DNA from: Schmidtea polychroa
Taxonomy: Eukaryota
Assembly (NCBI GenBank): GCA_044892525.1
Contig: CM097888.1
Span: 46,252,001 to 46,316,000, forward strand
Reading direction: 5' to 3'
Length of the DNA stretch: 64,000 nucleotides
Part shown: one piece after another, positions 1 through 64,000 of the stretch
Position numbering within the stretch: the first letter of the stretch is position 1
How the letters are laid out: each line of letters starts with the position of its first letter
Notes under the pieces: generated by a model
Told to the model about the DNA's origin: nothing
The model's database searches: none
The model's input: the letters and a program-made list of their open reading frames with translations, nothing else
Program-made: the position numbers and the translations under genes

Positions 1-9
1 TTCAAATTA

Positions 10-2304
10 ATGTACGGAAGAGAATGTAATATGCCAATGGACCTGGAATACCAACCACCGATATCGCAGTATATGGAGATCGATGATTATGTTACGAAAT
101 TCAAGGAAAGAATGCAAGAAATTTGGGAAACTGCGAAATTAAATATCAAGTTCTACCAGGAAAGTTATAAAGATTTACACGATCGAAAGAAAAACGTGAA
201 GCAACATACGTTTCAAACAGGTGATTGGGTAATGATAGAAACCCCGGAATTAATTCCAGGAACCACAAAAAAGTTACAACGCAACGGAAAAGGACCATAT
301 GAGATCTTATTCGTAGGCGAAACCAATGTAAGAGTGAAATTGGTAAATAATCCATTCACCAGGCCAATATACGTAAACGTGGCACGATGTAAATCAATTC
401 CAAAAACCGCCACCAGTCAACCGGAAGGTCGAACATTAACCACACGTTCGCAAACCTACAAAATGAACATGATGCAACAACTCGCAGAACCGATCACTGG
501 ACGATTGGTCATACAACCATCGGAAGCGGAAAAAATCGTACGAGAGGTAAAGACAAAATTACCCGGATGGGCAAAAGATCGATTAGATTTCGAAATATTA
601 GGAGGATTATTGACGATGATCGAAAACTATGCAAATAGAGAAAGGACACACCCATTATTGCGAGTAGTCAAAAGCCAATGGCCAATATTATTCACAATAA
701 CAGATCATTATGGAGACACACCATTACACAAACTCATGAAAGTAGGTAACAACGAGCAAATACTGGAAACAATAGAAGCATTTCACGACTGCAAGCGATC
801 AACAGAACAAGAAAACAACCAAGGTTACACACCATTAATGATAGCAGCAAACAGAGGCAAAACAAAAGACATCATAACCGCATTACTTGATACTGGATCA
901 AAAATAACTACACAAGATCGCGAGCGGAAAAACGCACTACATCATGCTATCGAAGGGAAAAGTACCGAAGCGTTCACATCGTTGATGGAGTTACTATCAT
1001 ATGAGGACAATCAAGAAGTTGGAAACATGTATGATGGATTATTAACAGCGATCAAAGAGAAACTGACAACAATTACAGGAGTATTAATCACTTGGAGAAA
1101 CCCAATTAGAAATAATTATATGATCAACGTAAACGAAGCATTCACGAAAGGGGAGAACACGCTTATGAGAGAAGCTATGAAAGGACATCATTTATTCGAA
1201 ATCCCGAATCAATTGTTAGAACGAGGGATAACATTCACAAATCATAAGGATGAGCAGTTATTAAAAAAGCGAATAGACGCATTCGAAAAATCAATATTCC
1301 AATTTACTAACCAAGTACGGAATAAATATTGGGAAACGGTAAGTGTGTTATATATGATGGACACAATGAATAACATCCGCGAGAATTACCTGGATATTAT
1401 CCAAATACTTACAGCAGAGGAACGAATCAATAATCCAAACGGAAAGAAAACGAAAATAAGGTATGGGAAATCAAGGGAACCAAAGTCGACAACGAACCAA
1501 ACGGTCACAAACAACGTCATCGAAACCAAATCAATGAGTATAGATCAAGAGGCAATAATACGCAAAGCAAAAGAAGTATTCTTCGAGGAAACGCTAGAGC
1601 TGTCAGACGAAATAATATTGTCAAAAATAATAAAAGCCGTACACACATACGCAAGAGATCAAACCACGGGTTTAGATATCGGGAAAATCAAAACCTTCTT
1701 GCCTCGAGCATTTACGATGGTGACGAAAGATTCAAGAACACCATTACAACAAGCAATACTAGCTGCAAAAGAGAATAGAGCAATAACGATCATAAGAATC
1801 CTTGGGGATATGGGCGAGGAAACCAACACGAAAAATGAACAAGGCGAAACCGCCATGATGTATGCAGCTATAACAAAAATACACCCAAAAACACTCCACA
1901 TCCTACATCAATCAGGATCGAGACTAGACGAAAAATCAAACGAAGGGAACTCCACATTGGACTGGGCAACCATACAGCCAAACTTGGAAATGATCAGATT
2001 TATTTGCAAAAATGCGACAAAAGAAGAAGTTGAAAATATGTGCAAAAACACATCTCAATTTCAATGGAATACGGTACGGAAAAATCTAGAAGCAATGAAA
2101 TTATTATTAACATGGAGGGTACCACAAAATAATAAATATGCGATAAACATAAACGAATTCTACGAAAACGGAGAAAACGCAATGGTAAAGAATACATTAA
2201 CTAAAGGGGGGACACCAAAAATTATTTTAATAGTATTAAACAGAGAAGACCTCAAAATCAGAACGAGTTACAACGAGTTGGAAAACATCGTCGTATTCAA
2301 TTGA
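10..2304 (+). CDS. 3' part of the polyprotein of the preceding copy (integrase C-terminus with GPY/F module, then ankyrin-repeat region); 5'-partial
   Basis: Identical to the last 764 aa of 16009..28485. The frame continues off the left edge. Confidence 0.95.
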   Translation: MYGRECNMPMDLEYQPPISQYMEIDDYVTKFKERMQEIWETAKLNIKFYQESYKDLHDRKKNVKQHTFQTGDWVMIETPELIPGTTKKLQRNGKGPYEILFVGETNVRVKLVNNPFTRPIYVNVARCKSIPKTATSQPEGRTLTTRSQTYKMNMMQQLAEPITGRLVIQPSEAEKIVREVKTKLPGWAKDRLDFEILGGLLTMIENYANRERTHPLLRVVKSQWPILFTITDHYGDTPLHKLMKVGNNEQILETIEAFHDCKRSTEQENNQGYTPLMIAANRGKTKDIITALLDTGSKITTQDRERKNALHHAIEGKSTEAFTSLMELLSYEDNQEVGNMYDGLLTAIKEKLTTITGVLITWRNPIRNNYMINVNEAFTKGENTLMREAMKGHHLFEIPNQLLERGITFTNHKDEQLLKKRIDAFEKSIFQFTNQVRNKYWETVSVLYMMDTMNNIRENYLDIIQILTAEERINNPNGKKTKIRYGKSREPKSTTNQTVTNNVIETKSMSIDQEAIIRKAKEVFFEETLELSDEIILSKIIKAVHTYARDQTTGLDIGKIKTFLPRAFTMVTKDSRTPLQQAILAAKENRAITIIRILGDMGEETNTKNEQGETAMMYAAITKIHPKTLHILHQSGSRLDEKSNEGNSTLDWATIQPNLEMIRFICKNATKEEVENMCKNTSQFQWNTVRKNLEAMKLLLTWRVPQNNKYAININEFYENGENAMVKNTLTKGGTPKIILIVLNREDLKIRTSYNELENIVVFN

Positions 2305-2337
2305 GAGAGTTAGTCAAAGAATGGAATAGAAAGAGAC

Positions 2338-2658
2338 ATGCTGCAACGGGTAGAAGAGTTTGAATTCGAAGCAAAATTAGCAAGAAACAGAGTGCTAACA
2401 GCATATCGCAGATTATTGAACGATATAAATGTCGAGGACGACATTTTAAACGACAGCGGGGAAATAAACACGATGACAATGACGGAAATGGCCGAAAAGA
2501 GGATAAAGGGAAAAGAGAACCGGAAGAGGATAAACCGGAAAACAAGGATTTGGATACGAAAAGAGAGGGAAACAGCCCGGGAACCAAGACCAAAGAGGAG
2601 GAAAAACCGAATAATGGAAAACAGAGGGTATGCCTACCTTTCACTAACAAAGAAATAG
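2338..2658 (+). CDS. Small basic protein (106 aa), unknown function
   Basis: ATG ORF in the same frame as the polyprotein, past two stops (TGA 2302, TAG 2311). The C-terminus is Arg/Lys-rich (PRPKRRKNR). Confidence 0.45.
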   Translation: MLQRVEEFEFEAKLARNRVLTAYRRLLNDINVEDDILNDSGEINTMTMTEMAEKRIKGKENRKRINRKTRIWIRKERETAREPRPKRRKNRIMENRGYAYLSLTKK

Positions 2659-2666
2659 AGACAAAT

Positions 2667-3668
2667 ATGATATTAATGATAATCATGCTCACCATGATAG
2701 AGTTAGTAACAGCTCATGGAGGGACGAGAACGATAAAAGAAACCAAAGAAGCGGAGAATCAAGACAGCAAAGAGGATGAGCTAAAACAAGAAAAGAAAAA
2801 GCAAGCACAAGAGCAGCAGTGGGAATTAAAGGAGGAATGGGACTTAAAGGAAAGGTGCATACTAGGAAGATGCATGTCTAGAGCGTATCAGAAACTAGTA
2901 CTGATAAATGAGGACACAGAACCAATAACAGAAGTAAGAATACAAGAAGCATACCGAAATCGATACGGGAAGAGAATAACGAACGTTAAAGGAAAAGAGG
3001 TACACCTAGGAAAAGGTGGTGAAGTAGTAATAACGCAACTCCAACCTAGAAAAGAGCACAAAGTCTGTATTTCAAGATTAGGACCAGGTGAGAAATGCCA
3101 TCAATACGTGACGCAGCAGCAGCCGCCGAAAGAATACACGGTTTGTATCTGGAGGAACGAATCAAAAAGGGAATGTCGACGATACCCGGGGAAAAGAGGA
3201 AAGAAAAGAAAAAACAACGACGAAAAGGACGAAGGCGGAAAGCACAAGAAAACCGGTGAGGAAGCTCAGGACAACTATGTTTCGGAGGAAGAGATGGAAA
3301 AAATACAAAAGATGGCAAAGGAGGGTATGAACGAGGAAATAGCAAGAATACGAGAGATGATGAAAGGAAATGGCAAAAGAAGGAACGAGAAAAGTACAGA
3401 AGCAATAGTAACATTAACAAACAAGGAGAAACCAGAAAATATAAGCGTGAGGCAGATGATGTGGATTAGTGGGATAATAATAACAGGAGCCTTCCTAATC
3501 ATAACGGGGGGAACAATAAAAATAATTAAAGATAAACGACATCGCGGAGAACTAGAGATGACCCGAATCAGAAATTTCCAACATCGAGTGAAACGACCAA
3601 GTGATACCAAACAAGAACAGTGGGTGGAGGCCTGGAACGCTCAGCGCCCTCCAAACTCACGTATATAG
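2667..3668 (+). CDS. Predicted type I membrane protein (333 aa from ATG 2667; track ORF starts 2550)
   Basis: Signal peptide MILMIIMLTMIELVTA, charged ectodomain with a duplicated VCIxRxxxxxxCxxY motif, TM segment MMWISGIIITGAFLIITGGTIKII, and a basic cytoplasmic tail. Confidence 0.75.
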   Translation: MILMIIMLTMIELVTAHGGTRTIKETKEAENQDSKEDELKQEKKKQAQEQQWELKEEWDLKERCILGRCMSRAYQKLVLINEDTEPITEVRIQEAYRNRYGKRITNVKGKEVHLGKGGEVVITQLQPRKEHKVCISRLGPGEKCHQYVTQQQPPKEYTVCIWRNESKRECRRYPGKRGKKRKNNDEKDEGGKHKKTGEEAQDNYVSEEEMEKIQKMAKEGMNEEIARIREMMKGNGKRRNEKSTEAIVTLTNKEKPENISVRQMMWISGIIITGAFLIITGGTIKIIKDKRHRGELEMTRIRNFQHRVKRPSDTKQEQWVEAWNAQRPPNSRI

Positions 3669-3828
3669 AAAGGAATATGACTGTATATAATTGTAAAAAG
3701 TAAGTATATCTTATGTATATAATAGCACTATATCCTTATATAAGCGCGGTATTAATATTATACAATAACGGGAACCATAAAATAAAATTAACTTTAAATA
3801 AGAGTTGAAAAGTGTATATAAATTAAGA

Positions 3829-4188
3829 ATGGATCAAGGAAATAACGAAATGAACCACAATACAGTAACTGAAGAATTATGGAAGCAACAATGTGCCGTA
3901 TTAGCACAATTAGTGTCCAATTTGCAAGAACAAGGATTGACGATGCACAGAAACCTAATCGAGAGTATGAATAGAGGATTTAGTTATTTGAAGATAATTG
4001 AAGACCAGAGGATGAAAATCGAACAAATGCAAAGAGAGATAGAGAGGATAACCCAATATAGCCGTAGACAGGAAATTGAACTAAACAGAATGATGGAGGA
4101 AGCAGAACAGACAGAAATAGAAGACTGGTCGGACTGGCTAATGAATAGAGAGGAGAGCGGACACGAAGCCGACTCTTCCGAACCCTAA
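3829..4188 (+). CDS. Coiled-coil protein (119 aa from ATG 3829), unknown function
   Basis: Heptad-like Q/E/R-rich helix and acidic C-terminus, flanked by AT-rich spacers. The track start at 3805 is a TTG. Confidence 0.65.
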   Translation: MDQGNNEMNHNTVTEELWKQQCAVLAQLVSNLQEQGLTMHRNLIESMNRGFSYLKIIEDQRMKIEQMQREIERITQYSRRQEIELNRMMEEAEQTEIEDWSDWLMNREESGHEADSSEP

Positions 4189-4273
4189 ACCAAACCTAGC
4201 TTAAAATGTAAATAATTGTAAATAAAATATCGAACCTGTATCGATAAGGACTATATGTACATATAATTATAGA

Positions 4274-5662
4274 ATGGATAAACGACAAAGAGAAGAGTTC
4301 AGAGAGATTGTCGAGCAAATACGAAAATCTACAACGATCAGAATACACAAACATGTTATGTGCGGAATATGTGAAAAGTTGTTAAAGGAACCTCACCAAA
4401 CTCAATGTGGATGCAGAGTATGTAAGGAATGTATCAGTGAAGCAATAAAGAATAGACCACAGCGGTGCCCGGTGTGTAAAGAGACACTAATATCGAGTTT
4501 AGAAGACACTAACGAGGATAAAGCCGCAGTGAAAGATATGTTAAACACCAACCTGGGATGCAAAAATGCCCCATGCGAATGGAAAGGAGTAATCTGGAAG
4601 GTAGTACAACATATGGGAGAATGTATGTACAGAATTGGCCAGTGTGAAAGGTGCCATAAAACCATTCGAGCAAGCGAAGAAAAAGAGCATCAAAGGCAGT
4701 GTGAAGAGAGATTGGAAAGATGTGAACATTGTGGAGAAATAGACACGTGGAAAAATCTCACCCTCAAACATCACAATGTCCAAGAGGAGAAAGTATGTGC
4801 AGAATTCAGTGGGGAATGCCCAAACGGATGTAACCAAGGGGAAATAATGAAAGTGGCACAGCATCTAAGGGAATGTGAAAGGAAAAGAATGACATGTGTA
4901 CTAGGTAAATGGGGTTGTCAGAAACTACTACACCGAGGGGAGTTACCACATCATTTAGTAGAAAATGCTTCAACCCACGCAGAAATGTGGTCGACTGCGT
5001 TACAAGAAAGCGAAGAGAAAATAAAACAAATGGAGATAGAGATAACATCGTTGAAAGTGTTAGTCAAAGAACTACTAGAAGAAAGGGAAGCGTTCGAAGA
5101 AGCCCGAGCAAACATAAAGATGCAAATAAACCGAATAGAAATCAGTAATAATCAGGCCAAGGAGCTACATCAGAAAATACGGGAAATAAATCTAAATGAA
5201 GTAATACCAACAGCACCCTACATATGGAAAATAACGGGAGTAAAAGAAAGAATACGAAAAGCAAAAACCGGAGAAGAGACAAGAATAACAAGTCCTGCAT
5301 TCCATTCTTGGAAAAATGGGTACAAAATGAAAATGAAGATATATCCCAACGGGGACGGAACCGGATTAGATACGCACTTTTCGATTTTCTTTCTGTTATG
5401 TAAAGGGGAATACGACGAAATAATAGAGTGGCCGTTCCAGGCAAAAATCGATATTGCACTAATGAATGACCGAAGCATCCACGAACAAAGCTTCAAGACA
5501 ACTGGAAACCAAATGTGTTACCAGAGACCTACGGAAGAAGAAGGATCAGCAACAGGAGCACCTACGTTCATCCTACAACAAAAAGTAGAAGATATGGCAA
5601 GAAATGACACGGTGTATATCAAGATGACCGTGAGGAAAGAGGAGAAGGGTAGAACGGAGTAA
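4274..5662 (+). CDS. TRAF-family protein (RING, TRAF zinc fingers, coiled coil, MATH/TRAF-C), intronless
   Basis: RING CGICEKLLKEPHQTQCGCRVCKECI...CPVC and repeated Cys/His zinc fingers. MATH motifs YIWKI, SPAFHS..GYKM, IYPNGDGTG..THFSIFFLL.KGEYDEIIEWPF and NDTVYIK. Confidence 0.95.
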   Translation: MDKRQREEFREIVEQIRKSTTIRIHKHVMCGICEKLLKEPHQTQCGCRVCKECISEAIKNRPQRCPVCKETLISSLEDTNEDKAAVKDMLNTNLGCKNAPCEWKGVIWKVVQHMGECMYRIGQCERCHKTIRASEEKEHQRQCEERLERCEHCGEIDTWKNLTLKHHNVQEEKVCAEFSGECPNGCNQGEIMKVAQHLRECERKRMTCVLGKWGCQKLLHRGELPHHLVENASTHAEMWSTALQESEEKIKQMEIEITSLKVLVKELLEEREAFEEARANIKMQINRIEISNNQAKELHQKIREINLNEVIPTAPYIWKITGVKERIRKAKTGEETRITSPAFHSWKNGYKMKMKIYPNGDGTGLDTHFSIFFLLCKGEYDEIIEWPFQAKIDIALMNDRSIHEQSFKTTGNQMCYQRPTEEEGSATGAPTFILQQKVEDMARNDTVYIKMTVRKEEKGRTE

Positions 5663-5855
5663 CCAATCGAATAATGTTGTACATAATAATCTGTATATAT
5701 CGGTGTATATAACCAATAAAATATTATATAATAATAGTATGAAAACCCTAAATACGAAAACCCAAAAATGATGCGAAAATTCCCAAAGAAACAGTAGATA
5801 ATGAATAAATTACTTTTTCATAATAAAAAGATTAATCGATGTCTATGATTTAGAG

Positions 5856-6911
5856 ATGACACAAGAGAAACTAACCGAAACAGCGATAGCCCCAACCAAT
5901 GTCAACAAGACACAAATTCCCCGAGAACATAACAAAAAATGGAACAAAGTAATGTCCCAACTAACTAATCTCACCCGAAATCACATCGAAGAAGCTAGAG
6001 AGGATGAGAATAGTCAATACCAATGGTTAATACACAACTTAAGAGCGGAAGCAGATGCATGCAAAAGAGCATCAAAATGGGCGTCACTAGAAAATACCCG
6101 CCAAGAAGCACACAGCCACTACTTAAAGCAGCTAGTGCAGGAAGCGAGAAAGAGACTTACCGATGAGAACACCAAGCGCGAAGCGGAAAAACAAATAGAA
6201 GAAAGGAAAATGATGCACTTAGTGGCAGAAGCGAGAAAATGGAAAAGACAAAGCAATGAAATGAAAAAAGAGATGAAAGAATTGCCCATGAGACTCGGAT
6301 ATGAGAGCGAACAGGGCAAATGGGAGGAGAACTTAATAATAAAGGAAGAATTGAAACGGTTGAGAAAGGTCGCCGCCCGAAGTCAAACCTGGCAAACAAA
6401 GGCTATGGAATTTGAGCGACATTTGGCAATAAAATGCGACATAAGAGAGCACGAGAATGCCGCAATGGAAGAGATGATAACCCAACAAGCAGGACGGATT
6501 GTGGAATTAGTAAATCAGGTCGAAGAGATGAAAAGAGACCTTAATGGATTACAAGGATCGTTAGAACAAAGAAACATGGTCCTAGCGGGAAAAAACAGAA
6601 AATTAGAAAACGAGAGGAAAATGTATACCGAAAATATCAAAAACTTGGAAATAGAAATTGAAAAATGGAAGGGCGACGAGAAAATCAAGGCCTTAGATAG
6701 ACAAGTAGAGGCGAAAGACGAAGAGACAAGGTATCTCACTTATCTGCTCGACGAAGAGCTGAATAACACTCGAGCTCTAAGAGACGAAGTTAGTGAATTG
6801 AGAGCTCAAATCCCCCAATATTACCTACCCTATGACCCTATTGCGATACAGCTGCATCCAGCGGTCGATAGTGACGAAGGTTATGTGGGACAGGAGGAAA
6901 CCTTCGTATAA
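5856..6911 (+). CDS. Long coiled-coil protein (351 aa), unknown function
   Basis: Uninterrupted ORF with E/K/R/L-rich heptads and periodic Trp. Confidence 0.75.
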   Translation: MTQEKLTETAIAPTNVNKTQIPREHNKKWNKVMSQLTNLTRNHIEEAREDENSQYQWLIHNLRAEADACKRASKWASLENTRQEAHSHYLKQLVQEARKRLTDENTKREAEKQIEERKMMHLVAEARKWKRQSNEMKKEMKELPMRLGYESEQGKWEENLIIKEELKRLRKVAARSQTWQTKAMEFERHLAIKCDIREHENAAMEEMITQQAGRIVELVNQVEEMKRDLNGLQGSLEQRNMVLAGKNRKLENERKMYTENIKNLEIEIEKWKGDEKIKALDRQVEAKDEETRYLTYLLDEELNNTRALRDEVSELRAQIPQYYLPYDPIAIQLHPAVDSDEGYVGQEETFV

Positions 6912-7024
6912 GGGTGAATAAAAAGATAAAAACAAAAATCGGGACGTATATCCCAAACAAAAAAATTAAAGTATTGTAAAAGTATTCAAGGGACTGTAAC
7001 CCGAACTATTAAAATTTTATATAA

Positions 7025-7786
7025 ATGCATAAGTATAAGTCGCACTATAGCGCACCATTAACTGTACATATTACAGATATGAAAATCGAGGAAATAATAG
7101 AAATTACGAGCGACGTGGAAGAGGGAGAGATTGAGGCAGAAACAACAGAAACACAAACGTTAAAGGCCAAGTTACGGGAAGAGAGGGACGAAAACGAGAG
7201 ACTAGTAAACAATTATATAGAAGACCGAAAAATGATTAAAATACTAAAGAAGGAGTGCGAAGCGTTAGGAGAAATAAAGAGAGAAGCTGAAGAGAAGAAT
7301 GAATGGTTGCAAGAACAACGAACACGAGGAAGAAACTGGGAAAAGATTGCAGAGGAACTATGGCAAGAGAGGGCAAGCTTCAAGGCAGAAGAAGTAATCC
7401 AAGATTATTGGAAAACAGAGGCGAAAGAACACCAAATAACTATAAATAAATTAAATCGACAATTGGAGGAAAAACAACGAGAAAGTGAGGAAATGAAGAA
7501 ATGGATTCGCAAGTACCAAGAGATCGAGAGAAAACAACAACAACAACAACAACGAAACCTTTCGCAGGAAAACGAACAAGATTTCCTACAAATCGAACTA
7601 AAAAGGAATCTCGACAAAAAACGGGAAGAAATTAAGAGACTGAAAAAGGAGATAAGGCACATGAAAAGGGAGGCCCGTGAAAAGAACAGACAGTTGGAAA
7701 TGCTGCCCGAGTTAAGACACAGAGTCATTAAAGCGGAATCCACCCTGATGAGAATCGCCGAAAATAACCCAAACCAGAATCATTAA
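7025..7786 (+). CDS. Coiled-coil protein (253 aa; likely start ATG 7079) with short polyQ
   Basis: Uninterrupted E/K/R-rich ORF with a CAA run. ATG 7079 follows TTACAG-AT. Confidence 0.72.
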   Translation: MHKYKSHYSAPLTVHITDMKIEEIIEITSDVEEGEIEAETTETQTLKAKLREERDENERLVNNYIEDRKMIKILKKECEALGEIKREAEEKNEWLQEQRTRGRNWEKIAEELWQERASFKAEEVIQDYWKTEAKEHQITINKLNRQLEEKQRESEEMKKWIRKYQEIERKQQQQQQRNLSQENEQDFLQIELKRNLDKKREEIKRLKKEIRHMKREAREKNRQLEMLPELRHRVIKAESTLMRIAENNPNQNH

Positions 7787-7842
7787 ATTAAGGGTCACTA
7801 AAACCAATTGTAAATAAACCATAATGAATGTATAATAGTATC

Positions 7843-8397
7843 ATGCGAGGCGAGATGATGATAACAATGACGGTATTGATGATTCTGACGGAGAACAAAC
7901 AAGTAAACGCCCAACCGAAAATCGTACGAGATTACCGAAATCAAAATCAAGAACCTAAATGAGAATCCGGCCAATGCACATACCCTATGACAGTAAAAAT
8001 CCATATCATCCAAACCATTCAATCAACCCGATAACACATCAACAACATCCAAACAATGTGTAAAAAGAATCCCATTTGTAAAATGATAAACAAACAAATC
8101 CTCGAACAAATCCAACAATTCGACCAGTTGGAACAACAAATGCAACAAGAGAATTTTGAAAATCTTGTAGAAAAGCCAAAAACACCTCCCGAAATCAATG
8201 ACACCCATTATCTCATATATGTGGTGATCGCAGAAACCCTCCTCCTATGTCTACCAATAATCATGAAGATTTACGAAGTTAGAAATAAATGTAGAATCTC
8301 GACATCAATAAGAGTAACCTCGAACAGAAATCCTCAAGAAATGCCACTGACAAATCCTAACCCAACCCCAGTCCGACCTCGAATCCCGAGTAATTAA
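7843..8397 (+). pseudogene. Type I membrane protein frame interrupted by two in-frame stops; the track ORF 8056..8397 is its TM/tail part
   Basis: ATG 7843 encodes a signal-like MRGEMMITMTVLMILT...VNA|Q. The same frame continues past TGA 7960 and TAA 8032 into the ORF with TM HYLIYVVIAETLLLCLPIIMKIY. Confidence 0.55.
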
Positions 8398-8720
8398 CCA
8401 ATCCAGCCGAATTCTAACAGTCAGACCTATCTCAACATCAATACCCAAACCAACCAACAACCGCCAGCAGAAGCATCAAATGGTTAACAGTTCATAAACT
8501 CCAACTCAAATATTGGTGTTATCATATGTAGAAACTTTTATTGTATATACAAACTATCACCTTAAGTGATACTTGCTTGGTCTTGTTTTGACCTATATCT
8601 TAGAATAAAATTGTTTTTGTTATTGTAGTATAATTATTTCGATATATCCTTTTTATGAATGCCTGAAGTAAGATAACTATGCAATTGCGGGACGCAATTT
8701 TGATGGGTCCCCGAGTGATT

Positions 8721-11700
8721 TGTTGGGCTGAGTCGAAGGGTAGTTGGGAATTAGGGAAACTGAACTAAAATAAAATAAAAAATAAAAACAAATAAATTGA
8801 CAAATAAAATAGAATAAAACATAAGAAAAACAATAATTAGAAAATAAGAATTAAAACAAAAATATAAAGATGAGAAAAATTAAAATAAGACAATAGAATG
8901 ACAGAAAACAACGTAAAATATAGTAAATACTAAGAAAATTAAGGAAAATAAATAAAAACATAATTTTAATAAAGAAAGTAAGAAGAAATAACTCGAAAAC
9001 AAAGAAAATAAATTAAATTAATAAAATTAAGCGGTACTCAATTCTAATTGGTCCGCGCAAACAAAAAATTAATATATAAGCAGGCATTAAAAACATAACA
9101 ATTACTGTTAATCAAACCACCTCAATAGGTAAGTGAAATTTAAATAACTGTGACGGTTAATCAAACCCACCTCAATAGGTAAATCTATTCTACGACGGAA
9201 CAGAACTCCAGCAACTAACGCACGATAACTCACGAGGACAATTCCAAGATTCAAAAGATTTTTACAGAACTAGACGACACTCGAGCATTAACTGATTCGA
9301 CATAGTACCCTTTTCGACTCAGCCCATACTTGTATCAATCATTCGGTAAGGATTTTTGATTGCTTATTTTGGATTTTTAAGTAATGCGTATAGTTCAATA
9401 ATATTCTTAATTTAAAAAATGGTTTTTCTTTTCGTTTGATGTTAGAATGCTTTATTTAAATTAATAATTTGCTTAATAATAAATGATTTGCTCGTTCAGA
9501 ATTATCGATCTTTTATGAATTAATTTTTATGAATTATTATTGGAGACCATTCAATTTGGCGAGAAACGTGGCGTTGAGATACTCTATGTCATGGTGTGAG
9601 GTGCCTTCGGGAGCTCCACCGGTGGACATAGGGTATTTCAATCACGCAGCTAGATTGGGCCGAAATGTGAGGGCTTCTTCACGGGTCCAATCGCTGAAGG
9701 TGCGACTAAAATCTATAGGTAAATGGGAGCCGAAATTGATAGTCATGTAGTGATTGAAAACAAAGATATGTAATAAAGGAATCGGAAAATTTTGATATAT
9801 TCGCGTAGTGATTGAGGGTGTCACACTATCGTCTTCGAATATCGGTTTTGCTAAGCCTAAATTTTCTCTATCATCAATGTAAGTCGTGTGTCAAAAATTG
9901 TTCAAACCTTAGTGAGGCTATCTGTGACATATCTTCGATGTTCATACTTTTCACTCAGAATCTGTTCCGACCAATTTTTAGCCTATGACCTTCGGAACTG
10001 TTATTCCGTTCATCTAAAAGTTCTCTTAAAGACATAGTTGCCAGGAAGTCAAAGTAGATTGCTTCATACAAGTATTAGGTTTACTCGAAATGACTGCTTG
10101 TAAATAAAGAGTAGAATCAGGTAAAATGATTTAATCCAAATAGTTATTCAGAATTGCATAAAACGAGTTCGTTCCAAATAAAAGTTTAAATTACATAAAA
10201 TGATTCGCTATCATAATTTTTTAGAATTTTATATAAAAGGAGTTACATACAATTAATTATCATAATCACATAAACTATTGGCATCAAATAATTTAAAATT
10301 GAAAAATGCAACCAATGCGAGCCACGAAAAATATATTTCTTCAAGTTAGCCGATGATCTTGTTAATTAAATATAAAATTCCAGTATTTCGTGGGGTTGGC
10401 AATCCAGCAGGGATAGGTAGAAATCCTCCAGCACTTAGAGAGTAGATCGATAAACTAGGTTTGAGGAATTAAAGACGAAAAATCCACCCTTGGAGCAAGC
10501 TATATCCAACATTTGCAATACAGATAATTATAATTTTTCCAATAATCCGGTGAGAATTAGTAAATCAGCGCCATATGCAGGAGAATTGTGAGTGATTACG
10601 CGATAGATAAAATTCTGAGAAAATGACATCTTGCAAACATTTAACACCTACAATTGTAGTATAATTAAGTGTGTGACAGCACACCCTGCATGCGTCAGCA
10701 GTTACAGACTCACCTAGTGGCCAAGTACAGTGGGCAAAGTCACACACGCCTCTACTCAGGAAAAATCCGACGAACATACCAGATGGAATTTCTATTAACC
10801 AATTAGACTACCGACAGGTATCATATTTCACCGCTCCGGATTAATAGTCAACCACCGGGCTGACATTTCCTTATCTACCTAGCAGGAATGGTCGGCTACT
10901 AGCTCACATTGATACTGTGCTCAGTTATCATAAAGACAATATTTTTTTTTTGTGCTAAACCCGATCGTAATTATGATTATTCTCTCTTTATTATCGTAGA
11001 ATGAATGGCACGGAAATTATGTCATTTTTGACATAATTATCATTAATATTAATGTCGAATATTATTAATAAATAATATTTAAACCAGGCAAAACACATGT
11101 GAATAATTAGAGAGAATGAATAAATAATTAAAAATTTAAATAGCCTTCCGTTTATCCTGTAGGAATTAATCAACAGACATTATGGACCCCTTTTCCATAG
11201 ATAGTCACTCGACCCCAGTACATGATACCCTCATCAAAATCACTCGTACGGGGGGAGAAGTCAACAAGGTAACTCGATTCTCGGTAAACGTGAAATAATG
11301 ACTTCAAGCGGATTGACTAAATAATCAATTTTCGTCGATCTAGAATTCCTCTCACTAATAGTATTACCTTCCTTTCCGTGTACGGAATCTGGTTTGATCG
11401 ATTTATCTTCTTATAATCAAAGACCCAAAAGGTATGAGAATCCATCGTGCAGTAGTACTTGTCTTGACTGGTAAACTCATATTTTTGTCTATGATCAGTA
11501 AAGTATGAATGGGGTCAGATGGTGACACTCCCGTTGAGTTAATTATTTTCATTTTTCATTTTTTTTCACAGTCACTCAAAAATGTTGCCAAATTCCAAGA
11601 CCGTTCTTCGACCTTGTTTTTCTTGCTCCGACAAGAATTCAATTATCAAAGAGCTCCAGGCCCAAATCGGAAAGCACAAAAGAAGGATAGATGAGTTGGA

Positions 11701-12893
11701 GGGGACATGGTTTAGTCCCACCCAGATGAAGGAGGCTCAGAAGAAGCTGCATCGAAGCGAGCACTGTAGAGACGCGTTGATTTCCGAGAGTCGGGCGCAG
11801 AGGAGCCTGATAAAAGAGCAGTCGGAGGCGCTGCACAAATTATACGTTGCAGCAGCTACAAGGAGGATCGCGAAGATCCCAATTAATGAAGCCAGTAATC
11901 TTTTCCCAGCACATCATGATATCTCTGGCGGATCTTCTTCTCCAGTCGGAAAGTCCTGCCATGGGTGCGTAGAGACCGAGCTCTCACCTAAAGAACCAGA
12001 AATCATCTTTACCGGAACCAGTAAAGCGTTACCTGTGATGGCATCTACCTCTGCAGCACCCCCGACCAATCCAACGGCATCGAAGCCAAAGCGTCGGCAA
12101 TTATCGAGAGCCGAACGCAAAAGGAAACAGCGGGAACGCGTAACCGCCAAACAGAACCAGCAATCGTCGGATCATCTAATCAAAGTCATCAACCCTCCTG
12201 CAGTAATCGATTTAGCATCAGTGATCTCAGGGCGAATCATCTCCGCCGCTGGGGTTTCCTGGGAGGAAAATGCCTCTGAATTTTTCGACTTGGAAGATCT
12301 GTTGGCAGACTCAGAGTGGGAGAAATGAGAACTTCTCCGTAACAAGTCTTCGTTCACTGAAATGACCCGAACATTGTCGGATAACATTTTTACCTTTGTT
12401 TCTTTTCCTGTGGTCGTAACTTTTATTGTATAGGTGTTAGGTATATTTGTGTGATAATCTTAATAATAAACCATTTTGTCTGCATACGTTTCCTTTTGTG
12501 TTCATCCTAGGACAGTTGAGTTGAAATTGGTGAAGGGTATTGAGAGTCATAAAACTAGGAGGAGCATTAGTCAGTTGGCAAACTCAGCTAGAAACATTGC
12601 GATGGGGCGACGGAATGAGTAGACGTAAGTCCTTCTATCGGCAGTCAGGGTTGGGAAGTCGAGGCCCCAGTAAGGAGTAGTCCGGAGGAGCTGGTTCACC
12701 TGCTTACTGGCGTCTCGCCGGCATAGCACAGTTCCAACGTGAAGCAATTCACGGGTGCTATGTTGGAGTGTAAGTTATGTACGGGTCCCGCTCGGCGATG
12801 ACCAAATAAATGATGGGCGAAATCGAGGTGGCATTCATCCTCTAGACTAAAGTTGCACTAGAAAGGGGTCATCCGAGTAGTGTACCCGCAACA
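8721..12893 (+). repeat. Putative long terminal repeat (~4,173 bp), shared between adjacent copies
   Basis: Starts TGTTGGG and ends CCCGCAACA, 7 nt before the PBS. Preceded by the hairpin AATTGCG-GGA-CGCAATT (8683-8699). Contains TATATAAG (~9073), a 26-bp direct repeat (9107/9156) and AATAAA (~12466). No canonical PPT, so the 5' edge is uncertain. Confidence 0.6.
11582..12328 (+). CDS. 248-aa orphan protein inside the putative LTR (N-terminal CxxC, coiled coil, basic segment, acidic C-terminus)
   Basis: Intact ORF preceded by a strong poly(T)-CACAG acceptor-like site. A diverged homolog at 58393-59144 (-) supports coding status. Confidence 0.8.
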   Translation: MLPNSKTVLRPCFSCSDKNSIIKELQAQIGKHKRRIDELEGTWFSPTQMKEAQKKLHRSEHCRDALISESRAQRSLIKEQSEALHKLYVAAATRRIAKIPINEASNLFPAHHDISGGSSSPVGKSCHGCVETELSPKEPEIIFTGTSKALPVMASTSAAPPTNPTASKPKRRQLSRAERKRKQRERVTAKQNQQSSDHLIKVINPPAVIDLASVISGRIISAAGVSWEENASEFFDLEDLLADSEWEK

Positions 12894-12900
12894 TAATTTT

Positions 12901-12918
12901 TGGGGGCTCAGCCGGGAT
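12901..12918 (+). promoter_or_regulatory. Primer-binding site, tRNA-Pro
   Basis: TGGGGGCTCAGCCGGGAT matches 16/18 of the classical tRNA-Pro PBS TGGGGGCTCGTCCGGGAT and follows ...CAACA-TAATTTT. Confidence 0.9.
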
Positions 12919-13216
12919 ATAGATTGAAATTTCCATTGGTCAGTGTAAACTGGATAAGGATGTTATTGAGTGAATTTCTGTCGAATAGAGTGAACTCACC
13001 GGGGTAAGTGATTCCAATGGGTTAGCGAGTGCAAATTGACTAATGCTTATCGAATCTTATTATAAATCACGAATAGAAAATAATAAAATTAAAAATATAA
13101 ATAAAGCAAATTTAATGATGGAGAAATAAGATAAAAGTAAAATAACGATAACGAGTTAGATAAGAGAATGTCCGACGAAACGAAGTCATATACTACTGAA
13201 ACATTTTTTTTTAGAC

Positions 13217-13702
13217 ATGACGGAATTCAATGATCAGATACAACAACTAATCAACTTCATAAACATCGAGAATGACTCCCTTAAAACGCTGACACAAAAG
13301 AGAGAAAGAATTAACATCATACTACTCCAAGCAATCGGGCAAACACCAGCCGTCCCCAACCACATGTTATTAGCCACAGGACTAAGTCACCCAGATGGGA
13401 AGGTAAACCCGGAAACCGTGTACCAATGGTATCAAGAGAGATTGAACCACCCAGCATTAAATCTTGATTATCAACGTATAAAAGATCCCTTAAATACCAT
13501 ATCAGATACAATCGAGCGGAAAATACAAGAAAAACTGACTCTACTACGAACTTGCCTTGCTTGTAAACTTCGTCCTATTCGCGTACTGTTTTTGCCGTGT
13601 GGACACCTCAGTCACTGCGAAGAATGCGGGAACGAGCTAACAAGATGCACGATATGTAAGCACGAGATAAAAGAAACTCATATGGTCTACTATGGTGAAT
13701 GA
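13217..13702 (+). CDS. RING-finger protein (IAP/MDM2-type C-terminal C3HC4 RING), putative E3 ligase, in the 5' leader
   Basis: CLACKLRPIRVLFLPCGHLSHCEECGNELTRCTICKHEI at the extreme C-terminus. No BIR motif seen. Confidence 0.85.
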   Translation: MTEFNDQIQQLINFINIENDSLKTLTQKRERINIILLQAIGQTPAVPNHMLLATGLSHPDGKVNPETVYQWYQERLNHPALNLDYQRIKDPLNTISDTIERKIQEKLTLLRTCLACKLRPIRVLFLPCGHLSHCEECGNELTRCTICKHEIKETHMVYYGE

Positions 13703-14338
13703 ATAGTGAAAGATACAGTAACATCTAGGAACATTGAATTTACACGGCTATTGAATGAGAATAAGTGTAATTGATGTGTGAAAATTGATTAAAGTTTTAA
13801 TTTTTATTTTTTATGGTGAATAAATTTTTGTTATGAACTGAGTAATTATGGCTTTTAATCCTATTTTATAATTGTTTTTTGAATCAAACGAAAAGAAAAC
13901 CGAACTAACGTGGAATTAGTCCCAATATAGGCTGTAAGGGTACAAACCGAGCCACCTTAGGGCGGTACGTTCTATCATACGATAAAACCAATTGGGAGGG
14001 GATAACCGATCAACCTAAGTGAGGAGCGTAGGGCGGGGTACCATCGCAAATGATGAGAAGTTTCTGCGGCATGACTGATCACCATGCCAATGTAGAAATG
14101 GATCATCGCGATCGTCGTGCGTTTTGAGCAAGGGGGGAAAGGGGACACACTCCCGTGCGGTAAAGATTAAGCCAACAAATTAAAAATAGACAGAGAAAAT
14201 GGTAATCTTGAGTAAAAGAAGAAAGAGAGAAGTAGAAGGATGCAGAGTAAAGAATGTTAAAGCCGAGCTGTAAAATAGTCCAGCCGGTCAAGGGAAACGA
14301 AAACTGAGCTGTGAAAAGTCCAGCCAGTTCGGAGATAT

Positions 14339-14637
14339 TAAGATCGAGTTGTTGAATAGTCCAACCGATCAGAAGGAGGAAGATTGAGCTGTTGAATAGT
14401 GCCAGCCAGTCGTAAGATCGAGTTGTTGAATAGTCCAACCGATCAGAAGGAGGAAGATTGAGCTGTTGAATAGTGCCAGCCAGTCGTAAGATCGAGTTGT
14501 TGAATAGTCCAACCGATCAGAAGGAGGAAGATTGAGCTGTTGAATAGTGCCAGCCAGTCGTAAGATCGAGTTGTTGAATAGTCCAACCGATCAGAAGGAA
14601 GAAGATTGAGCTGTTGAATAGTGCCAGCCAGTCGTAA
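14339..14637 (+). repeat. 4 x 74-bp tandem repeat (each unit two ~37-bp sub-repeats) in the leader
   Basis: Units start TAAGATCG at 14339, 14413, 14487 and 14561, with one substitution in unit 4. The core GAG(C/T)TGTTGAATAGT occurs twice per unit, and degenerate monomers lie at ~14265 and ~14305. Confidence 0.95.
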
Positions 14638-16008
14638 AGGCCTAGAAAAGCGAGAGATAGCAGTTAAGCTACAATGAGGTAATATTTAAATTACTAGTGA
14701 AATGGAATATTAAAGCTAGCTAGAACAAATAGAAGGTAATTACGAAAATTTGAGTTTAGAGAGGAAATAAACGAGCTCGTGGAAAAGATAATAAGATTAT
14801 AATGAAAAAGGAAAGGGAAGAAGGAAACGAATTAAAGAGATAATGGAAAATAAAGAATAGGCGAAACGATGATAATGAGTAAAGAGGAAAGTAACCAACT
14901 AATTAAAGGGACCCCAGTGAAGTAGAGAAACTCTACGGAATAATATTTTTCTTTTTTGGGCGAAGCGGGAGAATATATTTTATTGGTTCCAGAGTAGAAC
15001 CGAGTGAGATAATAGTAAATACGAAAAGTAAAACAGCGACAACCGCGCAAAAAGGACTAGGAAAACGAAAGGGGGGTAATAAGCAGTGACCGACAACGAC
15101 CTATTCCTATTATAAGTGATAAAAATAGATAATTATTACGACTCTATAGATAATTGTTACTACCCCATATAGATAATTTAAAATCGACGAAAATTTCGGG
15201 CTGATGGGAGATTATAACCCGCGGAAGTAATTGCATAAAAAATAGGGGAAGCATAAACAGAACCTAAAAGGTGTCTGTGTTTGAATGTTGCAGAAAGAAT
15301 GATGAAGTCGTGTAAGCAGATGCAACACGAGATCATTTTTTCATTTTAGATATCAAACCAATCCAGTCAACCAAGACAATCCAGAACCCGCACAAAAGGA
15401 ATTCGAAGAAATCGACAATCGACCAAGAATAAATCCATTCAGAACCCGCACCGAGAGACACAGCAACCGGAAGACTCCAGAACGGAAGAAGATACAGATA
15501 GCGACATCTCCAACTTCGAACGAATCATCGATATATTCAACCTCATAGTATTAGCAGCCATCTGTCAAGGACTAGTAAATCTCCTCAGAATCACAGTAGC
15601 AGATTCATACAGAATACTTATCGAAGGAAACACAATCAGAACTGAACTCGTCCAATTCAGTAGCCGCTAATTACCAAGAAGCGTAAGAAAGGAATCACGG
15701 ATAAACCCAATCTTAGATCTTCAAGTAAGCCAGGAGACGTATTATTTTCAGGAGACGAATTACAACAACTCAAAAGAGGACGATCTATTAAACATCAAAG
15801 AGGAATATCACAAGGATCAAGAAGAACCAATCAAGTACCTATATTTGACCAAGAAAATCTCGGATACACCCCTAGCCGATCTCGAAGCAGAGAAAGTCTG
15901 TCCGACATCACTAATAGTTTAGCAACGTCAACCGAGGAATTATCAGCCCAAAATTTAGTCACGTCACCGGATAATTTAAAAGAAACCGACGAATCTAGAA
16001 CACCAATC

Positions 16009-16914
16009 ATGACGAATGTCGTAAAAACCGACGAGTATAAAGAAAAGTTCCGAGGAGAACCGTTCAATGGAAATGCAAACAAGCTAGCAACGTTCATAAC
16101 TAATTTTGAAGTTTATATCACTGTGTGTGGATGGACACCCGAAGCAATTAGTAAAAGGATGCCGTTGTTTTTGTGCGATAGCGCATTAGAAGTATATTTA
16201 GAAGCTAAAGAGAGAGATACGAAATTAGAAAAGTGGGAAGATATCAAAACATTCCTGAAGAAAACCTTCGGAGCCAGTAAGCCAATCAACCAGGCGTTGG
16301 GCGAACTAGCAAATAGGAAACAAAGAGCAAATGAATCCATCACGTTATATGCCAGTGAATTGCGGAGATTGGCAAAGAAAGCAATGAATGGGAAATTACC
16401 AGAAGAAAATTTGATCGGTTATTTCATAGAGGGATTACGCCGAGAAGAAGTAAGAGCCTCAGTAGGTTGTCAAATGTGCAAAACATTAGAGGAAGCCATA
16501 GATTGGGCTACAAGATGCGAGCTCCACCTTCCAGCTCAAATGAATATTATGCAAGAGGAGGGAAGGATAATGACAGCAATAGCGAAAGCGGATAACGGAG
16601 ATAACAACAATCAAGAACCGAAAATGAATCAATTTATACCAGGAGCGCACCAAATTTTCAAACCACCACAAGGACGATCAAATGGGAATAATGGTAATCG
16701 TAACAACCCGAATAATGAGAACAATTTTAATAATCGACGAAATATGAACGATAACAAGCAGTGTCGAACATGCGGTAAACCAGGACACTGGGACAGAGAT
16801 TGCTATAGAAATTCAAATTGTAATCGTTGCGGACGGCGTGGACATACCGAAAATGTATGCCAATTGAGAGGTTGTTTTAACTGTGGTCAGCCAGGTCACA
16901 TCTCCAGAGATTGC
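16009..16914 (+). other. Gag domain: Ty3-type capsid plus three CCHC zinc knuckles
   Basis: FNG...FE.Y....W capsid pattern and the Q..NESI..YA.EL motif. CX2CX4HX4C at 16762, 16819 and 16873. Confidence 0.93.
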
Positions 16915-19900
16915 CGAGAAAGGGGCCAACAACAACGACCACCACAGCGAAATAATAATTATATGGCGAATCCGCAACGACAAAGTAACCCTAGCGAAGG
17001 AAAACAAATGAACGTTATGCAGGAAATCTCGCAGATGAAACAGATGATGCAACAAATGATGAGACCGAGACCGGAATCAGCACCACAACAAACCCAGAAT
17101 ATACGTATGATGAGGAGTACCGAAAATCTCAACAATTATGAAGTGCATCAACATGTACAAGAATGGCAAAGACTACAGGCCGAGGAAGAGAGGATAAAAC
17201 AAGAACGCAACCAACAACGACAAGAACAACCATTGCGAATTAATATGATGAAGTTAGTAAAAGACATGAAAAGCCAGTATTGCTACAATTACGGGAAAAA
17301 CCCAAGGGTAGTACCCATGACTGAACCAGAAAAGGTAACAGAAACAACAACGGAAATGAAAACAGAGAATTCAACCACGATTTTAAAAGGAAACCCGAGA
17401 ATTCAGAAAATATTCTGGAAAAAGATAAAAGATAAAATCGAAAAAGAACATAATAAAGCGAAAGCCGAGACAGAAGATGAAAATAACAAGAGCAAGGAAC
17501 AAACCAGTCAACTAAACCACCAAATGCTACAAGAATTAGAATCAGAAGAAACAACGATATTCGAAAGAAAGAAACTAAAGAGAGTACCAAGGATGAGAAA
17601 TTTGCAAATCAATATGATGAAAAGGACAAAAGATGTAGCATCGTCAGACGAAGAAGAAGACTATGTAAGTAGTTTGGGTGGAGAAATACTACAGCTAAAT
17701 GAAATAAGCGAACCTCCAAAAGGGGAAATCAAAGAGGAAGAAAGCGAAAGCGAGATAACAAGTGGAAGTGAAGACGAGGATATCGAAATAAAGTTGAGAA
17801 AAGCAAGGGAGGAAGCGATAAAACAGGTAGCCGAAATACTCCCGGCGGTAGTGAGAAACCAAGAGTTCATCGACGTAATACCATTCAGGCGATTCGTGCA
17901 AAAAGTGATGAAATTGGAAAGAAACGAGAAAGATTTAATACCAAACGAGGAAAAATCAATTATAAAAAAGTATATGGAAAAAATGAAGCAGGCCGATACC
18001 ACGCGGTATGTAATAAAAATCGGAACGAGCAGAGGACTTGAAAGAATGTGGATCAAAAGTACAGTCACCGACGAACTTTTCGATTGGATACGAGAACATT
18101 TGGGAAATTCGAGAAAGAAAGAATATCTGTATCAATACCAAGGAGAACAGATCAAACCAGATATGCACTTAGTAGATGCACTAATATGGCCAGGAGAAAC
18201 GCAAATACTGAAGTTGCATAAAGAAAAACAACCAGCCAACCTTTACGATTGGGCTAAAGATGCCAAGGCAGAATATGATTTTAATATCAAATTGAAATTA
18301 GAACAAATAAAACAATGTACTCTGAGACGAAACCTGGATAAGCTGATCAAACAAATTCAAGAACAAGTAGAAGACAACTGGGAATTACTCATCACCAGAC
18401 GAGCCCCAGCCATGTACGAACTAATGAGCCGATTGCGAGATACAGAAATGCTCCGGATGAGTGATTGGAGAACCATAAATTTGATCCACAAATATGGAAG
18501 GTTAAAAGAAACCCAGCCACAGAGGTTGGAAATAACCATATGGTTACCGAACGAAGAAAAACGACGAATAAAAATGAGCAATCGGAGTACAGTGGATGAC
18601 TTGGTATCAAAGATAAACCAAGAGATAACGGAAAAGGTACGTAGCGAAAGTAGTGATGGTATGGTGGATGATGTAGTCATGATGTACGATAAAATAATAT
18701 TACGAGCAGAAGACGACACCTCGTTAAGCGAATTGGGTATGTGGAACAATCATCAGATCATCAGGATAGTACCAATGGATGAATTTCGAACAAGAGATGT
18801 AATCTATCAAAAAGAAATACGAGACCGGATGAAAACGTTATATCAAAAATCTACAGAAATAATTGAAATCCACCAACAATGGTTAAAAGAAAAAGAACTA
18901 CAAGGAAAAATCACGAAATTAAGCACCAGATCCTGCAGACGAACCCCATGGGAAAGAGTGTGGAATGCAGAAAATAAGGAATGGGAAATCCGGAAAGGAA
19001 TCTTCGTAGAAACAGACATTGGTGAGACAGAAAGTGAATCGGAGGAAGAAGAAGAGGAACCTCCAGAATATGAAGAGGAAGCAAGGGGACAGACATCAGA
19101 TGACGAAAGCGAGACGGATGTCACATCAGAAAGCGAAAATGAAGCGAGACATATTCATGCAATGAGGAAAAAGGAACGTGAATATGCTGATATGGACGGC
19201 GAGGAAGCGACGGAAGCAAGAGAACGAGAAGAGAAAGAAAGATATAAACAATTAGGCGATATCTTAGCAATGGGAGCGAAAAATCAAAAACGCCAAGTAG
19301 TAGCGTTGGCTAACATCATCTTAAAGACATCAGAGAACATCCACAATCTGAGAGGAATGGCAAAGGCAATAGAGGAATACCGGCAATATAATGAATGGTA
19401 TCCAGAACAGCTAGAACAAATTATTCGAAAATGGAGAAATCAGGAATGGGCACAAGACACTCAGGAGAGGAATCACATCCGAATCAAGTATCCGGACAAG
19501 AGCATCGAGGAACTAGAGGTGCATCCAACAACAAAGATTAGAGAATTAAAAAAGAAATTAGCATATGAAACTCCATTCCATCTGCAACTGTTCGGAAAAT
19601 CACTAGACGATAATGCAGACGTCGGAATAACACCCATGAGATTGGAAGAGACAAATGTGTTAACAATGGCAGAAACGTTGGGAAAGCCGTTAAAAAGGAA
19701 AAGTAAAATTACTAAACCAACAAAAAGCAGTTTGAGTACTCCAAGTCCGAACAAAGCACCAAGTAAATCTAATGAAACTGAAGAAGTTGAAGAGATAATC
19801 CTGGAAGATAGTGACGATGAACCAGGAGAAAGATCACCGCTATTAGTAAGATGGCCGACAGGAGCCGAAATGTGGACTAATAACCAGCCATCAACGAGTT

Positions 19901-22900
19901 ATCAACAACCAACGAAACTAAACATCAAAGAAATCATCGACAACACTACGGAAACCGAAACGGATGAACAATTCCAGAAGCAAAGAGAACCAACGAAAGT
20001 AACACCAGAAGGTCAAACCGATAAAATAATAGATGAATGGAATGAGTGGCTAAGAAATAACGATAGCTCATTACCCAGAACGGATAACGAAAGAAATCCG
20101 AATTACGAAAATACCAGAGAAGCCGGAACGATGATGGAAAAACGGGCAAAAGGAAGACCTAAGAAACAAGGAGAAAAGTCTGAGTTCAAAACCAAAGAAC
20201 AATTAAAGCAAGAACAAGGGCAAGTTCGATTAGAAAAATTGGATAAAATAGTATGGGATCTAAAGGAAGCCCAACCAACGATCGAAAGAGGAGAAAAATG
20301 GATACGAGAATTGATCAAAGATATGTTAATAATAACAAACCCACAACTTAGACGTTTGTGGCAACGGAAAGTAGCCAGTACGGAAGCTAGACAATTATGG
20401 CACATCGTTTCGGGGATAATCCCAAAGTTAATCAAAGAGAAAACGAAAACCACCAAAACGGATTGGGATGAAACGAAGAGAGTGATTGCACAACTCACGA
20501 CAAATGCAAATGATGACGAACATCATCTAGTGGTAATCACGTATTTGATGTATAATTTGATGGGACTAGCTGCGAGGAAAATACCAAATAAACAGTTTGC
20601 AAATCATGTGGAAATGACCGTTTCAATCATAGAAAATACTATTGAACCACATATTATTCGTGCCGGAGGATGGAAAAGACTGATACAAGCGCCACGAAAA
20701 AATGAGCAAGAAAGGTCGATGCAAGTTAGATTGAAAAAACTGTTAAATGAACTAGAATGGGAACTACCGATGAAAGATCCCGCAAGCAGAAAAGCATCAA
20801 TAAATTCGTTAATGATGACTATGATGATATGGATGTTGTGCACAAGTGGAGCAACGGGTTTTACCATCTACGATTGTGATAATATGATAATGAGAGATAT
20901 ATACTCATTGAGAGACATAGAAGAATGCAGACAAGCATCACCCAACAAATTAGACATAGTAAGAACAAAAGTTACTTACCATGTATATCAGGAATCAGAT
21001 TTCATCAGAACGCAAGCAAGGGAATGCGTGGTATCAAAAAAGGTACTCGCATATTACTGTGGACAATATTCGTATTCGACTCTTATACTACCCGGCCTGG
21101 ACAAAGAAATCGTATCAATACAACGAGAGGACTGTAAAGAGCTATTTAGAACCGGAGCGTTAAAAATGCATAACGGAGTGACGATTCACGGACAAACTGG
21201 AATGATTAAAACCGAAAGTGTTTACGTATCCGGAAAAGTAAAATCATCAGATGGGTCATGTAACGGAGGTACGTATACGATCCGAGGCGAGGTAATATCG
21301 GGAGTAGTAGTGATCGAGTCTTATACGGTTGAATTAAAAGAATACGAAGCGCAATTTGACGCAAATAATTACCAAATGAAGACCAACCCAGCGTGTAGGG
21401 CTACAGAAAACGTATGCAGGACAGGAGTATCAACTATAATCTATGAAGCTAATACCCAAAAATGCCGACTCCAACTGTTAAAAAGTGCCTTGTTCAATGA
21501 AGTAAAAGGAGAAATATATGAGAACGAGAACGACGAGGATGGAAACGACAGGGTGAGAATGCGAAATGGAAAACCAATGCCACCATCTCCCAGAGAAAAG
21601 AGACTTTCAACGCAGAAGACACCAACAGCATTAATCACAGACGATCCAGATCTAGGTATGAGATTTATCAAAGAGAAAGAAACCACCAAATGTGACAGTA
21701 TAGTATATAAAACCAATTACGCAGGCATCTATATGTCGAGACAAATAATCGATAGAGCAGTGGGAAAGATAGCAACGGAGGACGTAAAACTATACTTATA
21801 TGCAAATAATAAAATGGATTTTCTATTTCATCGCGGACAAACGACCTTGCAAAAAGTATATTACGATCTGATACAAAACGATTGTTCATTGAATAAAGAA
21901 ATATTGAAAACAAAGCTAGCTATTGCGATAACGCACCCAGATAACACGATGCCATCACTCCCATTACCGGATGGACATTTTGGTAGAATGGTAGGAGAAG
22001 TAATGTACACATACCAGTGTACCAAGACGTATGCACGAATGCCAGAAAAATCTATACTACCCGAAAAGAGATGTGCAAATGAATTAGAAATCCGTTATAA
22101 AGGACAAAATCGATTCGTCCAACCAGTCACTAGAATTATGAATCCAGTGGGTTTCTACCCAAATCTCTTTAACTGTTCTAATGCATACGGACCTTTGTAT
22201 GAAAGGCCCGATGGGAAATGGATGATGTTACCGGGAAAAACCATATCCGAGGAGCCCAAGAAATTTGGATTAATAGAACTCGCCACAGAGCTGGATTTCA
22301 AACCTATAGACGTGTCAAACGGTGGTATGTATTCCCCAGAAGATCTAGAAACAGCACGACTTAACGTACTCTTCCCAGCCAGACGAGAATCCATTTTGTC
22401 AAATATGGTTACAATAACGGGGGGAACAAATTATCAATCAGGCCCGAATTACGAACTGCTACTATCGCCAGACCATTTTCAACAAGCCACGTCAAACATG
22501 ATGAAAGCAATGTGGGGAAGATTCTTAGTTTTTGGACAAATGATGGCCGGGATATTAGGGATCATACTCATAATTCAGATAGTCAGGGTAATATTAACAC
22601 AAATGTTAGCTTGTTTTGATATATACAAGCGGGAAAAGAAAGTAAATTGGAAAATGATAGTAGGCTTTCTACCATTTTTAGCAAAAACCATGGTATTACA
22701 TGGTCACTCAAAAGACATTCATCGGATAAAGCGATTGATTAAAATATTAACAAAGATTAAAGGAACCGACGAAGAAGTAGGCAGACGATTCCGGAAAGTA
22801 ATGTACGATGAAGCAACAAGACGACAATTGAAAAAGAATAAGCCAAAATTCTTGGACCGATTTAGAAGCCAATCATCTAACAGCGATAGTGACGACGATG

Positions 22901-25900
22901 ATAACGGGAACGACAAATGTCTATATCCAAACAGAAACCCAAACGAAAAACCAATGGAAACGGCACCATATTGGGAAAAGGAAAAGACAAATACCTGGAT
23001 CGCCAATGGAAGCTACATACCACCGGATATCGTGGGACCACAAGCAGCTTTGACCATGACACAAAATATGTATCCGCAATTACCAAGTCAACCCGGTATG
23101 CATTATATGCCAACACGACGTACCAAAAGTGTAGATCAAGCAGATGACGTAAGAACAATAGCAGCGATGAGTCTACCTGGAGGTCCAGCAGTAACAGTTA
23201 TGATTCGAATCAATGGTAAAGAAACCAATGCTATGATAGACACCGGAGTTAATGTATCAGCGATAGCGATTAATCAAATCCCCAGTAAACACTGGAAAGA
23301 TATCGAATCAACAACAATTCACATCATAGCATGTAGTAAAGAAACAGTGGACGTGGTCGGAAGATGGTGGACTACTTTGAGATACCAGGACAACGAAATT
23401 GAAACGTATTTGGCAGTAATACCAAAACTTAGCGTACCATGCATAATCGGAACGGATTTGATGCCAGAATTGTTAAAAGAAGTCGTAATTGACTTAACAA
23501 CCATGTGTTTAAAAGACAAAACCGGTAGAATATGCAAAATGAATGCAGTCATCAGATGTCCAGAAAAAATAATAGTACCAGCAAAATCGCAGATGATTTG
23601 TCAGATAAAAGTGGATACGGGTATGGAAGGAGAAGTTATCTTTGAACCAAGCAAGTCATTTGAAAAGCGACGAGAATTACCACTCGCAAGAGAAATAATC
23701 ACAATAAACCAAGAAGGAGTGATACCGCTCAACATCACGAATTTCGAAGAGGAAGACAAAATCATTTATGAGAACGAAAAATTGGGAAGATTGACCCCAA
23801 TGATGGACATAGAATTACCGAAAATGACCAACGAGATGAGCAAAGATGATGAATTATGGACAATAGATAGTATGTTGTTGACGAATGATGAAAAGAAAAA
23901 ATTGCACCGATTGTTGGTAGAATATAAAGATATATTCGCCATCTCAGATTTAGACTTGGGTACATGCGATGTTACCCTACATGCAATACCCCTCATAGAT
24001 GAAACTCCAATTGCATTAAGACCATACAAGCTAGCAGAAATGCAAAAAGAAATAGCCGAAGCAGAAGTACAAAAGATGCTGGACGCAAAAGTAATCGAAC
24101 CGAGTTGCTCACCCTGGCAATTCCCAGTGGTCATGGTAAAAAAGAAAGATGGCACCCAACGATTCTGTATCGATTATCGGAAGTTAAACGCAGTAACCAA
24201 GAGAGATACCTATCCATTGCCGGACATCAATGAGATGTTATTGATGTTGCAAGGGGCAGCATATTTTACTTCTTTAGATCTTAAAAGTGGATACTGGCAA
24301 ATTAAAGTCAAAGATGAGGACAAAGAGAAAACAGCTTTCACGTTGGGACGAGATCTATATCAATTCAGGAAAATGCCATTCGGACTAACCAACGCACCAG
24401 CATCATTTCAACGATGTATGAACTTTGTCACTCATGGAATCAAACAATGTATGGTATATATTGATGATTTACTAATCTATTCAGCGACATTTGAACAACA
24501 TCTGGAAGATATCCGAAACGTATTTATTAGATTAAGACAGTGGAAACTCAAACTCAAACCATCAAAATGCGATTGGGCAAAGGAAAAAGTCACGTTTTTG
24601 GGACACATAGTGTCAGCTAAAGGAAAGGAGCCAGATCCAAGAAACATTGAGAAAATAAAAACATGTCCAGCACCGAAAACTGTCACCCAAGTTCAGGAAT
24701 TTCTAGGATTATGCGGATACTATCGCAAATTTATCAAAAATTATGCAGGAATTGCAAAACCAATCCAGGAATTAGTAAAGAAGGACATTTCGTTCATTTG
24801 GGGGAAGGAACAACAAGAGGCGTTTGAAACGCTGAGAGATAAACTAATCGAAGCACCTATCCTCGTACACCCAGATTTTAAGAAGCCATTTCTATTGGCA
24901 ACGGATGCAAGCGGGTACGCGGCAGGCGCGATTCTGGGACAATTAGACGATGAAGGAAAAGAGAGAGTAATCGGGTATTACAGTCGAACATTCAAAAAGC
25001 ACGAAAAGAACTATTCGGTAACAGAACGAGAAGCATTGGCTATAATACAAGCTATCAAACACTTCCGATACTTACTATGGGGACATGAGATATGTATAAC
25101 CACAGATCATCAACCATTAGTGTGGTTATGGCAACATAAAGAAGCGTCCAGTAGACTGATGAGATGGGCCATGCAATTGCAAGAATACTCCCCATTTATA
25201 AAATTCAAAGCGGGAAGAGCAAATGCCAACGCCGATTGTATGTCAAGATTTATTTTTCCAGATTTGGTAGATTCAGAAATGCAAAGCATATGCTTAATAG
25301 TAGCGGAAGATTTGGATTTCTGTCAATTGCGAAAGGACCAACAAGAGGACGCGGAATTAAAACAAATTATCGATTATGTAAAAACCGGAAAGACAGATGT
25401 ATATGCGAAAGACCAAAAATTAAAAGAACATATGGATAAACACCAACACCGATATATTATAGAGAAAGATTGGTTGCTGATAATGGATGGGGAAAAACGA
25501 TTAATGTGTATACCGGAAAACCGACGAAAAGAGTTGTTAACGCAATATCACGATGGGAGATTGGGAGGACATATGTCATCGAAAAAGACGTTAGCAAGAA
25601 TGAAACAGAAATATTTTTGGCCTACGTTAACCGAAGACGTAACCGAATGGGTAAAAAATTGCCTAACTTGTGCGACCAGGAAAAATACTGGATCGAAATG
25701 GAAAGCACCTTTGACGCCAATGCCGGTACCAATAGAGCCGATGACGATGATATCCATGGACGTAGTTGGTCCACTACCAGAGTCAGATAAAGGAAATATT
25801 TACATTTTAGTGATTACCGACTTTCTCACGAAATTTCCAGAAGCATTCGCGATGCCAGACCAAAAAGCTAAAACAATCGCAAAAATTTTGGTAGAAGAGA

Positions 25901-28485
25901 TATGTTGCCGATATGGAACACCAAAACAGATATTAACCGATCAGGGAACTAATTTTATGAGTGAGATAATGAGCGAAGTAACGAACTATTTCAAAATCGC
26001 AAAATTGAGAACAGCACCGTATCATCCTCAAACCAATGGGATGACGGAAAGATTTAATGGAACACTTATACAAATGTTATCAAACTACGTCGACCGTCAC
26101 CAACGAGATTGGGACGAATATATAAACCTATGTCTTATGGCGTACAGAATGTCGATTCACGCATCAACGAAAATGAGCCCATTCAAATTAATGTACGGAA
26201 GAGAATGTAATATGCCAATGGACCTGGAATACCAACCACCGATATCGCAGTATATGGAGATCGATGATTATGTTACGAAATTCAAGGAAAGAATGCAAGA
26301 AATTTGGGAAACTGCGAAATTAAATATCAAGTTCTACCAGGAAAGTTATAAAGATTTACACGATCGAAAGAAAAACGTGAAGCAACATACGTTTCAAACA
26401 GGTGATTGGGTAATGATAGAAACCCCGGAATTAATTCCAGGAACCACAAAAAAGTTACAACGCAACGGAAAAGGACCATATGAGATCTTATTCGTAGGCG
26501 AAACCAATGTAAGAGTGAAATTGGTAAATAATCCATTCACCAGGCCAATATACGTAAACGTGGCACGATGTAAATCAATTCCAAAAACCGCCACCAGTCA
26601 ACCGGAAGGTCGAACATTAACCACACGTTCGCAAACCTACAAAATGAACATGATGCAACAACTCGCAGAACCGATCACTGGACGATTGGTCATACAACCA
26701 TCGGAAGCGGAAAAAATCGTACGAGAGGTAAAGACAAAATTACCCGGATGGGCAAAAGATCGATTAGATTTCGAAATATTAGGAGGATTATTGACGATGA
26801 TCGAAAACTATGCAAATAGAGAAAGGACACACCCATTATTGCGAGTAGTCAAAAGCCAATGGCCAATATTATTCACAATAACAGATCATTATGGAGACAC
26901 ACCATTACACAAACTCATGAAAGTAGGTAACAACGAGCAAATACTGGAAACAATAGAAGCATTTCACGACTGCAAGCGATCAACAGAACAAGAAAACAAC
27001 CAAGGTTACACACCATTAATGATAGCAGCAAACAGAGGCAAAACAAAAGACATCATAACCGCATTACTTGATACTGGATCAAAAATAACTACACAAGATC
27101 GCGAGCGGAAAAACGCACTACATCATGCTATCGAAGGGAAAAGTACCGAAGCGTTCACATCGTTGATGGAGTTACTATCATATGAGGACAATCAAGAAGT
27201 TGGAAACATGTATGATGGATTATTAACAGCGATCAAAGAGAAACTGACAACAATTACAGGAGTATTAATCACTTGGAGAAACCCAATTAGAAATAATTAT
27301 ATGATCAACGTAAACGAAGCATTCACGAAAGGGGAGAACACGCTTATGAGAGAAGCTATGAAAGGACATCATTTATTCGAAATCCCGAATCAATTGTTAG
27401 AACGAGGGATAACATTCACAAATCATAAGGATGAGCAGTTATTAAAAAAGCGAATAGACGCATTCGAAAAATCAATATTCCAATTTACTAACCAAGTACG
27501 GAATAAATATTGGGAAACGGTAAGTGTGTTATATATGATGGACACAATGAATAACATCCGCGAGAATTACCTGGATATTATCCAAATACTTACAGCAGAG
27601 GAACGAATCAATAATCCAAACGGAAAGAAAACGAAAATAAGGTATGGGAAATCAAGGGAACCAAAGTCGACAACGAACCAAACGGTCACAAACAACGTCA
27701 TCGAAACCAAATCAATGAGTATAGATCAAGAGGCAATAATACGCAAAGCAAAAGAAGTATTCTTCGAGGAAACGCTAGAGCTGTCAGACGAAATAATATT
27801 GTCAAAAATAATAAAAGCCGTACACACATACGCAAGAGATCAAACCACGGGTTTAGATATCGGGAAAATCAAAACCTTCTTGCCTCGAGCATTTACGATG
27901 GTGACGAAAGATTCAAGAACACCATTACAACAAGCAATACTAGCTGCAAAAGAGAATAGAGCAATAACGATCATAAGAATCCTTGGGGATATGGGCGAGG
28001 AAACCAACACGAAAAATGAACAAGGCGAAACCGCCATGATGTATGCAGCTATAACAAAAATACACCCAAAAACACTCCACATCCTACATCAATCAGGATC
28101 GAGACTAGACGAAAAATCAAACGAAGGGAACTCCACATTGGACTGGGCAACCATACAGCCAAACTTGGAAATGATCAGATTTATTTGCAAAAATGCGACA
28201 AAAGAAGAAGTTGAAAATATGTGCAAAAACACATCTCAATTTCAATGGAATACGGTACGGAAAAATCTAGAAGCAATGAAATTATTATTAACATGGAGGG
28301 TACCACAAAATAATAAATATGCGATAAACATAAACGAATTCTACGAAAACGGAGAAAACGCAATGGTAAAGAATACATTAACTAAAGGGGGGACACCAAA
28401 AATTATTTTAATAGTATTAAACAGAGAAGACCTCAAAATCAGAACGAGTTACAACGAGTTGGAAAACATCGTCGTATTCAATTGA
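16009..28485 (+). CDS. 4158-aa Gag-accessory-Env-Pol-ankyrin polyprotein
   Basis: Single uninterrupted ORF; domain motifs are listed in the sub-features. Confidence 0.97.
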   Translation: MTNVVKTDEYKEKFRGEPFNGNANKLATFITNFEVYITVCGWTPEAISKRMPLFLCDSALEVYLEAKERDTKLEKWEDIKTFLKKTFGASKPINQALGELANRKQRANESITLYASELRRLAKKAMNGKLPEENLIGYFIEGLRREEVRASVGCQMCKTLEEAIDWATRCELHLPAQMNIMQEEGRIMTAIAKADNGDNNNQEPKMNQFIPGAHQIFKPPQGRSNGNNGNRNNPNNENNFNNRRNMNDNKQCRTCGKPGHWDRDCYRNSNCNRCGRRGHTENVCQLRGCFNCGQPGHISRDCRERGQQQRPPQRNNNYMANPQRQSNPSEGKQMNVMQEISQMKQMMQQMMRPRPESAPQQTQNIRMMRSTENLNNYEVHQHVQEWQRLQAEEERIKQERNQQRQEQPLRINMMKLVKDMKSQYCYNYGKNPRVVPMTEPEKVTETTTEMKTENSTTILKGNPRIQKIFWKKIKDKIEKEHNKAKAETEDENNKSKEQTSQLNHQMLQELESEETTIFERKKLKRVPRMRNLQINMMKRTKDVASSDEEEDYVSSLGGEILQLNEISEPPKGEIKEEESESEITSGSEDEDIEIKLRKAREEAIKQVAEILPAVVRNQEFIDVIPFRRFVQKVMKLERNEKDLIPNEEKSIIKKYMEKMKQADTTRYVIKIGTSRGLERMWIKSTVTDELFDWIREHLGNSRKKEYLYQYQGEQIKPDMHLVDALIWPGETQILKLHKEKQPANLYDWAKDAKAEYDFNIKLKLEQIKQCTLRRNLDKLIKQIQEQVEDNWELLITRRAPAMYELMSRLRDTEMLRMSDWRTINLIHKYGRLKETQPQRLEITIWLPNEEKRRIKMSNRSTVDDLVSKINQEITEKVRSESSDGMVDDVVMMYDKIILRAEDDTSLSELGMWNNHQIIRIVPMDEFRTRDVIYQKEIRDRMKTLYQKSTEIIEIHQQWLKEKELQGKITKLSTRSCRRTPWERVWNAENKEWEIRKGIFVETDIGETESESEEEEEEPPEYEEEARGQTSDDESETDVTSESENEARHIHAMRKKEREYADMDGEEATEAREREEKERYKQLGDILAMGAKNQKRQVVALANIILKTSENIHNLRGMAKAIEEYRQYNEWYPEQLEQIIRKWRNQEWAQDTQERNHIRIKYPDKSIEELEVHPTTKIRELKKKLAYETPFHLQLFGKSLDDNADVGITPMRLEETNVLTMAETLGKPLKRKSKITKPTKSSLSTPSPNKAPSKSNETEEVEEIILEDSDDEPGERSPLLVRWPTGAEMWTNNQPSTSYQQPTKLNIKEIIDNTTETETDEQFQKQREPTKVTPEGQTDKIIDEWNEWLRNNDSSLPRTDNERNPNYENTREAGTMMEKRAKGRPKKQGEKSEFKTKEQLKQEQGQVRLEKLDKIVWDLKEAQPTIERGEKWIRELIKDMLIITNPQLRRLWQRKVASTEARQLWHIVSGIIPKLIKEKTKTTKTDWDETKRVIAQLTTNANDDEHHLVVITYLMYNLMGLAARKIPNKQFANHVEMTVSIIENTIEPHIIRAGGWKRLIQAPRKNEQERSMQVRLKKLLNELEWELPMKDPASRKASINSLMMTMMIWMLCTSGATGFTIYDCDNMIMRDIYSLRDIEECRQASPNKLDIVRTKVTYHVYQESDFIRTQARECVVSKKVLAYYCGQYSYSTLILPGLDKEIVSIQREDCKELFRTGALKMHNGVTIHGQTGMIKTESVYVSGKVKSSDGSCNGGTYTIRGEVISGVVVIESYTVELKEYEAQFDANNYQMKTNPACRATENVCRTGVSTIIYEANTQKCRLQLLKSALFNEVKGEIYENENDEDGNDRVRMRNGKPMPPSPREKRLSTQKTPTALITDDPDLGMRFIKEKETTKCDSIVYKTNYAGIYMSRQIIDRAVGKIATEDVKLYLYANNKMDFLFHRGQTTLQKVYYDLIQNDCSLNKEILKTKLAIAITHPDNTMPSLPLPDGHFGRMVGEVMYTYQCTKTYARMPEKSILPEKRCANELEIRYKGQNRFVQPVTRIMNPVGFYPNLFNCSNAYGPLYERPDGKWMMLPGKTISEEPKKFGLIELATELDFKPIDVSNGGMYSPEDLETARLNVLFPARRESILSNMVTITGGTNYQSGPNYELLLSPDHFQQATSNMMKAMWGRFLVFGQMMAGILGIILIIQIVRVILTQMLACFDIYKREKKVNWKMIVGFLPFLAKTMVLHGHSKDIHRIKRLIKILTKIKGTDEEVGRRFRKVMYDEATRRQLKKNKPKFLDRFRSQSSNSDSDDDDNGNDKCLYPNRNPNEKPMETAPYWEKEKTNTWIANGSYIPPDIVGPQAALTMTQNMYPQLPSQPGMHYMPTRRTKSVDQADDVRTIAAMSLPGGPAVTVMIRINGKETNAMIDTGVNVSAIAINQIPSKHWKDIESTTIHIIACSKETVDVVGRWWTTLRYQDNEIETYLAVIPKLSVPCIIGTDLMPELLKEVVIDLTTMCLKDKTGRICKMNAVIRCPEKIIVPAKSQMICQIKVDTGMEGEVIFEPSKSFEKRRELPLAREIITINQEGVIPLNITNFEEEDKIIYENEKLGRLTPMMDIELPKMTNEMSKDDELWTIDSMLLTNDEKKKLHRLLVEYKDIFAISDLDLGTCDVTLHAIPLIDETPIALRPYKLAEMQKEIAEAEVQKMLDAKVIEPSCSPWQFPVVMVKKKDGTQRFCIDYRKLNAVTKRDTYPLPDINEMLLMLQGAAYFTSLDLKSGYWQIKVKDEDKEKTAFTLGRDLYQFRKMPFGLTNAPASFQRCMNFVTHGIKQCMVYIDDLLIYSATFEQHLEDIRNVFIRLRQWKLKLKPSKCDWAKEKVTFLGHIVSAKGKEPDPRNIEKIKTCPAPKTVTQVQEFLGLCGYYRKFIKNYAGIAKPIQELVKKDISFIWGKEQQEAFETLRDKLIEAPILVHPDFKKPFLLATDASGYAAGAILGQLDDEGKERVIGYYSRTFKKHEKNYSVTEREALAIIQAIKHFRYLLWGHEICITTDHQPLVWLWQHKEASSRLMRWAMQLQEYSPFIKFKAGRANANADCMSRFIFPDLVDSEMQSICLIVAEDLDFCQLRKDQQEDAELKQIIDYVKTGKTDVYAKDQKLKEHMDKHQHRYIIEKDWLLIMDGEKRLMCIPENRRKELLTQYHDGRLGGHMSSKKTLARMKQKYFWPTLTEDVTEWVKNCLTCATRKNTGSKWKAPLTPMPVPIEPMTMISMDVVGPLPESDKGNIYILVITDFLTKFPEAFAMPDQKAKTIAKILVEEICCRYGTPKQILTDQGTNFMSEIMSEVTNYFKIAKLRTAPYHPQTNGMTERFNGTLIQMLSNYVDRHQRDWDEYINLCLMAYRMSIHASTKMSPFKLMYGRECNMPMDLEYQPPISQYMEIDDYVTKFKERMQEIWETAKLNIKFYQESYKDLHDRKKNVKQHTFQTGDWVMIETPELIPGTTKKLQRNGKGPYEILFVGETNVRVKLVNNPFTRPIYVNVARCKSIPKTATSQPEGRTLTTRSQTYKMNMMQQLAEPITGRLVIQPSEAEKIVREVKTKLPGWAKDRLDFEILGGLLTMIENYANRERTHPLLRVVKSQWPILFTITDHYGDTPLHKLMKVGNNEQILETIEAFHDCKRSTEQENNQGYTPLMIAANRGKTKDIITALLDTGSKITTQDRERKNALHHAIEGKSTEAFTSLMELLSYEDNQEVGNMYDGLLTAIKEKLTTITGVLITWRNPIRNNYMINVNEAFTKGENTLMREAMKGHHLFEIPNQLLERGITFTNHKDEQLLKKRIDAFEKSIFQFTNQVRNKYWETVSVLYMMDTMNNIRENYLDIIQILTAEERINNPNGKKTKIRYGKSREPKSTTNQTVTNNVIETKSMSIDQEAIIRKAKEVFFEETLELSDEIILSKIIKAVHTYARDQTTGLDIGKIKTFLPRAFTMVTKDSRTPLQQAILAAKENRAITIIRILGDMGEETNTKNEQGETAMMYAAITKIHPKTLHILHQSGSRLDEKSNEGNSTLDWATIQPNLEMIRFICKNATKEEVENMCKNTSQFQWNTVRKNLEAMKLLLTWRVPQNNKYAININEFYENGENAMVKNTLTKGGTPKIILIVLNREDLKIRTSYNELENIVVFN
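17998..19668 (+). other. Region with up to three ubiquitin-like (beta-grasp) domains (~17998-18216, 18523-18771, 19474-19668)
   Basis: HIRIKYPDKSIEELEVHPTTKIRELKKKL...LQLFGKSLDD and LEITIWLPNEEKRRIKMSNRSTVDDLVSKI...MMYDKIIL..DDTSLSELGM follow the ubiquitin pattern I.V...tI..LK..I...L.F.GK.L.D..tL...GI. The first copy is weaker. Confidence 0.6.
20290..20688 (+). other. Bcl-2-like helical domain (putative)
   Basis: TIEPHIIRAGGWKRL matches BH2 (W/HI...GGW). DEHHLVVITYL sits at the BH1 position with Bcl-2-like spacing to GGW, but NWGR is not conserved. Confidence 0.55.
20797..22704 (+). other. Envelope glycoprotein, chuvirus-G-like (putative class III fusogen), in frame between gag and protease
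   Basis: Internal signal sequence (..MMIWMLCTSGATG|F). Motifs recalled from chuvirus-type G: YDC..YSL.DIEEC, EC......YYCG, NNKMDF..C, GEVMYTYQC, GGMYSPEDL..LFPARR, WGRFLVFG..AGILGI(TM). Furin-type REKR at 21592-21603. Confidence 0.8.
23170..23538 (+). other. Retroviral-type aspartic protease
   Basis: AMIDTGVNVS (DTG at 23239) and IIGTDL flap/helix motif. Confidence 0.93.
23930..25260 (+). other. Reverse transcriptase and RNase H (Ty3/gypsy type)
   Basis: RT motifs SPW, RFCIDYRKLN, LDLKSGYWQI, MPFGLTNAPASFQR and YIDD (24457). RNase H motifs TDAS, YSVTEREALA and TDHQPL. Confidence 0.98.
25300..26580 (+). other. Integrase (HHCC, D-D35-E, GPY/F)
   Basis: HDGRLGGH..CLTC; D at 25759, D at 25939, E at 26047 (35-residue spacing); KKL...GKGPYEI. 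Confidence 0.97.
26656..28482 (+). other. Ankyrin-repeat region, two ~340-aa duplicated units
   Basis: GDTPLH, GYTPLMIAA, KNALHHAI, RTPLQQAI, GETAMMYAA and GNSTLDWA. LITWRNPIRNNYMINVNE..GEN and LLTWRVPQNNKYAININE..GEN lie 1020 nt apart. Confidence 0.88.
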
Positions 28486-28518
28486 GAGAGTTAGTCAAAG
28501 AATGGAATAGAAAGAGAC

Positions 28519-28839
28519 ATGCTGCAACGGGTAGAAGAGTTTGAATTCGAAGCAAAATTAGCAAGAAACAGAGTGCTAACAGCATATCGCAGATTATTGA
28601 ACGATATAAATGTCGAGGACGACATTTTAAACGACAGCGGGGAAATAAACACGATGACAATGACGGAAATGGCCGAAAAGAGGATAAAGGGAAAAGAGAA
28701 CCGGAAGAGGATAAACCGGAAAACAAGGATTTGGATACGAAAAGAGAGGGAAACAGCCCGGGAACCAAGACCAAAGAGGAGGAAAAACCGAATAATGGAA
28801 AACAGAGGGTATGCCTACCTTTCACTAACAAAGAAATAG
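28519..28839 (+). CDS. Copy of the 106-aa basic protein
   Basis: Identical to 2338..2658 (+26181). Confidence 0.45.
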   Translation: MLQRVEEFEFEAKLARNRVLTAYRRLLNDINVEDDILNDSGEINTMTMTEMAEKRIKGKENRKRINRKTRIWIRKERETAREPRPKRRKNRIMENRGYAYLSLTKK

Positions 28840-28847
28840 AGACAAAT

Positions 28848-29849
28848 ATGATATTAATGATAATCATGCTCACCATGATAGAGTTAGTAACAGCTCATGG
28901 AGGGACGAGAACGATAAAAGAAACCAAAGAAGCGGAGAATCAAGACAGCAAAGAGGATGAGCTAAAACAAGAAAAGAAAAAGCAAGCACAAGAGCAGCAG
29001 TGGGAATTAAAGGAGGAATGGGACTTAAAGGAAAGGTGCATACTAGGAAGATGCATGTCTAGAGCGTATCAGAAACTAGTACTGATAAATGAGGACACAG
29101 AACCAATAACAGAAGTAAGAATACAAGAAGCATACCGAAATCGATACGGGAAGAGAATAACGAACGTTAAAGGAAAAGAGGTACACCTAGGAAAAGGTGG
29201 TGAAGTAGTAATAACGCAACTCCAACCTAGAAAAGAGCACAAAGTCTGTATTTCAAGATTAGGACCAGGTGAGAAATGCCATCAATACGTGACGCAGCAG
29301 CAGCCGCCGAAAGAATACACGGTTTGTATCTGGAGGAACGAATCAAAAAGGGAATGTCGACGATACCCGGGGAAAAGAGGAAAGAAAAGAAAAAACAACG
29401 ACGAAAAGGACGAAGGCGGAAAGCACAAGAAAACCGGTGAGGAAGCTCAGGACAACTATGTTTCGGAGGAAGAGATGGAAAAAATACAAAAGATGGCAAA
29501 GGAGGGTATGAACGAGGAAATAGCAAGAATACGAGAGATGATGAAAGGAAATGGCAAAAGAAGGAACGAGAAAAGTACAGAAGCAATAGTAACATTAACA
29601 AACAAGGAGAAACCAGAAAATATAAGCGTGAGGCAGATGATGTGGATTAGTGGGATAATAATAACAGGAGCCTTCCTAATCATAACGGGGGGAACAATAA
29701 AAATAATTAAAGATAAACGACATCGCGGAGAACTAGAGATGACCCGAATCAGAAATTTCCAACATCGAGTGAAACGACCAAGTGATACCAAACAAGAACA
29801 GTGGGTGGAGGCCTGGAACGCTCAGCGCCCTCCAAACTCACGTATATAG
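28848..29849 (+). CDS. Copy of the type I membrane protein
   Basis: Identical to 2667..3668. Confidence 0.75.
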   Translation: MILMIIMLTMIELVTAHGGTRTIKETKEAENQDSKEDELKQEKKKQAQEQQWELKEEWDLKERCILGRCMSRAYQKLVLINEDTEPITEVRIQEAYRNRYGKRITNVKGKEVHLGKGGEVVITQLQPRKEHKVCISRLGPGEKCHQYVTQQQPPKEYTVCIWRNESKRECRRYPGKRGKKRKNNDEKDEGGKHKKTGEEAQDNYVSEEEMEKIQKMAKEGMNEEIARIREMMKGNGKRRNEKSTEAIVTLTNKEKPENISVRQMMWISGIIITGAFLIITGGTIKIIKDKRHRGELEMTRIRNFQHRVKRPSDTKQEQWVEAWNAQRPPNSRI

Positions 29850-30009
29850 AAAGGAATATGACTGTATATAATTGTAAAAAGTAAGTATATCTTATGTATA
29901 TAATAGCACTATATCCTTATATAAGCGCGGTATTAATATTATACAATAACGGGAACCATAAAATAAAATTAACTTTAAATAAGAGTTGAAAAGTGTATAT
30001 AAATTAAGA

Positions 30010-30369
30010 ATGGATCAAGGAAATAACGAAATGAACCACAATACAGTAACTGAAGAATTATGGAAGCAACAATGTGCCGTATTAGCACAATTAGTGTCCA
30101 ATTTGCAAGAACAAGGATTGACGATGCACAGAAACCTAATCGAGAGTATGAATAGAGGATTTAGTTATTTGAAGATAATTGAAGACCAGAGGATGAAAAT
30201 CGAACAAATGCAAAGAGAGATAGAGAGGATAACCCAATATAGCCGTAGACAGGAAATTGAACTAAACAGAATGATGGAGGAAGCAGAACAGACAGAAATA
30301 GAAGACTGGTCGGACTGGCTAATGAATAGAGAGGAGAGCGGACACGAAGCCGACTCTTCCGAACCCTAA
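30010..30369 (+). CDS. Copy of the 119-aa coiled-coil protein
   Basis: Identical to 3829..4188. Confidence 0.65.
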   Translation: MDQGNNEMNHNTVTEELWKQQCAVLAQLVSNLQEQGLTMHRNLIESMNRGFSYLKIIEDQRMKIEQMQREIERITQYSRRQEIELNRMMEEAEQTEIEDWSDWLMNREESGHEADSSEP

Positions 30370-30454
30370 ACCAAACCTAGCTTAAAATGTAAATAATTGT
30401 AAATAAAATATCGAACCTGTATCGATAAGGACTATATGTACATATAATTATAGA

Positions 30455-31843
30455 ATGGATAAACGACAAAGAGAAGAGTTCAGAGAGATTGTCGAGCAAA
30501 TACGAAAATCTACAACGATCAGAATACACAAACATGTTATGTGCGGAATATGTGAAAAGTTGTTAAAGGAACCTCACCAAACTCAATGTGGATGCAGAGT
30601 ATGTAAGGAATGTATCAGTGAAGCAATAAAGAATAGACCACAGCGGTGCCCGGTGTGTAAAGAGACACTAATATCGAGTTTAGAAGACACTAACGAGGAT
30701 AAAGCCGCAGTGAAAGATATGTTAAACACCAACCTGGGATGCAAAAATGCCCCATGCGAATGGAAAGGAGTAATCTGGAAGGTAGTACAACATATGGGAG
30801 AATGTATGTACAGAATTGGCCAGTGTGAAAGGTGCCATAAAACCATTCGAGCAAGCGAAGAAAAAGAGCATCAAAGGCAGTGTGAAGAGAGATTGGAAAG
30901 ATGTGAACATTGTGGAGAAATAGACACGTGGAAAAATCTCACCCTCAAACATCACAATGTCCAAGAGGAGAAAGTATGTGCAGAATTCAGTGGGGAATGC
31001 CCAAACGGATGTAACCAAGGGGAAATAATGAAAGTGGCACAGCATCTAAGGGAATGTGAAAGGAAAAGAATGACATGTGTACTAGGTAAATGGGGTTGTC
31101 AGAAACTACTACACCGAGGGGAGTTACCACATCATTTAGTAGAAAATGCTTCAACCCACGCAGAAATGTGGTCGACTGCGTTACAAGAAAGCGAAGAGAA
31201 AATAAAACAAATGGAGATAGAGATAACATCGTTGAAAGTGTTAGTCAAAGAACTACTAGAAGAAAGGGAAGCGTTCGAAGAAGCCCGAGCAAACATAAAG
31301 ATGCAAATAAACCGAATAGAAATCAGTAATAATCAGGCCAAGGAGCTACATCAGAAAATACGGGAAATAAATCTAAATGAAGTAATACCAACAGCACCCT
31401 ACATATGGAAAATAACGGGAGTAAAAGAAAGAATACGAAAAGCAAAAACCGGAGAAGAGACAAGAATAACAAGTCCTGCATTCCATTCTTGGAAAAATGG
31501 GTACAAAATGAAAATGAAGATATATCCCAACGGGGACGGAACCGGATTAGATACGCACTTTTCGATTTTCTTTCTGTTATGTAAAGGGGAATACGACGAA
31601 ATAATAGAGTGGCCGTTCCAGGCAAAAATCGATATTGCACTAATGAATGACCGAAGCATCCACGAACAAAGCTTCAAGACAACTGGAAACCAAATGTGTT
31701 ACCAGAGACCTACGGAAGAAGAAGGATCAGCAACAGGAGCACCTACGTTCATCCTACAACAAAAAGTAGAAGATATGGCAAGAAATGACACGGTGTATAT
31801 CAAGATGACCGTGAGGAAAGAGGAGAAGGGTAGAACGGAGTAA
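30455..31843 (+). CDS. Copy of the TRAF-family protein
   Basis: Identical to 4274..5662. Confidence 0.95.
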   Translation: MDKRQREEFREIVEQIRKSTTIRIHKHVMCGICEKLLKEPHQTQCGCRVCKECISEAIKNRPQRCPVCKETLISSLEDTNEDKAAVKDMLNTNLGCKNAPCEWKGVIWKVVQHMGECMYRIGQCERCHKTIRASEEKEHQRQCEERLERCEHCGEIDTWKNLTLKHHNVQEEKVCAEFSGECPNGCNQGEIMKVAQHLRECERKRMTCVLGKWGCQKLLHRGELPHHLVENASTHAEMWSTALQESEEKIKQMEIEITSLKVLVKELLEEREAFEEARANIKMQINRIEISNNQAKELHQKIREINLNEVIPTAPYIWKITGVKERIRKAKTGEETRITSPAFHSWKNGYKMKMKIYPNGDGTGLDTHFSIFFLLCKGEYDEIIEWPFQAKIDIALMNDRSIHEQSFKTTGNQMCYQRPTEEEGSATGAPTFILQQKVEDMARNDTVYIKMTVRKEEKGRTE

Positions 31844-32036
31844 CCAATCGAATAATGTTGTACATAATAATCTGTATATATCGGTGTATATAACCAATAA
31901 AATATTATATAATAATAGTATGAAAACCCTAAATACGAAAACCCAAAAATGATGCGAAAATTCCCAAAGAAACAGTAGATAATGAATAAATTACTTTTTC
32001 ATAATAAAAAGATTAATCGATGTCTATGATTTAGAG

Positions 32037-33092
32037 ATGACACAAGAGAAACTAACCGAAACAGCGATAGCCCCAACCAATGTCAACAAGACACAAATTC
32101 CCCGAGAACATAACAAAAAATGGAACAAAGTAATGTCCCAACTAACTAATCTCACCCGAAATCACATCGAAGAAGCTAGAGAGGATGAGAATAGTCAATA
32201 CCAATGGTTAATACACAACTTAAGAGCGGAAGCAGATGCATGCAAAAGAGCATCAAAATGGGCGTCACTAGAAAATACCCGCCAAGAAGCACACAGCCAC
32301 TACTTAAAGCAGCTAGTGCAGGAAGCGAGAAAGAGACTTACCGATGAGAACACCAAGCGCGAAGCGGAAAAACAAATAGAAGAAAGGAAAATGATGCACT
32401 TAGTGGCAGAAGCGAGAAAATGGAAAAGACAAAGCAATGAAATGAAAAAAGAGATGAAAGAATTGCCCATGAGACTCGGATATGAGAGCGAACAGGGCAA
32501 ATGGGAGGAGAACTTAATAATAAAGGAAGAATTGAAACGGTTGAGAAAGGTCGCCGCCCGAAGTCAAACCTGGCAAACAAAGGCTATGGAATTTGAGCGA
32601 CATTTGGCAATAAAATGCGACATAAGAGAGCACGAGAATGCCGCAATGGAAGAGATGATAACCCAACAAGCAGGACGGATTGTGGAATTAGTAAATCAGG
32701 TCGAAGAGATGAAAAGAGACCTTAATGGATTACAAGGATCGTTAGAACAAAGAAACATGGTCCTAGCGGGAAAAAACAGAAAATTAGAAAACGAGAGGAA
32801 AATGTATACCGAAAATATCAAAAACTTGGAAATAGAAATTGAAAAATGGAAGGGCGACGAGAAAATCAAGGCCTTAGATAGACAAGTAGAGGCGAAAGAC
32901 GAAGAGACAAGGTATCTCACTTATCTGCTCGACGAAGAGCTGAATAACACTCGAGCTCTAAGAGACGAAGTTAGTGAATTGAGAGCTCAAATCCCCCAAT
33001 ATTACCTACCCTATGACCCTATTGCGATACAGCTGCATCCAGCGGTCGATAGTGACGAAGGTTATGTGGGACAGGAGGAAACCTTCGTATAA
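32037..33092 (+). CDS. Copy of the 351-aa coiled-coil protein
   Basis: Identical to 5856..6911. Confidence 0.75.
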   Translation: MTQEKLTETAIAPTNVNKTQIPREHNKKWNKVMSQLTNLTRNHIEEAREDENSQYQWLIHNLRAEADACKRASKWASLENTRQEAHSHYLKQLVQEARKRLTDENTKREAEKQIEERKMMHLVAEARKWKRQSNEMKKEMKELPMRLGYESEQGKWEENLIIKEELKRLRKVAARSQTWQTKAMEFERHLAIKCDIREHENAAMEEMITQQAGRIVELVNQVEEMKRDLNGLQGSLEQRNMVLAGKNRKLENERKMYTENIKNLEIEIEKWKGDEKIKALDRQVEAKDEETRYLTYLLDEELNNTRALRDEVSELRAQIPQYYLPYDPIAIQLHPAVDSDEGYVGQEETFV

Positions 33093-33205
33093 GGGTGAAT
33101 AAAAAGATAAAAACAAAAATCGGGACGTATATCCCAAACAAAAAAATTAAAGTATTGTAAAAGTATTCAAGGGACTGTAACCCGAACTATTAAAATTTTA
33201 TATAA

Positions 33206-33967
33206 ATGCATAAGTATAAGTCGCACTATAGCGCACCATTAACTGTACATATTACAGATATGAAAATCGAGGAAATAATAGAAATTACGAGCGACGTGGA
33301 AGAGGGAGAGATTGAGGCAGAAACAACAGAAACACAAACGTTAAAGGCCAAGTTACGGGAAGAGAGGGACGAAAACGAGAGACTAGTAAACAATTATATA
33401 GAAGACCGAAAAATGATTAAAATACTAAAGAAGGAGTGCGAAGCGTTAGGAGAAATAAAGAGAGAAGCTGAAGAGAAGAATGAATGGTTGCAAGAACAAC
33501 GAACACGAGGAAGAAACTGGGAAAAGATTGCAGAGGAACTATGGCAAGAGAGGGCAAGCTTCAAGGCAGAAGAAGTAATCCAAGATTATTGGAAAACAGA
33601 GGCGAAAGAACACCAAATAACTATAAATAAATTAAATCGACAATTGGAGGAAAAACAACGAGAAAGTGAGGAAATGAAGAAATGGATTCGCAAGTACCAA
33701 GAGATCGAGAGAAAACAACAACAACAACAACAACGAAACCTTTCGCAGGAAAACGAACAAGATTTCCTACAAATCGAACTAAAAAGGAATCTCGACAAAA
33801 AACGGGAAGAAATTAAGAGACTGAAAAAGGAGATAAGGCACATGAAAAGGGAGGCCCGTGAAAAGAACAGACAGTTGGAAATGCTGCCCGAGTTAAGACA
33901 CAGAGTCATTAAAGCGGAATCCACCCTGATGAGAATCGCCGAAAATAACCCAAACCAGAATCATTAA
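33206..33967 (+). CDS. Copy of the 253-aa coiled-coil protein
   Basis: Identical to 7025..7786. Confidence 0.72.
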   Translation: MHKYKSHYSAPLTVHITDMKIEEIIEITSDVEEGEIEAETTETQTLKAKLREERDENERLVNNYIEDRKMIKILKKECEALGEIKREAEEKNEWLQEQRTRGRNWEKIAEELWQERASFKAEEVIQDYWKTEAKEHQITINKLNRQLEEKQRESEEMKKWIRKYQEIERKQQQQQQRNLSQENEQDFLQIELKRNLDKKREEIKRLKKEIRHMKREAREKNRQLEMLPELRHRVIKAESTLMRIAENNPNQNH

Positions 33968-34023
33968 ATTAAGGGTCACTAAAACCAATTGTAAATAAAC
34001 CATAATGAATGTATAATAGTATC

Positions 34024-34578
34024 ATGCGAGGCGAGATGATGATAACAATGACGGTATTGATGATTCTGACGGAGAACAAACAAGTAAACGCCCAACCGAA
34101 AATCGTACGAGATTACCGAAATCAAAATCAAGAACCTAAATGAGAATCCGGCCAATGCACATACCCTATGACAGTAAAAATCCATATCATCCAAACCATT
34201 CAATCAACCCGATAACACATCAACAACATCCAAACAATGTGTAAAAAGAATCCCATTTGTAAAATGATAAACAAACAAATCCTCGAACAAATCCAACAAT
34301 TCGACCAGTTGGAACAACAAATGCAACAAGAGAATTTTGAAAATCTTGTAGAAAAGCCAAAAACACCTCCCGAAATCAATGACACCCATTATCTCATATA
34401 TGTGGTGATCGCAGAAACCCTCCTCCTATGTCTACCAATAATCATGAAGATTTACGAAGTTAGAAATAAATGTAGAATCTCGACATCAATAAGAGTAACC
34501 TCGAACAGAAATCCTCAAGAAATGCCACTGACAAATCCTAACCCAACCCCAGTCCGACCTCGAATCCCGAGTAATTAA
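34024..34578 (+). pseudogene. Copy of the stop-interrupted membrane protein frame
   Basis: Identical to 7843..8397. Confidence 0.55.
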
Positions 34579-34901
34579 CCAATCCAGCCGAATTCTAACA
34601 GTCAGACCTATCTCAACATCAATACCCAAACCAACCAACAACCGCCAGCAGAAGCATCAAATGGTTAACAGTTCATAAACTCCAACTCAAATATTGGTGT
34701 TATCATATGTAGAAACTTTTATTGTATATACAAACTATCACCTTAAGTGATACTTGCTTGGTCTTGTTTTGACCTATATCTTAGAATAAAATTGTTTTTG
34801 TTATTGTAGTATAATTATTTCGATATATCCTTTTTATGAATGCCTGAAGTAAGATAACTATGCAATTGCGGGACGCAATTTTGATGGGTCCCCGAGTGAT
34901 T

Positions 34902-37900
34902 TGTTGGGCTGAGTCGAAGGGTAGTTGGGAATTAGGGAAACTGAACTAAAATAAAATAAAAAATAAAAACAAATAAATTGACAAATAAAATAGAATAAAA
35001 CATAAGAAAAACAATAATTAGAAAATAAGAATTAAAACAAAAATATAAAGATGAGAAAAATTAAAATAAGACAATAGAATGACAGAAAACAACGTAAAAT
35101 ATAGTAAATACTAAGAAAATTAAGGAAAATAAATAAAAACATAATTTTAATAAAGAAAGTAAGAAGAAATAACTCGAAAACAAAGAAAATAAATTAAATT
35201 AATAAAATTAAGCGGTACTCAATTCTAATTGGTCCGCGCAAACAAAAAATTAATATATAAGCAGGCATTAAAAACATAACAATTACTGTTAATCAAACCA
35301 CCTCAATAGGTAAGTGAAATTTAAATAACTGTGACGGTTAATCAAACCCACCTCAATAGGTAAATCTATTCTACGACGGAACAGAACTCCAGCAACTAAC
35401 GCACGATAACTCACGAGGACAATTCCAAGATTCAAAAGATTTTTACAGAACTAGACGACACTCGAGCATTAACTGATTCGACATAGTACCCTTTTCGACT
35501 CAGCCCATACTTGTATCAATCATTCGGTAAGGATTTTTGATTGCTTATTTTGGATTTTTAAGTAATGCGTATAGTTCAATAATATTCTTAATTTAAAAAA
35601 TGGTTTTTCTTTTCGTTTGATGTTAGAATGCTTTATTTAAATTAATAATTTGCTTAATAATAAATGATTTGCTCGTTCAGAATTATCGATCTTTTATGAA
35701 TTAATTTTTATGAATTATTATTGGAGACCATTCAATTTGGCGAGAAACGTGGCGTTGAGATACTCTATGTCATGGTGTGAGGTGCCTTCGGGAGCTCCAC
35801 CGGTGGACATAGGGTATTTCAATCACGCAGCTAGATTGGGCCGAAATGTGAGGGCTTCTTCACGGGTCCAATCGCTGAAGGTGCGACTAAAATCTATAGG
35901 TAAATGGGAGCCGAAATTGATAGTCATGTAGTGATTGAAAACAAAGATATGTAATAAAGGAATCGGAAAATTTTGATATATTCGCGTAGTGATTGAGGGT
36001 GTCACACTATCGTCTTCGAATATCGGTTTTGCTAAGCCTAAATTTTCTCTATCATCAATGTAAGTCGTGTGTCAAAAATTGTTCAAACCTTAGTGAGGCT
36101 ATCTGTGACATATCTTCGATGTTCATACTTTTCACTCAGAATCTGTTCCGACCAATTTTTAGCCTATGACCTTCGGAACTGTTATTCCGTTCATCTAAAA
36201 GTTCTCTTAAAGACATAGTTGCCAGGAAGTCAAAGTAGATTGCTTCATACAAGTATTAGGTTTACTCGAAATGACTGCTTGTAAATAAAGAGTAGAATCA
36301 GGTAAAATGATTTAATCCAAATAGTTATTCAGAATTGCATAAAACGAGTTCGTTCCAAATAAAAGTTTAAATTACATAAAATGATTCGCTATCATAATTT
36401 TTTAGAATTTTATATAAAAGGAGTTACATACAATTAATTATCATAATCACATAAACTATTGGCATCAAATAATTTAAAATTGAAAAATGCAACCAATGCG
36501 AGCCACGAAAAATATATTTCTTCAAGTTAGCCGATGATCTTGTTAATTAAATATAAAATTCCAGTATTTCGTGGGGTTGGCAATCCAGCAGGGATAGGTA
36601 GAAATCCTCCAGCACTTAGAGAGTAGATCGATAAACTAGGTTTGAGGAATTAAAGACGAAAAATCCACCCTTGGAGCAAGCTATATCCAACATTTGCAAT
36701 ACAGATAATTATAATTTTTCCAATAATCCGGTGAGAATTAGTAAATCAGCGCCATATGCAGGAGAATTGTGAGTGATTACGCGATAGATAAAATTCTGAG
36801 AAAATGACATCTTGCAAACATTTAACACCTACAATTGTAGTATAATTAAGTGTGTGACAGCACACCCTGCATGCGTCAGCAGTTACAGACTCACCTAGTG
36901 GCCAAGTACAGTGGGCAAAGTCACACACGCCTCTACTCAGGAAAAATCCGACGAACATACCAGATGGAATTTCTATTAACCAATTAGACTACCGACAGGT
37001 ATCATATTTCACCGCTCCGGATTAATAGTCAACCACCGGGCTGACATTTCCTTATCTACCTAGCAGGAATGGTCGGCTACTAGCTCACATTGATACTGTG
37101 CTCAGTTATCATAAAGACAATATTTTTTTTTTGTGCTAAACCCGATCGTAATTATGATTATTCTCTCTTTATTATCGTAGAATGAATGGCACGGAAATTA
37201 TGTCATTTTTGACATAATTATCATTAATATTAATGTCGAATATTATTAATAAATAATATTTAAACCAGGCAAAACACATGTGAATAATTAGAGAGAATGA
37301 ATAAATAATTAAAAATTTAAATAGCCTTCCGTTTATCCTGTAGGAATTAATCAACAGACATTATGGACCCCTTTTCCATAGATAGTCACTCGACCCCAGT
37401 ACATGATACCCTCATCAAAATCACTCGTACGGGGGGAGAAGTCAACAAGGTAACTCGATTCTCGGTAAACGTGAAATAATGACTTCAAGCGGATTGACTA
37501 AATAATCAATTTTCGTCGATCTAGAATTCCTCTCACTAATAGTATTACCTTCCTTTCCGTGTACGGAATCTGGTTTGATCGATTTATCTTCTTATAATCA
37601 AAGACCCAAAAGGTATGAGAATCCATCGTGCAGTAGTACTTGTCTTGACTGGTAAACTCATATTTTTGTCTATGATCAGTAAAGTATGAATGGGGTCAGA
37701 TGGTGACACTCCCGTTGAGTTAATTATTTTCATTTTTCATTTTTTTTCACAGTCACTCAAAAATGTTGCCAAATTCCAAGACCGTTCTTCGACCTTGTTT
37801 TTCTTGCTCCGACAAGAATTCAATTATCAAAGAGCTCCAGGCCCAAATCGGAAAGCACAAAAGAAGGATAGATGAGTTGGAGGGGACATGGTTTAGTCCC

Positions 37901-39074
37901 ACCCAGATGAAGGAGGCTCAGAAGAAGCTGCATCGAAGCGAGCACTGTAGAGACGCGTTGATTTCCGAGAGTCGGGCGCAGAGGAGCCTGATAAAAGAGC
38001 AGTCGGAGGCGCTGCACAAATTATACGTTGCAGCAGCTACAAGGAGGATCGCGAAGATCCCAATTAATGAAGCCAGTAATCTTTTCCCAGCACATCATGA
38101 TATCTCTGGCGGATCTTCTTCTCCAGTCGGAAAGTCCTGCCATGGGTGCGTAGAGACCGAGCTCTCACCTAAAGAACCAGAAATCATCTTTACCGGAACC
38201 AGTAAAGCGTTACCTGTGATGGCATCTACCTCTGCAGCACCCCCGACCAATCCAACGGCATCGAAGCCAAAGCGTCGGCAATTATCGAGAGCCGAACGCA
38301 AAAGGAAACAGCGGGAACGCGTAACCGCCAAACAGAACCAGCAATCGTCGGATCATCTAATCAAAGTCATCAACCCTCCTGCAGTAATCGATTTAGCATC
38401 AGTGATCTCAGGGCGAATCATCTCCGCCGCTGGGGTTTCCTGGGAGGAAAATGCCTCTGAATTTTTCGACTTGGAAGATCTGTTGGCAGACTCAGAGTGG
38501 GAGAAATGAGAACTTCTCCGTAACAAGTCTTCGTTCACTGAAATGACCCGAACATTGTCGGATAACATTTTTACCTTTGTTTCTTTTCCTGTGGTCGTAA
38601 CTTTTATTGTATAGGTGTTAGGTATATTTGTGTGATAATCTTAATAATAAACCATTTTGTCTGCATACGTTTCCTTTTGTGTTCATCCTAGGACAGTTGA
38701 GTTGAAATTGGTGAAGGGTATTGAGAGTCATAAAACTAGGAGGAGCATTAGTCAGTTGGCAAACTCAGCTAGAAACATTGCGATGGGGCGACGGAATGAG
38801 TAGACGTAAGTCCTTCTATCGGCAGTCAGGGTTGGGAAGTCGAGGCCCCAGTAAGGAGTAGTCCGGAGGAGCTGGTTCACCTGCTTACTGGCGTCTCGCC
38901 GGCATAGCACAGTTCCAACGTGAAGCAATTCACGGGTGCTATGTTGGAGTGTAAGTTATGTACGGGTCCCGCTCGGCGATGACCAAATAAATGATGGGCG
39001 AAATCGAGGTGGCATTCATCCTCTAGACTAAAGTTGCACTAGAAAGGGGTCATCCGAGTAGTGTACCCGCAACA
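34902..39074 (+). repeat. Second copy of the putative LTR
   Basis: TGTTGGG at 34902 and CCCGCAACA ending at 39074. Confidence 0.6.
37763..38509 (+). CDS. Copy of the 248-aa LTR ORF
   Basis: Identical to 11582..12328. Confidence 0.8.
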   Translation: MLPNSKTVLRPCFSCSDKNSIIKELQAQIGKHKRRIDELEGTWFSPTQMKEAQKKLHRSEHCRDALISESRAQRSLIKEQSEALHKLYVAAATRRIAKIPINEASNLFPAHHDISGGSSSPVGKSCHGCVETELSPKEPEIIFTGTSKALPVMASTSAAPPTNPTASKPKRRQLSRAERKRKQRERVTAKQNQQSSDHLIKVINPPAVIDLASVISGRIISAAGVSWEENASEFFDLEDLLADSEWEK

Positions 39075-39081
39075 TAATTTT

Positions 39082-39099
39082 TGGGGGCTCAGCCGGGAT
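39082..39099 (+). promoter_or_regulatory. Primer-binding site, tRNA-Pro (second copy)
   Basis: TGGGGGCTCAGCCGGGAT. Confidence 0.9.
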
Positions 39100-39397
39100 A
39101 TAGATTGAAATTTCCATTGGTCAGTGTAAACTGGATAAGGATGTTATTGAGTGAATTTCTGTCGAATAGAGTGAACTCACCGGGGTAAGTGATTCCAATG
39201 GGTTAGCGAGTGCAAATTGACTAATGCTTATCGAATCTTATTATAAATCACGAATAGAAAATAATAAAATTAAAAATATAAATAAAGCAAATTTAATGAT
39301 GGAGAAATAAGATAAAAGTAAAATAACGATAACGAGTTAGATAAGAGAATGTCCGACGAAACGAAGTCATATACTACTGAAACATTTTTTTTTAGAC

Positions 39398-39883
39398 ATG
39401 ACGGAATTCAATGATCAGATACAACAACTAATCAACTTCATAAACATCGAGAATGACTCCCTTAAAACGCTGACACAAAAGAGAGAAAGAATTAACATCA
39501 TACTACTCCAAGCAATCGGGCAAACACCAGCCGTCCCCAACCACATGTTATTAGCCACAGGACTAAGTCACCCAGATGGGAAGGTAAACCCGGAAACCGT
39601 GTACCAATGGTATCAAGAGAGATTGAACCACCCAGCATTAAATCTTGATTATCAACGTATAAAAGATCCCTTAAATACCATATCAGATACAATCGAGCGG
39701 AAAATACAAGAAAAACTGACTCTACTACGAACTTGCCTTGCTTGTAAACTTCGTCCTATTCGCGTACTGTTTTTGCCGTGTGGACACCTCAGTCACTGCG
39801 AAGAATGCGGGAACGAGCTAACAAGATGCACGATATGTAAGCACGAGATAAAAGAAACTCATATGGTCTACTATGGTGAATGA
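39398..39883 (+). CDS. Copy of the RING-finger protein
   Basis: Identical to 13217..13702. Confidence 0.85.
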   Translation: MTEFNDQIQQLINFINIENDSLKTLTQKRERINIILLQAIGQTPAVPNHMLLATGLSHPDGKVNPETVYQWYQERLNHPALNLDYQRIKDPLNTISDTIERKIQEKLTLLRTCLACKLRPIRVLFLPCGHLSHCEECGNELTRCTICKHEIKETHMVYYGE

Positions 39884-40519
39884 ATAGTGAAAGATACAGT
39901 AACATCTAGGAACATTGAATTTACACGGCTATTGAATGAGAATAAGTGTAATTGATGTGTGAAAATTGATTAAAGTTTTAATTTTTATTTTTTATGGTGA
40001 ATAAATTTTTGTTATGAACTGAGTAATTATGGCTTTTAATCCTATTTTATAATTGTTTTTTGAATCAAACGAAAAGAAAACCGAACTAACGTGGAATTAG
40101 TCCCAATATAGGCTGTAAGGGTACAAACCGAGCCACCTTAGGGCGGTACGTTCTATCATACGATAAAACCAATTGGGAGGGGATAACCGATCAACCTAAG
40201 TGAGGAGCGTAGGGCGGGGTACCATCGCAAATGATGAGAAGTTTCTGCGGCATGACTGATCACCATGCCAATGTAGAAATGGATCATCGCGATCGTCGTG
40301 CGTTTTGAGCAAGGGGGGAAAGGGGACACACTCCCGTGCGGTAAAGATTAAGCCAACAAATTAAAAATAGACAGAGAAAATGGTAATCTTGAGTAAAAGA
40401 AGAAAGAGAGAAGTAGAAGGATGCAGAGTAAAGAATGTTAAAGCCGAGCTGTAAAATAGTCCAGCCGGTCAAGGGAAACGAAAACTGAGCTGTGAAAAGT
40501 CCAGCCAGTTCGGAGATAT

Positions 40520-40818
40520 TAAGATCGAGTTGTTGAATAGTCCAACCGATCAGAAGGAGGAAGATTGAGCTGTTGAATAGTGCCAGCCAGTCGTAAGATC
40601 GAGTTGTTGAATAGTCCAACCGATCAGAAGGAGGAAGATTGAGCTGTTGAATAGTGCCAGCCAGTCGTAAGATCGAGTTGTTGAATAGTCCAACCGATCA
40701 GAAGGAGGAAGATTGAGCTGTTGAATAGTGCCAGCCAGTCGTAAGATCGAGTTGTTGAATAGTCCAACCGATCAGAAGGAAGAAGATTGAGCTGTTGAAT
40801 AGTGCCAGCCAGTCGTAA
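40520..40818 (+). repeat. Copy of the 4 x 74-bp tandem repeat
   Basis: Identical to 14339..14637. Confidence 0.95.
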
Positions 40819-42189
40819 AGGCCTAGAAAAGCGAGAGATAGCAGTTAAGCTACAATGAGGTAATATTTAAATTACTAGTGAAATGGAATATTAAAGCTAG
40901 CTAGAACAAATAGAAGGTAATTACGAAAATTTGAGTTTAGAGAGGAAATAAACGAGCTCGTGGAAAAGATAATAAGATTATAATGAAAAAGGAAAGGGAA
41001 GAAGGAAACGAATTAAAGAGATAATGGAAAATAAAGAATAGGCGAAACGATGATAATGAGTAAAGAGGAAAGTAACCAACTAATTAAAGGGACCCCAGTG
41101 AAGTAGAGAAACTCTACGGAATAATATTTTTCTTTTTTGGGCGAAGCGGGAGAATATATTTTATTGGTTCCAGAGTAGAACCGAGTGAGATAATAGTAAA
41201 TACGAAAAGTAAAACAGCGACAACCGCGCAAAAAGGACTAGGAAAACGAAAGGGGGGTAATAAGCAGTGACCGACAACGACCTATTCCTATTATAAGTGA
41301 TAAAAATAGATAATTATTACGACTCTATAGATAATTGTTACTACCCCATATAGATAATTTAAAATCGACGAAAATTTCGGGCTGATGGGAGATTATAACC
41401 CGCGGAAGTAATTGCATAAAAAATAGGGGAAGCATAAACAGAACCTAAAAGGTGTCTGTGTTTGAATGTTGCAGAAAGAATGATGAAGTCGTGTAAGCAG
41501 ATGCAACACGAGATCATTTTTTCATTTTAGATATCAAACCAATCCAGTCAACCAAGACAATCCAGAACCCGCACAAAAGGAATTCGAAGAAATCGACAAT
41601 CGACCAAGAATAAATCCATTCAGAACCCGCACCGAGAGACACAGCAACCGGAAGACTCCAGAACGGAAGAAGATACAGATAGCGACATCTCCAACTTCGA
41701 ACGAATCATCGATATATTCAACCTCATAGTATTAGCAGCCATCTGTCAAGGACTAGTAAATCTCCTCAGAATCACAGTAGCAGATTCATACAGAATACTT
41801 ATCGAAGGAAACACAATCAGAACTGAACTCGTCCAATTCAGTAGCCGCTAATTACCAAGAAGCGTAAGAAAGGAATCACGGATAAACCCAATCTTAGATC
41901 TTCAAGTAAGCCAGGAGACGTATTATTTTCAGGAGACGAATTACAACAACTCAAAAGAGGACGATCTATTAAACATCAAAGAGGAATATCACAAGGATCA
42001 AGAAGAACCAATCAAGTACCTATATTTGACCAAGAAAATCTCGGATACACCCCTAGCCGATCTCGAAGCAGAGAAAGTCTGTCCGACATCACTAATAGTT
42101 TAGCAACGTCAACCGAGGAATTATCAGCCCAAAATTTAGTCACGTCACCGGATAATTTAAAAGAAACCGACGAATCTAGAACACCAATC

Positions 42190-43464
42190 ATGACGAATGT
42201 CGTAAAAACCGACGAGTATAAAGAAAAGTTCCGAGGAGAACCGTTCAATGGAAATGCAAACAAGCTAGCAACGTTCATAACTAATTTTGAAGTTTATATC
42301 ACTGTGTGTGGATGGACACCCGAAGCAATTAGTAAAAGGATGCCGTTGTTTTTGTGCGATAGCGCATTAGAAGTATATTTAGAAGCTAAAGAGAGAGATA
42401 CGAAATTAGAAAAGTGGGAAGATATCAAAACATTCCTGAAGAAAACCTTCGGAGCCAGTAAGCCAATCAACCAGGCGTTGGGCGAACTAGCAAATAGGAA
42501 ACAAAGAGCAAATGAATCCATCACGTTATATGCCAGTGAATTGCGGAGATTGGCAAAGAAAGCAATGAATGGGAAATTACCAGAAGAAAATTTGATCGGT
42601 TATTTCATAGAGGGATTACGCCGAGAAGAAGTAAGAGCCTCAGTAGGTTGTCAAATGTGCAAAACATTAGAGGAAGCCATAGATTGGGCTACAAGATGCG
42701 AGCTCCACCTTCCAGCTCAAATGAATATTATGCAAGAGGAGGGAAGGATAATGACAGCAATAGCGAAAGCGGATAACGGAGATAACAACAATCAAGAACC
42801 GAAAATGAATCAATTTATACCAGGAGCGCACCAAATTTTCAAACCACCACAAGGACGATCAAATGGGAATAATGGTAATCGTAACAACCCGAATAATGAG
42901 AACAATTTTAATAATCGACGAAATATGAACGATAACAAGCAGTGTCGAACATGCGGTAAACCAGGACACTGGGACAGAGATTGCTATAGAAATTCAAATT
43001 GTAATCGTTGCGGACGGCGTGGACATACCGAAAATGTATGCCAATTGAGAGGTTGTTTTAACTGTGGTCAGCCAGGTCACATCTCCAGAGATTGCCGAGA
43101 AAGGGGCCAACAACAACGACCACCACAGCGAAATAATAATTATATGGCGAATCCGCAACGACAAAGTAACCCTAGCGAAGGAAAACAAATGAACGTTATG
43201 CAGGAAATCTCGCAGATGAAACAGATGATGCAACAAATGATGAGACCGAGACCGGAATCAGCACCACAACAAACCCAGAATATACGTATGATGAGGAGTA
43301 CCGAAAATCTCAACAATTACCAAACCTTTTCTTTAGAACACTTATCCATCCAGAATTCGACGAACGTATTGGTAAGATTAACTTTAAGGACATTTAACCG
43401 ACTACATAGATTGTGTATTGTGATTAATTTGAGTCTGGAGCTCTACTCCATTTATCATCCTTAG
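42190..43464 (+). pseudogene. Truncated polyprotein: intact Gag (CA plus 3 CCHC) fused to 47 unrelated residues
   Basis: Identical to the 16009 ORF up to 43319, then reads into flanking DNA to a stop at 43464. Confidence 0.9.
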
Positions 43465-44679
43465 GGTGATGTATCATTGTTGATTTTAATGTACAGGTTA
43501 TATGTATATTATGCATGTGAAAAGTCAATTTTACAGAACATTGCCTGCTTTCGGGGCCTCACTGTGCTCCCTACGACAAGCCCTATTGTGAATGTAATCG
43601 GTAATATACTACCGTATTATAATAACGAATAACGCGTTCCGAGAACTCCATCGCCCGGAGGTGATTCATCGACGAACCCAGCGGCGTATACCACTGAGTC
43701 GGTACGACCTCAGACGATCCCATCATTTATAGTACTGAGGTGCATGCCAGGCATTGGCCTGCATACGTCAAGGCTGCGTGCACAATGACGTTGTAGATGT
43801 TGATGAAATAACCATCTTTATGCGAGACGGATCAAAATCGATGATAAGTTCGATCAATGTTGATCCCTCTTGAAAAAAAATTAAAGGGAAATTCCTTTAC
43901 CAGAATCATATTAAGATTAACGCATAAGAACTTTCAACATAAATGTTTTAATAGATACACAAAATACGGTTAACATGATAATAATGCATAAAATAAAAGA
44001 ATATTTCTTACTTCAAAATTTTCCAATAAAGTAATAACATTAACAAAAAAAATTTGGCATAAAGATTAACTTGTGACCAAAATGCGTCGGTATATATACC
44101 TATTTTGTACACGTGTATGTATTGATGCATTAAAACAAACTCGAATTCTTTTTATTCCAGAATTTTCTATTTTGCGATTTTGATATTTTTAATGACAATT
44201 TTAGTGCCATAATTTTTGTTTTTATTTTTACATTTTTATTTTCTAATTATTTTTCATTAATTTTACGTCCACGATGGATTTGGAACGGTTCCAGAACATT
44301 CCATATTACTTTTAATTTAGTTTTTATTTAATTGACGTTTTTCTGAATTTCTTGTTACGAATTTTTATTTTTATTACTAATTTAGTTATTTTTCTAACTT
44401 TTTTTGTTCAAGGTAGCTTTTATGATGGTCATCGCCATTTTTATGGAATGTTCTGGGTTTTTCTGGAATTTTTTACTGTTTTTACCGTTTTTTAAGTTAT
44501 TCGAGTTTGTTTTTTGTAACTCTATGTTTATTTGGTTATTTTTGAGTTAGATTTTGCATAACTTCTTGCTTTTGTATAATTTTATTTAATTTCTGTGTTT
44601 ATATTTTTTGTTGTTTTCTCTTTTAATTAATATTGTTTATTTGGTGTATTTTTAATATTTAACTATACTTTTTGCTCTT

Positions 44680-44925
44680 TGCATGTTATGTACCTACGCA
44701 TTCCAGTCACAATTATAGTTTGGGTCTAGAAGTCAGTTCTAGCCCAACACTTTCCTTCAAAAATCGACTTAATTGACCTCTGACATCATTATCACACCAA
44801 AAAGCCAAAAAGTGTTGCCAAACTGACAGCTTACTATTATAGCCATTTCACACGAGTGTTGGGCTAGAACTGAATTCTAGACCCAAATCTTGAAAAAAGT
44901 GGTATGTGGTGGTACATAGCATGCA
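44680..44925. repeat. Fold-back inverted repeat core, embedded in T-rich (left) and A-rich (right) diverged arms of ~44400-45200
   Basis: 44719-44750 and 44856-44887 are 31/32 inverted. 44680-44693 and 44912-44925 are 13/14 inverted. Confidence 0.85.
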
Positions 44926-47900
44926 CACCTAGCATTAATTTTAGTTAAATAAAAAATATGCAACATCAAATAAACAATAATAAATTAAGAGTAAAAATAA
45001 CAGAAAATTAAACATAAATTAAGAAATAAAACAAAACAAATGCAAGAGGTAAAATATAACCGTAAGTCGAGTTAAAATCAAATACGAAAAAACATCAGTA
45101 AAACCCATTAATTATAGGAGTAAAACAACATCAAAATCGAGAACATAAAAGTAAATAAAAAATTAACAACAAATGCAAGTATTGCAGGAAATAAATCACA
45201 AATGTGTTGTGTTATTATTTTTGCAAAGTCGGTTTTCTATGACTCCTAGTCGTCTTTATCACAAAAATAATCGAAACCCAACACATAATTACTTAATTAA
45301 AAAACTTTATTTGACGTCTTCTTAATCCACAATGGGTTCCAATTTGCGTTTACTCCCTAATATTTCTTCGTCTAATGTTATTAGTTTGAATAATTCTCCT
45401 TTCCTCGTCATTCCTTTCAATTGGAGCGTCTGAACAGTCGCTAAATCCCGAATGCCATATAGTTGATTTATCCAGATTTTATGTTGCAATTCTACGTGAA
45501 GATCATGCGCACCAATATTTTTCCAAATGCTAATTTCTGGATTTCTCTCATTTCCATATACTGGTCGCATTGGTTCCTAATGGCGCGATCTCCACCTTAC
45601 CATAATTTTTGGAATTAAAATAGCGTAGTCTTCCTCTTGTCGTCAGGTATGTATTTTTTCGTTGTTTTTCCATCGTAATTCTTCATCGCTATTGATAATA
45701 GAATCATTTTGTTGTTTTCCAAGATTACGTATTCTGCATTAATGAACACAATTTGTTTCCGTATTTCTTCCTGGCTCATTTATTTTCGAATAAATGAAAA
45801 TCGAACAAAACCGTAATCGGTAACAGTTTTTGATCACCTGATAATTTTGAAATGCTCGTGGGTCTTCAGTTTCTTTATTTGTGATCCGTGTTTCCATTAC
45901 AACTCTTGCATCTTTTGATGATATCAACTTATTTCATAAAGCTTCTTTCTACAATTTCCACGATGAGCATAAATTACGTGTAGCATAAATTCGTCCTTGC
46001 TTCCCATTTCTTCTTAAATTAATTTCACATCTGTGTTTTCTGCTCACTTTCAAAAATTTGGGAATTTCATTCTTTTGTCATCAATAGTTAAATAATTTGG
46101 AATACTTGTGTTATCATTTATACAAATCAATTCTTGTCCTATATGATTTCGGTTCAACTTCAAGTATCCGTCATAAATTGTTCGCTTCCATTAGATTTGT
46201 TCCATCACTGAAATATTCACAATTAAAATTTGTATGATTTTAAAATTGAAGTTATCACCAAGGTGGCACAGCCTTGGCGAATAACTGTTTAAATAATAAA
46301 TATTACTAAAAACTTTAATTTTCAAATTTTACTTATTTTTGTCTCCCTATATACTCTTGATAAATTCCCTCTCAATTAAAAATTTTCTTTGTTCTTAATT
46401 TTCCTGCCTCTCCCCTTTTCTAGCCAATCATATTTATTTTTGATTTAAAAGTGCAAATTTCGCAATAAACATAAAACAAAAGGTTATTACTTGTACAGTA
46501 CTATTATATCATAATTTCATGCAAAATAAATATATCTCACTAAATAAATATTTCCCCATAGACAATCCAAGGTCTTGGTATCTTGGATTAACGTTCATAT
46601 TGTCTATTGATTCTCTGAAAGTAGATTAGTAGAGTAAGAATAATAATGAGAAATGGTGTCAAACTGATAATGATAGTGGATAAAATGATACAAGTATTTT
46701 CATTGTCATTTGATAAAGATGATATGGTTTTATTTCTTGGAATTGGTTCTCTACATATTTGAGAATAATTGATTTAAATTATGAATTCGATAGTCACGTT
46801 TTTAGATGAGCTGTAATTATTTTTTGAACCATCAATATCAGTTGTGTCATATTGTACTCGAACCAATTTGTTTTTGTTAATTGATTTTAATAATATTTAT
46901 TACGCTTTCCTTTTATTTTTCCCTATTATTTACCCTATTACACCTCCCCGTAATTTGAGATTTGTCCTCGAATCTATTTACTTTTTAATTAATTATTTAA
47001 AATTGTTGAGTACTCAATACTATATCAATAATAATAAAACTATTTCCAACTAATAATCTTATTTATATTTATGAATATTTTTATTTACATTTATGAATAA
47101 ATTTATAAATTTTTTACCCTACGTAAATCTGTAATAAAATATGAAAAATAAACTTCTATAAAATATTTATTATTGTTTGTTACTATAAATTAATTCTTAT
47201 TGTGATTTGTAAAAATGGTGTTGTACTTGTTCACTTTGTTATTTGGCCTGCTCAGTCTTTTGGTTTTCCACACAGAGACCATTTCGCCCTAAAGAATACG
47301 TTGGTCGCAAAAAATAAAAAATTTTTAATGATAAAAGCAATCACCTTTAAAAATGATATAATCTATATAAGAAAATAAAATAATTTGAATTTGTTTTAAT
47401 GCGTCAAAGTATACACACTAATTTTACTCAAACAAAACACATAATTTCATTTTAAGAGAATATTGAATTGGAATAATTTTATAAATTTTATAAATATTAT
47501 TGTAATTGTTATTGTTAAGTTAAAAATTACACTTAGTTTGTATATAACTTGTATAGTTTGTTTAAGAAATCTGAAGGACCCGATAGAGTCACCGTTAAAA
47601 ATGTGGCGGGACAATCGGGGTGCGTGTTGTGTATGTTAGTAAGTTAGTAACAAATAAAATAAAAATAATAATAAACAATAATAGATATCGAACATAAACT
47701 TTTATTCAAGTAAAAATTGTAAAAACCTTGTATAGCAACGCAAATCCTTAACTTGTCCTTAAGATTTGACACTAGCTTTATCTTTGAGTTGGAATATAAT
47801 TATTGGTTAACTAATTGGATCTGTCACTTTATTTTTAGCTTTGAATTATTTTCCAGAATTTTTTGATTCGTAATTGGAGCTTGAGATTTTATCTTTACTG

Positions 47901-48032
47901 GGGTAATTGGATTAACTAATTGGATCTGTAACTTTTTAGCTTTGAATTATTTTCCAGAATTTTTTATTGATTTTTTTCCTTTGTCGATATTTGTATAGCG
48001 ATAATTTACCATAGTAAATTATCGCTATATAG

Positions 48033-51000
48033 TAGGGCTTGCAATACCGGATCAAATTTTCAAAACCGGTATTTCGGTATTTCATTATATTAATACCGGG
48101 ATCCCGGTATTAATACCGGTATTTAAGAAAAAACAAAAAAAAGCAAAACTACATCGCAAAAAATAGATAAAAAAATATTTAATTCAATAACGAATAATTC
48201 GAAACAAAAAACTTTTTTTTTAAAGTGCCACAAAAGACAAAAAAAATATAAAATAAAAAAAGAGTAATAATATAATTATAATATATAAGAATAATAAGTC
48301 CTATGTCCTATTGTTGTGATTTGCCTTTAAAATATGCCCTCAAAAATGTTAAACTATCAAGAGTTTTGTCGCTTAAGCTGGATCGAATTTTTGTGCACAA
48401 CAGCCCTGCTGCTGAAAAGGCTCTTTCGGACTCGACGTTAGTTGGTGGCATGGGCATAAGGCAGTCATATACTAGTTGAAGATATTTTCCTCTAATATGT
48501 TCTACTTCGAAGTATGCTAGTTCCTGTTTTATAACTTTATAAAGTACTTTAGAATTCATCGTTTTTGAAATTCCACTTGCAGTATTCATCACATTAACTT
48601 TCTTGGAAATTGCCATTTCTAGTTATTCTTTCATTGTCATCGAACTTAGAATTTCTGGCTCAGAATCAGCAGATAACTCAGAAACGTCGATGGAAGAGGC
48701 TCCTATGTTTTCAATATCGATGACATCGATAGTATATAAGCGTTCCAATAAATTTATAATTATTTTTATAATTGTTGCGTTGTTAATTCGATTAAAAATT
48801 TCATTTTGGTCGTCATCTGCTGATTCAGTAAGATTGTGCAGGTATTGTAGTAGACTCGATAAATCAGTACGCCTTTGTTTTATACGAATAATTAGCTCTT
48901 CTTTGAATTCATTACTTAAAGCAGTATTCTGTTCTGTCAATTGATTAAACATAAATAGTAAAGCTGCATCTGCGCTAAGAAGAGTAGCATCTTGACGACA
49001 ACAAGCTTCAACAGTTAATTTGATTGGAAGAAGAACTGAAATAACTGATGATGCTAAAGAAAAATCAATTTCCGAAAATGATATTTCGGCATTTAAATTT
49101 AAATCAATCAAAGCCTTTTGTATGCAGTTCTTTAACTGGACAAAGCGTTCTAGCATGGCAAGTAAGCTATTCCAACGTGTTTTAGAATCTAGAATTAAAT
49201 TCAGTTCCTTTCCAAATTGTTCTTTAACATGTTTCTGTAAAGCTTTATCATTTTTCATTGGCGAACGTCTGAATAGCTTCACAACCTTTCTTATTTTTTT
49301 AATCAATGGACCTATCTGTTCATGAATAATTAAACAGTCAATTGCATTGTTTTCTTGAAGTATGGATAAACTATTATCATCAAGATCACTATCATTTTCA
49401 TCACTTGTATACTGGTTATCATCTTCGTTACAATTAGAATGTTCATTTTCTAAATTTTGGTGTATCATATTTATGTATAAAACCTTAATGACAGCCAATT
49501 GAATTCCGTGAACTAAGCAAAGTTGTTTCCTTGCACAAATCAACTTTCCAACGTTGGTCATGACAGATGCACCATCGGTTGTAATGCACACAATGTTTTT
49601 ATTTTAAGAAACTTGGAATAATTTAAGCCTTTCTTCAACGAGGGCAACACACTTTTCTGCAGGCAATGATCCTTGCACGCGAACTAATCCTAGGTTCCAG
49701 AATTTCTTGATGCCAGCATGAACATTTATATTTAAATAACGTCGGTTTTTTACCGATGTCCATTCATCAAATGTAAGACTAAATCGTTGTCCCGAAAGAA
49801 TTTGAGATTCTAACTCTTTAATCATATTTGCACGAATTTTTTCACTGTACTGCACAACTAAATTTTTTATAGAGTTTATAGATTTTGGTATATTTTCATA
49901 CCCTCTGGCAGTTAAACCTTATCTGATATCCACGGAAGTGCAAAATATGTTAAACGACAAAGGTCACATGCCGTCATACGAGCTAAAACTGCAGACAAAG
50001 AATTGTCCGTTTCCGAAACGAAAAATGTTGTTATTTTCCCGCTAGAAACATTGTTCACTTTAGAAGTTGATGGTTCTGGCTCAATTTCAATCAGAAGGTT
50101 GGAGCTCGGAGCATTCCTTTTTTTAAAATTAATTTGGTGGAGTGTCTTTAGGTGGGTATGCAAACCACTTGTACTACCTCCTTCCGTCTTTATTACTTTG
50201 TTACACTTCTTACATTTTGAAATTTGTCCCTTTTTCTCACGAAGAAAATAGAACCATACGGAGTTTTCATCAGCTGATTTTTCCTCAAAAACATAGTTTT
50301 CCATGGCTAAAAATACAGCGTTTTAACTTTAAGTAAATTACAGAATTTTTTGAATATTTGTACCCACTTATTAAAACGGCAGAAATCTTGCTATTCTTTA
50401 TTATTATTTATTATTTTTAATTTTTAAAAAAACCCGCAGCAGTGCGCTATGATAGCGCCGCTATCTATATAAATATATAGAAAATAAAAATTTTACTTAT
50501 ACAATAATTAATTTTCACACTTTTAACTTACCTTACCTATCTGCTATTTATCAATTGAATTAATGATTATTAATTATAATTATGATTTTAAATATTTTTT
50601 AACTTTTATATTATACACAAACACAATTCTCTAAATTTTCAAAAACTTTACAACTGAACTAACTAACTATTCTTTATAAAATAAAAAACAGCTTCAATAT
50701 TGAAAATTTTGGAAAATAGAAAACAATAATTTCCCATAGAAACGGCTTGCTATGTGAATTTGTGTCTTTTTTAGTATTTTTTTAGTATTAGAAAAATTAA
50801 CGTACAAAAAGGCTCTTTCTTGTAAAAAAACAAATTACTTCAGTAGGGCCACCTGTACGTAAATTTCAAAATTAGATTTAATCTTTAAACATGACAACAC
50901 CTAAACATATGCTAATTACTTATAAAAAATAAAATAGTTAAGTAAAAATGATATGAATTTTAACCTACAGCAAAAAAATTTAATTCCGGATACCGGTATT

Positions 51001-51075
51001 AAGTGGTCATTAATACCGGTATTGAACGGTATTAAAAATGTCGGTAATACCGGGATCCCGATATTGCAAGCCCTA
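48033..51075 (-). mobile_element. hAT DNA transposon (3,043 bp)
   Basis: 14-bp TIR TAGGGCTTGCAATA, 8-bp TSD CTATATAG (48025-48032 and 51076-51083), subterminal AATACCGG repeats at both ends, and transposase remnants. Confidence 0.95.
48308..50304 (-). pseudogene. hAT transposase pseudogene
   Basis: BED finger (W.YF...C..C...LH.HL..H), FSLTFDEWTS, CLVHGIQL (CxxH), TRWNS, PPTNVESERAFS. Broken by frameshifts (~49950, ~49600) and stops (49919-21, 48623-25). Confidence 0.93.
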
Positions 51076-51986
51076 CTATATAGTATTTTTATTCTTGGCC
51101 ATTGCGACCTACACTCCATAAAATAACAAGGCGTCGCAAAACCTTGTTTAAAAATAAATAAAATATATAACTGTACATTTCACAACTTCCCCCTTTAAAA
51201 CCGGAGGTTAACATGGATCAATTAAAAGTAACAAAAATAATTACATTCAATAACCTTTTTTTTTAGTATGTTTTATATGTTTTTATGTATTTTGTTTCTG
51301 TTTCTTTGTATCTGGATAAAACAAAAAATTTACAATTTACTCTATATTTACAAAGAAATTGATAAAAAACTGTACAATTGGCATTGTTTGTGCGTGTGTT
51401 TTTTTGTTGGTGTTTTAATTAAGACAATCACTGTATCGTTTTTTGTATAGGGGTGTGATTATTGTATCTTTGTCAAATAGTTTGATTGAGTTTTTGTGGT
51501 TAAATGTGATGTTTTTGTGAATTGGTTGTGTTTTCGTTTGTGTTTGTGTTTTGGTTTTTGGTATATCGTTTTGCGGGTTTACGTTCTGGTGATAGGGTTT
51601 TATGCGTCTTATGTTTATTTTCATTTTGTTGTTATTTTTAATTATTGTGGCGACGTTTTTGTTGATTTCTAGGAGTTTGAATGGATCTTCGTATTTGGAT
51701 TCGAATCCTTTTGTGAATGGTTTTTTTATTAAGATGAAATCTGTTGTTAATACTGTTTTCCGTCCAATTCGGAGTCCAGTCTCCTTTTAAAAATTCCTTT
51801 TGGTTTCTGTTCGGTGGTTTCGCTATTTTTGTTTGTTATTTGTTTGATGTTTTCAGTGTTTTTGTTTGTATCTGATTTAAGTGATGGCAAGGTTTTGCGA
51901 CGCCTTGTTATTTTATGGAGTGTAGGTCGCAATGGCCAAGAATAAAAATATTATATAGCGATAATTTACTATGGTAAATTATCGCT

Positions 51987-52115
51987 NNNNNNNNNNNNNN
52001 NNNNNNNNNNNNNNNNNNNNNNNNNNNNNNNNNNNNNNNNNNNNNNNNNNNNNNNNNNNNNNNNNNNNNNNNNNNNNNNNNNNNNNNNNNNNNNNNNNNN
52101 NNNNNNNNNNNNNNN
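51987..52115. other. Assembly gap (129 N)
   Basis: Run of N. Confidence 1.
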
Positions 52116-55100
52116 NTTAGGATTATCAATATTGTTATTATTATTATTGTATTATAAGAACTTTTTTTCAAAGCAGAAGACAAGTTGACTTAATTAGGCA
52201 TTCTTAGTTAGGATAAAATTTTGTAATCTAATTTTGATTCACTTCCACATATCCGATTAACTTAAAACTTTGCCTATTTTCGTAGTTTCAATAACAATGA
52301 AAGAATTTCATGGAAAAGCAATTAAAATATATAACAGGATTCTATCAGGATAATATTTTAATTAAAGTCAATATAAATCACACTTCTAAAAGACAAACAA
52401 AGATAAAATAATAATTCGAATCTTTCTTTTATCCATATAATTTCTTCTAAATTCATTTCTTAAAGATCTATTGAGTTTCTTTAAATCATAAAAAAATGAA
52501 TGCATGAAATAGTGGTTCTAACCAGTAGTTCTTAAAGTTTTGCGCGCGACGGACCGGTACTAAGTTTTTGAAGAAATTCAAACAATTTAACCAATTTAAA
52601 TAAAAAGTTAAAAATTAAAATTAATTTTTGTTTCTTTCATAGACTGGTATCTGTTTGGTATTATCAATATAGCTGAGATAGTTCACAATAGGTTCAGGGA
52701 ACTCAGTACATAAGATAGACTAACTTTAAGGATATCTCTGATTCGTATGAGTCACTTATGGCTCCCAAACCAATGAATTTTGATCACAAGCAGGAATTAA
52801 TGACGAAATAAAATAATCGAGTGAAATTATGTAAACATCCGGATTTTAAGATGTTTATTATTTATCATTTATTTCGAATTCCGTTAAATATCAGCCCTGG
52901 CATTTCATCGTGTGAATTAGAGTCTTCAACTTACTTACGTATGTAATAATGTCGTTGGATTTAAGAATGTTTTCTCGATGGTCATGCACTTGGTTGCAAC
53001 TAACTTCATAGGTGCAACTAATTTGAATTCATTGTGTTTCATGTACAGATCAGCTTCCTACTGCATGGGATTTATTATTCTTTTCTAAACTTCGAATTTG
53101 GTAGAGTAATATGGCAAATTTCTCTACTGTATGTAAAAAGAGAATTTTTCAAAAATTTAGTTTATAATTTTGGTTTAAAGATCATTATTATTTTGAATTT
53201 TCTGTTTATTGTAATCTATATTAAAAATTTCAACCACGTGGAATTATCTTCTATACCATATTTGAACAGTTTTAACCATGATTTCAAATATACTAGGGAT
53301 TCATTTTATTGAAGATATTTTTTTTTTTGGAACGACTTAAATTTGAATGGATTTTTAATTTGGATTCATTAAATGATCCCAATGTTTTATTTATGACAAG
53401 CTTAGATATGGGTATTCTTGAACACGTTATGTTTCATTGCCAAGATGTTGTCAATCGTAATTCAAATATTGGAAACTTAACCGCTACAGAATGTAAACTT
53501 AATTACTATAATTCTTGGAAACATTCATCAAACATTTGGATATTTGGATATTTCATTTTTGGTCTATAGTTATAATGAAAATTAATGAAATGCCAAAAGC
53601 TAACAAGTCAAAGGTGAACAAAGAAATAAAAGTTTTTACTGATAAAACTAATTTACCGCCAACTTACCGCCAAAAAAATTATTAAAACAAATCAATAATA
53701 TTTAATATATTTCAAAAATTCCTAGAAAGTGAATATTTATTAAAAATGATTTATTAAAACATTTTTTTAAAAATACCGCTAAAATTTAATTTGAAATGAT
53801 ATATTAAAACAAAAACCCATTTGTACTGTCAACCCATGAATTTATCTCACACTGTAATCAGCAGGCCGCGTGATAATCAAATGAGGGACAAACAGGACAC
53901 ATTATACTACTTTTTCAAATAAAACAATATATTGGTAAATGATTGGCTATTGTCATTATTTGAATCTAAATTGGATATGTCATTAGAGATTGCAGAATAG
54001 CTGTTTAGGAATATTATTAGATTGTAATTCAATTAAGTCAAGCTTATAGTTTACAATCCAGAATAAAAGACATGCTAAAAATATCATCAAAGTTTTGAAA
54101 TCTTTGATCAAATTCAAATTTTCGTTTTGGCTTTGAATTTAATTTTGATATTCTACCAAAATCTCTTTATGTATAGCTTAACAATTTGTTAATTCTCTTT
54201 TTGATGTTGCACTGCGCAAGGTCGAGGGGATTATTTTGAGTAAATCTTGACCTAATCTAGAACTTTTTCACAAACTGTACTTTGCCACGGATTCGTTATC
54301 CGTATTTACAACCATCAACGCATTTGAGATGGATGAAATAATTAATTCCTTTTTCCCCAGATTTATGACAGAAGTAGTTTTTCTACATCTTCGTAGTTTA
54401 TATCTGTAATTTCTTCGAAGTTTAAACGAGAAACTATGTTTACTATATATATATAACTAGTAGTGAATAGTAATTTTCTGTTTGAGCTTGTAATAAAATT
54501 TTTGTTAATTTTTATTGTGGCCCCTCCCTTGGATAAAAGAAAATAATCTCTGTAGTAAAACAGTTACTATAAAGATCAGTAATCAATGAAAAACCGAAAG
54601 ATTAAAAATAATTAAAAGAACGGAACTGATTTAACGAAAGGAAGGGAAGAAGACATGACTCAAAGAATAACATTTACAAAAATTTAACAAAGCCATTTGA
54701 GGTAATATGCGTTTCCAACAAGCTTTAAGTGTTTATGGTTTCATGAAATCACAATCTGATGACACAGTTCTAATACAATCTAGAATAGAAAATTCTTTAC
54801 CTTCATAATGATTTTTTTATATATAAAAATAGTTCTTGAAAATCTGGTGTATGCTGTACATATTTCAAGTTTCGAAGACTGCTTGGTCTATTGGTGAAGT
54901 GTAGTTAAGAAGACGAAAAACAATTTTAACGTTTCGGTGATTCAATTCCTTGCAATCGGTACAAGTGTTATCAAGAATCTAGAAAACTTTGAAACCCAAA
55001 GACTTTCTACTTTCGGAAGATAAAACAATTATAAAACTAGTACTTGAGTCATCCGCGCTTTCATATTAGATCACCAGAATGCATGCAACTAAAACTTATC

Positions 55101-55665
55101 ATTTGTATTGTCATCAGACCTCCGGATATATTTCTGCACATATGATGAGTAGAGTACACCATTGCATGTTTTAGCAGACATTCTTTTCAACAATAGAATA
55201 ATGGCAGGATAAATTAAATAAATTTTAAATTTGTCATAAAAAGACAAACATAATAATTAAAAGTTAAATATAAAGAAATGAGAACCTAAAGGTTAATTAT
55301 AATAATTAATAATTTAAAACCATTTTCCTAAACTAAATTTCTAAGACTATCAACAGTAAATTGCGCAAATATCTTCAACAATTCTATTTAGTAATTTTAC
55401 AACCATGAAGTTAAGACGCGCCATCTACCCCCAAATTTCCTCGACGGTAGTTTCCGCGCGCATACTCAAAGCGACAAATTTTTTGGTTTTGAAAAGTTAT
55501 ATGGCTTATGATGTCGTTAATATAAGCGGTAAATTAAAATTTTTGGATCAACTAAAAAATTCTCCCCTAAAATTAAACAACTAAAAATTACCCCCTAAAA
55601 AATAAAATGTAAGTATTTTATTAATCTTAACGAAAAAATTTTAAAACTTCATTAGAATCATTTTT

Positions 55666-55840
55666 AAGAATATTGTCTTTAAACATTCACTTTCCTAAAT
55701 ACAATGGCAAGTTTCTTTTTCAACCCCCTTCATAGATTTAATTCTTATTTTTAAAGAATATTGTCTTTAAACATTCACTTTCCTAAATACAATGGCAAAT
55801 TTCTTTTTCAACCCCCTTCATAGATTTAATTCTTATTTTT
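55666..55840. repeat. Two-copy 88-bp tandem duplication
   Basis: AAGAATATTGTCTTTAAACATTC... at 55666 and 55754, near-identical. Confidence 0.9.
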
Positions 55841-56499
55841 TGTTTTGCCCAGTAACTTTAAATGGCTTGTGTATGCGTTCCTGTTTCTTAGTTAATAAAC
55901 TGTGTTTTTTGGTTTACTGTTGAATAGGCCAAATTTTCATTTCTTTTGATATGCTTTCATTCATCAGATCATACAATAGATTCAGGCACACATTTGGTTA
56001 ATTATTGGTAATAGGGTCTTTTGAGATCTATCTGGTACGATACATACATATCCTTTACTAGGAATATAATTTGTATCAACCATACCAAAGACCCATATTT
56101 CATCACTGCTGGACCTTCCCCAATGATTTTTGAGGCATGTATCTTAATTTGTAAGATAATACATTCACCACCCAGTTTTTTATTTTCAAAATTAAACAAT
56201 AATGCAATTCTGGATCTTAAAAGATTAAAAAATTTAATTATTCGAGTGATTAGAAAACCAGCACCACAGTATTAACAAACAAGTTTTAAGGTATAAATCA
56301 AATTTTGCTAAACAGGAATCTGATTTGACAGTTTTTGTAGTTTCAAATTTACTAAAATTGGAATTCATACACTTTCAGACATATTTATCTTTTTGGCCTT
56401 AACCATTGTCAGTAAACAATAATTACAAGTTACTGTAACTTTTAAAATTAATTTTAAAATTAGATTTCTAAAAACAGACCTTAATAATAAGGTTTAAAC

Positions 56500-56927
56500 C
56501 AGTGCTGTCCAAACTTTTTTGAGCCACGGCACACTTGGCTGAATAAAAATTTTCGCGGCACACCTAAATTTTCTTTTGCTTTATTTGGAATTTTTTATTG
56601 CACTTTTACTAATCTTTTAATAAGAAATGAAAAACTTATAAACTAAAAAATATTATTATTTAATATTTAAGATTCTAAATAAACATAATTAAGCTGCTTA
56701 CGTATTTTAGATAGTCAATATTTCTAGTAAGAAATATAAATATGATTGTAAACAAATAAATTTCGCATTTAATTGACTGATTAACATTTAAATTTGAAAT
56801 AACTGTTGAAATATTCAATTTCCTTTTATTAAGTTGTTTGGAAAAACAAGGATTTTTTTGACTTTTTAAAAAAAATTTCACGGCACACCTGGGCACCCCG
56901 CCATGGCGCACAGTTTGGACAACACTG
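56500..56927. mobile_element. hAT-type MITE (428 bp)
   Basis: TIRs CAGTGCTGTCCAAAC / GTTTGGACAACACTG (14/15). 8-bp TSD GTTTAAAC / GTTTAAAT (7/8) with central TA. Confidence 0.88.
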
Positions 56928-58392
56928 GTTTAAATGAAAAAAATTATTTGATAAAGTTGTCAAAAATCAGTTAATTTTTAAATTGTAATCAACTTAAAAA
57001 TTGCACATTGGAGGGCAATTTTTTAGTTTATCCAAATTTTTCTTTGTAAACTGTGTATATTTTAAAATGCAAAATTTTCCATTAGAATTGAAATATTTTT
57101 TGGTATATGCAAATAATTGTGCCAATGTCATTACAATTTAATTTGAAAAATATTGGATAAGACTGAGCTACTTGCTTGTGAAATACGTTTGTGAAGTTTC
57201 GAATAATTCAACTTTAAACTTCATATAATCCAATTTATTGTGGCAGTGATTCTCTACTAATCCGCTTGACAACGATATTCATGATTAATTGAATCGATTC
57301 TGCAATTAATCGTAAATTTTTAGTTTCGATCTTTCTATCGTAGCTCATTTTTTTAGCGCAATCTTTTTCTCTTTTGTAAATAATTAATTAATAATTTAAT
57401 TGATAAAAATTTTACTTTATTGTGAATATAATTATACTTGAATTATATGACCAGTACAACGTTTTATCCGGTATACAGACTGACTTTTAATATATGTACC
57501 GTATTTTAGCGCATATAACGCGCGCGTTATACGCATTTTTACAAACCGCGCACCCCCCATGCGCGGTATCTGTGGGTGCGCGCTTTATGATTTATATTTT
57601 ACACGTGGCGGCATTGCCAGTGGAAATATTTTTATGATGTGACAGTAATGTTACGTTTGATTGCAACCAGATTTACTTTTAGTTAAACAAATTATTTTAT
57701 TTTTATAATATTAAATAATAATTTGCTATTTATTTATGTTATGTAGCAATGTTTCAGATACCGAGTTTGTGTTTAATATGGATCGAATGGCGCCAGCCGG
57801 AGTTGCATTGTTCGTATTGACACGTCAGGAAAACAAATAGAAATAAAGAAATTATAAATTTTAATGTTCACGTTATCTTATATTAAATTTTTTTTATAGA
57901 TATAATAAATTAAACTTCGATGTTTTTTTATTTATTTTTGATCCCACATGTCATTTCAGTAACTTGTTGCTGTTTTAATCTCCGCCATCCTCAAGCTCTT
58001 CTTCGCCATCACTCTCCTGGAAACCTTCGATTTTGTTTTTTATTTATTTCTTTAATTTCTCATTTATTTTCTCTCACTTTTGCTTATTCTATTTCTACTT
58101 TATCCGTTGTATGTTTTAGATCGTTTCCCTTTTGCCTTATTTTCAACTTTTAGGGTTTTTATTTATTTGGTTGCTTATTCTTAATATCTTATTGTTTCTC
58201 CCTATTTACTACCGGGATTTGGTGGTGATTTATTTTTTATCCTATTTCATTTAATTTTCCCCGGGGTTCGTTTCCTTATTTGATCCAGTTTTCGCCACCT
58301 CCACATTTAGCCCAACACAAGGTTGTCAGTTTTTCATAACAAAAATCGATTTGCAATTCGAAAGAAAGAATCGAGACCGATTGTAAGTCACT

Positions 58393-59144
58393 TTACACGA
58401 AACCTTCTCCTTCGGCAATCATATCATCGATGTCGAAAGGTAGCCGACAGTCCGATATAAATTTGATGCCTTCGGCCGGAACAATTCGGAAAACTTCTTT
58501 CGTGGGGATTGAGTGGGTGGACGATATTTCTTTGATTGTTGATTGCGCCGCAGATAATGACGCTTCGAGTGCTGCCATTGCATCTCTGCGTTTCTGATTC
58601 TTTTCTGCTCTGGTTGGCCGCTTCCGTTTGCGCAGTGACAGATTGTTTTCTACTATAGAGGTGACGACGGGTGCCACTAGAACTGGGGCCAGGATAGGGT
58701 CAGAAGGACCGCCTGCCATTGGCCGATAACCCGTCAGCACAGGGGCTGGATTGGGCTGCAGATGTGGGCCGTGCCCCTGCAGCTTGAGGTGGATGACTGG
58801 TGGTGGAGGGGAAATACATTTGTCCCATCCAGAACGGGAAATTCTCGCCCCCGTTTTGCCAGCTCCGCCTCCGTATAAACCTTGTGGAGGGCTTCGGACT
58901 GGGCCTTGATCGTGAGCCTTTGACAGCGGCTCTCCTAGAGGAGGCTGTCTCGACAGTGCTCCAATCTGAGAATCTTACTTCGCTCATCCTTCATCTTTGG
59001 CGGGGAGAACCACGTTCCTTCGTATAGATCTATACGCTTTTTGAGAACCCCGATATAAAGGTGGAGTTGGGCGATATCCGCGTTCTTGTCTGCACAAGAA
59101 AAACACGGGCGAAGTTCCTTGACATTGTTGGACGGTGTAGTCAT
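58393..59144 (-). pseudogene. Diverged pseudogenised homolog of the 248-aa LTR ORF
   Basis: LRPCFSCADKN..KRID.YEGTWFSP..MK..EHCRDSLL*ESRCQR.TIKAQSEALHKVY aligns to LRPCFSCSDKN..KRRIDELEGTWFSP..EHCRDALISESRAQRSLIKEQSEALHKLY. It has an in-frame TAG at 58935. After a frameshift, the C-terminus RAEK..R..FDIDDMIAE matches RAERKR..FDLEDLLAD. Confidence 0.9.
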
Positions 59145-60164
59145 CTAAAGATTTAATCAGTTCTTATGCTTATTCGTAACATTCATTCGTGTGACAAATA
59201 CAATTTTGGGACGGTCTGGTAGTTTCATCAAGCATTCCATTCAACGATGGCCCACAAATCTTACCATCTATCCCTGTTCACAGTTATTTACCTGCAAGCA
59301 TTCAAATTAATTCACCCAATCTCTATAAATGAAGAAAAGAAAACGGGGAATTCTTGAAAATAATTAACTTGATATAAAACTCATCCCTTTGACTTGCTTT
59401 CGGGCTGGACGATCTCCGTATAAAACATGTTTATTCATTTATTACGATTAACCCTTACAATATTTCTTATTATTAGAAAAATATAATTTCGCTACTGTAT
59501 TTTGTCGATTTATGCGTGCATAGTATTATGGAGAATTAATTCGCTGTGACTAGTATCTGCTTGTGTTATTAACTCGATTAAATTTATAAAATTAAATGAA
59601 GTATGTCGGTTAGAGTTAGGATATAAATTAAAATCTGATCATTTTAAATGATGCGTCGCAATCGTTGTCATGGAGACGCCTACCTGTAGTCATGCGTTAT
59701 GAGCAAATTTTATGTGTGCTGATATTCTATCATTGTATCTATTGCTGTACATAGACTATTAAATCGGTTAGTTGTCTGTACTATTAGAAGGAATTAACAA
59801 AATACACTAAATTGAGTTGGGGAAATTTAATCCCTCGCTAGTTCGGAGAAATTTGTATTATCATGTAATCGTTACGTCATCAAAATTTTACTACCCCAAT
59901 CGTATATTAAAAAAAAAAAAAAAAAATCAAATTTTATTTTAATAAATTCCAACTGGCCATAAGGCCGAAGGGGGGAACTTCCCGCCACTTAATTTTTCCT
60001 GTTTCTTAATACTTCAAATCTTTTATTGCTAGAGTTGGAAACTCCCGCAATTGGACGTTGGTTGTTGTTCTCCGGTAAGCATCATACGGGCAATAGAAGC
60101 TAACCATGGCCAAGCATAATCACGCTCGGCCATGGCCCGCATATCAGCACCGGACATTCATTCG

Positions 60165-60460
60165 TAGGTTAGGAGAGGCTTTCTTGTTTTCACAATCGCA
60201 GTCTCTGTCTGATGAGTTAATTATCTGCCAGAGCCTAGTAGTCCGAGCAGATTCTGTTGTTTAGGAGAGGCTTTCCCGTCTTAGCAGTCATAGCCTCTGT
60301 CTGGCGAGTTTAGTTCTGATATCATTCGTCTAGATCCAAGTGTAGTCCGATTCATCCGCTTTCGCATATGTTGAACTAGCATATTGAAGTAGTCCGAGCT
60401 GGTTTGGATTAGGAGAGGCTTTCAGGTATAGCTGTTCCTCTGTCTGATAAGTTAGATGCT
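60165..60460. repeat. Three dispersed imperfect repeat units (TTAGGAGAGGCTTT ... CTCTGTCTG(A/G)(T/C)(G/A)AG ... TAGTCCGA)
   Basis: TTAGGAGAGGCTTT at ~60168, ~60261 and ~60409, each followed by a CTCTGTCTG box. Confidence 0.75.
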
Positions 60461-60684
60461 GTTTTGTTTTCTAAAAGTTTTCGGAGTAGAAAGACTCCAT
60501 TTATTGGACTTTTATAGCGTTAATAGTTTATATATACTAATAGTATAGTATTCATAGAGTTTAAGATATTGGAAAGAGATATAATATAGATAAGAACACT
60601 AAAAAGTAAAGAAAATGAAACTATCAATGAGCAGGACCCATACAAGGATCCTTACATTTACCCAATGATAGTTGTGACATACGT

Positions 60685-61584
60685 TTAATGCCGTTTTTTC
60701 TTCTTCTTTTTATTTTGTTTCTTATTTAGGTTTCTTGGTGCATCATTGGTTAGTTCTTCACAGTTAACATTTTTCCCTACTTGCATATATTCATGCATGA
60801 CTTGGAACATTTTTGGGTCGGTTTGGATATTATTGAGTAACCTTTGCAGGAGTTTACTACCATCTTCGCTGCAGTGGTTGTCTATTAGGCTATCGTCATT
60901 CCGGTTGGAGAGTGATGGTATATTTATGGATTCAGAGAGTGTGGGTATCATGTTTACGGATTCTGCAATAGTTGGAAAGTCATCAAAGTAGGATTCATAG
61001 TAGAATTCTGGATTAATTGGACAGTCTTTCATATAAACGGATTCTGCTATAGTTTGAGAGTCTTTCATATAATATGGTTCATTAGAATTTCGGAAGTCAT
61101 CATAATGGGATTCAGTAATATTTGGGAATTTATCATAATAAGATTCAGTAGTATTTGGGACGTCATTATCATATGAGTTATTAGTAGCTGGTAGTTCGGA
61201 GTTTGGCGAATTCATTGAGTTAGTAAGCATGGATATTTGGTGTAAATGTTCAGGCTTTAGAGGTTGGGATAGGTCTGGATAGGTTGAGATGATCGAGTTT
61301 ATAATATTATTGATATTGGCGTATTTTTCATTGTTTGGATTAGTAGTTAATTCAAAGTTGGTGGTATTGGAGCCGGAATTTTTATACGTTGATTCATTGG
61401 TATCGCTACATTCTGGGTAATTTGCGTCAGTATTTGTTAATAGGTTTTCAAATCTCATATTATGTCTGATTTTAAATTTCTTACGATTAAAGATTTCTTG
61501 GTTAGTGATTGATTTTTTTGGAATTGGGCTAGAGTAGTGGGGTCTTGGTAGGTTTATATATATATATAAGTTTTCGGCTTCCAT
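60685..61584 (-). CDS. 299-aa Asn/Ser/Thr-rich orphan with ~11-aa internal repeats and a C-terminal basic NLS-like tail
   Basis: Intact ORF; repeats PNTTESYYDKF / PNITESHYDDF / PTIAESVNM; ends KKQNKKKKKKRH. Confidence 0.55.
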   Translation of the reverse strand: MEAENLYIYINLPRPHYSSPIPKKSITNQEIFNRKKFKIRHNMRFENLLTNTDANYPECSDTNESTYKNSGSNTTNFELTTNPNNEKYANINNIINSIISTYPDLSQPLKPEHLHQISMLTNSMNSPNSELPATNNSYDNDVPNTTESYYDKFPNITESHYDDFRNSNEPYYMKDSQTIAESVYMKDCPINPEFYYESYFDDFPTIAESVNMIPTLSESINIPSLSNRNDDSLIDNHCSEDGSKLLQRLLNNIQTDPKMFQVMHEYMQVGKNVNCEELTNDAPRNLNKKQNKKKKKKRH

Positions 61585-61807
61585 ATTTTGACGGTTGGTT
61601 TTGGTTGAGCATATTGAGGTTTGTTCGTGGGGATTCTTATCATCGGTAGTCGTCTGAAGGCAGACGAGCTATACTTTGGAAATTTATCGGATTTGGTAAC
61701 GTTTTCTAGGAGTCGGCCGGAGGCCGGCGAGCTGTGATTGAATATTACGGTTTCAGGGCTTACGTTTGCTGTGAGTCGGCCGTAGGCCGACGAGCTGCGT
61801 ATAATTT

Positions 61808-62572
61808 TTAGCGTTTTTTAGCGTTGTCATCGGATCTGGTTTTTGAGGAAAATATAAACAAATTATTCTGAATTTGTTTTTTCTTTAATTTTTTGCGTTT
61901 TTTATTTTTATAAATTTTTCTAAAATCATTAAAGAAGTAATTATCATGCTTTTTTTCAAAAAATGTCAATTTTTTCACGTTTTTATTTTTACTATCAGGG
62001 GTTTTTACGTTTTTATTTTTAATAATTTGATTTTTAATAAAATTTTCATTACTTATATTAATTCTATTTACGGTGTTTTTAAAATTATTAGGGTTTTCAT
62101 TGACATTTTTTTTAAATTTTTCTTTAAAATTAACATTTTTAAAAAAAGCATGTTTTTCTAACGAATTATTAATCATAAAAGAAAGGTAATTTTGATTATA
62201 ATTTACGTTAGATTGCCATATTTTTACGGCTGCTTCGAATGCCTCTAGGAAATCAGTATGCTGTTCTCGGATCAGATTTTCGATTACAAAACATCCAGAG
62301 ATGAGCTTGTCAGCATATCTATATGTATTTTGGCTTATATCTCGAATATTGGAGCCAATACAATCCCAGCAAGCAGTTCGGAGATCCTTCGACATTTCAA
62401 TGGTTCCTGAAAAATAGTTAAAGAGCTGAAAAGCAATAAAAAACTCATTGATTTCTGCCCCAGTGCTAGTGAATGTTATATGAAGTAATTCTACTAAGCT
62501 CTGGGGACTTTTACCAAAAATTTTTAGCGTTGTCATCTTGCTGTCTTGTGCAAAGTGGACTAGTGTGTGCAA
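61808..62572 (-). CDS. 254-aa orphan ORF (helical N-half, Lys/Asn-rich C-half)
   Basis: Intact ORF with no recognised motif. The likely start is MTTLKIF at ~62536. Confidence 0.45.
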   Translation of the reverse strand: MHTLVHFAQDSKMTTLKIFGKSPQSLVELLHITFTSTGAEINEFFIAFQLFNYFSGTIEMSKDLRTACWDCIGSNIRDISQNTYRYADKLISGCFVIENLIREQHTDFLEAFEAAVKIWQSNVNYNQNYLSFMINNSLEKHAFFKNVNFKEKFKKNVNENPNNFKNTVNRINISNENFIKNQIIKNKNVKTPDSKNKNVKKLTFFEKKHDNYFFNDFRKIYKNKKRKKLKKKQIQNNLFIFSSKTRSDDNAKKR

Positions 62573-64000
62573 CTAAATTTGCATTCTCAAGTCAAGGCAA
62601 TGTGGCGGCAATACGACGGCTAACTCCAAGCTGGCTAAGATTGATCGACGAATTTTGATATCGCTGGCAACTGTTTCCTTTGGACTTATGGTGAGTATTT
62701 TGATAATTCATTTCAAGATGTTTACTCTTCTGTCAGGAAGAAAATGCTTATCACTGATATCGGCAATCCAAGGACAACAACTCATTCCAAAAGTACATCA
62801 ACGATGGATTTAGCAGCTAACGTCCTAGCGACACAAATCCGGTAAAATCTCGGAAATGTGGTGTATTACGGAAAATGTTGGAATTTCTCACAAATTATGG
62901 TCGAACAAATTCTCTTTCTAAATATGCTGACAGACAAGCTAAGTATGAAAAGGTCTTTCTATTCTACGTGGATTTTCACAAAATCAAAACTGGACACAAA
63001 GGTCGATCTCAACATAAATCATTCTCCTCTTGGAATTTAATCATCTTCGCAACTGTTGGAGATTTCGGTGTTGCTGATAGAAATGATGGAATGCTCTATT
63101 AACGATCGCACTCGATGAAGAAAATTCGATTCCTAACTGGATCTCGACTTACTGAGTTTTCTTCATCCCTCATGACACACCCAAGAACGGCATACATTTC
63201 TGCCACCGTTCCTGCGCCGTCATGAGGGACCAATCAACTCTTTTCCATTCAATTAAATTAAAAATTTATGCAACATAAATCAAAAATGAATAATCAATCA
63301 ATGAATAAATAAAATTTTGCCCGGGCTCCAAGTATGATGTCTCTCTCGCCAAGCAATCGCACGTTTGATCGTGACATTAACGAAAAATCTCATGAACTAT
63401 TATTATATTCTCGGACCATTTAATTCTGCGACATCCTTAGGATACATTTTCTGAAACTTCCTCGTGGCTGTTCATTCCATCGTGGTATATCTCTCGCTCG
63501 TCCACATCATACCTGAAGCTCCCAGATGGCACAGTCGCCGGCACCATGAAGAAAGGTTGTTTTTCATTTGAATAAATTTATTATATGAAATTGGTTTTAA
63601 TTATATTTACAAAATAACTAGATTAACTAATAACCACAAATAAATTAACTTCTGAGACATACCTCGAGTTTCGAAAACTGGATCGGATAAGTGGAATAGG
63701 TCAAAATGGAATTAGTCCTTAATTAGATTTGTCGGTTGATTACTATATATCCCTTGTCTAGATTCGGTTTACTGTTCTCTGGAATAGTTCGCTGTAGAGT
63801 AGTTTGGCTAAATGATCTGCAATCTGCAATCGTGGATTAAAAGTGGTTTGGTAGGCTGCTAACTAGTCCTGTAGAGTATTTGTTAAAGTGGTCTGCAAAT
63901 AATAAACAAAATTTTACCTGTAGAGTATTTGTTAAAGTGGTACTCTACAGATATTTTCCGTTCCTTATATATTATTTTTCGTCCAATCAGGACACGACTT

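Follow-up and report, generated by a model that had tools for sequence, protein, structure and literature searches.

The 64,000 nucleotides of the planarian Schmidtea polychroa analysed here (GenBank assembly GCA_044892525.1, contig CM097888.1, positions 46,252,001 to 46,316,000 of the forward strand; hereafter the window) raise the question of what a retroelement gains from carrying domains that resemble the signalling proteins of its host. A preliminary description of positions 4274..28485 had placed TRAF, IAP-type RING, ankyrin (IkB-like), Bcl-2-like and ubiquitin-like (Ubl) modules in one element, and had proposed that they converge on a single pathway of innate immunity and cell death. 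In the part of PMC6431247 (2019) that was available, the cargo of the Burro elements of planarians is described as MATH_TRAF_C, BIR, ankyrin, BCL2-like and Ubi2/SUMO-like motifs accompanied by an in-frame env, and is proposed to meddle with apoptosis and ubiquitination. Both the cargo set and the apoptosis/ubiquitination hypothesis were therefore already in print; the selection and layering results given below are modest additions.

Organization of the element

Positions 1-17138 of the window are identical, without a single mismatch, to positions 26182-43319, in a tandem array with a period of 26,181 bp. When 40 kb of upstream genome is added, the repeat is found to begin 17.4 kb upstream of the window and to end at 43319, within a third gag. 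One unit of the array measures 26.2 kb, and an element with both of its 4.17-kb LTRs measures 30.35 kb. The features of the array, all on the forward strand, are as follows.

4274..5662, +, full-length, intronless TRAF ORF of 462 aa, upstream unit (Pfam MATH and RING; TRAF3, TRAF2 and TRAF6 matches)
5856..7786, +, two coiled-coil-like accessory ORFs, upstream unit (ORFs with homologues in a sister family; twins at 32037-33967)
8721..12893, +, LTR of 4.17 kb, TGTTG...CAACA, common to two tandem units (ends and junctions)
11582..12328, +, ORF of 248 codons inside the LTR (ORF list; dN 0.18, dS saturated)
12901..12918, +, primer-binding-site-like motif directly after the LTR, which we take to be tRNA-Pro-like
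13217..13702, +, leader ORF of 161 aa, with a novel N-terminal part and a C-terminal IAP-like RING (zf-C3HC4_3, E 4e-11)
15664..28485, +, single gag-env-pol-ankyrin ORF of 4273 codons, first Met at 16009 (ORF list, Pfam)
16162..16923, +, Gag domain and CCHC zinc knuckles (Pfam Retrotrans_gag, zf-CCHC)
17776..18789, +, two candidate helix-bundle and Ubl modules, the first unconfirmed, the second weak (alignment, profile tests)
19231..19698, +, four-helix bundle and ubiquitin-fold domain (profile and predicted fold)
20197..20727, +, Bcl-2-fold domain, BH2-like GGW kept, BH1 NWGR lost (profile, model fold)
20809..22629, +, moderately hydrophobic signal-like segment, then Monjiviricetes/HSV-gB-type env with a transmembrane segment (PF24664, E 1e-71; hydropathy)
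23197..26223, +, protease, reverse transcriptase (RT), RNase H and integrase in Ty3/Gypsy order (Pfam)
26866..28443, +, two ankyrin-repeat clusters fused behind integrase (Pfam Ank_2, E 2e-16 and 6e-9; generic ankyrin matches)
28545..29849, +, signal-like and transmembrane ORF, which in unbroken copies is the C-terminal part of the polyprotein
30455..31843, +, TRAF ORF of the polyprotein's own unit, identical to 4274-5662 (repeat comparison)
34902..43319, +, third LTR, leader RING and gag start, third unit, truncated at 43319 (repeat comparison)

Each unit thus runs from an LTR with its internal ORF through the leader RING ORF, a set of 74-bp repeats, the 4273-codon ORF and the signal/transmembrane ORF to a 128-codon ORF, the TRAF ORF, the two coiled-coil-like ORFs, a short transmembrane ORF and the next LTR. 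Within the long ORF, Pfam gives the order Gag, CCHC, Ubl modules, Bcl-2-like domain, env, protease, RT, RNase H, integrase, ankyrins. Given this order, and the LTR at 8721-12893 that lies between, the span 4274..28485 opens within one unit's 3' cargo and closes with the polyprotein of the unit that follows. The association of five module types is nevertheless real, with the twin TRAF ORF at 30455-31843 belonging to the polyprotein's own unit, although the span first described as one element straddles two.

The family is young and numerous, as indicated by identities of at least 86% in all 150 scored TRAF matches. For comparison, 31 loci spanning the identity classes were fetched, 19 from 40 scored RING matches and 12 from the 150 TRAF matches. 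LTR pairs are 99-100% identical in all 16 loci examined for this (in two cases over ~500 bp only), and identical LTR ends recur in dispersed copies, with the primer-site-like motif directly 3' of the LTR in these as in the window. Eight of the 31 loci have an unbroken frame of 4730-4732 codons that takes in the ORF at 28545-29849, and 23 have none; in the window copy, frame breaks near 28.5 and 28.6 kb split off this C-terminal part of the polyprotein.

The identity of the window units over 17 kb may mean that the tandem array is an artefact of assembly. Against this, a second array (G000:C4, 69.86-69.92 Mb) has the structure LTR-body-LTR-body-LTR within a single flanking 4-bp target duplication, and its units have 8 scattered differences between them. 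Several other pairs of TRAF matches lie 20-28 kb apart, which suggests that tandem arrays are common in this family.

Several further observations concern the LTRs and the remainder of the window. The histories of the LTR ORF and of the leader RING are weakly tied to that of the internal region across 20 copies; LTR types have been swapped without regard to the internal region, and the ORF at 11582-12328 is under purifying selection. A 50-bp segment (9117-9166) is present in the LTRs of the window and missing from the first LTR of the array, which also has two further substitutions. Downstream of the array are broken transposase-like frames with a BED zinc finger (48623-50322, minus strand; Pfam E 2e-8), presumably hAT-like; a MITE-like pair of 90-bp inverted arms 703 bp apart (51076-51958); and, on the minus strand at 58393-62572, three ORFs of 193-327 codons that are low in complexity and have no match in Pfam.

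Selection on the cargo

All of the cargo is under strong purifying selection, and so it is not baggage. A region was counted only if a copy covers 60% of its codons, a threshold reached by 25-29 of the 31 loci for each cargo domain. Pooled pairwise dN/dS (27-30 sequences, the pairs of which are not independent) ranges from 0.06 to 0.19 in the cargo domains: 0.06 for the Bcl-2-like domain, 0.09 for the RING, 0.07-0.19 for the Ubl modules, 0.08-0.12 for the ankyrins and 0.08-0.17 for parts of the TRAF, compared with 0.02 for RT, RNase H and integrase and 0.05 for env. In one pair, formed by the window and a copy ~15% divergent from it, the cargo has dN/dS of 0.01-0.10 with bootstrap upper bounds below 0.2, versus 1.07-6.3 for frame-shifted controls of the same pair. 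The individual values for this pair are 0.04-0.10 for TRAF, 0.05-0.08 for the leader RING, 0.07 and 0.06 for the ankyrin clusters, 0.03 and 0.09 for the two candidate Ubl modules of 17776-18789, 0.06 for the Ubl domain of 19231-19698, and 0.013 for the Bcl-2-like domain versus 0.012 for integrase (RT and integrase both being ~0.01). The preliminary description had made its proposal depend on a cargo that does not evolve neutrally (dN/dS ~1), and in this respect it was right. Combined with the near-identity of the LTR pairs, selection indicates that a lineage active until recently has kept its cargo intact.

An immune kit does not stand out by its selection, however, because ORFs without immune annotation are under purifying selection as well: linkers, coiled-coil and membrane ORFs have dN/dS of 0.05-0.18, including 0.05 and 0.15 (one pair) for the two coiled-coil-like ORFs at 5856..7786.

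TRAF and the leader RING

The TRAF identified in the preliminary description is confirmed as a complete protein with RING, zinc fingers, coiled coil and MATH domain in one ORF (MATH E 3e-26), whose nearest solved relatives are TRAF3, TRAF1 and TRAF2 (best TRAF3, E 5.5e-28). A homologue search gave one match for TRAF, and none for either the leader RING ORF or the Ubl/Bcl-2 region. The element TRAF shares a CGCxxC variant of the RING with five intronless host TRAFs at ~30% identity, all five of which sit outside any Burro context. Twenty host MATH exons form a starred clade of their own, separate from the TRAFs of the elements, in an unrooted tree that is open at its deep nodes and leaves the direction of transfer unfixed. 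These relationships are consistent with capture of the TRAF from a planarian host. The converse possibility, that the element seeded the expansion of host TRAFs, is not supported, given the separate clade of host MATH exons and the location of the intronless host TRAFs outside Burro context. Host MATH exons in a large cluster, mostly at 114-122 Mb of G000:C2, likewise fall in a clade distinct from element-borne MATH. Frames of 671-4846 codons contain 123 of the 150 scored MATH matches, and copies of the elements inflate the number of MATH domains counted in planarian data.

The C-terminal half of the MATH domain (window 31600-31800 and 5420-5620) occurs as three alleles 17-23% apart, swapped into copies that otherwise differ by 1-5%. 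The swapped 200-bp block was present in 3 of 14 copies picked regardless of TRAF, and about seven other bins of 91 behave similarly; with ascertainment controlled in this way, the allele block is one of several mosaic blocks. Diversifying selection on the MATH groove is not supported, as variable sites number 10 of 37 in the segments assigned to the groove versus 27 of 101 outside them.

The leader ORF passes as a C-terminal IAP-type RING, its best solved relatives being the RINGs of cIAP2, cIAP1 and XIAP (cIAP2, E 3.7e-10). The designation as IAP-type holds for the RING only: the 161-aa ORF has no Pfam match to a BIR at E up to 1, in a library that finds the BIR of a sister family at E 1e-15, and it is through a BIR domain that cIAPs bind TRAF2. 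Across copies, the rank correlation of the leader RING ORF is 0.63 with the LTR ORF versus 0.35-0.40 with parts of the TRAF.

Ubiquitin-like, Bcl-2-like and ankyrin modules

The three proposed ubiquitin-like modules differ in standing. The module at 19231-19698 is supported both by profile (E ~1e-6) and by fold, its model (pLDDT 84.5) matching ubiquitin with Z 11.4 and an rmsd of 1.5 over 70 residues. The candidate at 18235-18789 is weak, with profile E values of 0.004 and 1e-4, of which the latter is no better than a reversed module-3 control; since this control reached E 6e-4 in hhalign, values near 1e-4 mean little. Profile tests gave no confirmation of the candidate at 17776-18228. There is no C-terminal di-glycine, the only GG in residues 701-1700 being the BH2-like GGW, and the Ubl domains are on this evidence integral domains rather than conjugatable modifiers. 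A four-helix bundle (window 19231-19465) is repeated with each Ubl domain, one to three times depending on the family, and may resemble the N-terminal domains of TFIIS; an Atlas search gave no usable match to the bundle, and fold searches barely tested it.

The Bcl-2-like module is confirmed by profile and predicted fold. The domain by itself falls below the Pfam cut-off (E 0.07-0.08) and had no match when searched against the PDB as a single sequence. With a profile built from 10 natural sequences, Bcl-xL is reached at E 5e-5, and 9 of the 10 members match the Bcl-2 family of Pfam at E up to 1, the best of them at 2e-6. The model (pLDDT 72) yielded 40 listed Foldseek rows, all of them Bcl-2-family chains at E 4e-3 or weaker, with TM scores by query of 0.47-0.60 among the rows listed. 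The NWGR of BH1 is found in none of the 10 aligned sequences, and the window reads DDEHH in its place. When 1.84 billion representatives were searched with the profile, 12 matches were obtained: six continue into env, one has Gag, CCHC and Ubl upstream according to Pfam, three match Bcl-2 only and two match nothing in Pfam. Metagenome proteins P0005, P0007, P0008 and P0011 show parts of the element's domain order, and none of 10 representatives looked up carries a name. Separately, a cluster of seven near-identical exons of host-type Bcl-2, with NWGR intact, is located at 89.9-90.8 Mb of G000:C4.

The ankyrin repeats stand, whereas their likeness to IkB is unsupported. No IkB is present among the best 60 of 153 solved relatives of one cluster or the best 60 of 79 of the other, an absence that is compatible with mimicry because scores favour long repeat arrays. 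The degron D[ST]GxxS/T of the IkB type is absent from the polyprotein; DSGxxS is a feature of host IkB, and viral mimics are not known to carry it. The label 'IkB-like' thus appears to rest on no sequence feature of the ankyrins.

Relatives of the element and layers of cargo

The element has an interior of ~25 kb, multi-kb LTRs and a total length of ~30 kb, env in frame between gag and pol, PR-RT-RH-IN, and a cargo of BCL2-like, Ubl, ankyrin and MATH/TRAF domains. By these features it is a Burro-type family, sister to a Burro1-like family and distinct from Burro1 itself; it may coincide with Burro-2, -3 or -4. The same genome holds the sister family, which encodes a 4791-codon ORF in which MATH precedes the last Ubl and also carries a TRAF ORF of its own, a leader RING, a single ankyrin cluster and a BIR-RING IAP (BIR E 1e-15). 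Its RT is 90% and its env 56% identical to those of the window family, and the two form a starred clade. The sister family agrees with what is described for Burro1, whose features include a MATH within the polyprotein and a BIR motif; both are absent from the window unit and present in the sister.

Three small LTR-bounded gag-env-pol families, of which one locus each was read fully, have RTs 48-51% identical to that of the window. Directly in front of the env signal segment they have a Bcl-2-like domain together with one or two helix-bundle/Ubl modules, and their LTR-bounded spans gave no match to TRAF, RING or ankyrin. One of them also has a 777-codon ORF behind the polyprotein that is exonuclease-like by eye. 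The cargo can be read from these comparisons as three layers: an older layer of one to three helix-bundle and Ubl modules and the Bcl-2 fold between Gag and the env signal segment; a layer of the giant clade, comprising ankyrins behind integrase, the apparently captured planarian-type TRAF, the coiled-coil ORFs and the leader RING ORF; and a layer found only in the sister family, the BIR-RING IAP and second MATH domain.

Previously described elements are similar in several respects. According to the available part of PMC6431247, Burro1/GYPSM1 and Burro-2 to -4 of Schmidtea mediterranea, which trace to Jurka 2007 and Grohme 2018, are like the window element in their length of ~30 kb, multi-kb LTRs and one giant gag-env-pol ORF, in which env lies in frame and is flanked by the BCL2-like domain and protease. 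A Burro-like element of Dugesia tigrina in the same source has, like the window, a polyprotein without MATH and MATH_TRAF in a separate accessory ORF; its ORF encodes 5,140 aa with two zinc knuckles, and its accessory ORF is described as upstream, whereas the TRAF of the window is 3' of the polyprotein. Smed_errantivirus_1-6 of PMC13524379, also available in part, share the GAG-ENV-POL gene order and the HSV/gB type of env. By eye, the env of Smed_errantivirus_5 is the nearest listed to that of the window, number 6 is similar to the Burro1-like sister, and numbers 1-3 look like the small families; no listed env is identical to that of the window. In the main text, so far as available, the words Burro, Bcl, ubiquitin and ankyrin do not occur, and cargo is not discussed there.

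Host-like modules are also borne by virus-like agents, among them the vankyrins of polydnaviruses, the ankyrin and Bcl-2-fold proteins of poxviruses and the IAPs of baculoviruses. The window element differs from these in that its ankyrins are fused into the pol polyprotein, its RING is without BIR, and neither a likeness to IkB nor an NF-kB target was found.

Expansion of TRAFs in planarians has been reported (PMC6109357, PMC7586133), and no link to retroelements was found in the available parts of these papers; those of PMC13238120 and PMC11410931 had nothing further on the subject. No report of captured TRAF/IAP or Bcl-2-like cargo under selection in an LTR retrotransposon was found in the literature searched, although Grohme 2018, Jurka 2007 and supplements may hold more, and no functional test of Burro cargo was found in the sources available. 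BURRO1 RNA appears in the intestine upon knock-down of smedwi-2, and BURRO1 RNAi did not improve the smedwi-2(RNAi) phenotype (PMC8532177, available in part), so that nothing is on record there of an effect of such cargo on the whole organism. Two read sets guessed to be RNA contain 85-95%-identical pieces of TRAF and other 3' ORFs; set X1, however, also covers the non-coding flank in 30 of 30 bins, and set X6 barely covers gag, so that the two say nothing on expression either way.

Possible roles of the cargo

The interpretation favoured here, by a small margin over doubt, is that this is a young, multi-copy, enveloped Ty3/Gypsy element of Burro type whose cargo, under purifying selection, is a layered set of separate tools rather than the parts of one pathway, with TRAF and RING likely to damp host ubiquitin-dependent defence or cell-death signalling. 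The cargo would be likely to protect the cells in which the element copies itself. Hydropathy suggests that the polyprotein passes through the ER membrane at two places, the env signal segment, which is only moderately hydrophobic, and the env anchor; the Gag-Ubl-Bcl-2-like product, and with it the Bcl-2 fold, would then be left tethered by the signal segment. Lacking NWGR, the Bcl-2 fold would probably not bind BH3 peptides canonically. From separate ORFs, TRAF may act as a decoy or a redirected adaptor/E3 in the planarian TBK1-TRAF network and the leader RING as an E3 ligase, and the ankyrins may be generic adaptors. The part of PMC13563047 available states that planarian TBK1 induces TRAF2/3/5 homologues. 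Of the kit for suppressing immunity and cell death initially proposed, the role of TRAF and RING in ubiquitin or cell-death signalling remains plausible and agrees with the available part of PMC6431247, and the argument from selection is weakened by its equal action on non-immune ORFs.

A reading in terms of particle biogenesis is possible, though clearly less probable. Ubl, RING, TRAF and ankyrins might control how the giant polyprotein of the element itself is turned over, directed to membranes and released with the help of ubiquitin, with the Bcl-2 fold as a membrane-binding structural domain beside env. This would account for Ubl and Bcl-2-like domains that keep one position, between Gag and the env signal segment, even in families whose RT identity to the window is as low as 48-51%, for a Bcl-2-like domain that lacks NWGR and yet is as constrained as integrase (0.013 versus 0.012), and for the location of the ankyrins between integrase and a second membrane-anchored domain; but the small relatives have spread despite having none of TRAF, RING and ankyrin, and the whole TRAF with its MATH domain and the BIR-RING IAP of the sister point to targets in host signalling. 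The original proposal, in which all five modules act on a single TNFR/Toll-TRAF-cIAP-NF-kB pathway, where the ankyrins would mimic IkB and the Bcl-2 fold would block apoptosis or NF-kB, is unlikely. It draws on domain types that are all real and selected, and on a leader RING nearest to cIAP RINGs among solved structures; the loss of NWGR is compatible with it because poxviruses have Bcl-2-fold proteins that lack BH motifs and yet block NF-kB. In the ankyrins, however, no IkB features were seen, the RING ORF has no BIR, the leader RING travels with the LTR (0.63) and less with TRAF parts (0.35-0.40), and the modules were apparently gained separately, Ubl and Bcl-2-like domains being present in small elements without TRAF, RING or ankyrin. 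As for the host, S. mediterranea is reported to have seven divergent RHD genes, which would favour a single NF-kB pathway, but no clear NF-kB, which would not (PMC13563047, available in part); a search of the S. polychroa genome for Rel homology gave no match and is uninformative, since its control gave none either. The convergence appears to rest on vertebrate and insect analogies that sequence and host context leave unsupported. Least probable by far is a cargo that was captured and is neutral, or one that the host has domesticated: the break near the 3' end of the window copy and the 23 of 31 loci without an unbroken 4730-4732-codon frame might suggest as much, but dN/dS far below 1 between subfamilies largely refutes neutrality, and the cargo stays inside young, dispersed, LTR-bounded copies.

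A bolder version of the layered interpretation is offered tentatively, as a possibility on a par with particle biogenesis. The core of the gag-env-pol lineage would be a non-canonical Bcl-2 fold anchored by the env signal and accompanied by helix-bundle/Ubl repeats; the TRAF and E3 RING of the giant clade would block an NF-kB-independent TBK1-TRAF defence; and the three deep alleles of the MATH C-terminus would reflect an arms race with the expanded host TRAFs. If this were true, the cargo would be a ready-made probe for anti-retroelement signalling in planarians. Retrotransposons with a host-modulating gene set of viral size are rare, and since every module is under selection, the cargo matters to the element. 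It may therefore offer a usable handle on the innate immunity of planarians.

Follow-up and report, generated by a model that had tools for sequence, protein, structure and literature searches.

A 64,000-nucleotide stretch of Schmidtea polychroa DNA (the window) contains, at positions 4274-5662, an open reading frame (ORF) for a complete TRAF protein. The gene comes after the pol frame and before the 3′ LTR in a roughly 30-kb Burro-like Ty3/gypsy element. The ORF is a real, functional-looking and anciently captured cargo of a giant retroelement of a known kind. With moderate confidence, we favour the reading that this complete TRAF in the element's 3′ accessory block was likely captured once, has been kept by selection, and is predicted to be an active adaptor and ubiquitin ligase that likely serves host-cell survival.

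The ORF encodes a whole TRAF

In the ORF reading of the window, the frame gives 462 aa uninterrupted by stops, laid out as follows.

4274-5662 (+): full-length TRAF ORF, 462 aa (Pfam, structure matches, model)
4361-4477 (+): RING, with eight Cys ligands C30, C33, C45, C47, C50, C53, C65 and C68
4559-4978 (+): five TRAF-type zinc fingers at about residues 96-235; finger 3 has a triclad-type insert
4967-5191 (+): predicted coiled coil, helix 232-306 (AlphaFold2 model)
5219-5632 (+): MATH/TRAF-C domain (Pfam, PDB and fold matches)

Pfam recognizes the RING at residues 29-68 (PF00097, 22.2 bits versus a cut-off of 21) and MATH at residues 316-453 (PF22486, 91.1; PF21355, 92.7). Its zf-TRAF model does not reach E 0.05 on the window TRAF, while the homolog in a second element family (family B, below) does match; the five zinc fingers are deduced from Cys/His columns kept across a 36-row alignment. 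Comparison with the RING-zinc-finger structures of TRAF5 and TRAF6 gives E values of 9e-15 and 8e-14, and the nearest solved structures in the PDB are the TRAF domains of TRAF3, TRAF1 and TRAF2 (E about 1e-27, best 5e-28). The AlphaFold2 model (mean pLDDT 89.2, pTM 0.45) contains a single long helix at 232-306 (75 residues) and a TRAF-C fold, for which Foldseek returns the TRAF3/1/2 TRAF domains as top folds (E 4e-18). The helix before MATH is a predicted coiled coil (TRAF-N). Pfam, the alignment, the structure matches and the model confirm that the ORF is a whole TRAF, with RING, five zinc fingers, coiled coil and MATH and no introns, as an earlier note on this DNA had described it.

The RING motif CGCRVC (residues 45-50) places Cys47 at the usual His ligand, so that eight zinc ligands are still present. 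All RING ligands are retained, together with Ile32 and Pro66. The MATH core residues Y350, Y357, G360, D361, G428, P430 and F432 are the same as in host TRAFs; the MATH groove is unlike that of four compared host TRAFs at several positions, e.g. Q413, A429 and L374.

A word-free search found 6070 protein homologues at E<=0.001, of which the 150 that were listed are 25-40% identical; the 0 matches among 3643 candidates in the first homologue search hence reflect a limit of that method. A metagenome scan with the element-TRAF alignment gave 209 pattern matches, 0 of them confirmed. Vertebrate TRAF2/3/5, the top sequence and fold matches, share the RING, five fingers, coiled coil and TRAF-C. Unlike them, the window TRAF has no His at ligand 4 and no receptor-groove serine run, and triclad host TRAFs are the same in this respect.

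Architecture of the element

The TRAF gene is embedded in the following features of the window.

1-3668 (+): tail of the preceding unit's polyprotein; a stop at 2304 ends the long frame, and ORFs 2338-2658 and 2667-3668 hold the remainder
3829-4188 (+): accessory ORF, 119 aa, immediately before the TRAF; families B and C have homologs in this position
5856-6911 and 7025-7786 (+): two accessory ORFs behind the TRAF, with no Pfam match above threshold; both have positional homologs in families B and C
8721-12893 (+): LTR, 4,173 bp, TG...CA ends, common to two tandem units
12901-12918 (+): primer-binding site, with a match to the 3′ end of tRNA-Pro(TGG) genes in this genome
13217-13702 (+): leader accessory ORF, 161 aa, with a C-terminal RING (PF13920, E 4e-11)
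16009-28485 (+): polyprotein, 4158 aa, gag-zinc knuckles-fusion glycoprotein-protease-RT-RNase H-integrase-ankyrin
30455-31843 (+): identical second TRAF copy, in the next tandem unit
34902-39074 (+): following LTR, identical to 8721-12893
42190-43319 (+): start of the third unit's gag, ending abruptly at 43319

From LTR to LTR the element measures 30.2-30.5 kb. Within the polyprotein, Pfam places the protease (RVP, 2397-2488), RT (RVT_1, 2710-2868), RNase H (2931-3060) and integrase (rve, 3243-3340) in that order, followed by ankyrin (Ank_2, 3642-3721). The fusion glycoprotein lies in frame between gag and pol (PF24664, E 8e-70, top stretch 1868-2207), and Pfam finds no MATH inside the 4158 aa. 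Of the 106 RT matches that were scored, about half have a longer polyprotein frame than the window's copies; in one other copy the frame reaches 4617 aa. The RING of the leader ORF resembles that of a BIR-RING protein of family B.

The primer-binding site was assigned with a pattern taken from the window's own site, which found the tRNA-Pro arrays; a pattern based on other organisms gave 0 matches. The tRNA-Pro(TGG) genes form a long tandem array with 475-bp spacing (G000:C1 from 130.90 Mb; L134, L135), and the pattern occurs 1095 times per strand. The LTR contains an ORF of 248 aa (11582-12328) that is kept in family C (40% identical) and has no Pfam match, and the leader holds 74-bp tandem repeats (14265-14711) whose number varies among copies. 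Elsewhere in the window lie broken hAT transposase pieces with a BED finger and a dimerisation domain (48308-50304, minus strand) and, beside an N stretch, a MITE-like inverted repeat with 90-nt arms 703 nt apart (51076-51958).

The units are arranged head to tail with a period of 26,181, positions 1-17138 being repeated with 0 mismatches. With 30 kb upstream included, the array reads LTR-internal-LTR-internal-LTR plus a third gag broken off at 43319; it spans window positions 1-43319 and 17 kb upstream, with LTRs common to adjoining units. The units differ from each other by 1 mismatch over 34 kb, and the first LTR is without a 50-bp duplication present in the other two. Paired TRAF matches at unit spacing also occur elsewhere, in all three families described below, and such tandem pairs could be real arrays or, partly, assembly duplication. 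That the gene is an assembly-only feature is ruled out by its presence in dispersed copies with target-site duplications: 4-bp duplications flank two other copies of the window's family; none was seen in the window array, whose own 3′ end is cut. LTR pairs are 99.7-99.9% identical in all three other copies with two LTRs.

We term the element Burro-like by the published description of such elements. As described in PMC6431247, the Burro/GYPSM1 elements of dugesiid planarians are likewise about 30 kb with LTRs, have an ORF1 of over 4,000 aa with a gag-env-PR-RT-RH-IN-ankyrin frame and a fusion glycoprotein between gag and pol, and possess leader tandem repeats, accessory ORFs and MATH_TRAF_C cargo. 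Their reported domains comprise MATH_TRAF_C, BIR, ankyrin, a BCL2-like domain and an in-frame env. For a Dugesia tigrina element the same source places MATH_TRAF_C in an accessory ORF; as in the window element, MATH is absent from its ORF1.

Three element families carry the gene at one position

In the genome, 92 matches to the window TRAF were scored out of 1927 candidates, top-scoring candidates being favoured; all 92 are 94-100% identical to it and 91 are free of stops. Searches with PF21355 and with a Dendrocoelum TRAF yielded two further families. Compared with the window's family (A), family C is 70% identical in TRAF and 98% in RT-RNase H, and family B is 30% identical in TRAF and 89% in RT. 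The TRAF occupies the same element position in all three, with homologous ORFs before and after it. Both element flanks are present at 18/18 other family-A loci and 24/26 family-C loci, versus 0/8 host loci, which bears out the earlier proposal of a host-type TRAF inside an LTR retroelement.

Cargo differs among the families. Family B has MATH within a 4688-aa polyprotein in addition to the whole TRAF gene, and a BIR-RING (IAP-like) gene directly behind the TRAF (L070 5555-6733; L076). Pfam found no BIR in ten family-A ORFs scanned, and no BCL2-like domain was detected in the family-A polyprotein by Pfam/phmmer, which is weaker than the HHpred used in PMC6431247. Relative to Burro, family A thus shows no BIR among the ORFs scanned and no polyprotein MATH, while family B has both polyprotein MATH and the whole gene. 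The review PMC6431247 names only a MATH_TRAF_C domain for Burro and places the accessory ORF upstream; in contrast, the window element and its relatives in all three families carry a whole RING-finger-coiled-coil-MATH gene downstream of pol. In one family-C copy (L124-L126, G000:C1 near 210.02 Mb; L094), the polyprotein tail continues in frame into the TRAF. By its sequence, such a fusion can be a natural route from accessory gene to polyprotein domain.

A probable single ancient capture from the triclad TRAF family

A careful tree of 26 rows unites the element TRAFs in one clade (98/94), nested in a triclad group (99/100); a phylogeny with host TRAFs had been asked for in the earlier note. 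A mixture-model quick tree gives the same groups (SH-aLRT 91 for elements, 100 for triclads), and a 55-row quick tree gives 94 for the element clade and a weak 79 for the triclad group. Near-duplicates, long branches and surplus outgroups, 21 and 29 of the 55 rows, were left out of the mixture and careful trees, respectively. Element rows have an unusual residue make-up that can draw them together in a tree. Among groups chosen for AU testing after earlier trees had been seen, elements with non-triclad TRAF2/3-like rows are rejected (p 0.002), as is separate A/C placement with either host subclade (p 0.033, 0.001). Independent of any tree, the shared flanking ORFs argue for one capture. We conclude that the TRAF was likely captured once, long ago, from the triclad host's own TRAF family. 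The situation that the earlier note had set against its proposal, namely a near-identical intronless host TRAF with the copy absent from other insertions, is not what was found: host TRAFs reach at most 31% identity over full length, and the insertions are many.

Within the triclad group, host locus L078 pairs with Dugesia TRAF-2A as its sister (100/99). In a MATH-only tree, the family-B polyprotein MATH groups with the element TRAFs (94/95, together with one truncated library row), which suggests a TRAF duplicate relocated into the polyprotein. The library protein P0093, a CGC-type TRAF, shows a weak grouping with the element TRAFs; it is only 44% filled in the MATH-only tree, where its placement is unreliable, and it may come from an element in another flatworm.

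The CGC RING and the lack of introns are host traits

Triclad host TRAFs (Dugesia japonica TRAF-2A, Dendrocoelum lacteum TRAF-2/-4/-5 and Smed-TRAF-2A/B) resemble the window TRAF in domain order, all-Cys RING, finger 3 insert and a Cys-Tyr before the QRP-type MATH motif, and several triclad host genes likewise have coding regions without introns. The window TRAF differs from them in sitting in a mobile element, in its pol-like codons and in its high copy number. The host TRAFs of this genome lie at AT-rich loci without element flanks and are 27-31% identical to the window TRAF over full length; for the triclad TRAFs named above the figure is 27-32%.

The earlier note had read intron absence as a sign of mRNA capture. 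However, RING and MATH lie in one frame in 10/10 RING-holding host TRAF frames outside the C2 cluster; seven of these open at an in-frame Met and the other three probably have a short first exon. In the C2 cluster, RING and MATH are in separate frames. This large TRAF-like host cluster (G000:C2, about 105-124 Mb and 1-5 Mb; most of L046-L069) forms one clade in the MATH tree for the rows tested (100/97).

CGCRVC had likewise been taken as a deviation from cellular TRAFs, and an altered E3 had been proposed. Yet Cys occupies the fourth RING ligand in 27/27 host RING frames found and in 3/3 named Dendrocoelum TRAFs. Over 151 library proteins, the RING pattern shows His in 79 and Cys in 18, with 54 unmatched; the Cys set includes the three named Dendrocoelum TRAFs and two crinoid TRAFs. 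We therefore read both the CGC motif and the absence of introns as inherited host traits. Because they are, they demonstrate neither an mRNA route nor an altered E3. The ideas that CGC is an element-specific RING change and that the lack of introns proves mRNA capture are rejected. RNA is the usual capture route for LTR elements.

Codon use and purifying selection

The window TRAF is close to pol in composition (A 0.41, T 0.18, A3 0.45, T3 0.16, versus A 0.41, T 0.20, A3 0.45, T3 0.18 for pol), while host TRAFs have T 0.27-0.34 and T3 0.30-0.44. In a codon log-likelihood test, 4/4 element sequences fall on the pol side and 12/12 host TRAF frames on the host side.

For family A against family C, dN/dS is 0.084 (RING 0.14, coiled coil 0.07, MATH 0.11). 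These ratios are rough, because dS values between families (1.5-3.2) are close to saturation or already there; for the fingers and N-terminus dS is undefined. Within family A, 13 of 14 window-versus-copy pairs give 0.07-0.15 and the remaining pair 0.51 on 9 differences, with 0.20 for one divergent copy. Family C gives 0.10-0.15 in 17/17 pairs and family B 0.20 in its one pair; pairs share ancestry and so are not independent. These ratios strongly indicate that the element TRAF is kept under purifying selection, at about 0.07-0.2, RING included. Given the pol-like codons, the presence in three families and the purifying selection, the A-rich gag-pol-like codon style pointed out earlier, and the long residence deduced from it, both hold.

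Putative transcript signals

Two sites that bracket the TRAF resemble transcript signals.

4261-4272 (+): splice-acceptor-like site (inferred), an AT-rich stretch whose final AG lies one base upstream of the ATG
5715-5720 (+): AATAAA, accompanied by TGTA motifs downstream of the stop and resembling a poly(A) signal (inferred)

Under a strict criterion that was set after the sites had been seen, the acceptor-like pattern occurs at 8/13 accessory starts versus 26/2137 other ATGs. In the presumed-RNA runs X1 and X6, assembled contigs cover all or part of the TRAF ORF at about 7-13% difference. One X1 contig begins at 4261 and one ends at 5721, and X6 contigs have A-tails at A-rich spots; a further run, X7, gave no matching contig. 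No splice joint to the acceptor is among the joints listed for these assembled contigs, and no RNA sequencing run containing the TRAF is among the matches listed. We suppose that a short, separate mRNA would carry the TRAF, with splicing or trans-splicing at the AG that precedes the ATG and termination at the AATAAA.

Function: a proposed active survival adaptor and its alternatives

By analogy with TRAF biology, the element TRAF would trimerise through its coiled coil and MATH and bind TRAF-motif partners, while its RING and fingers would carry out ubiquitination. From the host gene family and the neighbouring cargo, the output would be survival signalling, buying the element time to replicate. 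An active adaptor and ligase is favoured over a dead decoy because neither the RING ligands nor the MATH core has been lost. Survival is favoured as the output because L078 is sister to Dugesia TRAF-2A, RNAi of Smed-TRAF-2A/B is lethal with more cell death (PMC7586133), and the family-B TRAF adjoins an IAP-like gene. As counterpoints, family A lacks a BIR gene next to the TRAF, and the one characterised viral TRAF that we found, ORF111L of the megalocytivirus ISKNV, is pro-apoptotic, being reported to bind TRADD and promote caspase-8 apoptosis (PMC3352826).

The strongest alternative, which we consider possible but rather doubtful, is a dominant-negative decoy that co-assembles with host TRAFs or occupies upstream partners, blunting nucleic-acid sensing of the TBK1 type with no signalling of its own. 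Host TRAF2/3/5 homologs are reported to be TBK1-induced, and TBK1 to restrain foreign nucleic-acid expression in planarians (PMC13563047); the departures in the MATH groove would also suit a decoy. Selection across all domains fits a decoy that has to co-assemble with host TRAFs as well as it fits an active ligase. However, the RING and fingers are as constrained as MATH, with all zinc ligands retained, the Cys-for-His swap is the host's own state, and a pure decoy could drop its RING, as in the MATH-only copy of the family-B polyprotein. The decoy role suggested in the earlier note is thus a possible one, but the constraint on the RING does not favour it.

The active survival adaptor also has to be weighed against a retargeted ligase, in which a working RING and an altered MATH groove would bind and destroy a host restriction factor, e.g. 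a silencing or antiviral protein. The RING is intact and under selection, the branch from all host TRAFs is deep (at most 31% identity), and MATH is strongly diverged between families A and B. Between A and C, however, MATH shows neither relaxed nor positive selection (0.11), and we regard this alternative as unlikely.

Very unlikely, in our judgement, is the reverse direction, i.e. that the host's intron-poor CGC-type TRAFs descend from an ancestral element's TRAF by domestication. The host genes are indeed intron-poor, and elements as sister to all host CGC TRAFs are not rejected in AU tests on groups likewise chosen after the earlier trees (p 0.32). Against it, host TRAFs nested in today's element families are rejected (p 0.005, 0.004), long exons also occur at host TRAF loci that do not belong to the CGC group (L086 and L087; 383 and 304 codons), and none of the eight host loci has element flanks. 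A functionless captured host fragment carried as a neutral passenger is scarcely credible: stops in the TRAF of 3/26 family-C loci and the window's own interrupted polyprotein frame are consistent with it, but dN/dS far below 1 within and between families refutes it at family level, and the TRAF is kept across three families despite only 30% identity.

Significance

Parts of this picture are already known, and the novelty implied by the earlier note does not stand: PMC6431247 describes MATH/TRAF-C cargo in Burro/GYPSM1, and PMC3352826 a RING-bearing TRAF in fish iridoviruses. Like the window TRAF, ISKNV ORF111L is a host-derived RING, coiled-coil and MATH TRAF in a virus-like parasite; unlike it, ORF111L is a 296-aa protein of a DNA virus, closest to fish TRAFs and separately captured. 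No description of a full-length element TRAF was found in the literature searched, and Grohme 2018 and Jurka 2007 (supplements/Repbase notes) may hold one; the available text of PMC11410931 does not mention TRAF. New here are the full-length gene, its one origin over three families, a RING under selection, and the recognition of CGC and intron absence as host traits. The domain list of a known giant retroelement thereby becomes a testable gene, a whole host signalling ligase under selection, which bears on the proposal in PMC6431247 that Burro interferes with apoptosis and ubiquitination.

More tentatively, and as a picture that we think possible without leaning towards it, Burro-like elements would be complex and retrovirus-like, expressing their accessory block as separate spliced polyadenylated mRNAs; a working TRAF ligase held since early triclads would form, with IAP-type RINGs, a mobile anti-death/anti-immunity module, elements would account for part of the TRAF expansion, and the host CGC-TRAFs as a whole may be the sister group of the element lineage. 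BURRO1 is reported to be expressed in somatic tissue after PIWI loss (PMC8532177). Planarian TRAF expansion has been put at 121 MATH transcripts (PMC6109357) and at up to 282 contigs (PMC7586133), and the available portions of both sources draw no link between it and elements. Planarian 'TRAF' counts and expression calls such as these may include element-borne copies.

Follow-up and report, generated by a model that had tools for sequence, protein, structure and literature searches.

Planarian genomes, in which the A/T content exceeds 70%, contain Burro elements of more than 30 kb (PMC11410931). The internal region of these giant LTR retroelements reaches up to 25 kb (over 30 kb together with the LTRs), and tandem repeats are present in them (PMC6431247). 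ORF1 of GYPSM1/Burro-1 encodes 4,873 aa, and the reported motifs comprise three CCHC knuckles, MATH_TRAF (inside ORF1), RING, BCL2, Ubi, ankyrin and BIR, as well as a dUTPase placed between the protease (PR) and the reverse transcriptase (RT) (Arkhipova & Yushenova 2019, PMC6431247). Burro elements have their env gene inserted in frame upstream of pol and downstream of gag, and the env product matches glycoproteins of mononegaviruses (PMC6431247).

The locus described here was found within a 64,000-nucleotide stretch of DNA (the window), and it very probably represents a giant LTR retroelement of the Burro type (Ty3/gypsy, Metaviridae) that resides as a head-to-tail array in the genome of a planarian (a dugesiid flatworm), an assignment judged by architecture and host composition against the published description, and not by sequence identity. 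As in Burro-1, the element is giant and gypsy-like, with an internal region longer than 20 kb (about 30 kb with LTRs) in an AT-rich host, and its huge ORF starts with Retrotrans_gag and three CCHC knuckles, followed by ubiquitin-like and BCL2-like domains, an in-frame env and PR, RT, RNase H (RH) and integrase (IN); tandem repeats also occur in both, as do ankyrin repeats and the motifs RING and TRAF/MATH. The flank, with 25–29% GC, fits a planarian genome. Unlike ORF1 of Burro-1, the main ORF encodes 4158 aa and domain searches found no MATH_TRAF within it, this motif being encoded by a separate downstream ORF; moreover, domain searches detected neither the dUTPase (between PR and RT) nor the BIR of Burro-1.

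The first-pass annotation of this DNA had proposed a giant, enveloped Ty3/gypsy-type retroelement with an accessory gene load, and all of this was borne out by the PR-RT-RH-IN order in Pfam searches, by an intact envelope gene, and by the presence, on that strand, of several accessory genes resembling those of hosts. An undescribed lineage, which that annotation had been unable to confirm, was not supported, as domain content and order match planarian Burro, which that annotation had itself named as known (PMC6431247). The element is striking, but it is not of a new kind, the Burro type having already been described in planarians; it may be a member of an uncatalogued Burro family.

Several other described systems share some of these features. 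The Burro-like element of Dugesia (Girardia) tigrina follows the same overall polyprotein plan and also carries MATH_TRAF on a separate accessory ORF, but its ORF1 is reported to encode 5,140 aa, to have two CCHC knuckles and to include a midasin-like segment, and its TRAF ORF is localized upstream of ORF1, whereas here it is found downstream of pol (PMC6431247). Metazoan errantiviruses with an Env of the HSV-gB type similarly join a Ty3/gypsy pol to a class III (gB-like) glycoprotein, but they are 5–10 kb long, with a separate env ORF after pol and without apoptosis/ubiquitin cargo (Chary & Hayashi 2026, PMC13524379); by its own statement, the survey that described them did not seek other ORF arrangements (PMC13524379). 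A Jingchuvirales-type (Chuviridae-like) glycoprotein of the same Pfam family as the Env described here was captured by mosquito BEL/Pao elements, which however belong to another retroelement superfamily, are of normal size and carry env as a separate gene (Dezordi et al. 2020, PMC7642597). Finally, the Ogre elements of legumes are also giant Ty3/gypsy elements with multi-kb LTRs, but their hosts are plants, their size is mostly due to LTRs and non-coding DNA, and they lack env and signalling cargo (PMC6431247).

Tandem organization of the element

The self-comparison of the window revealed that positions 1–17138 and 26182–43319 are 100% identical (zero differences across 17,138 bp), which gives a period of 26,181 bp. 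Two 4.2-kb LTRs as the sole repeated DNA are ruled out by this perfect repeat. The array, read on the forward strand, consists of the 3' portion of an internal region situated upstream (1–8720, identical to 26182–34901 and extending beyond the window), a putative LTR (copy A, 8721–12893), a complete internal region of 22,008 bp, an identical LTR (copy B, 34902–39074), and the 5' portion of one more internal region, the third (39075–43319). In the upstream portion, the polyprotein ORF is represented by its C-terminal part (up to 2304) and is accompanied by the accessory ORFs that lie downstream of it, while the third region comprises a PBS-like site, the RING ORF, a tandem repeat and the first 377 gag codons. 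The left end of the array lies beyond the window edge; the right end is at 43319, inside gag, where the match to the complete copy ceases and unrelated sequence begins. The first-pass annotation had seen one LTR-to-LTR unit with a PBS; its stated ends do carry TGTTG...CAACA, and a PBS-like 18-mer is present. The repeat itself, however, is 17,138 bp long, and what had been taken for the unit spans a single period and one further LTR within a head-to-tail array, in which neighbouring members have their LTRs in common.

The terminal motifs, together with the PBS-like site, are the only features by which both putative LTRs (4173 bp each) were delimited. Each contains a 248-aa ORF (11582–12328 in copy A and 37763–38509 in copy B), and in copy B a 13-nt inverted repeat (34906–34918 / 35494–35506) surrounds an A-rich segment. 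The PBS-like 18-mer starts with TGG, is located 7 nt past the LTR end (12901–12918; second copy at 39082–39099), and has no occurrence in the window besides these two; a cognate tRNA was not identified, as the window contains neither a tRNA gene nor an Rfam match. No purine-rich tract was found directly upstream of 34902. Because element sequence flanks both putative LTRs, neither a host junction nor a TSD is visible. Within the internal region, a 74-bp tandem repeat (4 copies, 99% identity) occupies 14339–14637, with a second occurrence at 40520–40818, and degenerate copies are present on both sides of it (14265–14711). Since the surrounding 13 kb are as identical as the LTRs, owing to tandem duplication or an assembly effect, the 100% LTR identity is uninformative on recent activity, and the sole argument for the youth of the element is its intact ORFs.

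As to the origin of the array, its LTRs may have recombined unequally, with a second rearrangement taking place later, or multimeric DNA may have been integrated; simple unequal LTR recombination leaves the array end inside gag unexplained. Recombination can yield genuine tandem arrays of LTR elements, and no sequence mark of a join (N or a low-complexity stretch) was found at 26181/26182 or at 43319. Both observations argue against a real element whose head-to-tail order is an assembly artefact, i.e., a single 30-kb element or dispersed identical copies that were mis-joined. This explanation is unlikely, but it is supported by the zero differences in 17,138 bp, the abrupt end in gag with unrelated sequence beyond it, an N run at 51987–52116 of the window, and the known hampering of planarian assemblies by Burro elements (PMC11410931; PMC13238120).

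It appears rather improbable that the array is real but goes back to multimeric DNA of the element with one LTR per unit, inserted independently of integrase or rearranged, and not to unequal crossing-over between LTRs. Such an origin would explain the array end inside gag, and it agrees both with a period of exactly one internal region and one LTR (about 4.2 kb) and with a right end situated 4,245 bp beyond the LTR and not at an LTR terminus. However, the second non-LTR junction that it predicts would fall at the left end, beyond the window, microhomology is not evident at the 43319 junction, and the array would look no different if part of it had been deleted or rearranged at a later time.

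The polyprotein and its envelope glycoprotein

The complete copy of the Burro-type element contains an uninterrupted ORF of 4158 aa (12,477 nt, 16009–28485), in agreement with the intact 12.5-kb ORF recorded at first pass, whereas the longest open run in 200 shuffles of this segment was 171 codons. Its order is gag, spacer, ubiquitin-like, Bcl-2-like, Env, PR, RT, RH, IN and ankyrin. Gag (16159–16917) comprises a Retrotrans_gag/Ty3 capsid domain recognized by Pfam (aa 51–145) and three zinc knuckles, read in the translation as CX2CX4HX4C (aa 247–303). A possible ubiquitin-like domain (aa ~1156–1227, 19474–19689) is suggested by weak matches to Pfam ubiquitin (E 0.075) and to ubiquitin variants in PDB (E 0.12); in the relative L001 the same domain gives E 0.003. 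Directly 5' of Env, there is a Bcl-2-like helical domain with a GGW motif (aa ~1445–1560, 20341–20688; Pfam Bcl-2 E 0.09), for which L001 has a Bcl-2 domain at the equivalent position (Pfam E 1e-3). The GGWK of this domain is invariant in both alignments inspected (A1 and A3), and, although its AF2 model is of low confidence (pLDDT 56), all 50 of the 50 top Foldseek matches in PDB belong to the Bcl-2 family (E 0.1–0.5). At the C-terminus, an ankyrin repeat region (aa 3642–4058, 26932–28182) was recognized by Pfam Ank_2 (E 7e-21) and by PDB ankyrin matches (E 7e-17).

The pol part encodes an aspartic protease with DTG (23197–23472; RVP E 2e-8), a reverse transcriptase with YIDD and RNase H (24136–25188; RVT_1 E 1e-35, RT_RNaseH E 6e-39), and an integrase with the H2C2 zinc domain and the catalytic core (25510–26079; Integrase_H2C2 E 4e-20, rve E 2e-12).

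Between gag and pol, Env is encoded in frame and complete (20854–22728; PF24664 E 8e-70), with fourteen near-invariant cysteines present and a single strong transmembrane (TM) anchor (aa 2178–2196, 22540–22596) followed by a short tail. The AF2 model of this protein (pLDDT 86.6) matched herpesvirus gB (E 3e-14) and the glycoproteins of chu-like, qin and xinmo viruses (E 1e-38 to 1e-34) in Foldseek, and its modelled fold is that of a class III fusion glycoprotein of the chuvirus/gB type. The ectodomain is preceded by a hydrophobic, Met-rich stretch ending in a small-residue motif (aa 1601–1615, 20809–20853), which, because Env is in frame between gag and pol, is a candidate internal signal or anchor.

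Among 5.8 billion clusters searched, the closest proteins (Pol 43–49% and Env 36–40% identical) all come from metagenome contigs; this collection, which evidently lacks planarian transposon ORFs, does not contain the proteins of the element itself. For the metagenome relatives considered together (P0121/L003, L001, L002 and L004–L008), the identities were 41–47% for Pol and 25–40% for Env. They share the gag-env-pol order, often in one ORF of 3400–3900 aa, and in L001 also the ubiquitin-like, Bcl-2-like and ankyrin domains, but they are shorter than the element of the window, and L003–L005 have an RNase_T-type exonuclease ORF after pol in place of the TRAF and RING ORFs. These distances, together with the missing dUTPase, BIR and MATH in ORF1, could indicate an undescribed giant env-bearing Metaviridae clade, distinct from Burro and perhaps residing in a host other than a planarian, that converged on the Burro layout or shares ancestry with it. 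We consider this quite improbable, as a missing near match carries little weight in such a collection, the co-occurrence of three CCHC knuckles with Ubi and Bcl-2, an in-frame env, pol and ankyrin, and also with TRAF and RING, is specific to published Burro, the flank composition matches planarians, and the description of Burro already admits variation between species (PMC6431247).

Accessory genes and proposed functioning of one unit

On the sense strand of 8721–39074, nine more distinct ORFs with a length of 100 aa or more were identified, as the first-pass count of about nine had suggested. The leader, which separates the PBS-like site from gag, contains a 161-aa ORF (13217–13702; second copy at 39398–39883) that has no BIR but encodes an IAP-type C-terminal RING (zf-C3HC4_3 E 4e-11), whose PDB sequence matches are the RINGs of cIAP1/2 and XIAP (E 4e-10). 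Downstream of the polyprotein, region 28486–34700 contains four open runs of 253–478 codons, whereas not one of 500 shuffles produced a run of 250 codons, and the minus strand has none longer than 139 codons. The product of the ORF at 28848–29849, for which no homologue was found, has 333 aa when the first ATG is taken as the start (372 aa with the TTG of position 28731), and it is a candidate type I membrane protein, as its N-terminus resembles a signal sequence and a single TM segment is situated at its C-terminus. The 462-aa product of 30455–31843 is a TRAF homologue with RING, zinc fingers, a coiled coil and MATH/TRAF-C (Pfam MATH E 3e-26 and RING), matching TRAF3/1/2 (E 1e-28) and the RING-zinc-finger region of TRAF6 (E 2e-14) in PDB. 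A 113-aa ORF (34237–34578) encodes a predicted small membrane protein with one strongly hydrophobic TM segment, and no function was assigned to the ORFs of 127 aa (29986–30369), 351 aa (32037–33092) and 253 aa (33206–33967), the latter two of which are supported by the open-run test. The likening of this repertoire to that of a large DNA virus was overstated, as it comprises a few apoptosis/ubiquitin signalling domains and unassigned ORFs.

As all these ORFs lie on one strand and are skewed towards A in the same way as gag-pol (A 40%, T 20–21%), from which the flank differs, the cargo belongs to the element. That an ordinary-sized gypsy element lies beside host genes, with a 26-kb segmental duplication mimicking cargo, as the first-pass annotation had envisaged against its own reading, is hardly credible: the whole 26-kb period is indeed repeated, so that repeat structure alone cannot part element from flank, but the ankyrin, Bcl-2-like and ubiquitin-like domains and Env share one ORF with gag and pol, the separate ORFs are sense, intronless and skewed unlike the true flank, the internal region exceeds 12 kb even without any of them, and the relatives and published Burro elements bear the same domain classes (PMC6431247).

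In the functioning that we propose for one unit of this Burro-type element, the LTR would drive transcription and the PBS-like site would prime reverse transcription. The main product would be the 4158-aa polyprotein, presumably cleaved by its own aspartic protease into Gag, the regulatory domains (ubiquitin-like, Bcl-2-like and ankyrin), Env, RT, RNase H and IN. By analogy with polyproteins bearing internal signal sequences, the Env ectodomain would be translocated into the lumen of the ER, after which the chain would cross back at the single strong TM segment, leaving PR-RT-IN on the cytosolic side; alternatively, Env could be translated from a spliced env mRNA, starting at a methionine of the hydrophobic stretch. 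The TRAF homologue, the IAP-type RING, the two membrane proteins and the other ORFs are most likely directed at apoptosis and ubiquitin/TRAF signalling of the host, by which expressing cells may be kept alive. It may also be mentioned that two of the "cargo" domains sit within the polyprotein ORF itself.

Head-to-tail array and putative LTRs

Self-comparison of the window revealed that positions 1-17138 and 26182-43319 are base-for-base identical, that this identity falls at once to background past 17138 and 43319, and that every ORF recurs 26,181 bp apart. A search for shorter internal direct repeats that might constitute the true LTRs found none inside one period, where only a 74-bp tandem repeat is present. 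The 17138-bp identity, taken together with the lack of a long direct repeat within one period, indicates a head-to-tail array of the element, which extends beyond the left edge of the window and stops at 43319. It comprises the 3' part of an internal region (1-8720), a putative LTR (8721-12893), a complete internal region of 22,008 bp (12894-34901), another putative LTR (34902-39074) and the 5' part of an internal region (39075-43319), ending after gag codon 377.

The proposed LTRs are 4173 bp long, both have TGTTG...CAACA ends, and the LTR-to-LTR length is 30,354 bp. This corresponds to the giant LTR-to-LTR unit with multiple ORFs described at 8721-39074 in the first-pass annotation, whose ORFs and size are real, whereas the proposed LTRs proved to be only a sub-part of a larger perfect repeat. 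The boundaries 8721-12893 and 34902-39074, proposed from the nucleotide sequence, are plausible but unproven. An 18-mer starting with TGG and resembling a primer binding site (PBS) is located 7 nt past each LTR end and is absent elsewhere in the window; tRNA and Rfam scans of the window yielded no tRNA gene and no relevant Rfam match as its partner, and no clear polypurine tract was found ahead of 34902. As element sequence borders both LTRs, neither a host junction nor a TSD is visible at either of them. The 100% LTR identity is useless as an age estimate, because the adjoining 13 kb is equally identical, and the sole argument for a young copy is the intactness of its ORFs.

The array could have arisen by unequal LTR recombination, which accounts for the shared LTRs but leaves its end inside gag unexplained; the alternatives are an insertion of multimeric DNA and an assembly mis-join. 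When the right flank (43320-64000) was compared to the element, no remainder of a third copy and no second LTR came to light, but only a diverged paralogue of an ORF encoded in the LTR, and a nested insertion as the cause of the break at 43319 is thus unsupported within the window.

Two minor features of this region were also observed. The LTR has at its very 5' end a 13-nt inverted repeat without mismatches (34906-34918/35494-35506, and also 8725-8737/9313-9325; chance expectation 0.03). The enclosed sequence, about 575 bp long, is A-rich and of low complexity, and could represent either a small insertion nested in the LTR or a structural element of U3. Directly past the break in gag there are about 550 bp (43320-43900) with 40% GC, unlike anything else in the window, and the usual AT-rich flank starts only after this segment.

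The giant polyprotein and its glycoprotein

ORF1 (16009-28485, plus strand) comprises 4158 open codons, while the longest ORF in shuffles of the same region reached 171 codons. Its N-terminal part encodes a Gag with the Retrotrans_gag (E 2e-11) and Ty3_capsid (E 1e-5) domains at aa 51-145 and three CCHC knuckles at aa 247-303. Pfam searches further indicated RVP, RVT_1, RT_RNaseH(_2), Integrase_H2C2 and rve, i.e., protease (PR, aa 2397-2488), reverse transcriptase (RT, aa 2710-2868), RNase H (aa 2931-3060) and integrase (IN, aa 3168-3357), with the catalytic motifs DTG and YIDD both present; ankyrin repeats follow at aa 3642-4058. Both this domain order of pol and the gag with its capsid and CCHC knuckles are those of Ty3/gypsy elements. 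An integrated pararetrovirus or DNA virus was rejected in view of the integrase, gag and LTR-type termini.

The most distinctive part of the polyprotein is Env (aa ~1612-2207), assigned to the PF24664 'Monjiviricetes_fusion' glycoprotein family (Pfam E 8e-70) and located in frame upstream of PR. It is anchored by a C-terminal transmembrane segment (aa 2178-2196), the sole strong one in the polyprotein. Homologs of Env numbered 1056 in a search among 1.84 billion representatives; the nearest sit inside polyproteins of 1300-3200 aa, and the remainder occur as separate glycoproteins with a length of about 650 aa. The AF2 model, built with a 103-sequence alignment, is confident (pLDDT 86.6), and Foldseek matched it to herpesvirus gB with E 3e-14 and probability 1.0 over about 640 columns, and more closely to the glycoproteins of chu-like, qin-related and xinmo viruses (E 1e-38 to 1e-34). 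A single-sequence search of Env against PDB sequences gave no match, and at the sequence level gB was reached only, and weakly, by the 103-sequence profile. All 14 of the 14 near-invariant cysteines are retained. With the fold, the conserved cysteines and the C-terminal membrane anchor of class III proteins all found in it, Env is a complete class III fusogen of the Jingchuvirales type, a conclusion drawn from the fold matches and the 14 cysteines. An endogenous viral element derived from Jingchuvirales was considered and rejected, as the glycoprotein is present without the other chuvirus genes (N, L) and is embedded in the gag-pol ORF.

A highly charged, cysteine-free spacer without detectable family (aa ~400-1400) lies between gag and Env, and a sequence search of the gag-Env spacer against PDB sequences gave no match. 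A weak ubiquitin-like signal was found at aa ~1156-1227 (E 0.075 and 0.12, each weak alone), and a Bcl-2-like domain at aa ~1445-1560 (Pfam E 0.09), with a GGWK motif invariant across relatives. The AF2 model of the latter is all-helical and of low confidence (3-sequence alignment), and its 50 best Foldseek matches all (50/50) belong to the Bcl-2 family; the assignment consists of several weak pieces that agree, among which the structure prediction counts as supporting only. Ubiquitin-like and Bcl-2-like signals occupy corresponding positions in L001, a related 20-kb metagenome contig. Pfam searches with an E cut-off of 1 for aa 2480-2720 and of 0.01 elsewhere detected neither a dUTPase nor a BIR domain.

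Every part that an LTR retroelement needs for its replication cycle is present with an open reading frame, together with a complete membrane-anchored fusogen. The polyprotein would presumably be cut by its own protease. The hydrophobic, methionine-rich stretch at aa 1601-1615, just before Env, may act as an internal signal or anchor, which would place the Env ectodomain in the lumen and return the chain to the cytosol at the transmembrane segment. Alternatively, Env might be translated from a spliced mRNA beginning at a methionine within this stretch. The Bcl-2-like, ubiquitin-like and ankyrin modules, and the TRAF and IAP-RING proteins encoded by separate ORFs, may tune cell-death and ubiquitin signaling of the host.

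Accessory ORFs and sequences neighboring the array

Nine distinct additional ORFs with a length of 100 aa or more were found in sense orientation within 8721-39074. Downstream of ORF1 there are four sense open runs of 253-478 codons, and runs of at least 250 codons occurred in none of 500 shuffles; the longest open run of the antisense strand has 139 codons. Across gag-pol and the accessory ORFs the sense strand contains 40-41% A and 20-22% T, and this skew is weaker in the LTR. The flank past 43319 (GC 25-29%) is without A-rich skew, and its composition fits the >70% A/T of Schmidtea, planarian genomes with such A/T content being known for Burro elements of >30 kb (PMC11410931).

Two of the accessory products could be assigned to families. 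The ORF at 30455-31843 encodes a complete TRAF homolog with RING, zinc fingers, coiled coil and MATH domain (PDB TRAF3/1/2, up to E 1e-28), for which the TRAF-like ORF search returned one match only (37% identity). Between the PBS-like site and gag, the ORF at 13217-13702 (= 39398-39883) has a C-terminal IAP-type RING (cIAP matches up to E 4e-10). The proposal that the window harbors a gypsy element of giant size, equipped with an envelope and carrying cargo, was right. For the 372/333-, 127-, 351-, 253- and 113-aa ORFs and the 248-aa ORF of the LTR, Pfam at relaxed thresholds gave no credible family. A small single-transmembrane protein is encoded at 34237-34578.

The product of 28848-29849, the first ORF past the polyprotein, resembles a type I membrane protein, with a signal-like stretch at its N-terminus and a single transmembrane segment at its C-terminal end, and no homolog was found for it; it is possibly a second envelope or a receptor-modulating protein.

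A protein encoded in an LTR would be unusual. The intact 248-aa ORF (37763-38509 and 11582-12328) is located within the LTR, with an acceptor-like pyrimidine tract and AG ahead of it and an AATAAA about 135 nt past its end. Its diverged paralogue at 58393-59129, located on the opposite (minus) strand within a 55% GC island, shares 59% aa identity with it in the first 88 residues and has at least one frameshift; it may be what is left of an LTR from a different Burro family, or else the source gene. Two low-complexity ORFs at 60685-61584 and 61808-62572 (both minus strand; 299 and 254 aa, respectively) matched no Pfam family and did not resemble any ORF of the element; together with the paralogue, they may be parts of another degraded element. 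The right flank also contains a run of 130 Ns (51987-52116) and, at 48308-50304 (minus strand), remnants of a hAT-type DNA transposase in at least three ORF pieces. The 322-aa piece matched nothing in Pfam; by eye, a BED-type zinc-finger-like motif can be recognized in one piece, and a motif like that of hAT C-terminal dimerization in a second one.

Relationship to Burro elements and to metagenomic relatives

Burro elements occupy much of planarian genomes and are the largest LTR retroelements known. Burro of Schmidtea mediterranea, described by Arkhipova and Yushenova (2019), corresponds to GYPSM1 of Jurka (2007) and was also reported by Grohme et al. (2018) (PMC6431247). Its internal region reaches up to 25 kb (>30 kb including LTRs), and its 4,873-aa ORF1 contains a typical Gag with three CCHC knuckles, Smc, MATH_TRAF_C, Ubi2/SUMO-like and BCL2 motifs, and an env in frame between gag and pol, presented as 'the first case', which matches mononegavirus fusion glycoproteins; dUTPase, BIR, ankyrin repeats and tandem repeats were found as well (PMC6431247).

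The element of the window shares with Burro an internal region of >20 kb, a total length of about 30 kb and a single giant ORF in which env separates gag from pol without a change of frame. Also shared are ubiquitin/SUMO-like and BCL2-like motifs ahead of env (both weak signals here), as well as MATH_TRAF, RING and ankyrin motifs, with TRAF and RING on separate ORFs in the window. Unlike Burro-1, it has no detected dUTPase or BIR, and MATH_TRAF is placed elsewhere. It should be stressed that the dUTPase (between PR and RT) and BIR were reported for Burro-1 and not presented as family-wide, and that in an element of Dugesia tigrina MATH_TRAF is on a separate accessory ORF (PMC6431247). The idea of an undescribed lineage therefore found no support, since the element matches the published Burro feature by feature save for the dUTPase, BIR and MATH_TRAF placement. 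Compared with Burro through its published description, it is a member of this known kind, either of a catalogued family or of a sibling one.

BURRO1 is highly abundant and active and is de-repressed on SMEDWI-2 loss, Burro being expressed in differentiated tissues upon PIWI loss (PMC8532177), and Burro elements are concentrated at synteny breakpoints (PMC11410931). A fully open copy provides a clean reference for 12.5 kb of coding sequence in one retroelement ORF, shows host pathways that may be manipulated (TRAF, IAP-type ubiquitin ligase, Bcl-2), and raises the question of how an envelope protein is produced from the middle of a cytosolic polyprotein. A survey of env-carrying gypsy elements, in which only the gag-pol-env arrangement was searched, found gB-type Env to be widespread in metazoans (PMC13524379). 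What is added here is the assignment of Env to the class III fold, nearest to chuvirus-like glycoproteins, the gag-env-pol layout common to many uncharacterized contigs, and the tandem arrangement, relevant to LTR-identity dating and to assembly quality. These additions leave the category unchanged, as this kind of element is already described.

An exact look-up of six element proteins in a collection of 15 billion proteins gave no match. The nearest Pol proteins share 43-49% identity, and their contigs, where context exists, have the same gag-env-pol order as the window. Thus, L001 encodes ubiquitin-like, Bcl-2 (E 1e-3), Env, PR, ankyrin and RT-RH-IN, and the metagenome protein P0121 of contig L003 is a single 3865-aa ORF with CCHC, Env, PR, RT, RH and IN; the same order was found, where covered, in L002, L004 (3419 aa), L005 (3700 aa) and L006-L008. 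In place of the TRAF and RING ORFs, contigs L003-L005 have past pol an ORF of an RNase_T/DEDD-type exonuclease (L003 11946-12911, L004 10617-12107 and L005 12169-13473; E 1e-5 to 1e-3). The shared order and the differing exonuclease and TRAF-RING sets indicate that gag-env-pol is a trait of the lineage and that the cargo varies between branches. A bolder reading, which we consider rather unlikely, is that the element represents an uncatalogued Burro sublineage in a broad, unnamed clade of Metaviridae with an in-frame gag-fusogen-pol, ER insertion by a signal or anchor after the Bcl-2-like domain, and branch-specific cargo. The fusogen of such a clade would be a class III protein of the chuvirus/gB type translated in frame between gag and pol, and its cargo would comprise TRAF, IAP-RING, Bcl-2 and ankyrin in the window's element and L001, and the RNase_T exonuclease in L003-L005.

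Follow-up and report, generated by a model that had tools for sequence, protein, structure and literature searches.

The window, a 64,000-nucleotide stretch of Schmidtea polychroa contig CM097888.1 (assembly GCA_044892525.1), contains a Ty3/gypsy LTR retroelement of 30,354 bp (8721-39074, with all features on the forward strand) bounded by two identical 4,173-bp LTRs. The 5' LTR (8721-12893, TG...CA) also belongs to a preceding tandem unit and the 3' LTR (34902-39074) doubles as the start of a third unit, which stops at 43319. The ends of this middle unit were set from four other genomic copies, each flanked by a 4-bp target site duplication (4/4 copies examined). A tRNA-Pro primer-binding site (12901-12918) starts 7 nt past the LTR and matches the 3' ends of seven genes in a host tRNA-Pro(CGG) array at 14-15 of 15 bases; ARAGORN calls Pro for six of these seven genes. 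Together with the LTR termini, target site duplication and primer-binding site, the order PR-RT-RH-IN identifies the element as Ty3/gypsy, the context that the sequence-only reading had assigned to it. Its reverse transcriptase has Ty3 RT as best match in the PDB (E 9e-90), which may contain no BEL/Pao structure for comparison, and DUF5641, which we take to be a BEL/Pao marker, gave no Pfam match in the window ORFs. At least 131 copies are found in the genome and LTR pairs are 99.9-100% identical. This is a young family with many copies, and it is under strong selection.

A single ORF (16009-28485), open from its ATG, encodes a 4,158-residue polyprotein in the order Gag, cargo domains, Env, protease, RT, RNase H, integrase and ankyrin repeats. 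The stop-to-stop frame measures 4,273 codons in the window copy compared with 4,732 codons in 59 of 131 scored copies. Gag consists of a capsid domain and three CCHC knuckles (aa 52-303, 16162-16917; Pfam Retrotrans_gag E 1e-10, zf-CCHC E 5e-10). It is followed by a weak ubiquitin-like domain (19480-19740), which stays under the Pfam cut-off here (E 0.012) and reaches E 4e-4 in a second family; two further weak ubiquitin-like candidates lie upstream. The aspartic protease (23197-23472, from aa 2397; Pfam RVP E 2e-8) carries its DTG at aa 2411-2413 (23239-23247), and Pfam identifies RT, RNase H and integrase of Ty3/gypsy type at 24136-26028 and ankyrin repeats 3' of integrase at 26932-28182 (Ank_2 E 4e-17). 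The spacer between PR and RT is conserved in three families, yet gave no Pfam or PDB match. After Pol, a second protein with signal peptide and TM helix (28545-29849) occupies a separate frame in the window copy, whereas one other copy that was examined has it inside the polyprotein frame; this second signal is present in two families. Accessory ORFs encode a C-terminal RING finger upstream (13160-13702; zf-C3HC4_3 E 4e-11) and a TRAF-like RING-MATH protein downstream (30407-31843; TRAF-mep_MATH E 3e-26, zf-C3HC4 E 1e-4). No BIR domain was matched in the ORFs scanned.

The glycoprotein lies in frame between Gag and protease, as first noticed from the sequence, with the segment in question (20797-23247) corresponding to aa 1597-2413. 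Its ectodomain (aa 1618-2167, 20860-22509) matches the Monjiviricetes/chuvirus-type glycoprotein family PF24664 (E 8e-70) and holds 14 Cys, most of them at near-invariant columns of a 124-row alignment, and a single N-glycosylation sequon. An AF2 model (pLDDT 87, pTM 0.66) aligns with herpes gB over 421 residues (Z 9.9, rmsd 7.7 A), and the five best structural matches are gB, followed by rabies G. A PDB search using the single env sequence gave 0 matches; using the env profile, 34 gB chains ranked first (best E 0.002). Atlas clusters stand at 0.95-0.96 for the env fold, and a full HMMER search yielded 1,016 homologues, although none of 6,373 candidates passed in a word-indexed search restricted to near length. 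The structural model and the profile agree on gB, and a class III (gB/chuvirus-G type) fold is supported for this predicted fusogen, in line with the earlier description of a chuvirus-like, Cys-rich envelope. Among copies, env dN/dS is 0.01-0.05, and six copies from among the most diverged ones scored give 0.03-0.05 at dS 0.4-1.4. Such low values indicate purifying selection and thus a function that is kept, but not which function.

The furin-type REKR motif of the sequence-only reading is indeed found at aa 1862-1865 (21592-21603), within an acidic/Pro-rich loop left unstructured by the model, and is present in 15/16 copies of the window family. It does not extend to relatives: R-x-[KR]-R occurs in the aligned loop of 1/18 polyprotein envelopes (0/17 apart from the window envelope), two of the 18 having short loops, and in 0/97 stand-alone rows, for which the loop alignment is uncertain. 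Furin cleavage as a family-wide step was rejected on these counts. A lone R-x-[KR]-R motif is weak evidence by itself, and furin cleavage is at most a candidate, family-specific step.

Directly ahead of the ectodomain (20800-20859) lies the internal signal peptide that had been proposed, with an uncharged h-region (aa 1601-1611), a candidate protease site (aa 1598-1601) and a predicted signal-peptidase site of small residues after G1617. With hydrophobicity scales used for signal and TM scoring, an uncharged h-region was found ahead of the conserved mature start in 16/16 relatives compared with 1/38 Pol windows, and small -3/-1 residues were seen by eye in 15/16 relatives. In stand-alone homologues, a true N-terminal signal sits at the position matching the internal h-region. 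The candidate protease-site motif, which was defined after looking, gave 9 matches compared with 2.5 in shuffled sequences, and only 7/16 relatives have a G[GS]W motif ahead of the signal. Just upstream, the BH1-BH2 part of a Bcl-2-like domain is weakly recognized (20521-20673; Pfam Bcl-2 E 0.087). Pfam Bcl-2 also stays under cut-off in the second family (E 0.006) and in relative P0006 (E 0.001). In a PDB search with this region, the best 60 of 107 matches were Bcl-2-family chains (best E 0.011). Sub-cut-off BCL2-like and ubiquitin-like matches recur at corresponding positions in several families; an ESM Atlas search for these two domains gave no usable match. The signal helix is placed where the tail anchor of a Bcl-2 protein would sit.

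The ectodomain is followed by a conserved membrane-proximal stretch, a TM helix at about aa 2178-2200 (22540-22608; KD peak 2.5-2.9) and a basic KREKK after it. From the TM helix to the protease domain the tail spans ~197 aa, close to the ~190 aa first estimated between the helix and the DTG protease. Within the tail, aa 2212-2230 (22642-22698) form another hydrophobic segment that is conserved and was absent from the earlier description. This segment scores poorly for insertion, includes Pro and Lys/Arg and likely lies as a helix on the membrane surface instead of spanning the membrane. As a TM helix, it would flip Pol into the lumen. Further along, the tail carries a YPxL late-domain-like motif (aa 2354-2358, 23068-23082). 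YPx[LI] occurs in 8/15 polyprotein tails compared with 0.68 expected by shuffling; for stand-alone tails, the numbers are 41/96 (2.2 expected) and, for P[TS]AP, 22/96 (1.2 expected). These motifs fit a cytosolic tail. The likely budding signal in the Env tail is an addition of the present analysis; a single literature search on late domains in such glycoproteins, of incomplete coverage, found nothing on them.

The in-frame env layout is also present in two other families of the same genome. Among 15 long metagenome relatives scanned, env is followed by protease in frame in 12, and five of the same 15 have a Gag/CCHC match upstream of env. A fusion of env to gag/pol by chance or assembly error was rejected given this recurrence in other copies, families and relatives. 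Stand-alone homologues are 21-30% identical and mostly unnamed proteins, and the 17 polyprotein-embedded envelopes form one clade of their own in the tree. Because of this single clade and the layout shared by two same-genome families, the independent capture by the window element that had been suggested is unsupported. The arrangement is also not new: a 2019 paper already reports planarian Burro elements whose env is in frame and separates Gag from Pol (PMC6431247), and GAG-ENV-POL gypsy elements of gB type from Platyhelminthes, Nematoda and Bryozoa are catalogued in PMC13524379.

We think it probable that this Burro-type element, with a conserved and predicted gB/chuvirus-type env between Gag and protease, produces a polyprotein threaded through the ER membrane in the manner of flavi- and alphaviruses. 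Gag and the cargo domains would be made in the cytosol. The internal h-region would then insert N-in/C-out and signal peptidase would cut after aa 1617, with the leftover helix either holding the Bcl-2-like domain to the membrane, as the tail anchors of host Bcl-2 proteins do, or being freed by the element protease at the adjacent site. The ectodomain would fold in the lumen. Because the TM helix would stop transfer, the tail and Pol would be cytosolic and remain tethered up to the point at which the protease cleaves immediately ahead of PR. The YPxL motif would recruit ALIX/ESCRT for budding, the cassette after Pol would repeat the membrane crossing, and furin cleavage would be unneeded family-wide. 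The topology of the sequence-only reading (Gag cytosolic, Env lumenal, Pol cytosolic), which we likewise infer, gains support from the h-region in 16/16 relatives, the tail YPxL and the second signal after Pol, since the latter implies that Pol must be cytosolic. A far-reaching version, which we hold tentatively and would sooner doubt than accept, is that Burro-type elements are live invertebrate retroviruses that may make capsid, envelope and enzymes as a single membrane polyprotein with four crossings. A helix of this polyprotein might serve as both Env signal and viral Bcl-2 tail anchor, and the ESCRT late domain might reside in the Env tail, not Gag, a trait common to stand-alone chuvirus-type glycoproteins.

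A single frame implies Gag:Env:Pol at 1:1:1, a ratio unusual for retroelements and a hint of regulation, by splicing or otherwise. It would be resolved if most Env or Env-Pol were translated from a subgenomic or spliced RNA, or started at an internal Met a short way upstream, with an N-terminal signal and the full polyprotein as a minor product. Drosophila errantivirus env is spliced, and in the window family a start at a Met ~30 residues ahead of the predicted cut would leave Env with an ordinary signal peptide. We nevertheless consider this route improbable: P0002 lacks any Met over the 45 residues that lead up to the mature start, the second family has one inside the h-region only, and in three families as well as many relatives the frame runs open over both junctions. 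Contigs of X1, X6, X2 and X7 contain no joint skipping env, but X1 probably holds DNA, since the AT-rich flank is also covered (30/30 bins).

We see slimmer chances still for a polyprotein-derived Env that acts without an infectious particle, in cell-cell fusion, intracellular budding or receptor interference. Purifying selection does not tell which function is kept, literature searches listed no Burro particle study, and the provirus reading is given as a hypothesis in PMC6431247. Late-domain-like motifs, however, are common to stand-alone viral-type homologues, and env is retained in a young family with LTR pairs 99.9-100% identical. It is very unlikely that the C-terminal region forms a two-helix hairpin that places tail and Pol in the lumen and leaves working Pol to chains skipping insertion. 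The second hydrophobic segment is conserved in polyprotein and stand-alone homologues, and two TM domains flank the gB-type ectodomain in some elements of PMC13524379. The poor insertion score of this segment with its Pro and Lys/Arg, the KREKK after the first TM helix and the cytosolic N-side needed by the second signal all argue against it. YPxL and PTAP motifs also act in the cytosol.

Since the in-frame Gag-Env-Pol layout is already in print, it is no discovery. What is added here is the YPxL motif in the tail, the signal helix at the Bcl-2 anchor position and the second signal and TM protein after Pol. The threaded-polyprotein reading makes specific predictions that can be tested, namely the late-domain motif, the helix shared between Bcl-2 anchor and signal, and the second membrane cassette. 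The element is a clean case for the question of how one reading frame builds enveloped particles, and its likely hosts, planarians, can be studied with good laboratory tools.

The element is Burro-type by its layout, as set against the published description. In PMC6431247, where Jurka 2007 and Grohme 2018 are cited, Burro / GYPSM1 elements exceed 30 kb with LTRs and have one ORF of ~4,700-5,100 aa, a three-CCHC Gag, ubiquitin-like and BCL2-like domains, env between BCL2 and PR, PR-RT-RH-IN, ankyrin repeats and MATH/TRAF cargo, and their env matches mononegavirus glycoproteins, as does the window env. The window element differs in that MATH lies in the downstream TRAF-like ORF rather than in the polyprotein, the scanned ORFs give no BIR match and the dUTPase-like spacer has no search match; further, HHpred ties Burro env to gypsy Env (PMC6431247), whereas the window env is class III/gB-like. 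The 'ancient errantiviruses' with HSV/gB-type ENV in PMC13524379, especially Smed_errantivirus_5 and _6, share gene order, gB-type fold and a non-conserved furin site. Compared by eye, domain I-II of the window env is ~55% identical to Smed_errantivirus_5 (102/187) and the second family of the genome is nearly identical to Smed_errantivirus_2, while the window family is not among the six Schmidtea elements listed there. In-frame fusion, topology, late domains and the second membrane protein are not discussed in the portion of PMC13524379 examined. One relative, P0061, carries the glycoprotein in frame behind a DUF5641 domain. Anakin elements belong to about the 8-kb class. They share glycoprotein family PF24664, but are BEL/Pao rather than gypsy and place env after pol (PMC7642597), whereas the window env precedes pol. 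The likeness of the window polyprotein to flavivirus and alphavirus polyproteins is one of working only, with no homology. Structural polyproteins of these viruses use internal signals, signal peptidase together with a viral protease and alternating topology, and their fusogens are class II. Their signal lies ~100-300 aa into the chain, whereas the Env signal of the window polyprotein lies ~1,600 aa in.

Positions 16009-28485 of the window were found to form one frame of 4,158 aa. Pfam places Gag at aa 52-145, with CCHC knuckles next to it, followed by a weak Bcl-2-like match at aa 1505-1555 (E 0.087), the Monjiviricetes_fusion glycoprotein PF24664 (E 8e-70), the protease at aa 2397-2488 and, C-terminal to the protease, successively RT, RNase H, integrase and ankyrins. 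A chuvirus-like envelope had been read from sequence alone between Gag and protease at 20797..23247, which corresponds to aa 1597-2413, and all features named in that reading were recovered in frame: a signal stretch (h-region, aa 1601-1611), 14 cysteines in the ectodomain, REKR starting at aa 1862, a TM at aa ~2178-2200 and a tail of ~197 aa, then DTG. The gypsy context likewise stands, with Ty3 RT as the nearest solved structure to the element RT (E 9e-90).

Searching 1.84 billion representatives with the envelope gave 1,016 matches, and homologues were drawn from the best 150. Herpesvirus gB ranked first for a 133-row profile (34 chains, best E 0.002). When an AlphaFold2 model (124 rows; pLDDT 87, pTM 0.66) was compared with 48,161 chains, the five best matches were all gB (HSV-1 gB: Z 9.9, rmsd 7.7, 421 aligned) and the sixth was rabies G, followed by helical rows at Z ~6. 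The proposed likeness to class III fusogens is thus borne out by profile and model. Envelope dN/dS against the window copy was 0.01-0.02 for the ten best-scoring copies, values biased low by this selection, and 0.03-0.05 at dS 0.4-1.4 when six copies from the most diverged of those scored were compared. Together, the gB-first matches and low dN/dS argue that the modelled envelope is a maintained class III-type protein. Among its homologues, P0146 has immunoglobulin domains joined ahead of the PF24664 glycoprotein, P0001-P0005, P0009 and P0016 carry two or three aspartic-protease domains in tandem behind env, and P0007, an env-PR-RT-IN polyprotein filed as Flavobacteriaceae MAG protein HBK71150.1, is likely animal DNA within a bacterial bin.

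An uncharged hydrophobic stretch directly precedes the conserved mature start in 16/16 polyproteins for which the upstream part was available vs 1/38 Pol windows, and the N-terminal signal of stand-alone homologues aligns with it. C-terminal to the TM lies a second conserved hydrophobic segment, which has a poor insertion score and contains Pro and Lys/Arg. YPx[LI] and P[TS]AP are standard late-domain patterns; the tail motif was spotted first and these patterns were tested afterwards, giving YPx[LI] in 8 of 15 polyprotein tails (0.68 shuffled) and, in stand-alone tails, YPx[LI] in 41/96 (2.2 shuffled) and P[TS]AP in 22/96 (1.2 shuffled). In two families, a second signal-plus-TM protein, located after Pol, closes the polyprotein (window 28545-29849; other loci L055 and L051, 3598-4800, minus strand); no homology was detected between the two (E 0.5) and a Pfam scan gave no match. 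In the second family, a PPxY motif was seen by eye in the tail of this protein. Signal stretch, poor second segment, tail motifs and second signal-plus-TM protein favour a predicted cytosol-lumen-cytosol-lumen-cytosol topology, in keeping with the proposed cytosolic Gag, lumenal Env and cytosolic Pol. By inference only, the polyprotein might work like that of flavi- or alphaviruses.

The signal helix is preceded, in 7 of 16 relatives, by a BH2-like G[GS]W at a distance of 20-48 residues, and host Bcl-2 proteins have their tail anchor at about that distance behind BH2. Profile matches to Bcl-2, consistent but weak, hint at a putative Bcl-2-like domain here. A short motif occurs at protease borders and other domain ends, also adjoining the signal (9 matches vs 2.5 shuffled, for a pattern defined post hoc after inspection), with none in the ectodomain.

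The sequence-only reading had further proposed an independent envelope capture by a gypsy element. In a tree of 121 rows, which omits 12 short rows, the 17 polyprotein envelopes group with three fragments in a single clade (SH-like 0.995); as rows were picked by likeness to the query, this counts against a capture unique to the window element and leaves the event undated. The furin-type REKR is real, being conserved in 15/16 copies of the window's family, but is missing from all 17 other polyprotein envelopes shown.

The LTRs of the window unit (8721-12893 and 34902-39074) have zero mismatches between them and thus delimit one unit of 30,354 bp; in four other copies, LTRs measure 3.9-4.2 kb, with TG...CA ends, pair identities of 99.9-100% and 4-bp target duplications. 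The PBS pairs with tRNA-Pro genes of the same genome; at locus L062, tRNA-Pro(CGG) and tRNA-Arg(CCT) genes alternate in tandem (period ~440 bp). The leader between PBS and Gag contains 74-bp tandem repeats (14265-14711). Genome searching gave at least 131 copies at 92-100% identity (131 of 2,213 candidates scored), with a frame of 4,732 codons in 59 and of at least 4,200 codons in 73 of the 131; the window copy's frame terminates earlier than the former, near 28.5 kb. Two further families of this genome encode Gag-(Bcl-2-like)-signal-Env-TM-tail-PR in one frame. The near-identity, judged by eye, of the second family to Smed_errantivirus_2 makes a Schmidtea-type planarian the likely host. Downstream of the polyprotein, the element carries a full TRAF-like ORF as cargo (30407-31843; RING, Cys-rich middle, coiled coil, MATH) and, upstream of the 3' LTR, two charged, coiled-coil-like ORFs (31986-33967); these two and a 261-codon ORF within the LTR (11543-12328) had no above-cut-off Pfam match.

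Window positions 1-43319 and the upstream loci L041 and L042 form a tandem LTR-internal-LTR-internal-LTR array (period 26,181 bp), with identity across 17,138 bp inside the window as well as 10 kb upstream of it, whose third unit ends at 43319 without an LTR. This may be a genuine array or an assembly duplication; such arrays may be real because two other copy pairs are also spaced ~26.2 kb apart. At loci L043-L046, the env protein is 99% identical to that of the window, yet the LTRs match only over the first ~390 bp, which suggests recombination between subfamilies.

In conclusion, the window element is a real, functional-looking new member of the known Burro/GAG-ENV-POL group with an in-frame class III envelope. 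Within related literature, PMC7642597 treats Anakin, and PMC8532177 describes BURRO1 RNA in planarian tissue upon SMEDWI-2 loss. PMC13524379 catalogues GAG-ENV-POL gB-type elements from Nematoda, Bryozoa and Platyhelminthes, which by POL do not form a single clade and whose furin site is not always conserved. Among the elements presented there, Smed_errantivirus_5 is ~55% identical to the window env over 187 residues (counted by eye), while Smed_errantivirus_2 appears by eye near-identical to the second family of the same genome.
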